Source: Chiloscyllium plagiosum (taxonomy: Eukaryota). From it: DNA of 64,000 nt. A program made the position numbers and the translations under genes. Position 1 is the first letter of the stretch; the number at the start of each line of letters is the position of its first letter. The stretch is from assembly GCF_004010195.1 (NCBI RefSeq), contig NC_057720.1, positions 72,530,893 to 72,594,892 of the forward strand, in the 5' to 3' direction. This document shows positions 1 through 64,000 of the stretch, one piece after another. The notes beneath the pieces were generated by a model. The model did no database searches. It was not told the origin of the DNA and was given only the letters and a program-made list of their open reading frames with translations.

Positions 1-1
1 C

Positions 2-307
2 CTTAGGACATTAGAAAATAAAGAGGGAACAGTATACACTGACTCTAAATATGCATTTGGTGTTGTGCACACTTTCGGAAAGATATGGCAGGAAAGAGGA
101 CTGATCAATAGTCGGGGGAAGGAATTAGTTCATGAAGAATTGATTAAACAGGTCTTGGAATCTCTATTACTCCCTCGAGAGATAGCCATAGTGCACGTAA
201 ATGGTCATCAGAAAGGAAATGAACCAGAGGTTAGGGGAAATAGATTAGCTGATGAAGTGGCTAGGGAAGCCGTCCTGAACCCACAAGAAGTGGTGATTCA
301 TTCCTAA
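2..307 (+). pseudogene. pol: Retroviral RNase H domain of pol (partial)
   Basis: Frame from position 2 reads VYTDSKYAFGVVHTFGKIWQERG...IVHVNGHQKG...GNRLADEVAREA, the canonical retroviral RNase H motifs. It is terminated by a duplication-induced stop. Confidence 0.93.
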
Positions 308-394
308 TACCTACGGAAATAGATTAGCTGATGAAGTGGCTAGGGAAGCCGTCCTGAACCCACAAGAAGTGGTGATTCATTCCCTAATACCTAC
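236..394 (+). repeat. 79/80-bp tandem duplication at the RNase H/integrase junction
   Basis: ggaaatagattagctg...taatacctac occurs at 236-314 and 315-394. The first copy lacks one C, which shifts the frame. Confidence 0.95.
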
Positions 395-1574
395 TGTCCC
401 AGGTCCTAGGGAAACTCCTATATTTACTGAAAGAGAAGAAAGAGAATTGAGAGATTTGGGGGCAACAAAAACAGCAGACGGGCATTGGAAGTTATCTGAT
501 GGAAGGGAAATGTTAAACAAAATGACGATGCGGGAGATTATGGCTGTCCTACACCAAGGCAGTCACTGGGGAGTCCAAGCAATGTGTGATTTAGTTCTTA
601 GGGAATATGGATGTAAAGGAATGTATACAATTGCTCAACAAATATGTGAGGGATGCATAATATGCAGAAAGGTAAATAAAAAAGTCTTGAGAAAACAGGC
701 CCCGGGAGGAAGAGACCCAGGATTTAGACCCTTCCAGAGTATACAAGTAGATTATACTGAACTGCCTAGAGTAGGAAGACTAAAATATATGTTGGTCATA
801 GTAGATCATCTATCTGGTTGGGTTGAGGGATACCCCCTAGCTACCGCCACTGCGAATAGGGTGTCTAAAACAATAGTAGAGCACATAATTCCCCGATATG
901 GGCTAGTGAACTGTATAGATTCCGACCAAGGAACTCATTTTACCTCTAAAGTGTTACAGGGGGTAATGAAGGGGTTGGGGATTTCCTGGGAGTTCCATAC
1001 TCCATGGCACCCGCCATCATCAGGAAGAGTTGAGAGAATGAACCAAACACTCAAACGACAGCTCTCTAAATTGATAATAGAAACCAGACTCCCTTGGACC
1101 AAATGTTTATCTATAGCTCTCTTGCGAGTATGAACAGCCCCAAGGAAAGATTTGGGACTATCCCCCTATGAAATCTTATTTGGACTATTTTATCTGGGAA
1201 TGAATGGAGAATTGCCAATTCCCGAAACTAAAGGTTTGTTTTTAAAGAAGTATATACTGGGCTTGTCCTCCTCTTTACCTTTCCTCAGAAAACAGGGTCT
1301 ATTGGCACAGACTCCGCCCCTTGAATTCACTGTTCACCCCATCTGGCCAGGTGATTGGATCTTAGTAAAATCATGGACAGAGACTAAATTGCAGCCGGAC
1401 TGGGAAGGGCCGTACCAGGCTCTTTTGACTACCGAAACGGCAATAAGGACGGCGGAGAAAGGCTGGACTCATTACACTTGGATCAAAGGGCCTGTGGACC
1501 CTCCAGTTGAGGAAGAAGTCTGAACAGCCGAAACAACGCAAGACCTGCTGAAACTCAGGCTAAAGAGACTTTAA
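315..1574 (+). pseudogene. pol: Retroviral integrase, interrupted by in-frame TGA stops at 1131 and 1521
   Basis: Zn finger HQGSH..CEGCIIC; catalytic IQVDYTE / IDSDQGTHF / SGRVERMN; C-terminal WEGPYQALLTTETAI. ORFs 336-1133 and 1152-1523 are in the same frame. Confidence 0.95.
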
Positions 1575-1652
1575 GTAACTGACTATACAGTGGCGACGCG
1601 AGCGCGGGATTATTTCTGTAAGATTGTATATTAAGTCTTTTTGTGCTTCAGC

Positions 1653-2805
1653 ATGATGTTTAGAATACTGGGGATGTTTAGAGTTATGATGCTCGCCCTC
1701 TTAGTATTGGGATTTTGTCACATATCATTTTCATATGTATTATTAACAGTTCCGGAGTCTGATAATCCACAAGTAATAGACACTGATGCATGCAGTTTAG
1801 TCAATTGTGGGGATGTAGCTAATCAGAGACAGTACCGCAGCTCTGAGATACATCTTAAGTCCTATGGGGATGGCCTCGGGTATGGTACCTGGTATAATGA
1901 TCTCGTCACAGTACACCGGGCCCCCTTCCGACCAGCTCGCGATTGTCTCGATAAGAAGTGTAACCCAATATACTTAACGATAAGGAAAAGCACATGGCAC
2001 GAAGCAATTCTGAGGGGGGTCACTTATGAGATACAATTAAATGAAACATTTGGGATTGAAATGAAAACAAATGGGAAGGAGTTCGTGGGCTGTTCTTTTC
2101 AAATTAGCGTAGGACAGGGAAAACGGGTAGAATTACTGGATAATGAGATACAACATTTCACCCCTCCCGATGATCCTAATGTAGTAAAAATTATAGAGGT
2201 AAAAGACTTGAAACAGACCATCGAGATAGCAACTGGGTACGGGGATGCAAATGCCTGGGTTGAATGGGTAAAGTATACTGTAAAGAGTCTGAACAAAAGC
2301 AATTGCTATGCATGTGCCTCCGGTAGGCCAGTGGCCCAGGTGGTTCCCTTTCCGCTCGGGTGGAAGCGAGACAGGAAGGGCATGAAATGTATGATAGCCC
2401 TGTACCAGGATGAGACTGCTTGGAATGATAGGAATTGTACCTCCCTATCTCTAATATTCCCTCCCTTGGAGAAGAAGGATGTAAAAGTTCCCCCCACATT
2501 TTCCGCCGCAGTTGGAAATCACACGTCGTATGTGCGCAGGCGAGGTACAAGTCGGTCGAGGGATTTGGGGGGAGCTGAAATTATGTACAGAGATTAAGAA
2601 TGTTACCGAAATGGAGAAGGGAGGGAACTACTCAGCACTAAAGGTTCCCCGAGCGGATCTGTGGTGGTACTGTGGAGGCAAAATATTGAGACCCACCCGA
2701 CCTCCGGATTGGAGAGGGATATGTGCAATTGTACAATTGGCAATTCCATTTACCTTGGCATTTGAGAAGGAGGGAGTAGATAATGGTAAGCAAAGGATGG
2801 GATGA
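1653..2805 (+). CDS. env: Retroviral envelope, SU only (TM deleted); one +1 frameshift in the G6 run at 2567-2572
   Basis: Hydrophobic signal peptide (MMFRILGMFRVMMLALLVLGFC), CxxC motif NCYACASGRP and N-glycosylation sequons NET/NKS/NCT/NHT/NVT/NYS. RADLWWYCGG..WRGICAIVQLAIPFTLAF follows in the second frame. No fusion peptide, ISD or CX6CC follows. A splice-acceptor-like tctttttgtgcttcag ends at 1651. Confidence 0.85.
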
Positions 2806-3122
2806 CGTCAAACAGCCTTATGGGAGGCAGAGATAGACATTTGTCACTGACAAGGCCGGATAAACCGAAGTTGTGGGATCAGTCTTAAGGAAATGAGTGA
2901 CGTAAGCAGAGGAGGGGGCAAACAATGGAATAAGAAAAAAATATGGGGATTCAAACTGTATAAATTTTGAGAGTTTGTTGGATTTGATGTGCATTTGTCA
3001 TTGTCTTACCTGGCATTAGACATTGCACCCACTTGCAAGTGTACAAATAAAGCGGCACTACTAGTTCAGATTTTTGATCTCGGACTGAAATTATTGAAGT
3101 GAGTGAGCTTTTGTTTCTCACA
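2775..3122 (+). promoter_or_regulatory. 3' LTR (U3 possibly 5'-truncated, R, U5)
   Basis: CRE TGACGTCA 2803-2810, TGACGTAA 2898-2905, TATAAA 2959-2964, AATAAA 3046-3051 and terminal ...tctcaCA at 3122. Unrelated LINE sequence follows. The 5' boundary is uncertain. Confidence 0.75.
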
Positions 3123-3320
3123 GTACTGCCTGGAAGGGTGGTTTAAATGGCAAATTTTCAAAAAGTACTTGGATGAGCACTTGAAGTATCGTAGCATTCA
3201 AGGCTTTTAGCTTAGTACAGGAAAGTGAATCTAGAGTATGGGGTGGTATAGTTTTGGCTATATAGACTTGATGGGCCCAAGGCCCTAATCTGTACAGCCT
3301 GATTTCTGATTCTATAATTA
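3123..3320 (+). mobile_element. Degraded CR1-like LINE 3' end (probable ERV insertion target)
   Basis: actgcctggaagggtggt...ttcaaaaagtacttggat...gatgggcccaaggcc resembles the CR1 3' ends elsewhere in the window. Confidence 0.55.
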
Positions 3321-3859
3321 AATGTTCATTCTGCATGTTTATTAAAAATTCAAGTAATTTGCTGAAGCATTCCTCATCATTTACTGTCCCTTCTGATGTG
3401 CTGCAATCTGCAAACTTAGAAAAAATATTTTTGACTCCAAGGCCTAGGTTGTTAGTGTAAATTATGAAGAACTCATAATCAAATACAAATCAGTTTAGGA
3501 TCCACTTTGCGGCTTCTGCCATCCTAAATATCTACCCCTTCCCCATTCTGAGTTTTTTTAATAGCTGTTTATTGTGCCACTTATCCGCTGTTTCTGCATG
3601 TTTCGAACATTATCATGTGGTGTTATCAAAGACGTTTTGAAATCTAGATATATTGCATTATGTCTGTCTCTTGTTGACTCTCTCTGTTACATGTTTGAAG
3701 AATTTGGTGAGGTTGCTCAAGCAAGCTATTCCTTTCGGAAATCCATATTACCTGCTCATTAGAAGCCAGAATGTTTAGTTAGGGTTCCTCCTTTTAGTTA
3801 GGATTCTACTATTGGTAAGAAACAGTCTGATATTCTCCAAAAGCATTGTGTTTAAATTA

Positions 3860-4290
3860 AGACATAGAAGCAGAAGTTAAGCCATTCGGCCCATCGAGTC
3901 TGCTCCACCATTCAGTCATAGCTGATAGGTGTCGCAACCCTATTTTCCACTTTTCTGTATCCTCTGATCCCCTTGGCAATAAAGAATTTAGCTGTGGAGA
4001 AAGTGAGGACTGCAGATGCTGGAGATCAGAGTCGAGAGTGTGGTGCTGGAAAAGCAGGAAGGGCTTATGCCCAAAAAGTCAATTCTCCTGCCCCTCAGAT
4101 GCTGCCTGATTGGCTATGCTTTTCCAGCAAGAACATTTCTGTCTTTGTTTTAAATATACTCAATGTCCTGGCCCCCACACCTTCTGTGGCAAGGAATTCC
4201 ACAGATGTACCACTCTCTGGGGCTAGAGACGTTTCTCCTTATCTCTGTTCTAAAGTGTCTTCCCTTTACTCTACGGATGTGCCTGGCCAT
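3860..4290 (-). mobile_element. CR1-like LINE 3' end interrupted by a PLE-derived insertion
   Basis: Antisense 3' UTR signature agaagcagaagttaagccattcggcccatcgagtctgctccaccattca. Confidence 0.7.
3996..4129. mobile_element. Short Penelope-derived (pLTR) insertion with inverted halves
   Basis: gagaaagtgaggactgcagatgctggagatcag...gctggaaaagc, then an inverted part gaagggcttatgcccaaaaagtc...gcttttccagc (hammerhead remnant). The flanks look like a decayed ~14-bp TSD. Confidence 0.75.
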
Positions 4291-4579
4291 TAAGTGGTAA
4301 TTAAAAGACAGCAGGTTTTTGGGGTAATAATTGGATAAAGGCAATCATAAAGGGAATGAAGATTGTGATTCGCCTGCTCACCCTTTTGTAATAATCCAGG
4401 GTGCATATAAACTTTGTAGTGCCTCCTCATTTAAACAGTCGTCTCGTTATGGCCAAGCATTAAGCATTCTGAGAAATATCTACGCCACTTTGTATTGGGC
4501 TCAAAGTTTTGCACCAACAATGTCACTTTACTAGTATCCATGCTACTCAAAGGCAGCCTGTGCTTCTTAAATGTGAGGT

Positions 4580-5160
4580 ATATTCTGGCTAGAGCAGCTA
4601 CTAGAACTGTTTCATAGAGGTTTCTAAAATTGTGAGCGGCATGAAAAGGGTGAATGGACAAGGTCTTTTCCTTAGGGTGGGGGAGTCCAAAACTAAAGAG
4701 TCTAGGTTTAAGGTGAGTCATGGAACCACAGAGATATACAGAACAGAAACAGACCCTTCAGTCCAACTCATCCATGCCGACCAGATATCAATATAAATCT
4801 GGTCCCATTTGCCAGCATTTTTCCCATATCCCTCTAAACCCTCCGATTCATATACCCATTCAGCTGCCTTTTAAATTAAAATGTTTAAAAATAACCTGAA
4901 GGGTAACCTTTTCATACAGAGGGTGGTATGTATACAGAATGAACTGCCAGAGGAAGTGGTGGAGGTGGTGACAGTTACAACATTTAAAAGGTACCTGGTT
5001 GGGTGTATAAATCAGAAGGAGAGAGAGGGATATGGACCAAATGGAGAGCTCCTTCAAGGAAGGATATGCTGGTAAATGAGACTAGGTCAGATTGGGATCT
5101 CTGGTCAGTGTAGATGAGTTGGACTGGAAGATCTGTTTCCATGCTGTATGACTCTGTGTG
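4580..5160. mobile_element. CR1-like 3' fragments: + (4580-4720), - (4721-4880), + (4885-5160)
   Basis: Translation LKGNLFIQRVVCIQNELPEEVVEV is the CR1 ORF2 C-terminus. A minus-strand 3' UTR copy is nested between the two plus-strand pieces. Confidence 0.8.
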
Positions 5161-5369
5161 TCTAAAAAGAGTCTGAACAGAAAGAGAGTAAGAGTGACAA
5201 AACAAACCTTAGAGTTTCTGTATTGGTTGCTTTCCTTCTGGAGTATTGAATTTGAATGTTTTGTTGGTGAAATTTCATGATGGGTAGACATTTCATGACC
5301 AGAATATGAACAAAGTCACTTTTTTGGTAAATGTACAACAGATATTAAAGCACAGGTAAAGGGTAGGTA

Positions 5370-5475
5370 TTTATAAACAACCTGATCAGACATGTTATGA
5401 CACATCTGTAGCAAGTGGGACTTGAACTCAGGCCTCCTTGCTCAAGACAGGGTCACTACCATCACAAGAGCTCCA
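5370..5475 (-). mobile_element. Short tRNA-derived SINE-like unit (same family as 36297-36410 and 36546-36662)
   Basis: The reverse complement has A-box-like tggtagtgaccc, B-box gagttcaagtcc and a tail tgtgtcataacatgtctgatcaggttg shared with the 36.3-36.7 kb units. Confidence 0.6.
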
Positions 5476-7092
5476 TCTAACATAGGGTATATTGAGATGA
5501 AATACAAGTTGCACTGAACAACGACTGTCAAATTGCTATTTGGTGCAAGCTGATAAAGTATGTGATGCACATTCTCTATTCACCTGAAAAGCAGCAGTCA
5601 TTGCTAGGGCTGGCAGAAGAATCTGTACAAATATAGATTGGAAAAACAAGTTCAAGGCATAGTAAAGTTCAAGCCACAGCAACACATCCTGCCTGTCACC
5701 AAAGAATGCTCTAAGTTTACTTAGTGAATGCATGCTGCCCTGTAACCTGGAGATTTATTTTGAAAACTTAAGCATATGTGAGCTGAGTGGATAAATGGAA
5801 GAAACTCAAAAGCACACATTGGCTGCAGTTACATGCCACCTTCTTTCTTGTGACTGGTGTTTATCAACTTTGTCCTTTGCTGGGATTTAAATGAATGGCT
5901 GATCTATTGTTGCCTGATCATCATTACAAATTACTAATCTGTACACTGGAGAATACTATTTAATAGGGTAGTCATCCCCAAATGAGGGACAATTGCAAAT
6001 CCATTTTTTTCTATTCTGTAAAGCATCTGCCCATACAATAAGATGAATTGTATATTTTCTGTTATGTGTTTAATATCCTGTTCTAAAACTTTATTTTCAT
6101 TTATGATTCTCTCCTTATGGAAAAATCCGGAATGTATAACCAATGGACAACTCAACACATTCTTTAGTGCATTTTATTAACTATCTGTCGCTGCTGGGGG
6201 AAGGAATTCCCTTTTCTGTTACCTTTGTCTCCTTTTCTATTTGATCCAGCAAAAAGGGACAGAATTTCTCAGAGAATCAGTGAAAGTACCATTTGAGGCA
6301 GAGAATCAGACTCAGTTCAGGCAGGCTGGCTGATCTTTATGGCTGGTTTAAATCACTGAAAAGATAGACAAATTAGGATTAACTTATTGCCCAGCATGAC
6401 AGAAAAATCATATTGCATCTATAGTTTACAGTGTGAGATATCAATCGTATCAGTTTGGTAAAGTGTGTACAAGTGCAGGATGGTCATTTGATGGGTGATG
6501 AGAAATTATATAGAGATCCATTTATTCATAAGGGCAGTTGGCTTGTAGTGTTAGGAAGTATACATTTGTAATGTTTCAATTTGAGAACAAATTTTAAGTC
6601 TGAGAAAACATTGACTTCTGATCTCCTCCTCATTCTGCGACTGGCTGTCTGAAGTTTAACATAGTAGCACTGAAAGTTGGAAACTAAGAATTCATTTAAG
6701 ACCCAAAATTATCATTTAAGTTTTCATGAAGAATGATTGAAAGCAAATGTAAGTTGTTGGGGTGTGATCACGCTTTGTTGACAGAGTCCTATGACTACTT
6801 CTGACCAGTAGAAAAACAAAATGCATATAGGGTATGTCCCTAATAAAGAGAAGCAAGTTATGGTGTTGGCATTGTTATTTCCTGACAAAAGTTAATTCAG
6901 AAATTGGGTTTTGTCAGCCGGAAGCCTGTTGGTTGAACACTGGGGAAGGTTTGACTCTTGTATACAGTTTCTTGGATGACATATATTAAAATAACGATCT
7001 ATTGAATGCCTATGAGGACATGGTCAGACTTTGAAGGATTTAATTTTGAGTTTCACATCTGGCTCGCATTTAAATTGCACTGAAGTGTTCAC

Positions 7093-7444
7093 TTTTTTAT
7101 TTGTTCTTGGAATGTGGATGTCAGAGGCCAGATCCGCATTTGTTACGCATTTCTAAATACTGTGAAGGCAATTAAGAGTCTGCGGTTTTGGAGTCTCGTG
7201 TGTGCCAGACTAGGTAAGGACAGCAGAGTTCCATCACTAAAGAACATCAGTGAACCAGATGGGTTTTTACAAAAATTGATAGTAGTTACATGGTCACCAC
7301 TAGGACAGCTCCCTCTTTCAGGGGCATTTATTGAATTTAAATTTCACAATCTGTCATGGTGGATTTTGAACCCAGTCAACAGAACCTTAGCCTGGAGCTC
7401 CAGATTACTAGTCTGGTGATGTTACCATTACATCATGCCTTCCC
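7093..7444 (-). mobile_element. tRNA-derived SINE with LINE-like tail (family unassigned)
   Basis: tRNA-like head on the minus strand (B-box gggttcaaaatcc). The tail resembles the LINE 3' ends at 20335 and 42310. A homologous copy lies at 50815-51330. Confidence 0.65.
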
Positions 7445-8479
7445 ATATGAACAGGCTCTTAGTCTTAATTGACGTTTGGTACTTGAAAGTGATTCCCTTT
7501 TGGAGCAGATGTCTGCTGCCTTCAAATATTCCTGGGCGTGCAGACCGTTCCAATCACCTTGTAGCACAACTGTGATGTTCCTTACTGTAACAACAAAGGA
7601 TAGAGGACTCAATGATTATGGCAGCCTGGATTGTCCAGATACTAGACAAATGTGCCAGTATAAGGAGAGAGTTACAGACAGAGGAAATAGGAAGAAAGCA
7701 ATTTGGAAGATCCATATACTATAACGGGCAACAGGAATGAAGCAGCAATAATAGGTGAATGAAACCCACGGGTGTCTGGGGAACAATTAACAGTAGCTTC
7801 AAACTGTCATTGTAATGAACTGCTCAAAGGGGAACAGCAGCATTCTTCGAGTGATGCATGCCACAGAGAATTTGGAGGGAGAAGATGATAAATTGAAATA
7901 AGAAAAACATTGTACTAGTCAGAAGGCATCAGTCATGTTCATTTCAAGGTGCTGCATTGGATATTGGTTGAATGTGGAACAGATTGACCAAAATGTTATC
8001 TATTTTCACGAAGTGGGTCAATGTAAGGTCGGAAAATAAGAACATTTTTACTTGGTTTAGGTTCTATAAGATGGATTTATTTTGAGTTCTGTGTAGATAC
8101 CTGATTTTTAAAAAATCAATGAAAAGACACATTGGAACATGTTTTTAACAGGTCATTTCTTAGAAACCACCTAATTTCAGCTAATTACTGAAGTTTTGCT
8201 GGGAGTCATCAGACTGGATTTTACAGCAGCTCTGCTTCAACTGTATTCTGCAGGCAGCTTAAAGGTTCACTTTTCAGTTTTCAAGAAGTCTGCTGAAGAC
8301 CAGGCTGCTTGACTCAACTCTCCTGTTTCTGCAGGACATTTGTTAAAAGCAACTGGAAGATTTCCTAAGTGCTGTATCCTGAGCAAATGTTTCTGCCAAG
8401 ACCTCATATCTAGTGACGTATCCACATGGGCCAGTTTGACTCTGGACTCTAAAGCATTGGTAGAGGCATTGCCTAAGGG

Positions 8480-8850
8480 AATGCAATAGGTAATGATTGA
8501 CAGTTGACTGCCAGGCGTTGTTTTAGGTTTTAAAGCCGGCAAGTTGACTCTGGTCAGAGCACTGTTTCAACTCAACAAAATGTTTGCTGGTGTGTTTCTC
8601 AGGGCTATGCTGTAACCAATCAGATTCAATTTGCCCAGTTTGGACTCTAAAGAAAGCCTGACAGTCAGTCATTATTGATTGGTGCATTCTCCATTGCAAT
8701 GCCTGTACCATTCGGAACCCATTTGCCAACCAGTCAGCACTGTCTCTCATGCAGTAAAAATATTAGTTTTCACCTTTACTGGTATTCTTGCGAATTGTCC
8801 TGGTGAATGCAAGAAGAAAAGCTGAGAGAAATTACTTTTCCCAGCAAATT
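8480..8850 (+). mobile_element. Possible old Penelope-like 3' fragment with degenerate hammerhead
   Basis: gtcctggtgaatgcaagaagaaaagct near 8797-8823 resembles CUGAUGA..GAAA. It is preceded by CCAAT-rich pLTR-like sequence. Confidence 0.3.
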
Positions 8851-9505
8851 CTAAGATATAAAATGATTACATTTATGTTGTGATCTATGGAGTAGTGGGA
8901 CTAGATAAAGACAGTGCACTTCTGTCATCTGGAAGATAACACATCAACTATCCAATGTAGTGGACGGGTTTCTTCTTCAAACAGATTTCAACGCAGAAGT
9001 TTGCGCCAAAATTCAAGATACGTGTTTGAGACAAAGCATGGTCATACTCCAATAATGATGGCATAATAAACATGGAAAAGATAATTTACGTATTACAATC
9101 TAATTAGACGATTTTAGATAGGAATGCTGTAAAATAAATAGGAGAGCTGTCTTGTAATTAGCTCTGCTTAGAATACTCTCAACAGTCACAATTAATTCCA
9201 CTGTGAGGTGTGTAAATGGTTTGTTGTCTATCTTTAATGCCAGTGAATGACAAGGATAGAAAAACACTAAACATTCACTTTCAATTTAGGAAGTTCTCCA
9301 CTGCTGAAATGATTAAGTTTGAATGGCCAATGCAAATTACTTATATAAAAAAAGACGGCTGGTTTTAACATCAGATTTTGTTCTCAAGTCAGAATAAATT
9401 AGAATTTAATTAATTTATTTTCAGTTGAAATAAGTAGAGGATAGAAATTGAATTGTTAAAAATCATTGTGCGTGATTCACAAAATTAACTATTTGATTCA
9501 CTTTT

Positions 9506-9825
9506 GATTAGATTAGATTATATTCCCTACATTGTGGAAACAGGCCCTTCGGCCCAACAAGTCCACACCGACCCTCGGAAGAGCAACCCACCCAGACACA
9601 TTCCCCTACATTTATCCCCAACACTACGAGCAATTTAGCATGGCCAATTCACCTAACTTGCACATCTTTGGACTGTGGGAGGAAACTGGAGCACCCAAAA
9701 GAAACCCACACAGACACGGGGAGAATGTGCAAACTCCGCGCAGACTGTTGCCGAGGTGGGAATTCGAACCTGGGTCCCTGGCACTGTGAGGCAGCAGTGC
9801 TAACCACTGAGCCACCGTGCCGCCC
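9506..9825 (-). mobile_element. HE1-type V-SINE
   Basis: tRNA head gggcggcacggtggctcagtggttagcactg, V-domain ggagtttgcacattctccccgtg and (aatct)n tail. Confidence 0.92.
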
Positions 9826-10132
9826 CAGTGGTTAGTACTGTAGCCTCACAGCACCAGGATCCCAGGTTTGATTCTGGCCTTGGGTGACTGTCTGTGTGGA
9901 GTTTGCAGATTCTCCCCGTGTTTGCGTGGGTTTCCTCTGGGTTCTCTGGTTTCCTCCCATGCTCCAAAGATGTGCAGGTCAGGTGAATTGGCCATGATAA
10001 ATTGCCCATAGTGTTAGGTGCATTAGTTAGTGGAAAATGGGTCTGGGTGAGTTGCTCTTTGGAGGGTCGGTGTGGACTGGTTGGGCCGAAGGGCCTGTTT
10101 CCACACTGTAGGGAATCGAATCGAATCGAATC
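9826..10132 (+). mobile_element. HE1-type V-SINE (lacks the first ~15 nt), head-to-head with the previous copy
   Basis: Same V-domain and 3' gggccgaagggcctgtttccacactgta, with a (gaatc)n tail. Confidence 0.92.
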
Positions 10133-10912
10133 ATTTCCCTTCTATTTTAACAAATGCATCTGACCCAGTTATCACTAGCATTGTGGGGAGAGAAGAATTT
10201 CAGCTGGACATATTGGTATTTGTATTAAGCTTAACTTCAGGACCTGAAGTCCTGACCTTGACGCCCAGTCAATGCCACTCCATTGGCAGAAGAAACGTTT
10301 TCAATAAGCCCTGCTTGTGTTTTCTTTTAGACAGACGACTCCACTAATAGAAAGTCATTAGTTAAATTGATCCAACCTGGGGTCTTATGCTACTCCCACA
10401 GTAATACTCATGTATTTTTAAACATTGCTTACAATTCTTGGTTAGATTTGAGGAATAAAATATGATAGGGCAACAGAGATTAATTGAAGTGGTTGCTGTC
10501 GACTGCAGTTAATTAAATATCTGTCAGTGTATCCAGCATTATATCAAATACTGATTGCTAAATGTTACGTACGTTACTATTCCTGGACAAGGATTCCAAA
10601 TTAGTTGATGGAATGTGACATTTTAGGCGATCAATGTTTTAAAAAAGAAGTTGGTTTACTGTTCAGTTCATGACTAGTGTAACTGGTATTTCTTATTCAT
10701 TTTGGTCAAGTGTTTAATCTTATTGGTGTTTCATTTGGAGAAATAGAAATCATACCGATGCAAACTTCATGTTTTGGCTAATCGCTCAGTTGTGCTCTTT
10801 TTGAGCATCACTTGTGACTCATGGTTGTTGGTTAATTACTTCTATGTTCTCTGTCTAGGTCACAGTATTGCAATGTTGTTTCACTGTGTCGAGTCAGCTC
10901 AGTTGTAGCACT

Positions 10913-11234
10913 GGGCGGCACGGTGGCACAGTGGTTAGCACTGCTGCCTCGCAGCGCCAGAGACCCGGGTTCAATTCCCGCCTCAGGCGACTGACTGTGT
11001 GGAGTTTGCACGTTCTCCCCGTGTCTGCGTGGGTTTCCTCCGGGTGCTCCGGTTTCCTCCCACAATCCAAAGATGTGCAGGTCAGGTGAATTGGCCTTGC
11101 TAAATTGCCCGTAGTGTTAGATAAGGGGCAAATATAGGGGTATGGGTGGGTTGAGCTTCGGCGGGTCGGTGTGGACTTGTTGGGCCGAAGGGCCTGTTTC
11201 CACACTGTAATGTAATCTAATCTAAAAAAAATCT
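10913..11234 (+). mobile_element. HE1-type V-SINE, young and full-length
   Basis: Intact A/B boxes, retained CpGs and taatctaatcta tail. Confidence 0.95.
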
Positions 11235-11999
11235 GAAAGTTGAGAGTTGCGGAGCACTTGGTGACACCTTGAGGATGCAAAATACGTAATGGAAATGGTG
11301 GCTTTCCCACTTCTATGAGAGTAGGCTGAAAATTGCAAACCCTTGATGCATTGTATCTCTTCTCTCATTTTTCTACATCATCGTCAATTGGGGTGAATCC
11401 GGAGACCAATCAGTATGGTGCCTGAGTGCAATTAGGTAGCAGTATTGCTAGCTTTTGATTTTGAAGAAAAGGAGAAAGAAAGATGGGAGAAAAGAGTCTT
11501 AGAGAGGTGAAAGACTTGTCAACCTTCTGTATAACAAAGAAAGGCATTATAGGAAGGTAAGCAGTCTAAGGGGCTCTTTTGCGCTCCACCCTTGGTTCTA
11601 TCAGGTGAGCAGATTATAATCCCCTTGGTGGGGTCTTCCAAAGTTTATTGGAATTGGGCAAAAACAAAATGAAATTGTTTGTTTGTCATTTTCTCTAAGT
11701 AAACCAATACAACTAACTAAAATTGACCAATGATCCTTATTGCATTGTGAGGAAAGTATATGATATAATTGGATCGATCAGCATTGGTTCAGAAGGGGCA
11801 TAACAGAGATGTACATAGAATGAACAGAAAAAGGAGTGTGATAGGTAACTGCTGAATTCTGAAGTACTGATTAATTTAGTTTTTTTCCCTTTTACTCTCA
11901 TCCCTTACTGAGGTAGACTGAAAGACGATTCCAAACCCTGGTTTCTGGGTACCAATGTTTAAGGCAAACCCACAGTAAAAAATTTTAAGATGAAATCAA

Positions 12000-12600
12000 A
12001 CAGAGGGTTTATTAATGAAGCATTCAGATTGCAAAAAAATTGGTTCCCAGGTCTGCATGCACACATTTGTGTGCTCAGGAAGTTAAGGAGGACAGGATTG
12101 GGGAGGAGGTGAGTTATAAGTGCACTTTGGCAGATAGCATTGGGAGAGACAGTATATATACTTAGTGGCTCATTTCCAAACTTTGTGCAGAGTCAGGAAT
12201 CTGGATTCAGGGATATCTACCTTTGAAGGTGATAGGACATATTGAAAAAGTAGTGAGCAAAACATATGGAATCTTGGGCTTTATTAATGAGATTGATTAC
12301 AGAAGCAGAGAAACAACACAAAATATTTTACAAACCTTGAGAAGGTGCAGAAGAATAGATGCAGAGAGAGGAAATTGAAAATTACATAAGATTGAGGAAG
12401 ATGTGGTTTTCTCCTTAGAGAAAAGGAGATTGAGAGGAGATCTGCTGGAGGTGCATAAAGTTATGAAAAGTGTAGATAAGATAGGTTTGAAAAAAAAATC
12501 TGCTTTTCTATTATCTGACAGTATAAGAGCATGAATATTAGGTTTTGGGTGAAATGCTGGTGGGATTGGCGAAGAGTTAGTGGTGGTGATGTGAGGAATA
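12000..12600 (+). mobile_element. Degraded CR1-like ORF2 3' fragment
   Basis: ttctccttagagaaaaggagattgagaggagatctgctggaggtgcataaagttatg reads FSLEKRRLRGDLLEVHKVM. Confidence 0.7.
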
Positions 12601-14090
12601 GCTTTTTCAATCTGAGAGAAAATAGAAAAGAATAAATTGTAACTCTCTGACTGTGCTATCATGACTGTAAGGCTGGGATTGACCATGGGCCAATGCTCCT
12701 GCTTACCAGGCGCATGCTCTAGGGTGAGTCCATCTAGAAGTGATGACAACTAAATAGTCATTGGGTAGTTCGTTCCTGAGATCATGGCCTCTGACTTCCG
12801 AGGCAGGGTATCTCATTTCCAAAAGCTATTGGCCAATCAGAGTTATGGCAATTCTTCAGTCTCAGCAGTGCCACCAGGACTGCTGGCCATAACCAGGACT
12901 GCAGAAGGCCTCAGATTGGGAGTAATGCTGGAGTAAAGGTAAGTGGGGTGGCTTACTGGAGCTGTTTAAACAGGCCTTGTCTCAGGTGGGTGATTAACAG
13001 GGGCAAAGGTATGGATTGAGAGGCCAGGTGGGGGAGTTTGATGTGGGGTGCAGATTTTGCTGTTGGAGTGTCTTCCATGAGTCAGTGTGTCCCATCAGGA
13101 GTGAATATCCCCATTGTTGAGCTCATGGAAGGTGCACAAGTATGCATTGCAGGTATGTGGCATATCAGCTCTCACCCATTCCTTTAATCACCCGTCCTCT
13201 GTTTCTCCTCCTTCACCATGACCACCATCAGGCTCGCTGTTAAAATACAAGTCTAACCCAAGACAAAATGCAAGACTAATTTTCTTGGCATGTTGGCAAA
13301 GTATCAAACTTATTGATTGGTGCATAAAAGATAAGTTGCTTGTGATAATGATAAATGAGTATTGGATGCTGATTGTCAGGGAAGTTCCATGGGCATTAAT
13401 TTTAGGATTTTTTTTAATATATATTGATGAATCACAGGACAGACCATTGTTCCATAAGTGTAAAATGAATTGAGTGTCTTGGCCATTAAAGCAAACTAAT
13501 TGATCTAGATAAATTGTTTCCTTTTAAGACAACCAAAGCAATGAATTGCAATGGGGATATATTGGCAGTTGTTAAATTTGATAATAGAATTGAGGATATG
13601 GCTTATGTGCGAAATGGTAACATTCTCTAATTCATGGAGAAGCAAAGGGATCCAGGTTCTTCTGTAGAGAGGTCATCTATATTTTATACAACCTCTTATC
13701 AGAATTGAAAGAAGAAAGAAGTATCAAAGCTTTCACATCATTAGCAGGAGAGGTGGGGGAGGCAGGAATAAGAGTAAAGGAAGTTCTCTGATAAGATGGG
13801 TGGCAGGAGCGATTAACTTACAAAATATTTCTTGATACTAAAGCCAAAGAATGTGGCAATTGGTATGGTGGTTGTGTATAGCTGCCATGTAAATGGCGAT
13901 ATGACAGCTGCATGAATGCCATGCGAAGAGATATAGAAAGAAATAGAACTTAGCAAACTCCAACTTTAAAACCATGACATGCAAATCTGACTTAAAAAAA
14001 AGAAATCTGTTCATGGGATATGGTTGTCCTGGTTAGGCTGCATTTATTGCCCTGGTGAAGATGGTGGTGAGTTGCCTCCTTACGGTAGAG

Positions 14091-14856
14091 TGGTGCTGGA
14101 AAAGCACAGCAGGTCAGGCAGCATCCGAGAAGCAGGAAAATCAACGTTTTAGGCAAAAGCCCTTCATCAGGAATGGAGGCAGAGTGCCTGCAGGGTGGAG
14201 AGATAAATGAGACGGGGATGGGTGTGGGGAGAAAGTAGCATAGAGTACAATAGGTGAATGGGGGTGGGGATGGAGGTGGTAGGTCAGAGAGGAGAGTGGG
14301 TGAAGGTAGCAAAGAGTACAATGGGTGAATGGGGGTAGGGATGAAGGTGGTAGGTCAGAGAGGAGGGTGGAGTGGATAGTTTGAAAAGAAGATAGACAGG
14401 TTGGACAAGTCATGGGGACAGTACTGAGCTGGAAGTTTGGAACTGGGGTGAGGTGGGGGAAGGGGAAATGAGGAAACTGGTGAAGTCCACATTGATGCCC
14501 TGGGGTTGAAGTGTTCTGAGGCGGAAGATGAGGCATTCTTCCTCCAGACGGCTGGTGGTGAGGGAGCGGCGGTGAAGGAGGCCCAGGACCTCCATGTCCT
14601 TGGCTGAGTGGGAGGGGGAGTTGGAATGTTGGGCCACAGGGCGGTATGGTTGATTGGTGCGGGTGTCCCGGAGATGTTCTCTAAAGTGCTCTGCTAGGAG
14701 GCGTCCAGTCTCCCCAAGATAGAGGAGACCGCATCAGGAGCAACGGACACGGTAAATGGTATTGGTGGATGTGCAGGTAAAACTTTGATGGATGTGGAAA
14801 GCTCCTTTGGGGCCTTGGATGGAGATGAGGTCCTGCATCTGCAGTCCTTGTTTTTA
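14091..14856 (-). mobile_element. 5'-truncated Penelope-like element (GIY-YIG endonuclease + pLTR) with 16-bp TSD
   Basis: The minus strand encodes CGLLYLGETGRLLAEHFREHL...VAQHSNSPSHS..LEEECLIFRLRTLQPQGINVDF. Decayed hammerhead at 14141-14174. TSD cctccttacg(g/t)tagag at 14075-14090 and 14857-14872. Internal ~72-bp duplication at ~14225-14370. Confidence 0.9.
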
Positions 14857-15019
14857 CCTCCTTACGTTAGAGGGTAGCCCATACTATTATTTTGAAGGGA
14901 GTGTCTACAGTTCCATGATTCGAAGTGCAAAATAAAAGGACAGTCGGCCATAGCGAGAGTCGGTGTATATAAAAAAGGTTGAGACTGATGGATAAACTGG
15001 ACACAAGGTGGCAAAGAAT

Positions 15020-15185
15020 AGAGTCATAGAGATATACGGCATGGAAACAGACCCTTGGGTCCAATTTGTCCATGCTGACCAGATATCCCAACCCAATTTA
15101 GTCCAATTTGCCAACACTTGGCCCATATCCCTCTAAACTCTTCCTATTCATGTACCCATCCAGATGCCTTAGAGTCATAGAGTTG
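15020..15185 (-). mobile_element. CR1-like 3' UTR fragment
   Basis: agagtcatagagatatacggcatggaaacagaccctt..., the same 3' end as the copy at 15328. Confidence 0.8.
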
Positions 15186-15327
15186 TGGTTGAAATTGCTA
15201 ATCTTCTGTTCATATGTTTGTCCCCATCAGTTGCATTTCAAAGATTTGGTAGTAGATTCACCAAGTAGATTTGATTTTGCACAGCATGTGTATGTGGTTG
15301 GAGTTTGTCCTGAATGAAGATTTCAGC

Positions 15328-16455
15328 ATAGAGTCATAGTCATAGAGATGTACAACATGGAAACAGACCCTTCGGTCCAACCCCTCCATGCCAACCAGAT
15401 ATCCCAACCCAATCTAGGCCCACCTGCCAGCACCCGGCCCATATCCCTCCAAACCCTTCCTATTCATATACCCATCCAAATTACTCTTAAATGTTGCAAT
15501 TTTACCAGCCTCCACCACTTCCTCTGGCAGCTCATTCCATACAGATACCACCCTCTGCGTGAAAACGTTGCCCCTTAGGTCTCTTTTATATCTTTCGCCT
15601 CTCACCCTAAACTTATGCCTTCTTGTTCTGGACTCCCCCATCCCAGGGAAAAGACTTTGTCTATCTGCCACTTCTTCTCCAGCCTCCACCACTTCCTCTG
15701 GCAGCTCATTCCATACACGCACCACCCTCTGTGTGAAAAGGTTGCCTCTTAGGTTCCTTTTAACTTTTTCCCCTCTCACCCTAAACCTATGCTCTTTAGT
15801 TCTGGACTCCCCCAACCCAGGGAAAAGACCTTGTCTATTCACCCTATCCATGCCCCTCATGATTTTATAAACCTCTATAAGGTCAACCCTCAGCCTCCGA
15901 TGCACCAGGGAAAACAGCCCCAGCCTATTCAGTAGCTCAAATCCTCCAACCCTGCCAGCCTCCTTGTAAATCTTTTTTGAACCCTTTCAAGTTTCACAAC
16001 ATCCTTCCTATAGGAGGGAGACTAGAATTGCACACAATATTCCAAAAGTGTCCTTACCAATGTCCTGTACAGCTACAAGATGATCTCCCAACTCCCATAC
16101 TCAATGCTCTGACCAATAAAAGAAAGCATATCAAACGTCTTCTTCACTATCCTATTTATCTGAGACTCCACTTTCAAGGAACTTTAAATTTGCACTCCAT
16201 GGTCTCTTTGTTCAACATCGCTCCCTGGGACCTTACCATTAAGTGTATAAGTCCTGCCCTGACTTGCCTTTCCAAAATGCAGCACCTCACTTTTACCTGA
16301 AGTCATTTGCCACTCCTCAGCCAACTTGTCCATCTGATCAAGATCCTGTTGTATTCCGAGGTAACCTTCTTTGCTATCCACTACACCTCCAATTTTGGTG
16401 TCATCTACAAACTTACAAACTATACCTCTTATGTTCACATCCATTTATATAAATG
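15328..16455 (-). mobile_element. CR1-like (HER1-type) LINE, 3' ~1.1 kb with internal ~160-bp duplication
   Basis: KFVDDTKIGGVVDS (RT C-terminus) and RGNLFTQRVVRVWNELPEEVVEAG, the latter repeated at 15505-15666 and 15679-15840. Confidence 0.92.
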
Positions 16456-17349
16456 ATGATGCAGGTAGCTGCGTCCTGATCAGGTCTGCGTTTGTCAAGA
16501 GTGGTTAAGAAAAGGCCAACAAATAAATTGGTCATACATTTTGATCAGGGTCCCCAGAATGGAGGTGAAAACTAAGTGTAGAAAGTGTTAGAAGGGTGAA
16601 AGTAGGTGGACTTGGTGATTTGTAGATTGAACACAATGAGAGGGTTTTGCTCAATTTGAGTTGACATGAGGCAGAATAGCAAGTAACAAAGAACAAAATT
16701 TTACAAATTTTGGTTCTTGCTGGAATGGACATTGGGTGCTCAAAAAACAAAGGAACTGTAACTTCAGACATTTACTGTGGACAATCTGAAATTAAGGAAA
16801 TAGTTGTGAGGTGGAGAGAAGATAGTGGGTGTGATTGATTTGTGAGTAGCATCGATTTCTTTCACATTCAAGTATTTATCCAGCTTCATTCTAACAGGAG
16901 AGGAAGTTGTGTCTGTGATGTTTGCTTCCCTGGTCTACCTGACCAGCACATTAAAGTATAAAACCCTTGAACAAAATTGAAAGGCAATGTCTGGTTGTCT
17001 TCCATTTATAAGATTAATGATTTTTCTAACATTTTGTTAATATTTACAATTTAAGGCATGTAGGTTGAGAAATGACAAAAGTATTGTTTTGCTATCGGAC
17101 CCTTATTTGTATGCCATTTTATTAAATAGCTTGACAAACCACTGTTTTTCTAGACACCATAAGTTATATTGGACAAAGGTTTGATGAGGTTTTCTTCTTG
17201 GTTAATTATCCGACAAAAAGTGATTTTATTCATCAGTACTATCACAACAAAAATGTAGCCAGTAGCCTCTGGGAGGCTGCATGTCAAATTTTGATGAACT
17301 GTCTCTGAAGCACTGAAGGACATTTCACCACATTGAGGTAATATACATG

Positions 17350-17445
17350 TACTTTATTCTCTCTCCTCAGATGTTGCTGGGTCTACTGTGCTTCTCCAGC
17401 ACTTTTGTTTTCTTTCAGCTCCCAGCATTTGCGGAAATTGGTTCT
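17350..17445 (+). mobile_element. Old Penelope pLTR-derived fragment
   Basis: ctctctcctcagatgttgctgggtctactgtgcttctccagcacttttg...cccagcatttgc is similar to the pLTR consensus seen in other copies. Confidence 0.55.
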
Positions 17446-18491
17446 CACTATATCACTTACATAAAAATTGGTTGCATGGGTTTCAATCATATTGGGACTG
17501 TTATGCAGAAGTGGGGATACAGCCAAAAAACAATTGTCTTGATCATGACTGTAGAGAGGCTTCTCAAATAATGAAACCTCCCAGAATGCCTCCTATTACC
17601 AGAGCCATGACAATCTTCAACTCTCGAACTACAGCTTGCAAGGAACAGTGGCAAGGCAGGATTAAACAAAACTCCATATTCTGCTCTTGCATTGTAGTGA
17701 CATAAAAACATTCCAAGAAGTTTTACCTATCATTCGCAAGTGTCATTTGTTTTTAGTAAGTTTTTGTTTCACCAATTGTTGCAGCTGTGAATAAAACAGT
17801 GTTGCTGGTCTTTGAATTCAGTCACTGCGTATGACATTGCAATGTATTTTGTTTGTGCTGAAGAAGCGAAGGGGCTTTGATAGCACAGAGCTGTCTGAAT
17901 GGGGATTGGAAGCAGGGATATGTCTAAGTTTGTAGCAGGGCAGATATCTTGAGGAATGGTCTGTATTAGTGTCACTTCCTCTCCTTTCAACTTCTATTAT
18001 TGCACATATTTCTGTGCTATGCTGACAGTTTATGCAGATAGTTTTCTTCCAATGTAAATGCATAAATTTTTGTTGCATTCATGTGCACCTTGTTCACGTG
18101 GAAATAACTTGTTCTGAGGTAAGAAAAAAATAATTGCTAAGTTTATGCCTTCACCAAGATAGCACAATTCATTTAAAAGCACTCTTAAAAAAATACCATT
18201 TTGAGCTATATCCTTTATAGTTTATATTTACATTAATTTTAATCATTGTAAAGAAAGCCCACTTAAACAAAAAGCAAGAATTTCAAGACGTATCCTCTAA
18301 TACATCAGTCATGTTACGTCTGCAGACTGACAATGAAATAGCTTTGGAAACATGACACAAGAATCTATCCAATCACATTGCTGCACATTAATACTATGTC
18401 ATCTTTAATTACAAATACAGATTGTTGTACAATATTAACTTTAGCATTTGCAATGTGGCAATTGGCAACTTCTGAATCATGTCAATAGTTT

Positions 18492-18935
18492 ACATAGAAC
18501 ATAGAACATAGAAGAATACAGCGCAGTACAGGCCCTTTGGCCCTCGATGTTGCGCCGATCCAAGCCCGCCTAACCTATACTAACCCACTATCCTCCATAT
18601 ACCTATCCAATGCCCGCTTAAATGCCCATAAAGAGGGAGAGTCCACCACTGCTGCTGGCAGGGCATTCCATGAACTTACGACTCGCTGAGTGAAGAACCT
18701 ACCCCTAACTTCAGTCCTATATCTACCCCCCCTTAATTTAAAGCTATGCCCCCTTGTAATACCCGACTCCATACGCGGGAAAAGGTTCACACTGTCAACC
18801 CTATCTAACCCCCTAATCATCTTGTACACCTCAATCAAGTCACCCCTAAACCTTCTTTTCTCTAATGAAAACAGCCCCAAGTGTCTCAGTCTTTCCTCAT
18901 ACGATCTTCCTTCCATACCAGGCAACATCCTGGTA
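18492..18935 (-). mobile_element. Young CR1-like LINE 3' end with (catagaa)n tail
   Basis: Open 117-aa ORF MLPGMEGRSYEERLRHLGLFSLEKRRFRGDLIEVYKMIRG...FFTQRVVSSWNALP. Confidence 0.93.
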
Positions 18936-19437
18936 TGCGTTGGTTTCTGTTGAAGCAGGTGTTAGCTAAGGTCAGCCCTCCTATCTAAACTCACAAAGAT
19001 TGAATTTATACCATGTAGCTTACAAATTCAAAGCAGTTTTGTGAGTACATACGAAGGTCTAAATAGCATATACTTGTTCCACAACTCTGCTTCATCAAAC
19101 CAAGCAAATTAATGGGACTTGCTCTTTGCTTTGGAACTGAGGATAACTAATAAGAATAAGAGAAATAAAATAGCAAAGATAGAGAAAAGGGATATCATTT
19201 ATATTAAGAGAAATGTTGAAGAACAAAACTGAGTTGGGGATAGTTGGGGAATAGTTCAGGCTAGTTGATGTAAGCAGAGTATCAAATGAAAGAATGAGGC
19301 CATTTTACACTCAGGAAATGCTTGGTGGGTCTCCCATCTTCTGTGGAGCAAATATCTGAGTTTGCAGGCAGAAGATAGTGGACCGCTGACTGGCGAACTG
19401 GTGACTGCTCCTGTTTTATATATTGTTATCTAACATG

Positions 19438-19870
19438 TCATAGAGCTGTACAGCACGGAAACAGACCCCTCAGTCCAAATCATTCAGGCTGGGCAGATGT
19501 CCAGATGCCATTTAAATGTTGTTATTGTACCAGCCTCCACCACTTCCTCTGGTAGCTCAATCCATATACACACCACCCTCTGTGTGAAAAAGTTGCCTCT
19601 TAGGTCCCTTTTAAATCTTACCCACCTCACAGTAAACTTATGCCCTCGAGTTCTGGACTCCTCCACCCCGGGGAAAAGACCTAATCTATTTATCCTATCC
19701 ATATCTCCCATGATTTTATAAACCCCTATAAGGTCACCTCATATCCTCTGAATCTTCAGGGAAAACAGTCCCAAACCCATTCAGCGTCTCCCTTGTAGCT
19801 CAAACCCTCCAACCCAGGCAATATCCTTGCCAATCTTTTTTGAACCCTTTCAAGTTTCACAGCATCTAAC
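19438..19870 (-). mobile_element. CR1-like LINE 3' fragment
   Basis: LERVQKRLARILPGLEGLSY and RGNFFTQRVVCIWIELPEEVVEAG. Confidence 0.88.
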
Positions 19871-20334
19871 ATTTTTAACTTTTCACAGTTCTTAAGTAAG
19901 ATGATCAATCTGAAATGTGATTCCAATTTCCTCTCTTCAGATACTGCAAGACCTGTCATTTATTTTTTGTGTTTTCAGTTTGCACGGCTGGAATTTTGCT
20001 CGTCTTAATGCCACTTTAATGTTGTGTTGAAGTGATAGTCATCTTTCCTGTACAGGAATTAATTCATATTTGTTTCTAAAATTGCATAAGTATGTTGGCT
20101 GAACACAACTTTCAACTATTGATAGCATCATCATAAAATCACTTGCACATTTCCTGTGTAATATTTTAGTTGTGTTTATTAAATATAACAATGGAAAATA
20201 CTTTAGCCGCTCATATATTGGCCATTAGTTTTTCTTATTCCATTTCAGTTCTTTTTGTATATGGAAGTTACTGGAAAAACTAACATTTGTTATCTATCGC
20301 TGATTGCCATTATCAAAGTTTCAGGATGCTTATT

Positions 20335-21740
20335 TGCTTCATTCATCAGATATGGGTGTCGCTAGCTGGGTCAGAGTTTATTGCCTGTCCCTAGCTGTCC
20401 TTTTAGTGAGCTGTCTTCTTGTACCGTAGCAGGCCCTGTCCTGTAGATTGTCTCACAATTCCCTGAGGGAGGGAAGTGCAAAGTTTTGACCCAGCTACAC
20501 AAAAGGAATCGCCTTCTATTTCTTAGCCAGGATGGTGAGTGGCTTGGAAGAGAACTTGCGGATGGTGGTGTTCCAAAGCGTCGGTTGTCTTTGTCTTTCT
20601 CGGTGATAGAGGTTAATGGTTTGAAAGATGCTTCTGGAAGAGCCTTGGTGAATTGCTGTAGTGCATCCTATGATTTTTATACACTGCTGCCACTCTGTAT
20701 TGGTGATAGCAGAAGTGGATGTTTAAGATATTAGATGGGATGCTAATCAAGGGGGGACTGTTTTGTCTTGGATAGTGTCAAAATTTATGTTGGAACTGCA
20801 CTCATCGAGAGTCGAAGAGTGTGGTGCTGGAAAAGCACAGCCGGTGAGGCAGTATCCGAGGAGCAGGAGAGTCGATGTTTCGAGCAGAAGCCCTTCATCC
20901 TGCTTTTCCAGCACCACACCTTTTGACTCTGATCTCCAACATCTGCAGTCCTCACTTTCACCTAGCTGCACTCATCCAGTCAAGTGGGGAGAATTCAGTC
21001 ACACCCATGACCTGCATCTTGCAGATGATGAACAGTCAGGAGGTGAGTTACTTACTGCAGGCTTTCTAGCCTTTGAACACAGTATTTATAAAATTGGGCT
21101 TGTAAGAGGTCAATCATCTCATTCCAATGCCATCACTGGAGGAGTTGCTGATAGTTATGTCCTTACGCCTCACTATCTTCCTTTGTGCAGTGTATCATAC
21201 AAACCAGCAGAGTATTTTCCCTCTGATTCCCAATGACTTTAGTTTTCCAGGGATTCATTTTGTCGTTGTCAACTGCTGTAAATGAGTCAAGGGCAGTTAT
21301 TCTCACCCCTCTTCTTGAGTTCAGCTTTTTTTTGACTATGTTTGGACCAAGACAGAAATGATGTGAGTACCAACCTGTCCTGGTGGAACCCAGATTGAAC
21401 ATCAGTGTGCAGTTGTACTGCTTGATAACATGATTGATTACACCTTCATCATTTGGATACTCGAGAGATCACTAATGACCAGGTTCAAGTTGTCCTTTTC
21501 TTTGGGCAAGACATACCTGGGCTATTTTCTATGTTGTGAAGAAGATGACAGTGTTGCAGTTGCGCTGGGCTAACTTAACTACAAGCATGGTTAGTTCTGG
21601 AGCATTTGGCTTCAGTACTATTGCTGGAGTATTGTCTGATTCCAAGTCTTTGCAGAATCCTGTGCCTTCAGCTGTTTCTTGATATCATGTAGAGTGAATC
21701 AAATTGGCATAAGACTGGCATATGTGAGATCCCCTGGCTG
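20335..21740 (-). mobile_element. Degraded CR1/L2-group LINE 3' region (second family)
   Basis: Antisense 3' end ttcattcatcagatatgggtgtcgctagctggg...ttattgcctgtccctag is shared with 42310, 47220 and 13995. Decayed RT-like sequence lies upstream. Confidence 0.7.
20807..20965. mobile_element. Short Penelope-derived inverted-repeat insertion with 11-bp TSD
   Basis: TSD ctgcactcatc at 20796-20806 and 20966-20976. Inverted arms gtgtggtgctggaaaagca / tgcttttccagcaccacac, with a truncated minus-strand hammerhead. Confidence 0.88.
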
Positions 21741-22003
21741 AAGGTGCTTGCAAATGCTTCGTCCTTACATTTTTATATTTTAAATGAAAAGTTGTGAAAT
21801 ATAAAATCATGTTTCTCTTGGATTTGCCCTTTTGAAATGCTGGCTCATTTGCTGAAATTATAAACTTGGTTTTTGACATTTTAAGGGATTCAATCAATTC
21901 CATTTTGAATTCTAGCTGCCATAAACACTTGAAGGTGGCTACATTTTGTCATCATTTATTTCCCTCAGTCTTCTGCTATACTTGCTCTTCCAAATAATTA
22001 AAA

Positions 22004-22326
22004 ATCATAGAATCCCTGCAGTTGGAAGCAGGCCATTCAGCCCATTGAGTCTACACCTAGCCTGTGAACAGCATCTCACCCAGATCCACGCCCCCTACAC
22101 TACCCCTGGACTTCCCATGGCCAATCCACCTAACCTCCACATCCATGGCCAATCTAACTATCCTGTACATGTTTGAACTATGGGAGGAAGCCAGAGCACC
22201 CGGATGAAACCCATGCAAACACAGGGAGAATGTGCGAACTCCACACAAACCGTCAACTGAGGCTGGAATCAAACCTAGGTCCCTGGCACTGTGAGGCAGC
22301 AGCGCTGACTATTGAGTCATCATGCC
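22004..22326 (-). mobile_element. Diverged HE1-type V-SINE
   Basis: V-domain and tRNA head recognisable on the minus strand. Confidence 0.85.
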
Positions 22327-22416
22327 ATTAATAGTGGCAACAGATCTTCTTGCAAATATTTTCAATCCATTTCTTTTCAAAGATTTTATTGCAGTTGCCA
22401 GTCATGTCAATTAATT

Positions 22417-23297
22417 AGCGAGTTTTGAGAGGATTTGTAGCTCAGGTTGAGGTTCTAGATATAAGTTTGCTCACTGAGCTGGAAGGTTCATTTTCAGACG
22501 TTTCGGCACCATACTAGGTAACATCATCAGTGAGCCTCCGGTGAAGCACTGGTGTTAGTGACCCGCTGACTCGCTGTCATTTCCTGAAGTGATGTCATTT
22601 CCTGTTCTTTTTCTCAGAGGGTGTAAATAGGGTCCATGTCAATGTGATTGTTAATAGAATTCTGGTTGGAATGCCATGCCACCAGGAATTCTCGAATGTC
22701 TCTGTTTGACTTGTCCTAGGATGGATATGTTGTCCCAGTCAAAGTAGTGTCCTTCCCCATCTGGATGTAAGGATACTAGTGAGAGTGGGTCATGTCTTTT
22801 TGTGGCTAGTTGATGTTCATGTATTATGGTGGCCAGTTTTCCGCCTGTTTGTCCAATATAGTGTTTGTTACAGTGCTTGCAAGGTATTTTGTAAATAACA
22901 TTAGTTTTGCTTGTTGTTTCAAGTTCATTAGCTGCTGTTTTAGTGCGTTGGTGGGTTTGTGGGCTACCATAATGCCAAGAAATCTGAGTAGTCTGGCAGT
23001 TATATACATGAGGAGGGACACCACTTCGACTGGGACAACACATCCATCTTAGGACAAGCCAAACAGAGACACTCATGAGAATTCCTAGAGGCATGGCATT
23101 CCAACCAGAACTCTATCAACATAAAAATCAACTTGGGCTCCATTTACCATCCTCTAAGAAAAAGAACAGGAAATGACATCACTGTAGGAAATGACATCAC
23201 CAACACAAGGAAACCTAAACACAGACATAGAAAGTGGGTCACTAACACCAGTGCTGTGAGAAAACAAACCTTCCAGCTCAGCGAGCAAACTTACATC
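22417..23297 (-). mobile_element. Penelope-like element (second family) with GIY-YIG fragment and inverted 3' duplicate
   Basis: Minus ORF NVIYKIPCKHCNKHYIGQTGGKLATIIHEH. 23010-23297 is an inverted copy of ~22460-22770. Decayed TSD catgtca(a/c)t(t/g)aatt at 22403-22416 and 23298-23311. Confidence 0.9.
22494..22533 (-). ncRNA. Minimal type I hammerhead ribozyme (PLE pLTR)
   Basis: The minus strand reads uca-CUGAUGA-U-guuacc-uaguau-ggugcc-GAAAC-GUC-uga, with one stem II mismatch. Confidence 0.75.
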
Positions 23298-25621
23298 CAT
23301 GTCACTGAATTTTTGTTATTGAGAAACATGGTCTGAATGTCAGAATTCAGAAAAGCACTTTCATGTTTAAATTTGACCTAAGCTAAAATAATTTTATCTC
23401 AGTTATGATGTCTGCATTTTGAGAACAGTAAGTAATAGTATAACTGCCTTTTGCTCTTTCTTCACCCTGTGGCAGATTGAAAATAACTCTATGTCAACTT
23501 AGGAACATCCTCTGTGAAGTGATATTGCTTTTTTGCAATTCTGTTGGAGATGATAACACTTGTTTTCCTGTATGCATTGATTTACACTCAAGGCAGATGT
23601 TAAGACTATTCCTCCTTGAAAATCTGACTTCCAATTTCTGAGGAAAATAACAACTATTAGTGTATTAATCACCTTTAGTCCAGGAGACTTTTAAAAAGAA
23701 ATCACAATGGCACTTTTCCTTAAAGCAGCAAAGTGAAGTCATTACAGTTGCACATTCCTTCGGTTCGGCATTTCCTACTCTAAAACATGTTAGTAATCCT
23801 TAACTGTAAGTAAAGGGAATTCATTATAATGTTCATGATTACTTTCACTTGAATTGTTTTGGCTCATAACGTGTGAGGAATAATTCTCTCCAACTTACTT
23901 AACCATATTGGGTCCAGAAATGAATAAAGGTTTAAAAGCATTAAGTGAATGAAGTAACAAGTCACCTTGTGTCTCTCCATGTTAAGTGTGTCACAAAATA
24001 AATAATGTTCAGTATTATAATGATGTGGCTATTTAATATGCTATGTTGTTGTAAAGCACAGATTAATTTTGTCAACACAAATGTGCTCAATGCGTTCACA
24101 GTTCTCTGTTAATATAAATTGAGTGGAGTTAAGAAAATGATCACTTTCAACATCTTGGGGTAATTCCAATTGACTGTGACGTCTGTCTGAATGTTCCTTT
24201 GAAAGCAAAGCAAAGTATAAGTGAGGAAATGTGTGTATTTCTGAAACCAGGGAACTGCAGCTCAGGCTTTGAACTATCTTTGATCCCTGTCTTTGAAGAT
24301 TACTGACAGCAATTGTCAATTGCAGATATGTTGGACTTCAGCTGTCATGGTTACTGTTTGGTTCTGACAAGTACAGTTGACCCATGATATGTCAAGGCCA
24401 GCAATTAATGTGCTGCTGCGCATTAAACACTTTCAGTAGCCAAAAGCATAAAGCAAAGAGTGAGTCCAAACGTAGTGGCTTGAAGACAGGCCAATTTAGG
24501 TTTGTGCCAAATGCGGTGGAAACCTAATGCTGAATTGTGTTGGTCACTTGGATGGAAGGACTAGAGGTGAGTTGGAGGTTGGTAAAATAACAGTCAGCTG
24601 CATTGGGTTGGCTCTCTGTCACGCTCATGCTGTCAAAGAAATTGAGAGGTTTTCCAGCAGCGAAGGGGGCTGTCAGATAGGTGCCTACTCCACAGAGATG
24701 TGCCACCTATTTCTAATTCTACAGCCTAAAGTAGATGCCATCAGTTTGTTGGTAGAAGACACAAGCATGCACACACATGCCATTTTGCAAGGTCACCAGC
24801 TCTGCAGCAGCAGGAGCTTCATGGTCTCAGAAAAGAGGGGGCCATGGGCACAAACTGCAGGCTTATGGTCCCAATGCTGGATCTGGAAGCATTTCACTCT
24901 CATTGTGAGGGGGCTGCCATCCTTTGCCATCTCAAATTGACAGCATTTCTATCTTCAGCCATATCTGAGGTCTCCTGCATGTCTTTGCTGGTCAGGCTGC
25001 TGAAGTTCAATTCAATGGCAGGCAGACAGACACTGAGGATTCCACTTCCTGCAAAATCACCAAGCCCACCATACTGTCAGCAAGTGGCATTTCATTTCAC
25101 AGTCCTGCTGGCCACGATAAAAGTAAGCTCACGAGATGTCATTTCCTAAATCTACAATTCTTTTGTCTTTGGTCTCAAGGTTCACCATCTTCAGTTCCAC
25201 TGCATCTTTTTGCCCATAAATTGGATGGTGCAAGCTTCCAGCAGGCAATATGAAATTGGAGGAAGTCTCATTTTATTTTGATCTTGCAGTACAAGTAACA
25301 CTACTTAGGTATCAATCCCAATTTTTCACTTTAATCTGGAAGTACATAATTTAATTTCATCCCAAGAAATGGGCATGTGGTCTTACCAGACTGCTTTTTT
25401 CTTTAAATGACAAGTTATGCAAGTATGTAGTCTGCAAATTTTTAAGTGTGTGGATGACATGCTGGGTGATTTTTTTGACTAATGGTTTGTCTAACTGTGG
25501 TGGGAAGGATGGTGAGGTTGGGGTGTTAGGATGTTTTAGGATGTGCTTTGCAATGATTGTTCTTGATTAACTAGCTCTTCCTTCACGTAATGGGCATCTC
25601 TGTGGCATTCCTTGTTTATTT

Positions 25622-26215
25622 ATAGAACATAGAACATAGAACAATACAGCACAGAACAGGCCCTTCGGCCCACGATGTTGTGCCGAACATTTGTCCTAGC
25701 TTAAGCACCCATCCATGTACCTATCCAATTGCCACTTAAAGGTCACCAAAGATTCTGACTCTACCACTACCACAGGCAGCGCATTCCATGCCCCCACCAC
25801 TCATTATTGGCCAGTTAACCTTCATATCTCATTTTTCCTCTGCGTATTTCCTTCTTAGTAATCCTCTGTTGCTCTTTAAAAGCTTCCCAGTCCTCAGTTT
25901 TCCTAATTATCTTTGCTATGTTCTCCCTTTTCTCTTTTAACTTTATATGTTTCTTAACTTCCCTCGTCAGCCACGGCCGCCCATGCCTCCTCCTGGGATC
26001 TTTCTTCCTTTTAGGAATGAACTGATCCTGCAACTTCTGCATTATACACAGAAATATCCGCCATTGTTCCTCCACGGTCATCCCTGCTAAGGTATTGCAC
26101 AATTGAACTTTGGCCAGCTCCTCCCTCATAGCTCCATAATTCCCTTTATTCAACAGAAATGCTGTCACTTCCGACTGTACCCTCTCCCTCTCAAATTGCA
26201 GATAGAAGCTTATTG
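25622..26215 (-). mobile_element. CR1-like LINE: 3' tail joined to an ORF2 middle fragment (internal deletion)
   Basis: (catagaa)n tail and ORF NKGNYGAMREELAKV...QFIP...RPWLTREVK. Confidence 0.88.
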
Positions 26216-26933
26216 NNNNNNNNNNNNNNNNNNNNNNNNNNNNNNNNNNNNNNNNNNNNNNNNNNNNNNNNNNNNNNNNNNNNNNNNNNNNNNNNNNNNN
26301 NNNNNNNNNNNNNNNNNNNNNNNNNNNNNNNNNNNNNNNNNNNNNNNNNNNNNNNNNNNNNNNNNNNNNNNNNNNNNNNNNNNNNNNNNNNNNNNNNNNN
26401 NNNNNNNNNNNNNNNNNNNNNNNNNNNNNNNNNNNNNNNNNNNNNNNNNNNNNNNNNNNNNNNNNNNNNNNNNNNNNNNNNNNNNNNNNNNNNNNNNNNN
26501 NNNNNNNNNNNNNNNNNNNNNNNNNNNNNNNNNNNNNNNNNNNNNNNNNNNNNNNNNNNNNNNNNNNNNNNNNNNNNNNNNNNNNNNNNNNNNNNNNNNN
26601 NNNNNNNNNNNNNNNNNNNNNNNNNNNNNNNNNNNNNNNNNNNNNNNNNNNNNNNNNNNNNNNNNNNNNNNNNNNNNNNNNNNNNNNNNNNNNNNNNNNN
26701 NNNNNNNNNNNNNNNNNNNNNNNNNNNNNNNNNNNNNNNNNNNNNNNNNNNNNNNNNNNNNNNNNNNNNNNNNNNNNNNNNNNNNNNNNNNNNNNNNNNN
26801 NNNNNNNNNNNNNNNNNNNNNNNNNNNNNNNNNNNNNNNNNNNNNNNNNNNNNNNNNNNNNNNNNNNNNNNNNNNNNNNNNNNNNNNNNNNNNNNNNNNN
26901 NNNNNNNNNNNNNNNNNNNNNNNNNNNNNNNNN
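26216..26933. other. Assembly gap (718 N)
   Basis: Run of N. Confidence 1.
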
Positions 26934-27235
26934 GCCCGGGGGACTTGTCTATCTTCAAGTTGTTCAAAATGTCCAACACGTCTTCCTTCCTAACAAGTAT
27001 CTCCTCTTCGCTTACCAGTCCGTTTCACACTCTCCTCTTCAACAATACGGTCCCTCTCGTTCGTACATACTGAAGAAAGTACTCATTCAAGACCTCTCCT
27101 ATCTCTTCCGACTCAATACACAGTCTCCCACTACTGTCCTTGATTGGACCTACCCTCGTTCTCGTCATTCTCATGTTTCTCACATACGCATAAAATGCCT
27201 TTGGGTTATCCTTGATCCTATCCGCCAGAGATTTT
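26934..27235 (-). mobile_element. CR1-like ORF2 fragment ending at KIDKSPG
   Basis: IKDNPKAFYAYVRN...LDILNNLKIDKSPG on the minus strand. Confidence 0.88.
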
Positions 27236-28727
27236 TCGGTGATTTATGCAGTGTAAAGAAGGTGGAAGATGCCAAGCATGTTAGATCACAATTTGGGAAG
27301 ACCTCCTGCTGTCTCATTACCTTTTCAACTATCAATGATGGTGCGTTGTTCTTGCCTTCTGGGTATGGAGTTAGCCTTAGCAATTGTGACTGAATTTTGT
27401 CAAATGTTGTAAGCTGAACTGCAGTAAAACTCCAGGGTTTGCATCTTCCTGACATTGGTACTCAATGATTTTGACAGTGTGCTCATTTTCACCTGTCAAC
27501 ATTAAGCTTCATTGCTTTGCATTGGTCGGGTTTCCTGCTGAAGTGTCAAAAATAAGTGTTGCTGGCATAAAATTTAAAATCCTAACTCTGCATGTGGTAC
27601 AATTACAAATTTTACTGCCCAAAGTGTTTACCACTGCAGTTCCTCTGCCAGCGAAATGGTGTGCACTTGGTGTGTTCTGAACCCTAATCATATTCCGTAA
27701 CAGGAAGAGAATATGCGGGGTGGGCAGGTGGAGCTTGGTTGGGAGGAGCTGTGCGGTGATTATTGTGGAGGGGTAAGAATTGTGGAGGTTGCTCTGAAAC
27801 CGTTAGAAATCTGAATTGGTCCCATCTAAGAATGTGTTCCTTTGGCAGCAACGTAAGTGCTTCCTGCTTTCTCACACTCAATGAGGTTTGGTGAATGTTT
27901 TCATTTGTAGATAAACCATAATCTATATCTGTAGTGAAATAGGATTAGCATTGGAAGAATGTGTGATTATGTAACAGTGCTGTTGGAGTCACATCATTAA
28001 GTAGAGCCAGCTGGAAGGGACCTGAAACTCTAACCTAGTGTGAAGAAAAAGTTCTCGTTCAAAGTTCCATAGACTCCAGCAACACTATGTTGAGAGACTA
28101 AGTAGAGCAAGACCTGAGCACACAATTAAACATGCTGGCAGCAACATTGGCAATGGAAAAGGCTACCAGAGGTGTTGAAATCTACCACTGAAGTGAATTT
28201 AGTGGTCAAGAAAATAAACTTTCTCCAATACCTCACCAGGATCAGGGACATTGCAAGGGTAACAGAAGGCTGGAGATCAATCCTAGAGACTGGATAGCAG
28301 TAAGCACTTCCCTGAAGCAGTGTGTAATGGGACACACACTGTTCCAGGTGAAGGAACAGTTCCAGTGTTCCATTGAGACATGAAGGCTAATCTGCTAGTC
28401 TCCAAACTGTTTGAGCCAATTGAGGGAACTGCCCTGAATGCTAAGTTTGGAAAGGAAAATTTATGAAGTGTTGAACTACCCCAGAATTAATGTGAAAAGC
28501 CAGAAGAGCCAAGTTAGTATATTACTTGACTCTTTGTTAGCGATGGTTTACATGGATAAGTATTACAGGTGTTTAATACTAATTTCAGGTTCTAAGAAAT
28601 TTAATTCTGACCTATCCTTTTTTGGTCCAAAATGGATAACCTCACACTTCCTTACACTGATCTCCATCTGCCACCGTTTTTCCCGTTCACTTTGTATGTC
28701 AATATTCCTTTGTGATTTTATGCTGTC

Positions 28728-29480
28728 AGAGTCAAACAATTTAGAGACAGACCCTTTGGTTCAATCAGTCCATACAACCTATAATCCCACACTAAACCAG
28801 TCCTACCTGCCTGTGTCTGGCCCATATCACTCCAAACATTTTTTATTCATATACTTTTCTGAATGTCTTTTAAATGTTGTAACTGTACCCGCATCCTCCA
28901 CTTTCTCTGGAAGTTAATTCCACACATAAACTATTTTGTGTTTAAAGAAAATTGCCCCTCCTGTCCTTTTTAAATCTTTCTCCTCTCACATTAAAAATAA
29001 ATCTTAAAATCTCTCATCCAAGGGAAAAGACACCTGCCACTTACCGTATCTATACCCTTCATTGTTTTATAAACCTCGATAATGTCACCTCTCAACCTCC
29101 TACGCTCCAGTGAAAAAAATCCCAGCCTATCCAGCCTCTCCTTATAACTCAAACCTTCCATTCCTGGCAACATCCTGGTAAATCTGTTCTGAATCCTCTC
29201 TGGCCTAGTAATGTCCTTCCTATAACAGAGTGACCAGAACTGCATACAGTACTTCAGAAAAGGCCTCATCAATGCCCTGTACAACCCCATAATGTCACAA
29301 CTCCCATACTCAAAGGTCTGAGCAATGAAGGCAAGCATGCTATATGTATTCTTAATCACCCTGTCGATATGTGAATCAAACTTGAAAGAAATATGTACCT
29401 CATCCCCTAGGTCTCTCTGTTCTATGACATTGCCCAAGGCCCTACTTTTAATTGTACAAGTCTTGCCTTTGTTTGTTTAC
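28728..29480 (-). mobile_element. Younger CR1-like 3' fragment nested in the older CR1
   Basis: ORF 28991-29437 LYRALMRPFLKYCMQFWS...FSLERRRLRGDIIEVYKTMKG plus 3' UTR. Confidence 0.88.
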
Positions 29481-31664
29481 TGAAATGAAAGATTATCTAT
29501 ACTGTCTAAAATACCACCCAACAGTGGTATTAGCAAATATGGATATACAAATTTCTGTCCCATTCTCCAAGTCATTAATAAATAATGTGAATATTTGAGG
29601 CCATAATACAGATCCTGTGGGACACCGCTGGTCACATTCTGCCAATTCTAGTGCCAACCCATTATTTTTACTTCCTGTTGCCTGTCATTCAGCTACTTTC
29701 CTAGCTATGTCAGTAATGTGCCCTCAATTTACCTTCTGGAAGTCCATACAGTCAACATCCATTGACATTCCCTTGTCTGCTATCCGAGCCATCTCTTCAA
29801 ACTAATTCAATGAAGTTTGACAGGCATGACCTACCTGTCATGAATCCATGCTGGCTCTTCCTGGTAAACTTAAAATTTTCAAGATGTTCAGTTGCCCCAT
29901 TCTTCATTGTCGACTCCAACACATTCTCCATTACAGACGTTAGGCTAACTGGTCTGTAATTCCTTGGTTTTACTCTTCTTAAAAAGCAGAGTGACATGCA
30001 ATCTTGCAGTCCAGAGGGGTAAATCCTGTACGTAAAGAACTCTGGAAGATTACGAATAGGTCATTTACCAACGTGCTCCCCAACTTCCTTTAAACACCTC
30101 AGATAGAAACCGTCAGGTTCTAGGGATTTGTTATTCTGTAATTCCATTAATTTCCTCATTACTGACATTTTACTTGTGTTAATTTTATTCAGTCTCTGTT
30201 CCTGATCGACTGGCAAGCTGTCCACCTTTTACACTATGAATACTGGGGCAAAGTAATTATTCAACATGTCTGCCATTTCCCCGTATTCATGGAAAATTCC
30301 CCACTTTCAGTCTTTAGTGAGCCAGCATTGCTGCTGACCACCTGCCTTCCCTTTATGTAACCAGAAAGTGATGTCTTATTGATTTTGATGCCCCTGGCAG
30401 TTTTCCTTCTTTAATCCCTTTTAGTAGGTCCTCTAAGCTGCTTTGTCTGCCTCAGATGGTCTTTGTATTTTTTTCATGCAGTAGGATTTGTGCTTTTTTT
30501 GCATTTTGTAAGCCATTTCTTTTAGTATTATGCTGTCCCTTATCTCTTTGGTTGTCTGTGGCTGTTTTTTTTTCTGTGAAGTGGAGCTTTCCCCTCTCAG
30601 GGGTATAAACTGTATTGTGTTAAATTTTTCTTGAAATGTCCTCTGCTGTTCTTCAGTTGTCTTACCCATTAGCAGATTGTCCCAGTTTACCGTGGATAGT
30701 CTCTGTCAAATTGCATTCATGTTGCCTGACCTAAATCTAAAATTCTGGGGGCTGATACTTTTTCACTTTCAAACACTACATTGAAATTGATTTTGATCAT
30801 GTTATGATCACTTTTATGGCCAATGTTCACACTGACTTAGGTTACTAATTAAATCTGGCTCATTACTCATTATGAAATTCCCTTGTGCATTCAGGATATA
30901 TTGCTGCAGGAAACTATACTGGACACTCTCCAGAAATTCACCAACTTTCTGTCAGGTAGGCTTGTTTGCCCCTCCCAACCCATTTTAGAGTTAAAATCCT
31001 ACATTAATACTACTTTGGCTTTGCTACATACTTGCCTAATTTCTGCTCTTATACAGTCTAGCACATCAGAGCTGCTTTAAGGGGGTCTGTACACATCTAT
31101 TAGAGTTTTAGACCTTTTACTGTTGCTGAGTTCCACCCTCATGGTGTCAACTGAATGCTCTTCCCTCATAACATTCTCCCTCACCGTTGCAATATTTGTT
31201 TTCTAATGATTGAGGTTACTCCACCTCCTCTGCTATTTTTCCTGTACATCCTGTGAACCTTAAAACCTGGCATTTTTAGATCCCAAACCTGATCATCCTC
31301 CAGACATATCTCGTAATGGCTGCTACGTCATCATCTCAAACTTAAATTTGTGCCTGCAGCCCATTTAATTTATTCCTTACACTCTGTGCATTTATATATA
31401 GATCTCTTACTTGGATCATACATTGTAATCTGTCGCTCAGCACTGATACTTGATTTACCTGTTTATTATTTCTCTCTTCCCGTTTAATTAATGCACGTTT
31501 TATAGTTTTGTGATTTACCTGCTGTACCTGAAGCAAGATTCCAGACTGTTGCTTTACTCTGTCCTGTTACTTTCTTTTGAAACTGTACGACTTCCCATGA
31601 GCCCCTCACCTCCAAATAGTAGTCTAAAGTCCTTATTCTACCCTTCACCTTTAGGGTTTTACAC

Positions 31665-31720
31665 CTGAAAAGTTAACTTCTCCACCTCCTGATGCTGCCT
31701 GGCTTGCTGCGCTCTTCTTA
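31665..31720 (+). mobile_element. Tiny Penelope pLTR-derived fragment
   Basis: ctgaaaagttaacttctccacctcctgatgctgcctggcttgctgcgctcttc. Confidence 0.5.
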
Positions 31721-33092
31721 CCCTATCAGCTCAGAATTGGACCCAGATCGGTTCTGGTAGACCCTAGCTCTATGGTACAGTTCCTTCCGTCTCAATACTG
31801 ATGCCAGTGCACCATGAAACAGAACCCCTCTTTGAGTCACACATTTACTTCCCTAGTTTTCTTATCTCCAAGCCAATTGCAAGTAGCTTGGGTAATAATG
31901 CAGAGATTGAGGTTGTGTTCTTTAATTTTATTCCTAATTCCTGATATTCCCCTAATAGAAATTCTTGTTTACTCCTGCCTAAATAACTGGATCTGCCCCC
32001 TCCCACTCCAGTATTCTTTCAAGCCAGTTCAGGGTGTCCCTTAGCTTGGCACCAGGGAAGCAACACATCATGCAGGACTCTCGATCCTGCTTACAAAGGA
32101 TGCTATCAGTACCTCTAATTCTAGAATTCCCTGTTGCAACCACTTTTCTTTAGATTCCCTCTATTTAAATGCACTCCTATACCATGGTGCATTGGTCAGT
32201 TTGCCTATCCCCTCCTGAGTCTTTTTCCTTAGGGAGCAAGTAGCTCAAACCTGTTGGACAAGGTCAAGAACTGAATCTCCTCCAATGCTAAATTCAGGAT
32301 CTCTCTACCTGCCTGACTTGTAGTCATATCTTCCTGTCCCTGACTACTGATCAAGTTTGAGGTATTCAAAGTGGTTTGACAGCCTCTTGAAACACAGCAT
32401 CAAAGTAACTCTCTCCTCCCTGATGTGTTGCAGTATCCAATGCTCAGACTCCAGCTCATTAACCCTGAACGGAGTTCTTCAAGCAACCAACATTTGTTAC
32501 AGATATAATCACTGTGAACCACAATGGAGTTCATCAGCTCCCATATCATGCAGGCACAACATGTCAGCTGGCCCTATATCTCTAAATTATTTAATTAGTT
32601 TTTAATTTGTAATATCCAGTATCCAGCTGGTCTTTAATTTTTAATCTGTAAAATATTTCTCCAAATTACCTTTAATCTGAAAGCAATTTAGAACTGGTAT
32701 TTGAATTAGCAGTTACTTACCAACCAATCAACTTATGGCTTTTCCTGTCACCTTACTCTGTTCTCCCCCTGCCATTTCTGATCCCTGAGTCACCTCTCCC
32801 ACTGGCTCCTCTTTTTGCTCAAAAATTCCTTAAGCCCTTACTTGGATATTAAAGAGGAGAATTACCCAACCAGGAGGAAAAAAGGACTGGTCACTTGCTC
32901 CCTCTGTCACCAAACTCCAATCAGTCTCTAATGCAGCAACGTAACACTTCAGCACAGGCTAATTTGTGTGCCCTTCATTGGATCTATACTATTCCTAATT
33001 TCCCTAGTTAGACATTGTTGGGCCAACTTTCCTGTTTCGTTTATGTGCCAGACAAGAATGTGCAATTGTTGCATTTCCTTCTCACGCTATTT

Positions 33093-33395
33093 GCGACATG
33101 GTGGGTCAGTAGTTAGAACTGCTGCCTCACAGCACCAGGGTCCCAGGTTCAACTCCAGCCTTGGGCAACTGTGTGTGTGGAGTTTGCACGTTCTCTCTGT
33201 GTGTGCACGGGTTTCCTCCAGGTGCTCTGGTTTCCTCCCTCAGTCCAAAAATGTGCAGGTCAGGTGAATTGGCCAAGCTAAATTGCCCGTAGTGTTAGGT
33301 GCATTAGTCGGGGGGGGCGGTCTTGGTCTTCAGAGGGCTGGTGTGGACTTGTTAAGCCGAAGGGCCTGTTTCCACACTGTAGGGAATCTAATCTA
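33093..33395 (+). mobile_element. HE1-type V-SINE
   Basis: tRNA head, V-domain and aatctaatcta tail. Confidence 0.9.
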
Positions 33396-33399
33396 TTTA

Positions 33400-34144
33400 A
33401 ATGTTCACTCTTGCCTATCCAGTGTCATCCTTTTTAAGTAATGTTCCTCAACTTATTGTAGCTAGCTCACACCTCTTAACATTGTAATTTCCTTTATTTA
33501 TATTCAGGACCCTAATCTCAGAATCAACTATGTCACTTTCTATGTTAATTAAGAATTCTATCATTGTATGGCCACTCTTCCCAAGGTGCCTTGCACAGAT
33601 TCCCAGTTATTCCTTTCTGATTACACAATACCTTGTCTAAAATGGCTTGTTCTCTAATTGGTTCCTCAACATATTGATCCAGAAAAGCATCCTCCTGCAT
33701 AATCCTGGAATTTCTCTTTTGCAGTATTGTTGCTGATCTGATTTGCCTAATCGATATACTGAGTAAAGTCATCCCAAAATTACAGCTGCACCTCTTTGCT
33801 TACATTTCTAATTTATTGTTTACTGCCTTCCTCATCAATACCACTACCATTCAGGGTCTATATTAAACCCCCACTCTAATTTTCTGCCCCTCTATCTATA
33901 CAGATTCTACTTCACCAAAACCAACATCCTTCCCCATTTTTGTAGGATTTTCCTTGTGACCAGCAAGACCACCCCACACCTTCTTTTCTTTTTTTCTGTC
34001 TTTCCTAAAATGGTAATGGACCTGGATATTTAGTTCCCATCCCTTGTTAGCCTGCAGCCACGTCTCTATAATCTCAACTACATCAGACCCATATGTACCT
34101 ATTTGTGTAACTAATGCATCCACTTTACTGTGGATGATTCTCAA
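33400..34144 (-). mobile_element. CR1-like ORF2 APE endonuclease fragment
   Basis: DVVEIIETWLQANKGWELNIQ..FRKDRK and FLDQYVEEPIREQAILDKVLCN. Confidence 0.85.
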
Positions 34145-35137
34145 ACTCCGGCTTGGGTAATAGCTATTCCTTCTTCAATATCAGTGAATCACTTCTGTAA
34201 TTGGAATGGACATCTCTGAACAGGGCTGCTCTTTTATAATAAACCGAGATTTTCTTCCACCAATGGAAATCATCCAAACTAGTGGTGGTGGATCAACAAA
34301 TGAGCTGTTTTGTCCTGATTTAACTGGTTAACATCCCTTCTGCTTTGTGAAGAGAGAGGGAAATGTTGATTCCTCTTTGTAATCCCTATTGATGCATCCA
34401 GAACAATGGATAGTGCATTCATTGGCAGTGGCATTTTTTTTCAAGTTACTGCCTTCTCAAAAATGCAAGCCTGACATTAGATTAAGAACAATTGGTGTGT
34501 ACATTAATCTACTGAGTGAAATATAATTTTCAGTATGTGCTGTTAAACAAATGAAACACTTAGTTGGAAGTCATCAGTAAAGAAATACGTGAACAGACGG
34601 AGGTACAGTATTTATGTGAACTAGCTGTATAATTCTGGTCATTTATAGAGAGGTCAGAGCACCACGGCTTAAGGTATCAGTTGATGCTGAGAGAAATAGG
34701 TTAATTTTCTTGCCAACGCACTTGAACATTGAATTGCCCGAACAATATATCATCTTTAGTTTAATAGCTCTGTCAGGCATCTGTTTATCTGACCAGCACA
34801 GAATTCTTAAGAGGGATCTCCTCAACATTTGTCAGAGATCATGAAAAGCAATTTGAGCATTCTTTTGCTCTAAAGGGCTTTGGAGTACACTTCTGAGTAC
34901 ATAAAGCGAAAGAATGAAGTCATTATGCATACAATAGCACGAATCATCCAACTAGTCAAAAACCTCATGCATTACAGTTACCTGAAATATTTGAATCTTT
35001 TGCTTGAATTTAAAGTAGCTCTGTAGCAGCACAAATAAATCTGGGTTTATATAGAGATTCCCCATGATTTCCAAAGTAGCCTCTGTCCATTGTAGAGTGA
35101 TAGTGGTGATAACACTCTCCTTAGGATATCATTAACT

Positions 35138-35463
35138 GGGGTGGCCCAGTGATTAGCACTGCTGCCTCCCAGCTCTAGGGGCCTGGGTTCAATTCCCACC
35201 TCAGGCGACTGTCTGTGTGGAGTTTGCACATTTTCCATGTGTCTGTGTGGGTTTCCTCCAGGTGCTCCTGTTTCCTCACACAATTCAAAACATGTGCAGT
35301 TTCAGGTGAATCAGCCATGCTAAGCTGCACATAGTATTAGGAGCATTCGTCAGGGGTAAATCTCGGGTAGGGGAATGGATCTGGATGTGTTACTCTTCGG
35401 AGGGTTGGTGTGGACTTATTGGGAGGGAGGGCCTATTTCCACACTGTAGGGAATTTAATCTAA
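35138..35463 (+). mobile_element. HE1-type V-SINE
   Basis: tRNA head, V-domain and 3' tail. Confidence 0.9.
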
Positions 35464-36296
35464 AATTGCATTTAAAAGGCAGCTTGCAGCCAATTGAAAT
35501 TGAAGCTATTAGAGGCATTCAGCATTCTTACTGACAATTGCCACTTAGAATGCAGATTACTTGCAAGACCTTGTTCCTCCAACTTCATTGTCATCATTAC
35601 TGATGATTTTTTTCTGTGTTTTCTCTCGCCTGTATTGGGAGTGAAATGAGCACTCCTTGCCATGCAAGTTGAAATTTAAAGTACAAGTTTTGTACACGAG
35701 TTGTGGCAGAAAATGTTAATAAAGTTTGCCCATTCAAGTTATTTTATATCATTCTGGTCTGAAACTGGAGAATGTAACCCTACTGCTGGTTGAACTGATA
35801 AAGTAACACTCAGGTAAGTAGTCAATTTTCATAACAAAACACATAAAGTAAAATCAAAGAGCATGAATGTGTGCTCTCCCCATAGAGGATAAACAGTAGG
35901 CTGTTCTCAGACGTTAATATAAAGGTGAAGCATTCCAACCATCTGAATGTTCATCTATTTAAGATAGTGCAAGGATTGATATTCATATTTTCACCTATCT
36001 CCAAAATGCATTGTTCACAGTCGATAATTCCCTGAATCACTTATGTTTCCAGTACACACGCTCCTGTCTCTGGAATGGCAGGGCAAATGTAAAATAAAAG
36101 CATTTTTTCTGAAGATTGTATGTACTTTGCTGGTGTTTCATTATTGTACCTTTTGTCCAATAAAACCAGTGAATTGTTTTACCTTGTGCATCTGGGTGTA
36201 AAACTGATGCAAACCAGATACTTTGTTACAATTGATATCAATGAAAATGAAATTCAGGTGATTCCTATAGTAGGAATTTGATTGCAACATCAGTTT

Positions 36297-36410
36297 TGGG
36301 GTCTTCTGGCACAATGATAGGACCCCTACCTCTGCGCCCAGAGGCTGGGGTCAGGTTCCATGTGGTCTAGAGCTGTGTCATACCATCTCTGAACATTAGA
36401 AAATATCTAT
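36297..36410 (+). mobile_element. Short tRNA-derived SINE-like unit (upstream of the 5S copy)
   Basis: tggcacaatgatagg A-box-like, cctacctctg and tail tgtgtcataccatctctgaacattagaaaatatct, homologous to 36546-36662. Confidence 0.6.
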
Positions 36411-36429
36411 GGTGAGAACAGGAGAAGTT

Positions 36430-36545
36430 GCCCAGAGCCATGCTGATGTGAAAACATCCAACCTCATCTGACCTCGGAAACTAAGCATATTCAGACTTAG
36501 TTAATATGTGGATGGGAGACTGTCTGGAAATATCGTGTAGGCTTT
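36430..36545 (+). pseudogene. Diverged 5S rRNA copy (pseudogene or SINE head)
   Basis: gcccagagccat...ctcatctgacctcggaaactaagca...gttaatatgtggatgggagactgtctggaaatatcgtgtaggcttt aligns end to end with vertebrate 5S (CTCGTCTGATCTCGGAAGCTAAGCA...GGATGGGAGACCGCCTGGGAATACC...TGTAGGCTTT). Confidence 0.88.
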
Positions 36546-36662
36546 AAGGATATGGTGTAATGTTAGTGTCCCTATCTCTGAGCCAGGAGATTCAGGTTCA
36601 AGCTGCAGCTGCTCCAGAGGTCTATAGTAAAATCTCTGAATAGATTGATGAAAAAATATCTA
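36546..36662 (+). mobile_element. tRNA-derived SINE-like unit fused to the 5S 3' end
   Basis: A-box tggtgtaatgttag, B-box ggttcaagc and tail atctctgaatagattgatgaaaaaatatct. Confidence 0.65.
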
Positions 36663-37755
36663 CAATGTCAGTCTTATGTCGAGTCAGTCAGTTTGAGAAT
36701 CTACTTCTTCCTATAATAATGTACTTAATGGCATGTGAGAATCACATTTGTGCAGAAGTGGTTCAAATATAAACTGGGGGCTTGGATTTTCCACAATCTG
36801 TGTTTTACTCCTTAAATTTGAATCGGGAGAAAGTGCCCCAACTGGACAGATCTTCATTCTGGAAACCACCTGGGCCTATTGGGTACACCTTTGGTGCTCC
36901 AGGATTTTCAAGGAAAAATGTAAGACAAAATAACAGCACCTCACTCCTCACATCCCCTCATGCCCCAACCCCTTCACATAGTTCTCGGGGCCCATCCATT
37001 CCAACAAATGCTGCTCCACACCAACCTATGAACCTGCAATTACCCCACAATCCTTAAGTCCTCTCCTCAGGCCTTTCAAACTGCCCAGTGCTAACCTGTG
37101 CCCACACTACCCGTTACACTTACATATCCAGGCCGATGCACTCAAAATTCACCATGAACAAACCTTAGGACCCAAAATGAGATGAAATAAGTTGTAAGTA
37201 TCTATTGGTAAATTCACAATTAGGCAAAATGTTCTCATTACAAAATGCCCATTCACTCTTTAATCCCTTCAAGCATTTAATCCCTTAAAACAACATGCAT
37301 TTTTATTCATAGCCCCACACCAGAGGCTTCATAACCACTCAGAGCCAATTAAACTGTAAACTGGCAGGCATCCCTCTGTGATAATGATATATGAAATCAA
37401 CAGCAGACATCCCAAACTGCAGACTTTTTTTAAAATTTAAGGCCGGGATTGAAACACTTTCAAGGTTTGACAGCTCCAGTGAGTTTATCCATTTCATTAA
37501 TGAAAAATTGTTATGGTGCCAAAGAAGGCCATTCAGCCTGTTGTGTCTGCACTGGCACATACATTTACTTTTAACAATCCCAAGGGACACTTGACTGCTC
37601 CAAAGGGTGTCACTTGATCATTCCAGATGGGTACCAATTCCTCTCCAAAACTGGTACCCTAACTCTCCAAAAAAAAATGTTTAGAACTTTCCAACAAAAT
37701 GTGCAAGGAGTGTTTTTGTTTGGACATCCCAATTGTCAAGCTTAACCCTGTTAGA

Positions 37756-37905
37756 AGGTGAATTGGTCATGCTAAATTGCCCGTAGTGTTAGGTAAAGGG
37801 GTAAATGTAGGGGAATGGGTGGGTTGCGCTTCGGCGGGTCGGTGTGGACTTGTTGGGCCAAAGGGCCTGTTTCCACACTGTAAGTTATTTAATCTAATCT
37901 AATCT
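37756..37905 (+). mobile_element. 5'-truncated HE1-type V-SINE
   Basis: 3' half plus (aatct)3 tail. Confidence 0.9.
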
Positions 37906-38203
37906 CACAGATCCTGGCTTTAAGTCAGTTGTGTGGGGCGGGGGGAGGTTTGCATCTTCAAATTTTCAAGTTCAAAGCATGTACCTTTCCCATTGTCTCT
38001 GCTATTATCACTACCCGCTAACCCCTCTAGGTAACTAGATTATATTACCTCTATGACCATGAGACTCATATTTGAGATAGTTGAATTTTTTAACTTGTTT
38101 CTCACCTCTAATCCATGATATGGTGCTACTGAGTCAGACAAGACACTAAAATCTGATAGAGGCAGGTCTGTTATCTTTATTTCCTACTTGTTGCTTTATT
38201 GGG

Positions 38204-38465
38204 ATTCAGGTTGTAAGTTTGCTCACTGAACTGGTAGATTTGTTCTCAGACGTTTCGTCACCACGCTAGATAACCTCATCAGTGAGCCTCCGGTGAAGCG
38301 CTAGTGTTCTGTCCCGCTTTCTATTTATGTGTCTTGGTTTGTTAAGGTGGGTGAACTTCCGGTTCTTTTTCTCAGAGGTGGCTAAATGGGGTCCAAATCA
38401 ATGTGGTTATTGATGGAGCTCTGGTCTGAATGCCAGGCCTCCTCTGCATATATCTGTTTAGGCTA
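38204..38465 (-). mobile_element. Penelope pLTR fragment (same family as 22417-23297)
   Basis: gtaagtttgctcactgaactgg...catcagtgagcctccggtgaagc...gaatgccaggcctc matches 22460-22710. Confidence 0.88.
38245..38286 (-). ncRNA. Minimal type I hammerhead ribozyme, apparently intact
   Basis: The minus strand reads cuca-CUGAUGA-G-guuauc-uagcgu-ggugac-GAAAC-GUC-ugag. Stem I cuca/ugag, stem II fully paired (2 GU), palindromic ACGU helix III. Confidence 0.85.
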
Positions 38466-39669
38466 AATTGGGATCTCTTACCAATCTTTCCATTTCAAAT
38501 GTTGCTAGTTGACATTTTTCCTGATTATTCTAAGCTGCTTTCTGTTTTATGCTAATATATAGAATAATTGTTGAGTGTGTGTAGTGTGCTGTAGTTTCAG
38601 GTTTTTCTCTGTTGTATTTAGAGTGGTAATGGGAGTCATGGGTATAATTGATTCATCACATTAATGACAAGAGGTATTGTTAGTGGGAACTTGCAGATAA
38701 TTTTCGGTTTAATCTGTTGAAACATGGGTAATATTTTTTATTTTGCTCAACTATTGTCTGTTAAATTTTGAATTGATAAGTTACTAAAGTGATTACATGC
38801 TCATGGGAAAATATTTACTCAATTTGGGAGGAACCAACTCCTACAAAAGTTGAATTTTCAGAAGACATGTTTTATGCATTGAATGAAAGCATTCAATTAT
38901 AATTTTCTTATTATTTAATAGTACAAAATTTAAAATGCTCTTGTAGAAGTTGCCCTAGCAGCCAAAACTATAGAAATAAAATGATTAAGTAAATTAAGGA
39001 CATCAAGCACTGGAACAGTAAAAGAAAGTAGTCAGACTTAGTATTCATTATTGTATGGTATGTATGGTAAGTGAGATCATGTTTTACATCTTGGATAAAG
39101 AAATGAACAGTAAGTTCTTAATGATGAGCAATGACTAAAACTCCATTAATGATACCAAGTCTCCAATACCTCTATTTTGTGTTAATTTTGATTTGACAGT
39201 GTAGTCATGAAACTTCTACTACAATTCCAATGTTTACTTTTCCTCATGACAGGATCCTCAAAAATGCCTGTTCTCCCATTGTTCTGCTCTCATTCCTTCG
39301 CCTCCCTCTCAGAACTACAAAAAGGATTCTTTAGTGCTTACCTTCCTCCAGCCTGATCCACAGATTATTTCTAAACACCTCATTGCTGGCACGTCTTCCT
39401 TCCTATTCCTTTCACCATTCTCCTGGATCAGTTTTGTTCTGTTTTTCTTGAGTTCCTATGCTCCTGTATTTCTAATAGAGGACCATAGATTTCTGGAGTG
39501 GTCTACAGCATCATGGGGTAGAGTGGGTAAAAGGCATCAAAATGTTCAAACTTTGATAACCGTATTGAGTTCTTGGGGAGATTCATTGGGCTGAATGGCC
39601 TGCTTCTTTTCTATGACACCCTGGTCCACTCTTCAGTCACTCTAACACTGCAGCATGAACTATGACAAT

Positions 39670-40420
39670 CTTCCATCTAAGTGCAGGAGATATGATACCT
39701 GGTAAATCATCTCATCTTTTTCTGTCTTCCATGGCCTGAAACGTACCTCTAAGTGGAACAGTGATTTACATGTTTGCTTCTTCCAAAGTAGTGTATTTTA
39801 TTCATTCCCGCCCCACCCCGTCTCATCGACACTGGGAAGGCTAAACACATTGGGTAATCCCTTGTGGAACACCTCCACTGTATCTGTAAATGCAATCATT
39901 CCCTCACCTATCATTTTAATTCTCCACCTCTTTGACCTTTTTGTTCTCAGTCTCCTACTCTAGTTTAATAAATGTTGTTATAAGTTTGAGGAAGAGCATG
40001 TTATCTTTGCTTAGGCTCTTTTGAGCCTACTGCTTTTAACAATTTTAGGTCCTTACCTCTGCCTTCCCCTTTTTGTCTGATGATAGCTGTAGGTGGTGAT
40101 TTTTGCTTTCCCAATGGACCTCTCCTTTAGACACACCTTTTTGTTTCTTTATTGCCCACATACAATATTCCTTTCATCATTTAATGTCCACCTTTCTCCA
40201 CATCTTAAATCTTTTCTCCAATATTTTCTTACCCCAGCCCCTTTCTCTATCTCTCTACTTTGTTCGAGTGTCTCTAACATTTTCCAGTTCTGGTGAAAGA
40301 TCATGGACCTGAAATTTGAGTTCTGTTTCTCATTCATTGATACTGCCTTACCCACTGAATACATGCAACGTTTTCTGTTTCCATTTCAGATTTCCAGTAT
40401 CGAATGTATTTTGCTTTTAA
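39670..40420 (+). mobile_element. Very old Penelope-like 3' fragment (GIY-YIG remnant + pLTR with degenerate hammerhead at ~40290-40316)
   Basis: gatttacatgt...gtagtgtattttattc...gtggaacacctcc...catttaattctcc...gaggaagagcatgttatcttt parallels the 14.4-14.8 kb ORF. ctggtgaaagatcatggacctgaaat is a decayed core. Confidence 0.6.
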
Positions 40421-40630
40421 GTGTTACCAGTGACCTTTCCATTTTCTGTAGTTACTAATGTCCCCTTTGATGTATCTGAATAACAAAAGTAACTTTAATC
40501 CAAATTTGTCTGGTGAATAAATCACATCAGCTGTCCATTTTATTAATGGATTTCATATTCACTTGTTTTAAATTGAAAATGAAGTCATGGCTAGTGTGTG
40601 AAACTTTACATGTTCTGATTGCATCGCTTT

Positions 40631-40946
40631 GGATGGCACGGTGGCACAGTGGTTAGCAATGCTGCCTCACAGCGCCAGAGACCCGGGTTCAATTCCCGCC
40701 TCAGGTGACTGACTGGGTGGAGTTTGCACATTCTCCCCGTGTCTGCGTGGGTTTCCTCCGGGTGCTCCGGTTTCCTCCCACAGTCCAAAGATGTGCAGGT
40801 CAGGTGAATTGGCCATGCTAAATTGCCCATAGTGTTAGGTAATGGGTAAATGTAGGGGTATGGGTGGGTTGCACTTCGGTGGGTCGGTGTGGACTTGTTG
40901 AGCCGAAGGGCCTGTTTCCACACTGTAATGTAATCTAATCTAATCT
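40631..40946 (+). mobile_element. HE1-type V-SINE, full-length
   Basis: Near-identical to the copy at 10913. Confidence 0.95.
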
Positions 40947-41093
40947 TAACCCACAGGGTTAATTAAGATTAACCCTGTTATTTTTCCCGAATGTGTATTT
41001 CACAACTTTTGTAAACCTTGAACTTTTACTGCCTTTTAAAGTCCTGTTTGGAAGTCTCAGTAAAAATAGATTAGAGTTCTTCATCTTGGAGTT

Positions 41094-41160
41094 GAGAATG
41101 TGGTGCTGGAAAGGCACAGCAGGTCAGGCAGCATCCGAGGAGCAGGAGAAAAGCCCTTCC
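41094..41160 (-). mobile_element. 67-bp Penelope pLTR-derived insertion with perfect 13-bp TSD
   Basis: TSD tcatcttggagtt at 41081-41093 and 41161-41173. Confidence 0.9.
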
Positions 41161-42309
41161 TCATCTTGGAGTTTTATTTTCTCAAGAATTGATACAAATT
41201 CATTTAAAAAGGAATTAAATTAAAATTAAAATTTAAAAGAAAAACTGAATCTTCTTCATGGTCACACAAAATCAACAAACAACAAATCCTGCAAGGTTAT
41301 GCCTGTCTTATTTGTTTGATCTATCGATATTGTTGTAAATTGGTTGTACAATACCTTGAATGTACAGAAGGCTGCTGATAATGCGAACTGCTGTGAAGGC
41401 TACAGCCACAATAAATGTTAAATGATAAGAAGTTCATAATCTTTAAAAATGCCCTTGTTTGATATATGCAACAATATCAATTGCATCACTTTTTTCAAGT
41501 GCAAATCATGTGATGATGGTTTGCTCTGTGGTGAACAACTTTGTTAAGCATTGCTTGGTGGAGCTCAGGAACCTCAGTCTCACTGTGTCTGCTACGTTTA
41601 CTGTGGAGGTTTACAGTGGGCTGCGATCCAGGATTCACTGGCCTCTGTTTTCTTTGGTTCCTCATCGTGGTCACTGAACTTTATATTTCTGTTCCTCTCC
41701 TCCAAGGCCCTTCCAAACAGACTCCAAAGCTGACCACAGCCAACAACTGCTTCCCTCTTGTCTGGATCAATGTCTATCATCTTCAAACCTCATCTCGTAG
41801 CAGAGGTATAAGTATCCTAGTGGCCAGTTCAGGTGCACAAGCCTTTTGGGGACACAGCCTTCATCCATGTAATGAAGAAGAAGGAGCCAGTGCAGAGATT
41901 GCAGCTCAGCATTAGCAAATGTGATTAGCATACTCAAATGTTCTCTGCTAAGAAATGGTGACGTTACATCTGAGAGAAAGGGAATTGGAAACAGTTCAGC
42001 CTTTTCTACCACCCAGCATGTGTGGTCCAGGGTTCACCACAATGAATGATCGTGGAGAAAGGGGCTGGGAAAACTTGCAGCTTAGTGTTTTCTGTTGAGT
42101 TGTTGTTCCATACTCTCCTAAACATGTCTTCATATACGCAAGATATTAAAAATGTCACAACTCAGTGCTATGAGTCAAGAAATTAATATTGGCTCAAATA
42201 GCTGGTGATTCACAGATAAGAAGTCCAATACCCAGCAGCTGGAAGCAAAGTCTATTAGCAGTGTAGCTCCAAAGCCAAACCTCCAGCATTGAGATACTCA
42301 TGACGACGA

Positions 42310-43050
42310 CTTATCCATTTGTGGGATGTGGGCATCGTTGGCTGGCCAGCATTTATTGCCCGTCCCTAGTTGCCCTTGAGAAGGTGGTTGTGAACTGCCT
42401 TCTTGAACCGCTACAGTCCCTCTGGTATGGGTTGATCCACAATGTCATTAGGAAGGGCACTCCAGGACATTGACCCAGCAATAGTGAAGGAATGCTGATA
42501 TATTTCTAAGTCAGGATGGTGAGTGGCTGGAGGGAACGTTGATGATAAGGTGTTCCCAAGTATCTGTTGATTTTCACTTTTTAGATGGAAGTGGTCGTGG
42601 ATTTGGAAGATGCTGTCTGATTACCTTTGGTGAATTTCTGCAGTGAATCTTGTAGGCAGTACACACCGCTGCTACTGAGTGTAGTGGATGCTTGTGGATG
42701 TGGTTCCAATCAAGCAGGGTGCTTTATCCTGTATGGTGTCAAGTTGGTGGAGCTGCATCCTTCCAGGCAAGTGGGGAGTATTCCATCATATTCCTGAATA
42801 GTGTCTTGTAGATGATGAACAGGATCTGGGGAGTCAGGAGGTGAGTTACTCACCACAGTATTCCTAATTTCTGACCTGCCCTTGTAGCCACTGTGTTTGT
42901 GACAAGTCCAGTCGAGATTTTGGTCAATGACAATCCCGAGAGTCCCAGTGGGGGATTCAGTGATAGTAACATCATTGAATGTCAAGGGGCAGACTTACAT
43001 TGTTTCTTCATGGTGATGGTCATAGCTTGGCATTTGTGGAGTACGAATAT
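42310..43050 (-). mobile_element. CR1/L2-group LINE 3' region (second family)
   Basis: gggatgtgggcatcgttggctggccagcatttattgcccgtccctagttgcccttgagaaggtgg 3' end; ITESPTGTLGIVIDQNLDWTCH. Confidence 0.82.
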
Positions 43051-43422
43051 AACTTAAAATCAGTTTCTCTGGCAGAGCATATCATTTGTCAATCTGATAG
43101 CAGTCTCCTGATGGAGATGCCCTCTTCAGAGCACTGCACAGGAACACATTATCGGGTATGTAACATGGCATCACTGAGGAGGTCAAACATGTCATCCCAG
43201 AACCCATCGACTGGAGTGGGAACATCATTGTAAACCGTAAGCAACTGCCTCAAAAAGAGGAGAAGAATCAAGTATTCAAATGACTAAATAGGAATAACTC
43301 AAACAATAAAAAAAATCAATAAAGATTTAGCAAAGCTGGACAATCAAGAACCTCAATCTTTTATTCAAAGTGACTAATGATAAACCATTAAATTGTGGTT
43401 TTAAATGCCTTTACTAAATTGT

Positions 43423-43520
43423 GACTCTCCTGGAACTCGGATGCTGCCTGACCTGCTGTGCTTTTCCAGCACCATCCTTTTTGATTCTGACTCTCCAGCA
43501 TCTGCAGTCCTCACTTTCTC
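43423..43520 (+). mobile_element. Penelope pLTR-derived insertion beginning at the predicted hammerhead cleavage site; 9-bp TSD
   Basis: TSD ctaaattgt at 43414-43422 and 43521-43529. Body gactctcc...ggatgctgcctgacctgctgtgcttttccagca...cactttctc. Confidence 0.85.
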
Positions 43521-43549
43521 CTAAATTGTAAGGACGCAAGGGAGAAGAG

Positions 43550-44420
43550 CAGAGGCAGGTATTGGTCATTTGGCCTTATGAGCTGCTTTGCCGTACACGA
43601 AGATGATGAGTGATTTAGTTGAGGCCTTAACTATACTTTTTTGCAGCCTGTCATAACCCTTCAACTTCCTTGTCAATCTACAAATCTGTCAGATTTGACC
43701 TTGAATAGATTCAAAGGTTCCAGCCTCCAGAATTTACTGGGGATCAGAATTCTCTGGCAGAAGTTCTTCCTTCACCCTGCCTAAAATGGCTGAGCCTTGT
43801 TTTGAACCTCTGCTTCCTAGTTCAAGGTTCCTCCACACTAATGCAAGTGTCTCCCCTCTGGGAATCTACCCTGTCAGACAATGTGAAATTATTGAAAAGT
43901 TTAGCAGTGGAGGGAGATCATTTAGCTCATTAAGTCCTACTGGCTCTTTTCAAGAATAATTGAGTTGGTCCCATTCCCTGTATCTTCCTTTGTCAAATGC
44001 TTTTCCAAATTTCTTATGAAGTCTCCAACTGAATCAGCATTCACCATCTTATCAAGGAGTACATTCTACTCCAGGAGTGAATCCGATTCTGTCTGTTGTT
44101 GCAGTAATTGGTTTTTCTTCCTACGATGTCCAATTCTTTTGACAATCGCCATAAAAACTGTGTCCTCTGGTAATTGTGTCTCCACCCATTGGAAATCGTT
44201 TCACATCACTTTCTCAATCTAGACCAGTCTTGGTTTTAAATGCCTTTATTAAACCGTTAACCTTCTCTGCTTTTGAGAATATTCCCAGTTCTCCAATCTA
44301 CCCTTGCAATCCTTCTTTCCTGGGAAACATTCAAACAAATCTCTCCTGCACCATCTCCAAAACCTAAGCTTCTTTCTAAAGTAAGTTGTCGATATCTGGA
44401 TACAACACTCCCCATGCCAT
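43550..44420 (-). mobile_element. Degraded CR1-like 3' fragments (two)
   Basis: Antisense CR1 3' UTR and ORF2 C-terminal signatures. Confidence 0.55.
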
Positions 44421-46984
44421 AAAAATAAAGATCTCATTGTGGGATGTCCAAATTCACAATCTATCCTTAACACCAACTAATTAAAATGAATGAAAGTTGC
44501 CATCACCAAGAAATTAGAGATCTCTGTTGTGTTCTTTTCTTTGCTCAGTTGTGAGTATATCATTTCATACGTGTAAAGAATTGCTCCATTCTGGCAAACA
44601 AATGTCAATGCACTTAGCAATGAAGTTGGTTGTTGAATGTTAGTAATGCCTGCAAGTAGTTTCACTTTGAATCAGCACGTTTTCCCTATCGATTTTCAGA
44701 TAGAATTTAAACTTTCAATTGGGCCTTGGTTCTGGATTTTCAAGATGCTGTGGGGAATTATTTTTTGCCAATGAGAGCGATCCATCATGGATGTTTTAGT
44801 TTTCATTGTGTGGCTGTCAAATTATACAACAGCATACTGTGAAAAATGAGCAAAAACATTTACAAATAACAAAGTTTTGGCACCAGCACTGGCTAGAAAT
44901 TCATTTCTTGCATTACTTTATATAGCATACACTTTGTTCAGAACTGCGATTTTTCTTTTGAGGTAAGTTGTTTATTTCTGTTGTTGTGGGCAGAGGAAAT
45001 GTTTATGAAATGTATAGCTGGCATTATCCATAAACACAGCACTACATTTTCCACATATATTAGTGACTCTGATCTCTATCGCAACCATCGCCTTGCTCAA
45101 ATTTTTTACTGTCTCTAATTTGTTACATTGCTGGCATTCCTCTCTCTCAGTCAAATGTGTGAGGCTGAAGCAGACTGTCTCAGCTCTGGTGTCATACTTA
45201 ATGCTGAGTTGAGCTTTTAACTATATATCCCCTCTCTCATCAAACCTGCCTACACCCACCTCAGTCGCATCACCTAATGTTATCACTGTCAGACTTCCTT
45301 TTGCTGCAAATGGTTTTACTACCTCTCGACCTGATGGTTGTGACATCCTTTCAGCAATCGTTCACTTTGTTGTCCATCTCTGAGAGGCAACAGTAAATGC
45401 ATGGATGAAGATACAGTGGAGACCCTTGGGACCCTTTATAAAACCAGAATTGATTTATTAAGTATTAAACGAATAACACACACTTTTAACCATGAGAGCT
45501 ATCTCAATGACTGTCTTTCATGACCCTGATTTCTGAAAGTACACCCAAACCTTATGACCTGGGAGAGTTGGCAGCTAGCCAGGCTGGAACTTGCTTGATG
45601 TCTTCACCATGCCTCCTGATGTAGGGTGCTTCTTGCAACGTTAATCTTTGAAGTACTGCTGAATAAAGAGATTTCTTCATGCTCTTCATACGCAAGTCTT
45701 TATGCCAAGTGTGTGCCTTACTTGAAATTGTCTGTGCACGTGACCAATCCTGAATGTTTTGTCCAAATGTGTGCCTTATTTGGCACAGATAGTCGTTACT
45801 GCTTTTCCTGCAATCTTAGCTCTTTGCAGACCTGACTGCCTCATCGTAATTCCATTCACGTAACAGCCCATTGTAAAGCCTCTTATCAATTCCTGTTATC
45901 TTCAGCCTTATACAACAACTTGTCATAAACTCGAGTTTCTCCAAATCTGCTGCCTGTATCCTAAATCATACTGAGTCTTTTTCATATAGCACCCCTATGC
46001 TTATTCTCCTTTTCCTTTGATCTGGCACCACCTCAAAGCTCCATAAATATAGTTACTGTAGTGTAAGAGCATCAGGACCCTGGACCAATTGTGCGGTGAT
46101 GCTATGGAATTGCACATCACTGACTATAAACGTGTGAGCACAGTTAGAACAGCCATTACAGCCAACTCTCTGGAGTACTCCCAGGCACAAGAGGATGAGT
46201 ACACAAAGAAGATACATCAGGACCATGCCTAATGTATCCATAGCGTCATAATCTGGTATGTCATTGATCGACATGTATAACAGTATTTATTATTAATGTA
46301 TAATAAATAGTATTACTTTGAAGTTTATGCCTGAAGACAGTTATTGGCTTGGCTTTCTCCTCACCCAGTCTGCCTTGACCCCAAATTCCTTGTGTAGCAT
46401 TAAACTGTATGAGAAAATCGTGACAATGATTTCAACAGAGCTGGAAATCTGTTGGGGATTAGCAGAGAGGCAAAGTATTTTTTTGGTCACATAAATAATT
46501 GAGATGAACAAGGATGATGTTGAGGCAGACAGGGAAATGAGTAACTGAAGTATTTAAAGAATATCACCAATCTTTCATGAAGGTACAGCAAAAATGAATT
46601 TTACGCATGTCTGTGAGAACTTAATAATTGCCCTGAAGCATGCTTTATAAAGTGAAAGATAATTAATATTTTAATCAAGAAAGACCTATTTTATATTAGT
46701 AAAATATTTTTCTGGAGCAAGTTGAAATGATGAACTACTGTTCTGTTAAATCTGTGACAGGATGGCAGCAAACATGCAACATCAATAAATCTTCAATTTA
46801 TATAGCACCTTTTACAATATGAAAACATTTCAAGGTATTTCACAGGTACATCAGAAGATAAGATTCAACTGTGAGCCTATGAAGGATATATTAAGAAGGG
46901 TGTCAAAAACCATAGTTAAGGAAGGAAACCTTAAGGTCAGTGTTTAAAGAGAAGATATGGTTAAAAAATCCAGAGCTTAGAAAT

Positions 46985-47670
46985 CGAAGCAGGAATAGGC
47001 CATATGATCCCTTGAGCCTGCTTCGCTGTTCAATGAGAACATGGCTGAACTTTGAATGAGCTCCTTTATCCTGTCTTGTCCCCATATTTCTAGATTCTCT
47101 TAGTTCATAAAATGTGTCAAATTCTGGCTTGAAGTACCGAGTGACTGGGCATCCACAGCCCTCTGGGATAGAAAATTCCAAAGATTGACCATGTAGCTTT
47201 CAGTGAAGAAAAATGTATTTTTTTTATTCATTCATGAGGTGCGGGTGTCACTGGGCCAGCATTTAGTGTCCATCCTGAGATCCCCTTGAGAAGGTGGTGG
47301 TTCTCATTCCTAACCTCCGTAGCCTTTGCTTTGAGTCTACGAGTTTTCACGTTTCCAGTTTGGGCAATAAAGAATTTTGTACATTTCAATCTACTCAACT
47401 ATTACTCTGTAAACCTCAATGAACGTTGGCCCATTCTTCTTCACTTATCTAACAAGAGAGCCTTCTAGTCAAGGAAATTATTCAAGTCAAACCTTTATTA
47501 TTTATCCATGAAGGGAAGTAAATACTCTCTCAGATAAGGAGAGTGTACCCAGAACTCCAGGTGTGATCACATCAAAGCCCTTTATATTGCAGGGAGACTT
47601 TGTTACTATTGTGTTCCCTCTGTAATAAAATCTAACCATACCATATCATGCCTTGCTCATTGCTTAATCT
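46985..47670 (-). mobile_element. Degraded CR1-like 3' fragment with a nested second-family LINE tail (47220-47330)
   Basis: gaagcaggaataggccatatgatcccttgagcctgct and ttttattcattcatgaggtgcgggtgtcactgggccagcattt. Confidence 0.65.
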
Positions 47671-48041
47671 ATCTTATAAGTCTATGTCTTTTTATTTTTG
47701 TGCTTTTGAAATTGCAAGTTGAAATAAGAAGAACTGTTCAAAACCCAATATTTTGAAAGGATGGCTGCATGTTTTAGCAGTATGTAACTTGACACCCATG
47801 GCAAGCATTGTAAATAATGGTTTGAACAAGCAATATTTAACGTGCTGGCAGAGGAACTGGAGCTGAGGCTTAGTGTACAGTTGCAGCTGGTTGCTGGGGT
47901 GCAATGAAAAGTTGATTGGCCTATGGAGTAGTGATCGGTTGTCGATGGCAAAAATCTTTTGCTTGCCAAAATCCGCGTGATTGGTTGAAACGTGACCGAA
48001 CAGTTTGGAGCTAGGAGCAAATTAGAGAGAGGATTTGATCT

Positions 48042-48270
48042 CCCCAGGTACCCCGGTTTCCTCCCACAGTCCTAAGTGTGTAGATTAGGTGAATTGGCCA
48101 TGCTAAATTGCCCATAGTGTTCAGGGATGTGTAGGTTAGGTGTGTTAGTCATGGGTAAATATATAGTAATAGGGTAGGAGAATCGGTCTGGGTGGCTTAC
48201 TCTTCGGAGGGTAGGTGTGGACATGTTGGGCCAAATGGCCTGTTTCCACACTGCAGGGATTCTATGATTC
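48042..48270 (+). mobile_element. 5'-truncated HE1-type V-SINE
   Basis: V-domain 3' part and tail. Confidence 0.85.
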
Positions 48271-48279
48271 CACCAAGTC

Positions 48280-48837
48280 AGAAACAATCTCTCTGTTCTC
48301 TGCAGTCAAAACTCACTTTAAAACCTGAAAAATACAAGTTCATCTTGCTTCAGCAGTTGCTGTAGGCTGTGACTTTTAATAAAAAATCAGAAAAATTTTT
48401 CAAATGACCCTGTCCTTCTCTACCTTTTAGAAATGAGCCCAAACATTTAGAAAACTTTCAGGTCAGCAGGAACCAACTCAGCACAAATTGGGGAACAAAA
48501 GCTATTGAAATGTATTTCCATTTTATTCCCCTCCGTCCATGTGTCTTTCTTCATGTCTGTACATCTGTCTTTGCCTGTGTAAGAGGGCAGTTCATAAAGG
48601 CATTACGGTTTCAATTTATAGTATTAGCAAGATACAACTGTTTACTAGTCTAATGTTTTATCATAAATAATAATTCTTCTTAAGTACAGACAACTGGTCC
48701 GTGCTTTCTATCAACCTGGGTTTGAAATTGAGGTGAACTGGGAAATTTTGCTTTTTGAAAGATGTCTTTAGCTTTTGTGATGACTGTAGGAATAGCAGGG
48801 CTTGGTTTCCAGTGCACTACTCCAAGGAATTGTGACA
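48280..48837 (+). mobile_element. Possible old LTR remnant
   Basis: LTR-like composition ending in tgtgaCA. No TSD or 5' end found. Confidence 0.3.
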
Positions 48838-49864
48838 ATCGACATACTAAGTTTCTAAGAGTTTGTGGATAACGGACACTCAAATATCTGTGAATTTCAA
48901 CATTCACCAGCTCTCATTGACCAAGACAATGGTATGGACAGCTTTTGCCAAGTTTTCAAAGAAATCAATTAAAATGAGGGGTAGCACTCCACAATTACAA
49001 CATACAGGTTAGATCATTTGGACTTATAATATAGACCATTTCTCAATGCTCATGCAGCTCAGTAACCTGTTTGGAGAGATATGACATTAGGTGAAGAGAA
49101 AGATAACAAGGTTGAATATACTCTAGTACTTTGGAAAGGAAAGGCAGACTGGTGATGGAGCAGTGGTTTCCAACAATGGAGGGGTAGAGGTGATTTTTGT
49201 CTTTCAAGAGGAAGTTGACGAATGCAGTTTTGTGGAAAAGGGGGTAAATATCCTGGCAGAAGTACTATTCAAACTGTCATAAGGAGAAACGGACTGGTCT
49301 GCAGTTTAATGAGAATAGGCCCAAGAGCTGGATCTCACAGAAAGAAGAACAATGATGTAAGTGTAGAGGTTAAGTCAAGTGGGGTGGGGTGAGGTTTTTT
49401 GCAGGAATCTCAGATGAATGAGCAAAGGAGCCTCTCACAACTGAGCTTGGAATTGAAGGTGAAAAGACAGCGGAGAAGAGTTTGAGGTGGTTGTTATTGG
49501 AAGAAAGAAGCCATGGTTTGCTCTGCATTGCAGGTAGATCTGGCCCAGGGGACAGTTTTGCCAGGCGTTTCAGAAAGTCTCGGGACAAATTGTAAAGCCA
49601 GTTGCGCTTTGTACGTGTTCAACTCTGTAGCCCTTGGATTTCATTACACACTGCACTTTCAGGCTACCTGTGAGTAATATGGTGCAACATGTTCTGGTCA
49701 GTCACAAAATGGGCTGGGTTTTCCCAGTCTCTGCTTTATGAGATGGAAGCTGGGTCCTGGGAAAAAGTGGGAGCTGTGTTAGGCAGATGAATGAAAGTGG
49801 GGAGTTAATTGAAATCATTAAGTTCCAAATTAGTCATGCCATTTGCCAATGGAAGAATGGCTGC

Positions 49865-50061
49865 CACCCACTTTGCCCCCAGCCCCATCCACCTCCCTCT
49901 TTTTTTCGCAGCCCCTTTCCCCTCCCCCAGTCCTGATGAAAGGTTCCGACCTGAAATGTCAACTCGCCTTCTCCTCAGATGCTGCTTGCCTTGTTGTGCT
50001 TTTTCTAGCTCCACTCTTCATCCACTCTGACTCTGTAGCATCTGCAATCCTCACTACCTCC
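49865..50061 (+). mobile_element. Penelope pLTR fragment with hammerhead core at 49929-49964
   Basis: agtc-CTGATGA-A-aggt-tccg-acct-GAAATGTC-aact. The deviations are consistent with CpG decay. Confidence 0.82.
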
Positions 50062-50647
50062 AGTGCCAAGATAAAGGTGCAGGCCTCCTGCTTAATCGAG
50101 GCAGTCCATGTTTTAAGGGGGATGTCACTGGCATTGAGGCAGCTGTCCACAATTTAGATGCTGTCACAGGAGTGTCGCAAAGTTTTGTCTCTGGGGTTTT
50201 CCTGCTAGGTCCCTTTAAAATATAGTGTTGATGCTTCTGAGGTGCTTTTGGGGTACTTTCTGAGTTTCCTACCTGCCTCATGCACACCCACTACTCCCAG
50301 TAAGGCTGCAGAGGCTCCACAGATGCTGTCTGTCTGTTTGGGCCAAACACTGGGGGCTTCTCCCCACGCTATGCTTCACTGGGCAGTGAGGTAATGTGCC
50401 CTACTACCCTTCCCCACAGTGAGGAGGAGTCTGTTGCAATACCCCTGTGCCCATCTGACACGTTTAGGCTCAAGAGCTCCACTTAGTCACCATGTTCCCA
50501 GGCAAAAACTCAGCCCAAGATGTTTACTGATCTTATTTATGAGTTGGACCTCAATCTATTTATCAATTTTCTAGATATCTATGGTCAGAATTTCTCACAG
50601 GTGGTGATGACCCTGACCACTGGCTGGACAATGAGCTAAGTTGTTTG

Positions 50648-50776
50648 TCCTGATGAAGGGCTTTTGCCCGAAACGTCAATTTTACTTCTCCTCGGATGCT
50701 GCCTGAACTGCTGTGCTTTTCCAGCACCACTAATCCAGAATCTGGTTTCCAGCATCTGCAGTCGTCGTTTTTACCA
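50648..50776 (+). mobile_element. Penelope pLTR-derived short element starting with an intact hammerhead core (50650-50677)
   Basis: CTGATGA-A-gggc-tttt-gccc-GAAAC-GTC followed by the pLTR body to ...catctgcagtcgtcgtttttacc. Confidence 0.88.
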
Positions 50777-50814
50777 AGTTTGTATCTGCATGTCATGAGA
50801 CCATTTTCTTTTCT

Positions 50815-51330
50815 TCTATGGGTATTGCTGATAAGATCAGCATTTATTACCCATCCCTGATAAGCCTTAAATTTGGTGGCCGGCCAGGCCATTTCAGAGG
50901 GCAGTTAAGAGAGAACTATGTTTTGCACTGACAAGTAAAGATGGCAATTTTGTTTACCTAAAGAGCATTAAATAGTTTGTTTTCAATTCTAGATTTTATC
51001 AATTAACTGAATTAAAATTCCTCAGTTGGCGTGGTGGGATTTGAACCCATGTTGCCATATAATTAACCAGGAGAAAGTGAGGACTGCAGATGCTGGAGAT
51101 CAGAACTTAAAAATGTGTTGCTGGAAAAGCGCAGCAGGTCAGGCAGCATCAAAGGAACAGGAGAATCGACGTTTCGGGCATAAGCCCTTCCTGAAGAAGA
51201 GCTTATGCCCGAAACGTCGATTCTCCTGTTCCTTTGATGCTGCCTGACCTGCTGCGCTTTTCCAGCAGATAATTAACCAGGACCTCTGAGTTACTAGTCC
51301 ACTGACATGACCGCTGTGTACTGCCATCAC
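50815..51330 (-). mobile_element. tRNA-derived SINE (same family as 7093-7444) interrupted by a PLE-derived hairpin
   Basis: gtggtgggatttgaaccc B-box and ttactagtccactgacatgacc head on either side of the insertion. Confidence 0.7.
51073..51268. mobile_element. Young Penelope-derived palindromic element with 14-bp TSD and hammerhead core
   Basis: TSD ataattaaccagga at 51059-51072 and 51269-51282. 72-bp arms at 51119-51190 and 51196-51267 (1 mismatch, 5-nt loop). CTGAAGA...GAAACGTC at 51191-51218. Confidence 0.95.
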
Positions 51331-53209
51331 CTTAAAGTGCAATTCTCTCAGCCAATTGAAAGCCTGTCAGCTCTTCAGTTTCAGTGGAAAATGCTGGGAC
51401 TACAGCATTTTGTGAACCAACCATCCTGGAGCAATGTAGGAGCGTGGCAACGTGAGGGTAGGAATCGTTGAGGGTGGGAAAGCTCGTGAGGATAGGGTTT
51501 TGCTTCCTGCAGGGTTGGTTCGTGCTGCCGGAGGAGGAAAGCCCATGTGTCACAGTTTTCCCAATAAGGAAGTTGACGAGTTTTACTGGATGGCCTCCCT
51601 GTCATCTCTTTCCACCTCCACCCCAGCCCAAGCTCCACCTTCACATCCCTCCCTACCCCTTCTGCTGCTTGTAAAATGTCAGCAGGAATAGGAAGAGGCT
51701 ATTACCTTGCAGTGGTGACGTTGCCACTGGGAGCTGGATGAGAATAGGCATGGCACCTCCTGTATCCTCCTGTATTCTATCCAGCCAACTTCCATATGAG
51801 GTAACACATCATGGCCACTTTATTCCATATCTCAAAGTAGCGTATTATTAAATGATTTGTATTGTCACCACAGTAAATGTAATCAAAAATGCTGTTTGAT
51901 TTCAGTATAGCTATCTTTCAGTAGCAGACAAATCCTCTGTTAGAACCGTACTGTGGCTGAGATGATTTATATTAACATCTGTTTGAAGGAGATAGGGAGC
52001 AGCTTTTGACTCAGCAGATTTCTTTTCTTCATTTTCTAACATATTTATGGGAGAGCTCTTTATCTTTGTGGCTCATGATGTCAATTTTTTTTGTGACACT
52101 GCATTCAGGTTGCTTATTTTAAATGTTTGTGGAAGCTATCTTCTGTCCTCTTATTAATTTGCTTGGATTTTCCAATTTCTAATATTTTAGAGCTGCCATT
52201 ATCTCATTTAAAATAAATTTGGCCATGGACGATGGTAAATAATGACAATTGAAGGATCTAAATGATGATGTTCATTGTTACAATAGCCAATGTTCTTGCT
52301 TCGTCTTCACATCACTTTCATTAATTTATGTACCTATATCCTGAACTGTTTTATTGGTCAGTGTGTGATGCTGGCAACATGTTCTAATAACCCGAAAGGG
52401 TGGGAAAACAGGTGGAAGAATAAGGTATAACAAAATTGACTAGCAGTTCTTTCATCTTTTTGATGAGAAGTGCTAACCAGTTGCTATACGATAGGAGGAA
52501 GGCCTTGATGTTCAAATGAAAATATTTCTGACAAGGTTTCTCTGTTGCCCTTCTGCGCCTGTCCAAGTTGAAATTAGGGTCTGAAATTCCACTCTTGTGT
52601 GTTCCTGGTCCAGTTGAACGTTGGACACAGGATTTAAAATCAGGTATGGTATTGCTCTATCAGCGTGTGCCAGTCCTCCATTTCCCTCCAGGACCATCGG
52701 AGCACTGGTACTCCCTGTTGCAAAATACGCACTTGATTATTCTGTGGATACGTCCTCCATGTTTCGGAAATTGGAGTGATTCCAAGATGGAAATCCTCAG
52801 TGTCTTCCTCACCCCTTCCGGTCATTACTTTAATGGGCTTAAAATCTTTTTTTTTGTGTGCTTTAGTCTGTTGGTATATTTTGGAGTGCTCATTTTTGAT
52901 TTTTGTTCAGGTACCAGATGATAGGATGCCAACAGTCCCTTGGAAGTATCGCTGTTTTTGTTAAGGATTTCTTTTCCTCTTTCTAAGCTGGATAGCGTGG
53001 ATCTCCAGAGAATTCTCCATAATGACATGCCTGTATGAAAGGTAGGCTGGTTCACAGATCCAGAGGGATCTTCCTTAGTATGTCACAGGAAACCTGTTGA
53101 TAGAGGCCACCAGGAAGTTGGCACTGACACCTCAAGGTGGCATCTTGTTGTCCTGTCAGAAGGAGCTCAAGCATCATGACACTAGATTGGCACTCGGTAA
53201 TAATGCTTA

Positions 53210-53314
53210 CTTAGGAGAAAGTGAGGACTGCAGGTGCTGGAGATCAGAGTCAAGAGTGTGGTTCTGAAAAAGTACAGCCACTCAGGCTGCATCCAAGGAG
53301 CAGGAGAATCGATC
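53210..53314 (-). mobile_element. Penelope pLTR-derived insertion with 11-bp TSD
   Basis: TSD aataatgctta at 53199-53209 and 53315-53325. The sense 5' end (tcgattctcc) lies within a few nt of the predicted cleavage site. Confidence 0.85.
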
Positions 53315-53369
53315 AATAATGCTTATTTGTAGAGGCTGTGCAGATTAAATGGGCCAAAAGGCCTCCTCT

Positions 53370-53790
53370 TACATTATATGAAGTCTGTAATCAGTGATGG
53401 CTGTGTGAATTATTTTACAAACTCCATTACTTAAGGAACTTTCTATGACCATGCTCATATTTTCGGATCTATCCCGAAATTCATAATTGGCAATTTGACA
53501 CTGCCCCCATCTCCAATTGCCCAGTTGGGAATTATAGACAATTGCTCTTTCCCCTCCAAACTCCATCTAGAACTGTCCATTTCTCTTATCCTTACAATAT
53601 AATATTGTACACTGTCTAAATCTAGTTACCATGTCGATGAAATGCAAAATGAAAATTTTATTTTTCCTTATCTCTCTCAGTTTCAAGTCCATTACCACAA
53701 TTTTATGGATGGCATGTGCCAGTTGATGTGATGGTGTCTTCCTGTATTTTTTCATATGCCACATTTATCATTGATTGCTTCTATAGCATA
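53370..53790 (-). pseudogene. Degraded LTR-retrotransposon integrase (Copia-like)
   Basis: KKYRKTP..VVMDLK...IFILHFIDMVTRF and ANYEFRDRSENM..ESSLSNGVCKIIH are rve-type DDE segments split over frames. Confidence 0.6.
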
Positions 53791-54574
53791 CTTAGTTAAC
53801 CCTGTTCTTCCATTTAGGAAAACTCATTACGTGATGAGATTTTGAGTCACATCTGAAAACCTGTTGACCATTTCCCAGATATTCATGGGGTATGCTGTTC
53901 TGTTATAGTTCCCCAATTCCTGTCATCTGTCATAGTTGCTGAAGAAGTCTCTATTCTCGGATTTTGGGTTTAATACTTCCTTTATGTTAATATTTGCAAC
54001 TCTAATTGTGAAAGTCTCAGAATATTGCTATCATGAAATCTTCCATTTTTTTGTGTTTTTGATGAACGCCCCTGTTGTTTTCCCAGGATTCACTTTTAAG
54101 GCTACCAGTATCTAATACAAAAGCAAGTTTTCAAAAGGAATCATAATTTCAGTTAATACTGGGAGTCTATCCATTGCTCAACATGTTGCCGCAATCCAAT
54201 AACTTACAGCAAGCACTGAATCAGAATCTTCAAGTCGCATGCTTATAATATTACATACAGTCTGTTAAATTCCATTATTTCTTCTCTACAAAATAACCAT
54301 CATTCTTTCTAAATGTATAAAGGTTTGATTGTGCCTCATATGCATTTAATATTTCAACTTCCTGATAAATTCTATAATTTCCAAACTTTCCTCAGTATCC
54401 AACGTTTTATCCGATCCTGCTTCTAGTATGAAGGGCAATGCTTCAGGTCAGACCTGACCCTTCTCCCTGGTAAAGTCACAACCCACGTCTGTATATCCAC
54501 TTGATTTTGCTATTCACAGTGGAAAATCAAAGCCCAACACCTTATTCTTGATTTCAGCCATTGTTCTTCAAGGT

Positions 54575-55250
54575 AACCCCCTTGGAGTGCAGGTACATAA
54601 AGTAGAAAGTAGAGTCGCAGGTAGATAGGATCGTGAAGAAGGCGTTGGGATGCTTTCCTTTATTGGTCAGAGTATTGAGTACAGGGTTGGGAGGTCATGT
54701 TGCGGCTGTACAGGATGTTAGTTAGGCCACCTTTGGAATGTTGCTTGTGATTCTGGTCTCCTTCCTATCAGAAGGGTGTTGTGAAATTTGAAAGGGTTCA
54801 GAAAAGATTACAAAGATGTTGCCAGAGTTGGAATATTTGAGCTATAGGGAGAGGCTGAATAGGCTGGGGCTGTTTTCCCTGGAGTGTCAGAGGCTGAGGG
54901 GTGACCTTATAGAGGTTTATAAATCATGAGGGGCATGAATAGGATAAATAGACAATGTCTTTTCCCTGGGATGGGGAAGTCCTGTTCTAGATGGCATAAG
55001 TTTAGAGTGTGAGGCGAAAGATATAAAAGGGGCCTAAGGGGCAACTTTTTCACGCAGAGGGTGGTGCATGTATGATATGAGCTGCCAGGGGAAGTGGTGG
55101 AGATGGTACAATTGCAACATTTAAAAGGCATCTAGATGGGAAGGGTTTAGAGGGTTATGGGCCAAGTGCTGGCAAATGGGACTAGATTGGGTTGGGCTAT
55201 CTGGTTGGCATGGACGAGTTGGTTCCATGCTATTTACTCTATGACTCTAT
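54575..55250 (+). mobile_element. CR1-like LINE 3' fragment
   Basis: cttggagtgcaggtacat...ggcaactttttcacgcagagggtgg, with a (gactctat)n tail. Confidence 0.9.
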
Positions 55251-58049
55251 AACTTTCATTCCAACATTCTGTCTGAAAGAAATTTTATTTCCCAATCTAA
55301 GGAAATTTAGGAATAAATTTAAAAATAAGATTTAAATTTTAAAATAAGGGAATTCCAAATTGGACAATCATTCTCTGCTGCAAATGTTACAAGATTCCAA
55401 ACTAGTTAGTGAGGTCCAGATCTCAGTGCACAGCTTTTCTTTGTGGAGAATGTGTTGACTTGAACAGTCCTACAGCTCTCATCTAACAGTCTAGTGTCAA
55501 AGCTGGTCCCTATTTATATGTTCCTATAGCCAATTAGTATCACAATCTGTTTCTCTTGACCATAACAATGACAGTTACGAAATTGTAATAGTGCAATTGA
55601 TTTGACATTAACACTGCATAGTGGTTACGTAGTGTTGCCCATCTGGTGAATAGGGGTGCTCTGCTGATGTTTGGCACAAATTGGGTGACTCTCTTTGCAC
55701 CTTTCTCATTCAGTTGCATGTCCTCTTAACAGTTCCTGAAACAAAGTGAGTACTGTACCATTCACTGTCTTTTGTGTGGAATGAGTTTTGCTGTTTGATT
55801 TCCTTTCACTTTATTTCTGCCTGACACTTCTCCTCCCTCGGCTGAACTTGACCTCCACTTACAATTCTTTCAATATCCTTGCAAAACCTGATAGTGAGTC
55901 TCATATGGAGATAAAGTTAAGCTCACATGTGCCTACAATTTGGACTAGTTTCACAGAAATTTCTGATGCTGTATTGGGTGCATTTATTTAACAATTATAA
56001 AACTTCACTGGATACAAATGTGATCATTCCAATAAGCTGGAGTGAATGTCCTCGGGTAATGAGTGTAACTGCCCACTTTAACAGGGATTGTTTGTTTTTT
56101 ACTAAATTATATTATTCATTTTTGTACTAAATTCACATTAATTGTTCATAGCTTTGGCTTAGTGTATGTTCTTTTTCCTACTAATTTCCTGTTTTTTTAG
56201 TCAGGTTGTTTAGATATTCTACTCTAGTTACTCTCTTGTTGGGCTGAGTTAAAGAATTATATATTGCAATTGACATCTTGCTTTTCAATGAAAAGCTCAA
56301 AAGATACAGTTGGATTTATTTTAATGGATGAAGTAAAGAACTGGGTATGGGAATATTTGAGTCACCTCAGGAAGCTCATTTGAACAAGATGAGCATAGTC
56401 AGTTACATATTGGTAATGCTTGCATTTATTTAGTGTTTTATTATGTTATTATCTTTGTAGCATTTTGATTCACACGATGAATCACTTTGAACAGTGGTGA
56501 GTCTTGCAATGTTGGTTAAGGCCAAGGTCCAGCAGCTTTTCTACACTGGCAATTCTGCATTAGCTGCAGTGAGCCAAATAGCCATTTCATCTGTTGGTTG
56601 GCAGTATCATCTGAGAGAATTGTTTGACCGCTGGACAAAATAATGTTCCTATGGAGAAATGGCAATTTCTTTTAAGTCTTTCCTCCATAATACAGAAAGA
56701 AAAACTTTCAAAGTGGCCATTAGTGATTTGTTTTTCTTTTGTTGATTGATTTCTTCAGCATGTTCCTGTTTGAGTTTCAGTAAGTTTTTATTATCCATTT
56801 AATACAGTCTTTCTGCAACAGATGGCAAATTTAGATCTTTACAGAATAACAGACGGACAAACATAGAAGCTAGCTCATATGGTCTGCTTAATGATGCCTT
56901 ATGTAGCTTATGTAGGACTAGTTTTGTTAGGTTATGTGCCTTAGGTGACTGCTTATGCAGTTGATGTGGATATATTCCCCCTAATGGAAGCATCATTTAA
57001 TAGTCCATATAAAAATAATTAGATTTATTGAAGGAGCTAAATAGTGTATTTCCTATGAAGTACAGTTCTCTGTAAATCAATTTCCATTTTATTTCTTTCT
57101 TATGGTTGTCATAGCTCCCCGAGGGGAAAAGACCCACCTCAAAACAGTTCAGTTTAACAGGATACCTAAAACCTGGGTACGTGTATTTAAAATGTCCACA
57201 TTCTATCAAACTGCTAAGCTAAAGAATTGGAGAAAATGTTCAATAACACTTAAGTGTTAGACAGGTGGTCACCTTCAATAATAATAATGCTAACCATGCA
57301 GGATAACTGCACTCTGAAAAGAAATAAACTCAGGAAAAAAAGACTAATGTGGCTGTAAATGATGAACCACATATGCTATAAGTGAGATGACGAGGATGTT
57401 TGTGACCTTCACAAATCCTGCAGTGTGAATGGTGGTGAAGACCAGGCATGTGAATATATGACAGAAGAGCGAGTATCCAAAACATTCAAAAGCACAGTAC
57501 AGATGTTATACAAGTACCACATCAGTAAATGACAGTAAAAAGGTGGAAACCTTAGTGTGTGGAAACTGTCATGAAACCAAGGATGACATCAAAACAGTAC
57601 ATATTCTGACTAATTACTTGGGGCTGGATTTATAGGCTGGTGGGCTTTCTCACCCTGTCACCTGAAGCGGCAAGAGGAAGTGAATCACCCTTGATGCTGG
57701 CTAACACAAAGTCATTTCGCACTCTGAGAAACATTGACTGAATGCAATCATGTTCTCGATGGACTACATTGGAAGGAAGGAACACAGAAGCATTGAGTCG
57801 GTTGCCTCCGTAGTGTGGAGAATGCAATCATTTTGGATTTACATAAATTATATGAATTTAGAAACTCAACGAAAAGAAAGCAAGCTTTCAGCTGATACCA
57901 GCCAAGTGAACAGTGGAATTACAGGATGATTTTCATAAACTATGTGTGGGCAGTAGGAAGTAATTTTAGTTTGTACAATTGTGAAGTAAAGCAGAAAGGA
58001 AGAAAAAGTAGATGATGTATGGATAACATGAAACATGTTAGGGTAGTTA

Positions 58050-58510
58050 AAGAAAGAGCTTGCATTTATGTACAACCTTGCTTCATGTCCCGATGTCATA
58101 GAGTACCGCATAGCCTGTGAAGTATTTGGATGTGTAATCATATCTGTAACATAAAGAATGACAAAAACCAATTCACATACAGGAAAGTCCCACAGATTGC
58201 AACAAGGTAAATTACTAGACTATCTCTTTTTATTAGTGTTGTCTGAGGGATAATAGTAGGTCAGTACTCCAGAGGAATTCTCCTATTCTTCTTCAAATGA
58301 TTCCATGGGATTTTTTTCATCTTCGGTGATGGCAGTTCGAAACTCTGTTTAATGCTTCCTCCAAAATGTATGGCCCTTGACAATGCAGCACTTCAACAAT
58401 ACTGCTTTGAAGTGTCAACCTAGGTTAATTGCCCTGACACCTGGATTGGGGCATGAACTACCAGTTTCCTGACTTGAGGGTAAGTGCTCTCACTTGCCCA
58501 ACAACTGAGA
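58050..58510 (-). mobile_element. DeuSINE-like (SacSINE1/AmnSINE1-related) ancient SINE
   Basis: ccatgggattttttcatc...ctgtttaatgcttcctccaaaa...gacaatgcagcacttcaacaatactgctttgaagtgtcaacctag resembles the antisense Deu domain. L2-like tail cttgcatttat. Confidence 0.65.
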
Positions 58511-59253
58511 TAATGATACTGAAAATGAAATCAGAACCTTCATGGATTCAACAGGGGACATATCCGACCAGAGCTAATGGAGTATGGTATTACATAGCCA
58601 TAGCTGTACAATATAAGTCAAAAGATGTTATCGTCAAATGTTCTGGAGATATTGCACCTAATTATGGTCAGGAGAAAACAAGGAAGTAATTTAAGCATCT
58701 GCAATAGTAAGTGAAGAGCCTTTAGACTGAGCTTGCAGTACTAAGAGTTTAGTTCTGAACAGCAGAGTGGTTTGAGCTCTCCTGGCGCTATTTAAGGATT
58801 TTGAGAGGTTGAGGAAAGCAAACTTTGTATACTGCTTTCAATGAAAATGCTAGTACAGAAGAAAAGGACACCAGTTTGAATTATGACAAAGTACGTTTAA
58901 GACATGCCCCATTTCCTGTTGACTCATTTTGATATGTTTCCACCTCTAAAATTTGGGGCTTTTTTTTCACAACTCTGTTTTAAACTTTGCAATCAGGTTG
59001 TCGCTCTTGCTCTGAATAGACTGGCATCAAGATAATGAATGATATTTGCTGACATTATGAGGCTGATAAGTGTTCCTTCTGGAAGATGAGCAGTATGGGT
59101 ATGATAAGACACTGATGTCCAGTGCACATAGAGGGATTTCAAACCTCTGCTGTCAGGGTCAAGCTGAACAGTGCATCATTTAAGTAGCCTCATTACTGAG
59201 ATAGATGTCCACTTGCAGGATTGCCTGTTGACATTTAATCCACAAATATCTAA

Positions 59254-59879
59254 TGTTATGGACCAAGCCAGATCCCTTCAAAACATTTCAAGAAGGTAAC
59301 CCAGACCCTGACTTTTCTAGTTGTTTTAAGCAGATGTAAATGGGATAGTCCAGGAGTGATGCAGCTGGTCAGAAGCCCTCAGTTTTAAAGAAAACAGAAT
59401 TTATTCACAGAATGAAACACAAACAATAGAGAACAGAACGCAGAATAACTTAACTTACCCGAAAACCCAACAGACTATCCCAACTTAATGATGATGATCC
59501 AAATGCCCGCAACATTCCCCATAAACACTCCCTTGGCAAAAAAGGTAAAATCAGACACAGGCTCTTACAGGAGAGAGAGAGAGAGATGGTAGAGAGGTTA
59601 AGGATGGAATCTCTTTCCACTGTGCCTGTTTCTTTGGATTCCCCAGCTTAAACTGACCAGCAGCTCTAAACAACCAGACTGTGAAAACCAAACCAAACCA
59701 GAGAAAAGCTGAGCTGGGAGAACTGGCCACTCTCCTTTTATTGTGCAAGTGTTTTTTTTTAAACTTAAAAGTTTCTCCAAGGAGGTAAACCCAGACATTT
59801 TGGAACCCATGACATTATGACCCCTCTGAATAAAAAAACTAAGGACAACATAACCTTATAAAGGAGCAGCATTATCACA
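59254..59879 (-). mobile_element. Solo LTR (626 bp) with 4-bp TSD
   Basis: Ends TGTTAT...ATCACA, with TSD ctaa at 59250-59253 and 59880-59883. AATAAA on the minus strand near 59400, so orientation is tentative. Confidence 0.78.
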
Positions 59880-59974
59880 CTAATGTGAACCCAAAGTCCA
59901 GAGCAAACACCTTGGAATAAGATTAGTAAAGCTAGGAATTTCCATCAAGTAAAAGCCAAAAACTACAGATACTT

Positions 59975-60150
59975 GAAATCTGAAAAAAAAGAGAAAATGC
60001 TGGAGAAGCTCAGGTCTAGCAACATCTGTGAGAGAGGAAAAGATAATCGTTTTGGGTCTGATACGGCTTCTTTAGAATCAAATCAGTCTCGCAATGTTAC
60101 TCTCACCAATGCTGCCAGACCCCCTGAGTTCTCCACCATTTTCTCTTTAG
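59975..60150. mobile_element. Old Penelope-derived inverted-repeat element
   Basis: aaagagaaaatgctggagaagctcaggtctagcaacat and atgctgccagaccccctgagttctccaccattttctcttt form inverted arms. Confidence 0.65.
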
Positions 60151-61129
60151 GAATTTCCTTCTCCAGGTCTCGCACCATTAGTTCAGCTATAATAACACTC
60201 ATTTGCAATAGTGTGAAGCTCTATTTGATCTTTGCCAAATAGTGTCTCAACACTAAAAATACAAAGGGATTTCAGTATTGTACCATAACGAGATTTTCTA
60301 ACACTCAGTCATACCTACTGGCATTTATAATTTTGTTGTGGTCTTATAATCATTGGGAACCAGGAGGAAACTCATCATGTAATACCTCACATTTAAAGAA
60401 AGACATTTTCATCTTATCGGTTTAAACTAGTTTTGGACTCTGCTGAAAATGAGGAACACTATCTAATTTATTGTGCTGATTAGTGTTGTAGTTTAATTTT
60501 TAAGTGAAATTGTAATTTTGGTCACGTACTCATTCAAGCTTTGCTGAATGTTAGAAGTTACAAATTGTTCCAAAAGCTCCTCATAAGGAATGAACGTTAG
60601 CAGACAAATCTCATAATTAAAATCTTGTGCACTCAAAATATGATCCATTTCAACAATTATCTTTTATTCATCATAGCTGCAGGAATTTTTAGAACCAATG
60701 TTGCAGATGTATTTAATGAATATGAAATAAATGATTCCATTTCAATAACATAACATATAATTGAATTTCTACAAAATGCATAAATACTGTAGCTCTAAGA
60801 AGAATATAGATATAAGAAAAGAATGACATAAAGGGATTTTAAGGATTTTATTGAAACATGGTAGAAAATGCAACTGTCAATTTCTACTTACAGTGCAAAG
60901 TTAAAATGGCTGTTACGCCTCGAGTGCTGCATTAGTTTTGGCCTGATGGACAAATAACAATTTATTTAAATAATTTGGTGGCTATGTTGTGTTTAAAGTG
61001 GAGAAGTGATAGAAAATAATATAGAAAATATATATAAGCAGTATATAGGACTAGAAAAGAGGTTCTGTTAGATTGCATGAGGAACTAATCACTAAATTGA
61101 AAAGTAGAAACTCAACAGTAATGATGTCC

Positions 61130-61527
61130 CTTCTAAAAGAGAAAGCATATAATGTGGCGAAGGGCAGGGGGAAACCAGAGGATTGGGAAGCTTACAAAGA
61201 CTAACAGAGGGCCACAAAAAAGAAATGAGGAGGGAGAAAAAAAAATTTAGGGTAAGCTAGCCAGTAATATAAAGGAAGGCACTAAGAGTTTCTTTAGATA
61301 TATAAAGGGCAAAAGACAGGCATTGGGCTGCTGGAAAATGGCGGTGGAGAGATGGTAGTAGGGAACAAGGAAATGGCTGAGGAATTGAATAATTACTTCA
61401 TGGTGGAAGACAGTAATATCCCAAAATTCAAGAGAATGTGGGGGCAGAGCAAAGTATGGTGGCTATCACGAAGGAGAAAGTGCGAGAAAAATTGAATGGC
61501 CTGAAGGTGGATAAATCACCTGGACCA
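61130..61527 (+). mobile_element. CR1-like ORF2 middle fragment ending at KVDKSPGP
   Basis: KLASNIKEGTKSFFRYIKGK...ITKEKVREKLNGLKVDKSPGP. Confidence 0.88.
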
Positions 61528-62027
61528 NNNNNNNNNNNNNNNNNNNNNNNNNNNNNNNNNNNNNNNNNNNNNNNNNNNNNNNNNNNNNNNNNNNNNNNNN
61601 NNNNNNNNNNNNNNNNNNNNNNNNNNNNNNNNNNNNNNNNNNNNNNNNNNNNNNNNNNNNNNNNNNNNNNNNNNNNNNNNNNNNNNNNNNNNNNNNNNNN
61701 NNNNNNNNNNNNNNNNNNNNNNNNNNNNNNNNNNNNNNNNNNNNNNNNNNNNNNNNNNNNNNNNNNNNNNNNNNNNNNNNNNNNNNNNNNNNNNNNNNNN
61801 NNNNNNNNNNNNNNNNNNNNNNNNNNNNNNNNNNNNNNNNNNNNNNNNNNNNNNNNNNNNNNNNNNNNNNNNNNNNNNNNNNNNNNNNNNNNNNNNNNNN
61901 NNNNNNNNNNNNNNNNNNNNNNNNNNNNNNNNNNNNNNNNNNNNNNNNNNNNNNNNNNNNNNNNNNNNNNNNNNNNNNNNNNNNNNNNNNNNNNNNNNNN
62001 NNNNNNNNNNNNNNNNNNNNNNNNNNN
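61528..62027. other. Assembly gap (500 N)
   Basis: Run of N. Confidence 1.
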
Positions 62028-62349
62028 TCCAGCGATGGTCTCCAGCAGCTCTGACGACTTGCAACACGATCCCCGCGGTTTCTCCCCTGCCAGCACACGT
62101 CCGCCGCGTCGAACCCACAGCACTCGAGCAGAATCTCTTCCTCTGGTCCTCAGGAACTACACATATTCTGAGCCAAAAGGCTGAAAAGGATATCATGTTT
62201 AACCAGTCTTTTGGAATTTTCTGGTGAATGATTTTCACTTGCAGGAGTTCACTGTATCAGTGCTAATGTACCACCTGTATAGATGAGGTGACTGCATCTG
62301 GCAAGTGGAGTCCTGCAGGGGTCTGTGCTGGGACCCAGGCATGGTAGCT

Positions 62350-62350
62350 T

Positions 62351-62381
<31 letters not shown>
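62350..62381. repeat. (TG)12(CG)4 microsatellite
   Basis: Direct reading. Confidence 0.95.
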
Positions 62382-62619
62382 ATTGGTTGAGTTTTGTTTA
62401 ACAAATGAAATACTTTATAACACAATATGTGATATTTTGCCAGAGCCGCTGGTTTAGTTGACATAAAAATTGATTCCATTCTTAGATTTTGAATTAGTGC
62501 TTTGAAGGTCGAACCCATGAAAGCTACAAACGAATGACTAGATATTTATTGACCACCTATTTACTGGTGTATTTAATGTATATCGATTGTCTCTTTAATT
62601 AAAAAAAAAGACGTGATTA

Positions 62620-63610
62620 GGAAACAAAGGAAAAGAAGATGGTTGTCCTTGTATCCAAGTTGCTACAAGTAAGCATGCAGGTGGGAAGAAGAGGGTTCAA
62701 GTACAGGAGCAGAAATGCATTTTTGCAATTGCAGAGGACTTTGATGAGACCACTCAGGGAATGTTGTGTGCAGTTATAATCTACTTATCTGATGAATAAT
62801 ATTTTGGCTTTGGAAGGATTGCAATGAAGGGTTACCAGACTGATTCCTGGAATGGCTCGACTGACACATGAAAAGAGATTGGATCGGTTATGGCTATATT
62901 CAATGGAGTTTAGAAGAATGAAAGAAATGAACCTATAACATTCCAACAGGGCCAGACGTGTTAAAAGCAGGAAGGATGGCCCAATGACTGAGGAGCCCGG
63001 AACCATGGTTAAGGATGTGGGATGGGCTATTTACAAATGAGATGAGGAGTAATTTCTTCACCCAGAGAGATTAGATTAGATTAGATTAGATTACATTACA
63101 GTGTGGAAACAGGCCCTTCGGCCCAACAAGTCCACACCGACCCGCCACTCACCCATACCCCTACATTTACCCCTTACTTAACACTACGGGCAATTTAGCA
63201 TGGCCAATTCACCTGACCTGCACATCTTTGGACTGTGGGAGGAAACCGGAGCACCCGGAGGAAACCCACGCAGACACGGGGAGAACGTGCGAACTCCACA
63301 CAGTCAGTGGCCTGAGGTGGGAATTGAACCCGGGTCTCCGGTGCTGTGAGGCAGCATGCTAAACACTGTGCCACCGTGCTGCCCACAAGTGGTGAGTCTG
63401 TGGAATTCTCTGCCACTGAACACATGGGAGGTCAAAACATTGAATGTTTTTGAAGAGGAGTTAGATGTAGTTGATAGGGCCAAAGGGATCAAAAAGTATG
63501 GGAAGAAACTGGAAATTAGGTACTGAATTGGATGATCAGCCTTGGTCTTATTGAATGGTGAAGCAGCCTTAAGGCGCTGAATGGTTGACTCATCCTATTT
63601 TCTACATTTC
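62620..63610 (+). mobile_element. Degraded CR1-like 3' fragment interrupted by an HE1 SINE
   Basis: tattcaatggagtttagaagaatga...ttcttcacccagaga[SINE]gtggtgagtctgtggaattctctgcca. Confidence 0.82.
63070..63384 (-). mobile_element. HE1-type V-SINE, young
   Basis: (attag)4 tail, V-domain and tRNA head. Confidence 0.95.
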
Positions 63611-64000
63611 TATAAGAATCCAGTCAACACTTAGTAAGGAGAGCATCTGGGGTTTTGTAAAATAGGATAGGAGAGTTGATCTACCTAGGGGATACCTAAA
63701 AAGTAAAAGAGTAAAGGGACACATAGCTATCATCAAGGCAATTGAGTTTTAGTTATTATTAAACAAAAAGAATCACAAGCTTATATTTAGAAAAAGAATC
63801 TCCAGAAAAAACATTCAATCAACAAATGTTGAAGAGCGTTTTACACTGGAGGTTAAGCTTAATGCTTAACCTGAAGATCTGGGAATGCATCAGATGTAGA
63901 TTAGATTGCATCCATCCAGATTCCAGCTTCTTGCCAATGTTACCGGATACTGGGACACCCTCACTAACATAGTGCAATCAAGTTGACAAGATTCACCTCC

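What the first reader, a model, noticed from the sequence alone, without database searches (positions are those of the whole stretch)
3996..60150. Dispersed system of tiny hammerhead-bearing Penelope-derived elements (retrozyme-like)
Seen: at least 12 insertions share pLTR-like sequence (3996, 14091, 17350, 20807, 22417, 38204, 39670, 41094, 43423, 49865, 50648, 51073, 53210, 59975). Many are 65-200 bp, have no ORF and carry their own 9-16 bp TSDs. Five retain a recognisable CUGANGA-stem II-GAAAYGUC core, with at least three different stem II sequences (gggc/gccc, aggt/acct, guuayc/ggugmc), which looks like covariation. Established: PLE pLTRs carry minimal type I hammerheads with a palindromic helix III thought to work as dimers, and ORF-less hammerhead retrozymes exist in other eukaryotes. 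Inference: this genome hosts abundant non-autonomous ribozyme mini-elements of several ages, mobilised by PLE RT/GIY-YIG. I cannot tell whether they have been described in sharks.
Basis: partly seen in the sequence, partly recalled or inferred. Interest (0 to 1): 0.75.

Follow-up and report, generated by a model that had tools for sequence, protein, structure and literature searches.

The report
Shark Penelope retrotransposon end stubs
These are real, very common short insertions of the ribozyme-bearing end of a known kind of jumping gene (Penelope-like elements) in a carpet-shark genome, likely dead by-products of its copying rather than a separate self-cutting element, though their sharply fixed end points likely record where copying starts and where the element's RNA begins.

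Summary
The repeats are real, but they are not shown to be retrozymes. All 14 listed sites are Penelope-like (PLE) sequence. Five exact hammerhead cores occur (0.1 expected) and 8 of 14 sites have significant 9-17-bp TSDs. Two of the five cores lie in Poseidon copies with GIY-YIG remnants. Of 10 short ORF-less copies, 3 keep the core, and each has a broken stem I or II. No hammerhead tandem occurs in the window. Short copies share subfamily sequence and architecture with a 779-bp GIY-YIG-bearing Neptune copy. This layout (5' truncation, inverted arm, one-sided tail, solo minimal hammerheads) is published for PLEs. The ends are not random, though: 3' ends cluster about +50 to +68 and +100 from the cut site, and 6 of 13 5' ends fall at -30 to -22. 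Public reads show a step, loose ends and fold-back/tandem joints at -30 to -32. Best reading: cDNA primed in the pLTR tail that runs off the RNA's 5' end (inferred). This scan already reported the same pattern in this genome and at least five others.

The parts
3995..4129 (.). Fold-back Neptune-type stub (subfamily A2): antisense arm +99..+37, sense arm -22..+49 (0 = hammerhead C17); core broken; TSD not significant
14087..14865 (-). 5'-truncated Neptune copy (A1): GIY-YIG remnant with an in-frame stop, 3' UTR with 71-bp tandem, damaged hammerhead (G12A), ends at +56; inverted tail arm +71..+103 at about 14826-14865; 16-bp TSD 14075-14090 / 14857-14872
17354..17448 (+). Old-family tail fragment, no hammerhead, no TSD found
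20807..20965 (.). Fold-back A2 stub: antisense arm +68..-25, sense arm +37..+101; core broken; 11-bp TSD
22417..23297 (-). Poseidon copy with GIY-YIG remnant, hammerhead core 22530-22497 (U.C mismatch in stem II), long tail; inverted arm about 22990-23297 with deleted hammerhead and a tail about 40 nt shorter; 14-bp TSD with 2 mismatches
31655..31717 (+).
   Evidence: (E 1.4e-8)
38204..38442 (-). 5'-truncated Poseidon copy reaching into the GIY-YIG C-terminus; best-preserved hammerhead in the window (core 38282-38249, 4-bp stem I, 6-bp stem II); no TSD found
39665..40426 (+). Old Neptune-like piece; pLTR-like end 40230-40426 with broken core (CUGGUGA); upstream ORF remnant inconclusive
41092..41161 (-). 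70-bp A2 stub, about -24..+61 with an internal deletion through the hammerhead; 17-bp TSD (1 mismatch) overlapping the element's 5' end
43423..43522 (+). 100-bp A2 stub from +1 (first base after the predicted cut) to +100; no hammerhead; 9-bp TSD
49865..50062 (+). Older Neptune subfamily (A3) stub, -95..+104; core 49933-49960, stem II AGGU/ACCU, first stem I pair broken; no TSD found
50648..50777 (+). A1 stub, -29..+103; core 50650-50677, stem II GGGC/GCCC intact, first stem I pair broken; TSD not significant
51069..51267 (.). Fold-back A2 stub: antisense arm +100..-22, sense arm -30..+49; core 51191-51218 with an A.C mismatch in stem II, predicted buried in a long hairpin; 14-bp TSD
53210..53314 (-). 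105-bp A2 stub, -1..+102; no hammerhead core; 11-bp TSD
59944..60147 (.). Old-family fold-back stub: long antisense arm ending at the 5' edge of a decayed hammerhead, shorter sense arm; 11-bp TSD 59933-59943 / 60148-60158

Best explanation
The repeats are end-pieces of Neptune- and Poseidon-type Penelope-like retrotransposons with their own target duplications, and are likely one-off by-products of the autonomous elements' copying, in which reverse transcription likely starts at one of two sites in the terminal repeat and most often likely runs off the RNA's 5' end just upstream of the hammerhead. Steps: (1) shown: identity as PLE ends, shared subfamily sequence with ORF-bearing copies, 9-17-bp TSDs. 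(2) shown: 3' ends cluster near +50..+68 and +99..+104 from the hammerhead cut site, and every fold-back pairs one long with one short arm. (3) inferred from the Anolis Poseidon biochemistry: the RT/GIY-YIG protein nicks both strands 9-17 nt apart and each 3'-OH can prime cDNA at one of the two tail sites; two cDNAs joined head to head give the fold-backs. (4) shown: 5' ends pile up at the 5' edge of the hammerhead (-22..-32). (5) inferred: -31 is the transcript start, so priming in the upstream pLTR gives an 80-135-nt run-off cDNA that is trimmed a few bases and joined through microhomology. The hammerhead is a passenger that decays after insertion.
For: Clade: the 14470-14733 remnant is 84% and 77% identical to Chiloscyllium punctatum RT+GIY-YIG proteins carrying the CX4CxxC linker (Neptune marker per PMC8557442); the 22741-22956 remnant is 74-84% identical to Stegostoma proteins without it. 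Continuum: 50648 (130 bp, no ORF) is 76/84 identical to the ORF-bearing 14091 copy and 25/28 to its inverted tail arm. 3' ends: 8 of 13 Neptune arms end at +99..+104 and 5 at +49..+68 (p~0.008 against uniform); 6 of 6 fold-backs in the window have the tail on one arm only. 5' ends: 6 of 13 arms end in a 10-nt window at -30..-22; p 0.0002 (lengths shuffled among starts), 0.001-0.005 (exponential models). Genome-wide (861-bp reference): 126,720 and 114,857 contigs laid in two organisms; loose ends at -31/-32 in 1,286 (X1) and 1,299 (X9) contigs with near-random flanks (agreement 0.30-0.34); 9 of the 15 joint rows shown have one side at -30..-32. RNA-read depth falls 774 to 117 across this edge and stays 20-139 for the next ~640 nt; tail/ORF ratio 26. 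An A at -31 in a YYANWYY context (initiator consensus, recalled) is present in 3 of 3 Neptune-type copies that extend upstream. Decay: no short copy has core, stem I and stem II all intact.
Against: The transcript start is not measured. In D. virilis Penelope the start lies about 120 nt upstream of the hammerhead and an intron ends at helix I (PMC2377424; PMC4209133). An untemplated cap-G is not established here: the first loose letter at -32 reads as G on the RNA strand in X1 and X9 but not in X21, and could be subfamily sequence. Part of the step may be subfamily divergence upstream of the hammerhead. DNA contig word depth shows a 5.3-fold step but only 1.6-fold hammerhead/ORF, and the tool says it is no copy number. 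The RNA profile rests on one sample, 2% read; its sister run X22 laid 0 reads. No pile-up of RNA ends was listed (table 6). 423 joint rows and 2,372 loose-end rows were not shown. The window sample is 13 arms, and the 10-nt window was chosen after seeing the data. The initiator motif is short and the context pyrimidine-rich. Both Poseidon copies extend past their hammerhead, so the rule is shown for Neptune only.
Confidence: 0.55

Rival explanations
1. Same origin (by-products of autonomous PLEs), but the 5' boundary is a block, not an RNA end: RT stalls or dissociates at the folded or protein-bound hammerhead, at a splice junction, or the inverted arms arise by self-priming.
For: Window 5' ends spread over -30..-22, just past stem II, rather than sitting on one base. 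The Anolis hammerhead is protein-assisted. A CAG after a pyrimidine tract lies at this edge in the two older copies, as with the D. virilis intron. Self-priming is proposed for head-to-head junctions in Adineta (PMC3846280).
Against: Loose ends and joints concentrate on 3 bases upstream of the folded core. Subfamily A1 has AT, not AG, at this edge. Loose flanks share no common upstream exon (agreement 0.30-0.34). In 51073 each arm holds sequence missing from the other, which simple snap-back copying cannot give.
Confidence: 0.22
2. One reading: short units are themselves transcribed and re-mobilised in trans, as a SINE- or retrozyme-like non-autonomous family.
For: Fixed ends; head-to-tail joints from -30..-32 back to the tail in 27 (X1) and 32 (X9) contigs; sense-strand RNA reads exceed antisense only downstream of -41 (1.3-1.5 vs 0.2-0.8); pLTRs suffice for trans mobilisation in Adineta; PLE-derived non-LTR retrozymes are reported in one chondrichthyan.
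Against: No hammerhead tandem among the 4 tandem arrays in the window; 0 of the 6 arms that reach -30..-22 continue into a same-strand tail, as circle-derived copies would; 7 of 10 short copies lack the core and the other 3 have a broken stem; no two copies share a junction or length; the tandem joints are 27 of 18,418 partly laid contigs in X1; short copies match ORF-bearing subfamilies.
Confidence: 0.15
3. Plain random 5' truncation; the apparent boundary is an artefact of small numbers and of subfamilies that differ upstream of the hammerhead.
For: 5' truncation is the norm for PLEs. About half of the laid RNA reads are under 90% alike, and the loose consensus at -32 hints at sibling UTRs.
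Against: Permutation and exponential tests reject it in the window; fold-back joints land at -30..-32; read depth is flat for ~640 nt upstream of the step.
Confidence: 0.06

Closest known systems
Insertions of endonuclease-bearing PLEs, Neptune and Penelope/Poseidon clades (Arkhipova et al. 2013, PMC3846280, passages; Craig et al. 2021, PMC8557442, passages)
   Same: GIY-YIG ORF followed by pLTR; heavy 5' truncation; adjacent inverted truncated copy; optional 30-40-bp tail on one end; 8-10-bp TSDs; solo pLTRs
   Different: Here most copies are only the last 70-200 bp, TSDs run to 17 bp, and 5' ends cluster at the hammerhead's 5' edge, which I did not find in the passages read
Minimal type I hammerheads of metazoan PLEs (Cervera and De la Pena 2014, PMC4209133, parts 1-2 of 4)
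   Same: Same core, bulged base before stem II, palindromic helix III, several covarying families per genome, mostly single motifs 'probably related to truncated PLEs', pairs on opposite strands
   Different: Sharks are not named in the parts read; Neptune stems here are shorter (stem II 4 bp, stem I 2-4 bp)
Poseidon of Anolis carolinensis, internal RT initiation (Frangieh et al. 2024, PMC11167929, parts 1-2 of 4)
   Same: Two RT start sites downstream of the hammerhead that define the tail; both strands cut and extended; uncleaved RNA is the main template
   Different: Shown for Poseidon in vitro; no fixed 5' stop reported in the parts read; several junctions here overlap the TSD by 2-6 nt whereas priming there needed no homology
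Non-LTR retrozymes (Cervera and De la Pena 2020, PMC7229834, passages; Li et al. 2026, bioRxiv 10.64898/2026.07.22.740005, parts 1-3 of 5)
   Same: ORF-less, type I hammerhead, derived from PLE pLTRs, large TSDs, present in a chondrichthyan
   Different: Those are tandem units with two or more complete hammerheads and circular RNAs; the window copies are solo or head-to-head and mostly lack an intact ribozyme

Membership tests
EN+ PLE (Neptune) | C-terminal GIY-YIG with RT upstream and CX2-5CxxC linker | tested here: met
   14470-14733 is 84% identical to P0001, which has RT, CHRRNCKTC and GIY-YIG; tblastn 69% over 141 aa. The window copy itself starts after the linker.
EN+ PLE (Poseidon) | GIY-YIG without the Zn-finger linker | tested here: met
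   22741-22956 is 74-84% identical to P0003/P0004, which lack the linker; clade by this marker only, no tree built
EN+ PLE insertion | Hammerhead in the terminal repeat 3' of the ORF | tested here: met
   14091, 22417, 38204
EN+ PLE insertion | Inverted 5'-truncated arm and one-sided tail | tested here: met
   6 of 6 fold-backs
EN+ PLE insertion | Target-site duplication | tested here: met
   8 of 14 sites, 9-17 bp
Minimal type I hammerhead | CUGANGA, stem II, GAAA, palindromic 15.2-16.2, UH | tested here: met
   5 cores vs 0.10 expected; 49933 has AUGU instead of ACGU
Minimal type I hammerhead | Intact stems I and II in the same copy | tested here: inconclusive
   Met for 38282 (ORF-bearing); 22530 has a stem II mismatch; not met for the 3 short copies with a core
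Minimal type I hammerhead | Self-cleavage as dimer or with protein | not testable with these tools
   No assay; monomer folds give stem I probability <=0.02 in all 7 cores, as expected for this class
Non-LTR retrozyme | Tandem head-to-tail units with two or more complete hammerheads | tested here: not met
   None in the window; rare tandem joints elsewhere in the genome, 27 and 32 contigs, hammerhead state unknown
Non-LTR retrozyme | No coding capacity | tested here: met
   10 of 14 sites are ORF-less; 3 carry GIY-YIG remnants, 1 inconclusive
Non-LTR retrozyme | Monomeric linear and circular RNAs | tested here: inconclusive
   One poly(A) single-cell run laid; no end pile-ups listed; library unsuited to small circles
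Non-LTR retrozyme | Own lineage, amplified from short masters | tested here: inconclusive
   Short and ORF-bearing copies share subfamily sequence; no genome for a tree

The most novel reading that the evidence does not exclude
Shark Neptune PLEs start their RNA 4 nt upstream of the hammerhead core, so internal priming in the upstream pLTR floods the genome with run-off 'leader' cDNAs. End-to-end template jumps between leaders make head-to-tail hammerhead dimers (the -31-to-tail joints), which is how non-LTR retrozymes are born from PLEs. A minority of copies that begin at +1 (43423, perhaps 53210) are a DNA record of hammerhead cleavage in the germ line.
Probability: 0.3. Interest if true: 0.62.

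Novelty: new member of a known kind. Interest (0 to 1): 0.33.

Why it matters
As elements they are ordinary: PLE end-stubs with passenger hammerheads are published. The value is as a natural experiment. PLE copying is poorly understood and has been reconstituted only for one Poseidon element in the papers I read. A shark genome with a copy every few kilobases records RT start sites, nick stagger and stop points at high depth. If the -31 edge is the capped RNA end, it would locate the Neptune promoter, explain the inverted arm and one-sided tail as twin priming on one leader, and give a route from PLEs to tandem retrozymes. For annotators: these should be labelled truncated PLE copies, not new ribozyme genes.

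Tried and rejected
No whole genome is held, so no genome-wide family building. Rfam: no hammerhead hit; the miRNA hits at 51145-51242 and 9767-9868 are fold-back artefacts below gathering score. Loose hammerhead descriptors are at chance level. Pfam gave nothing for the two short GIY-YIG remnants; homolog search placed them instead. A metagenome scan with a 20-nt core pattern gave 1 match, which lacks the rest of the core and the tail and sits in unrelated sequence: chance. The ORF remnant at 39770-40010 does not beat a reversed control. Sequencing runs: no RNA holder listed; run X22 laid 0 reads. A finer read profile across the cut site and tail was not obtained, so the share of copies starting at +1 and the exact tail start sites remain open. 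Literature: 'Penelope + hammerhead ribozyme + shark' gave 1 paper, in which shark refers to the ribozyme's shape; 'Penelope + strong-stop + hammerhead' gave 0; 'Penelope-like + twin priming + inverted + truncated' gave 1 unrelated review, listing only; two shark-genome searches gave listings not followed. Lunse et al. (RNA Biol) is not held and is known only through PMC6765202. Rejected: stem II variety as proof of selection on the mini-copies (it is fixed between subfamilies and decays within them); simple snap-back for 51073 (each arm has sequence the other lacks).

Full report
Scope. The window has no whole genome behind it. Evidence comes from the window, one read/contig lay on an 861-bp copy, two protein searches and papers. 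Positions written +n or -n count from the hammerhead's C17 (0), the base before the predicted cut. Protein relatives come from Chiloscyllium, Stegostoma and Hemiscyllium, so the host is likely a carpet shark.

Observation. All 14 listed sites are PLE-end sequence. The strict core occurs 5 times against 0.10 expected; looser descriptors are at chance and Rfam sees no hammerhead. TSDs beat a random-pair null at 8 of 14 sites, 9-17 bp long; 6 sites have none that I can support. A profile built from the arms found two more weak copies, 31655 and 19858, and nothing in a reversed control.

What the copies are. Two clades are mixed. The 779-bp copy at 14087-14865 carries a GIY-YIG remnant 84% identical to a Chiloscyllium RT+EN protein with the CX4CxxC linker, the Neptune marker given in PMC8557442 (passages). 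Copies at 22417-23297 and 38204-38442 carry GIY-YIG remnants 64-82% identical to Stegostoma proteins without the linker, so Poseidon. The old piece at 39670 ends in a pLTR-like stretch; its ORF remnant does not beat a control. The other 10 sites are 70-204 bp and ORF-less. They are not a separate lineage on the evidence here: 50648 matches the ORF-bearing 14091 copy at 76/84 and its inverted tail at 25/28, and 14091 has the same layout as the short fold-backs, a sense arm plus an inverted arm inside one TSD.

State of the ribozymes. Two of the five cores are in the Poseidon copies. The three in short copies are damaged: 49933 and 50650 have lost the first stem I pair (C.A, the pattern of CpG decay), and 51191 has an A.C mismatch in stem II and is predicted to be buried in a -154 kcal/mol hairpin. 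Seven short copies have no intact core. Stem II does covary between homologous Neptune subfamilies (49933 vs 50650, pairs 1 and 4), but within families the changes are one-sided and weaken pairs. So selection acted on the active source elements, not visibly on these copies. Cervera and De la Pena (PMC4209133, parts 1-2 read) already describe covarying families of such motifs, mostly single, sometimes paired on opposite strands, and attribute them to truncated PLEs.

The ends are not random. Among 13 Neptune arms from 9 insertions (the older 17350, 39670, 59975, 31655 and 19858 copies and the Poseidon copies were left out of this count), 8 start at +99..+104 and 5 at +49..+68. All 6 fold-backs in the window, the Poseidon and old-family ones included, join a long arm to a short arm. 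This is the one-sided tail of PMC3846280 and PMC8557442 (passages) and fits the two internal RT start sites shown for Anolis Poseidon, whose protein cuts and extends both strands (PMC11167929, parts 1-2). At the other end, 6 of 13 arms stop at -30..-22 (p 0.0002 to 0.005 under three nulls; window chosen after the fact), 2 stop at -1 and +1, 3 inside the tail, and only 2 go further upstream.

Genome-wide check. On the 14091 copy at 80% likeness, 126,720 contigs of organism A (X1) and 114,857 of organism B (X9) were laid; 18,418 and 17,854 fit only partly. Loose ends at -31/-32 number 1,286 and 1,299 contigs with near-random flanks. Of 15 joint rows shown (423 not shown), 9 have one side at -30..-32: 4 fold-backs (17 and 21 contigs), 3 head-to-tail returns to the tail (27 and 32 contigs) and 2 skips. 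In RNA reads (X21, 3,576 laid, 2% of the run) depth is 2,708 in the tail, 774 over the hammerhead's 5' half, 117 just upstream and 20-139 thereafter. Against a strong reading: DNA contig depth gives a hammerhead/ORF ratio of only 1.6 and is not a copy number; sibling subfamilies with other UTRs add to the step; X22 laid nothing; no RNA end pile-up was listed.

Mechanism. Shown: PLE identity, TSDs, two 3' end clusters, a 5' edge at about -31, decay of the ribozyme. Inferred: staggered nicks prime one or two cDNAs at the tail sites; most stop because the RNA begins at -31; trimmed ends join by microhomology. The A at -31 sits in a YYANWYY context (initiator consensus, recalled) in 3 of 3 upstream-extending Neptune-type copies. 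The D. virilis start lies about 120 nt upstream with an intron ending at helix I (PMC2377424 passages), so this is not a general PLE rule and a stall or splice explanation stays open. A cap-derived G is inconclusive in my data (2 of 3 runs). I put 0.55 on by-product plus run-off, 0.22 on by-product plus stall or splice, 0.15 on a true non-autonomous family, 0.06 on random truncation.

Comparison with retrozymes. Non-LTR retrozymes are tandem units with at least two complete hammerheads that yield circular RNA (PMC7229834 passages; bioRxiv 10.64898/2026.07.22.740005 parts 1-3 of 5). That preprint derives them from PLE pLTRs and finds them in one chondrichthyan; its supplements were not seen. 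The window fails the tandem test and no arm crosses a tail-to-leader seam on the same strand. The rare tandem joints show that such dimers do exist elsewhere in the genome; they are the best lead for real retrozymes.

Novelty. The elements are new members of a known kind. The fixed 5' edge was not found in print by my searches, which cover open-access text only. It is not new to this scan: 20 findings in at least 6 genomes match the same words, and several on this genome already propose capped-leader run-off copies. I had noted the run-off idea before reading them; they are unchecked notes, not independent support. Interest 0.33.

Noticed in passing
window 236-2597: Endogenous retrovirus remnant: integrase domains (Pfam rve E 1e-14, Integrase_H2C2) at 297-1133, interrupted by a stop, followed by a 320-aa env-like ORF with no Pfam hit (env by position and look only); 79-bp tandem duplication at 236-394.
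   Followed up: partly
window 43423-43522 and 53210-53314: Two TSD-bounded copies begin at +1 and -1 relative to the predicted hammerhead cut, as expected if a cleaved RNA was copied to its end; a fold-back joint at +1/-31 also appears (3 and 5 contigs, 6 RNA reads) but a reference mismatch at that place blurs it.
   Followed up: partly
window 51069-51267: The two arms are identical over 67 nt, including changes not seen in other copies, while two changes lie in the unpaired middle: same template RNA, or arm-to-arm repair after insertion.
   Followed up: partly
window 9617-10018: Head-to-head pair of a SINE-like repeat (193-nt arms, 80% complementary, 16 nt apart); the family (HE1-like, name recalled) has at least 7 copies in the window.
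   Followed up: no
window 36434-36546: Decayed 5S rRNA copy above Rfam gathering score (43 vs 38 bits): pseudogene or 5S-derived SINE head.
   Followed up: no
window 15022-16300, 18575-18961, 19437-19866, 28735-29476, 54686-55102: CR1/L2-type LINE 3' fragments by their translated ORF ends (family recalled, not searched).
   Followed up: no
on window 14040-14900: RNA strand ratio flips at the hammerhead's 5' edge: element-sense/antisense 1.3-1.5 downstream, 0.2-0.8 upstream, if the library is stranded in the usual way; one sample only.
   Followed up: partly
P0007, P0013: Shark gene models for MAP3K7 and CUEDC2 isoforms include Poseidon GIY-YIG sequence: exonised or mis-annotated PLE pieces.
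   Followed up: no
window 26216-26933 and 61528-62027: Two assembly gaps (1,218 N), each next to LINE-like sequence.
   Followed up: no
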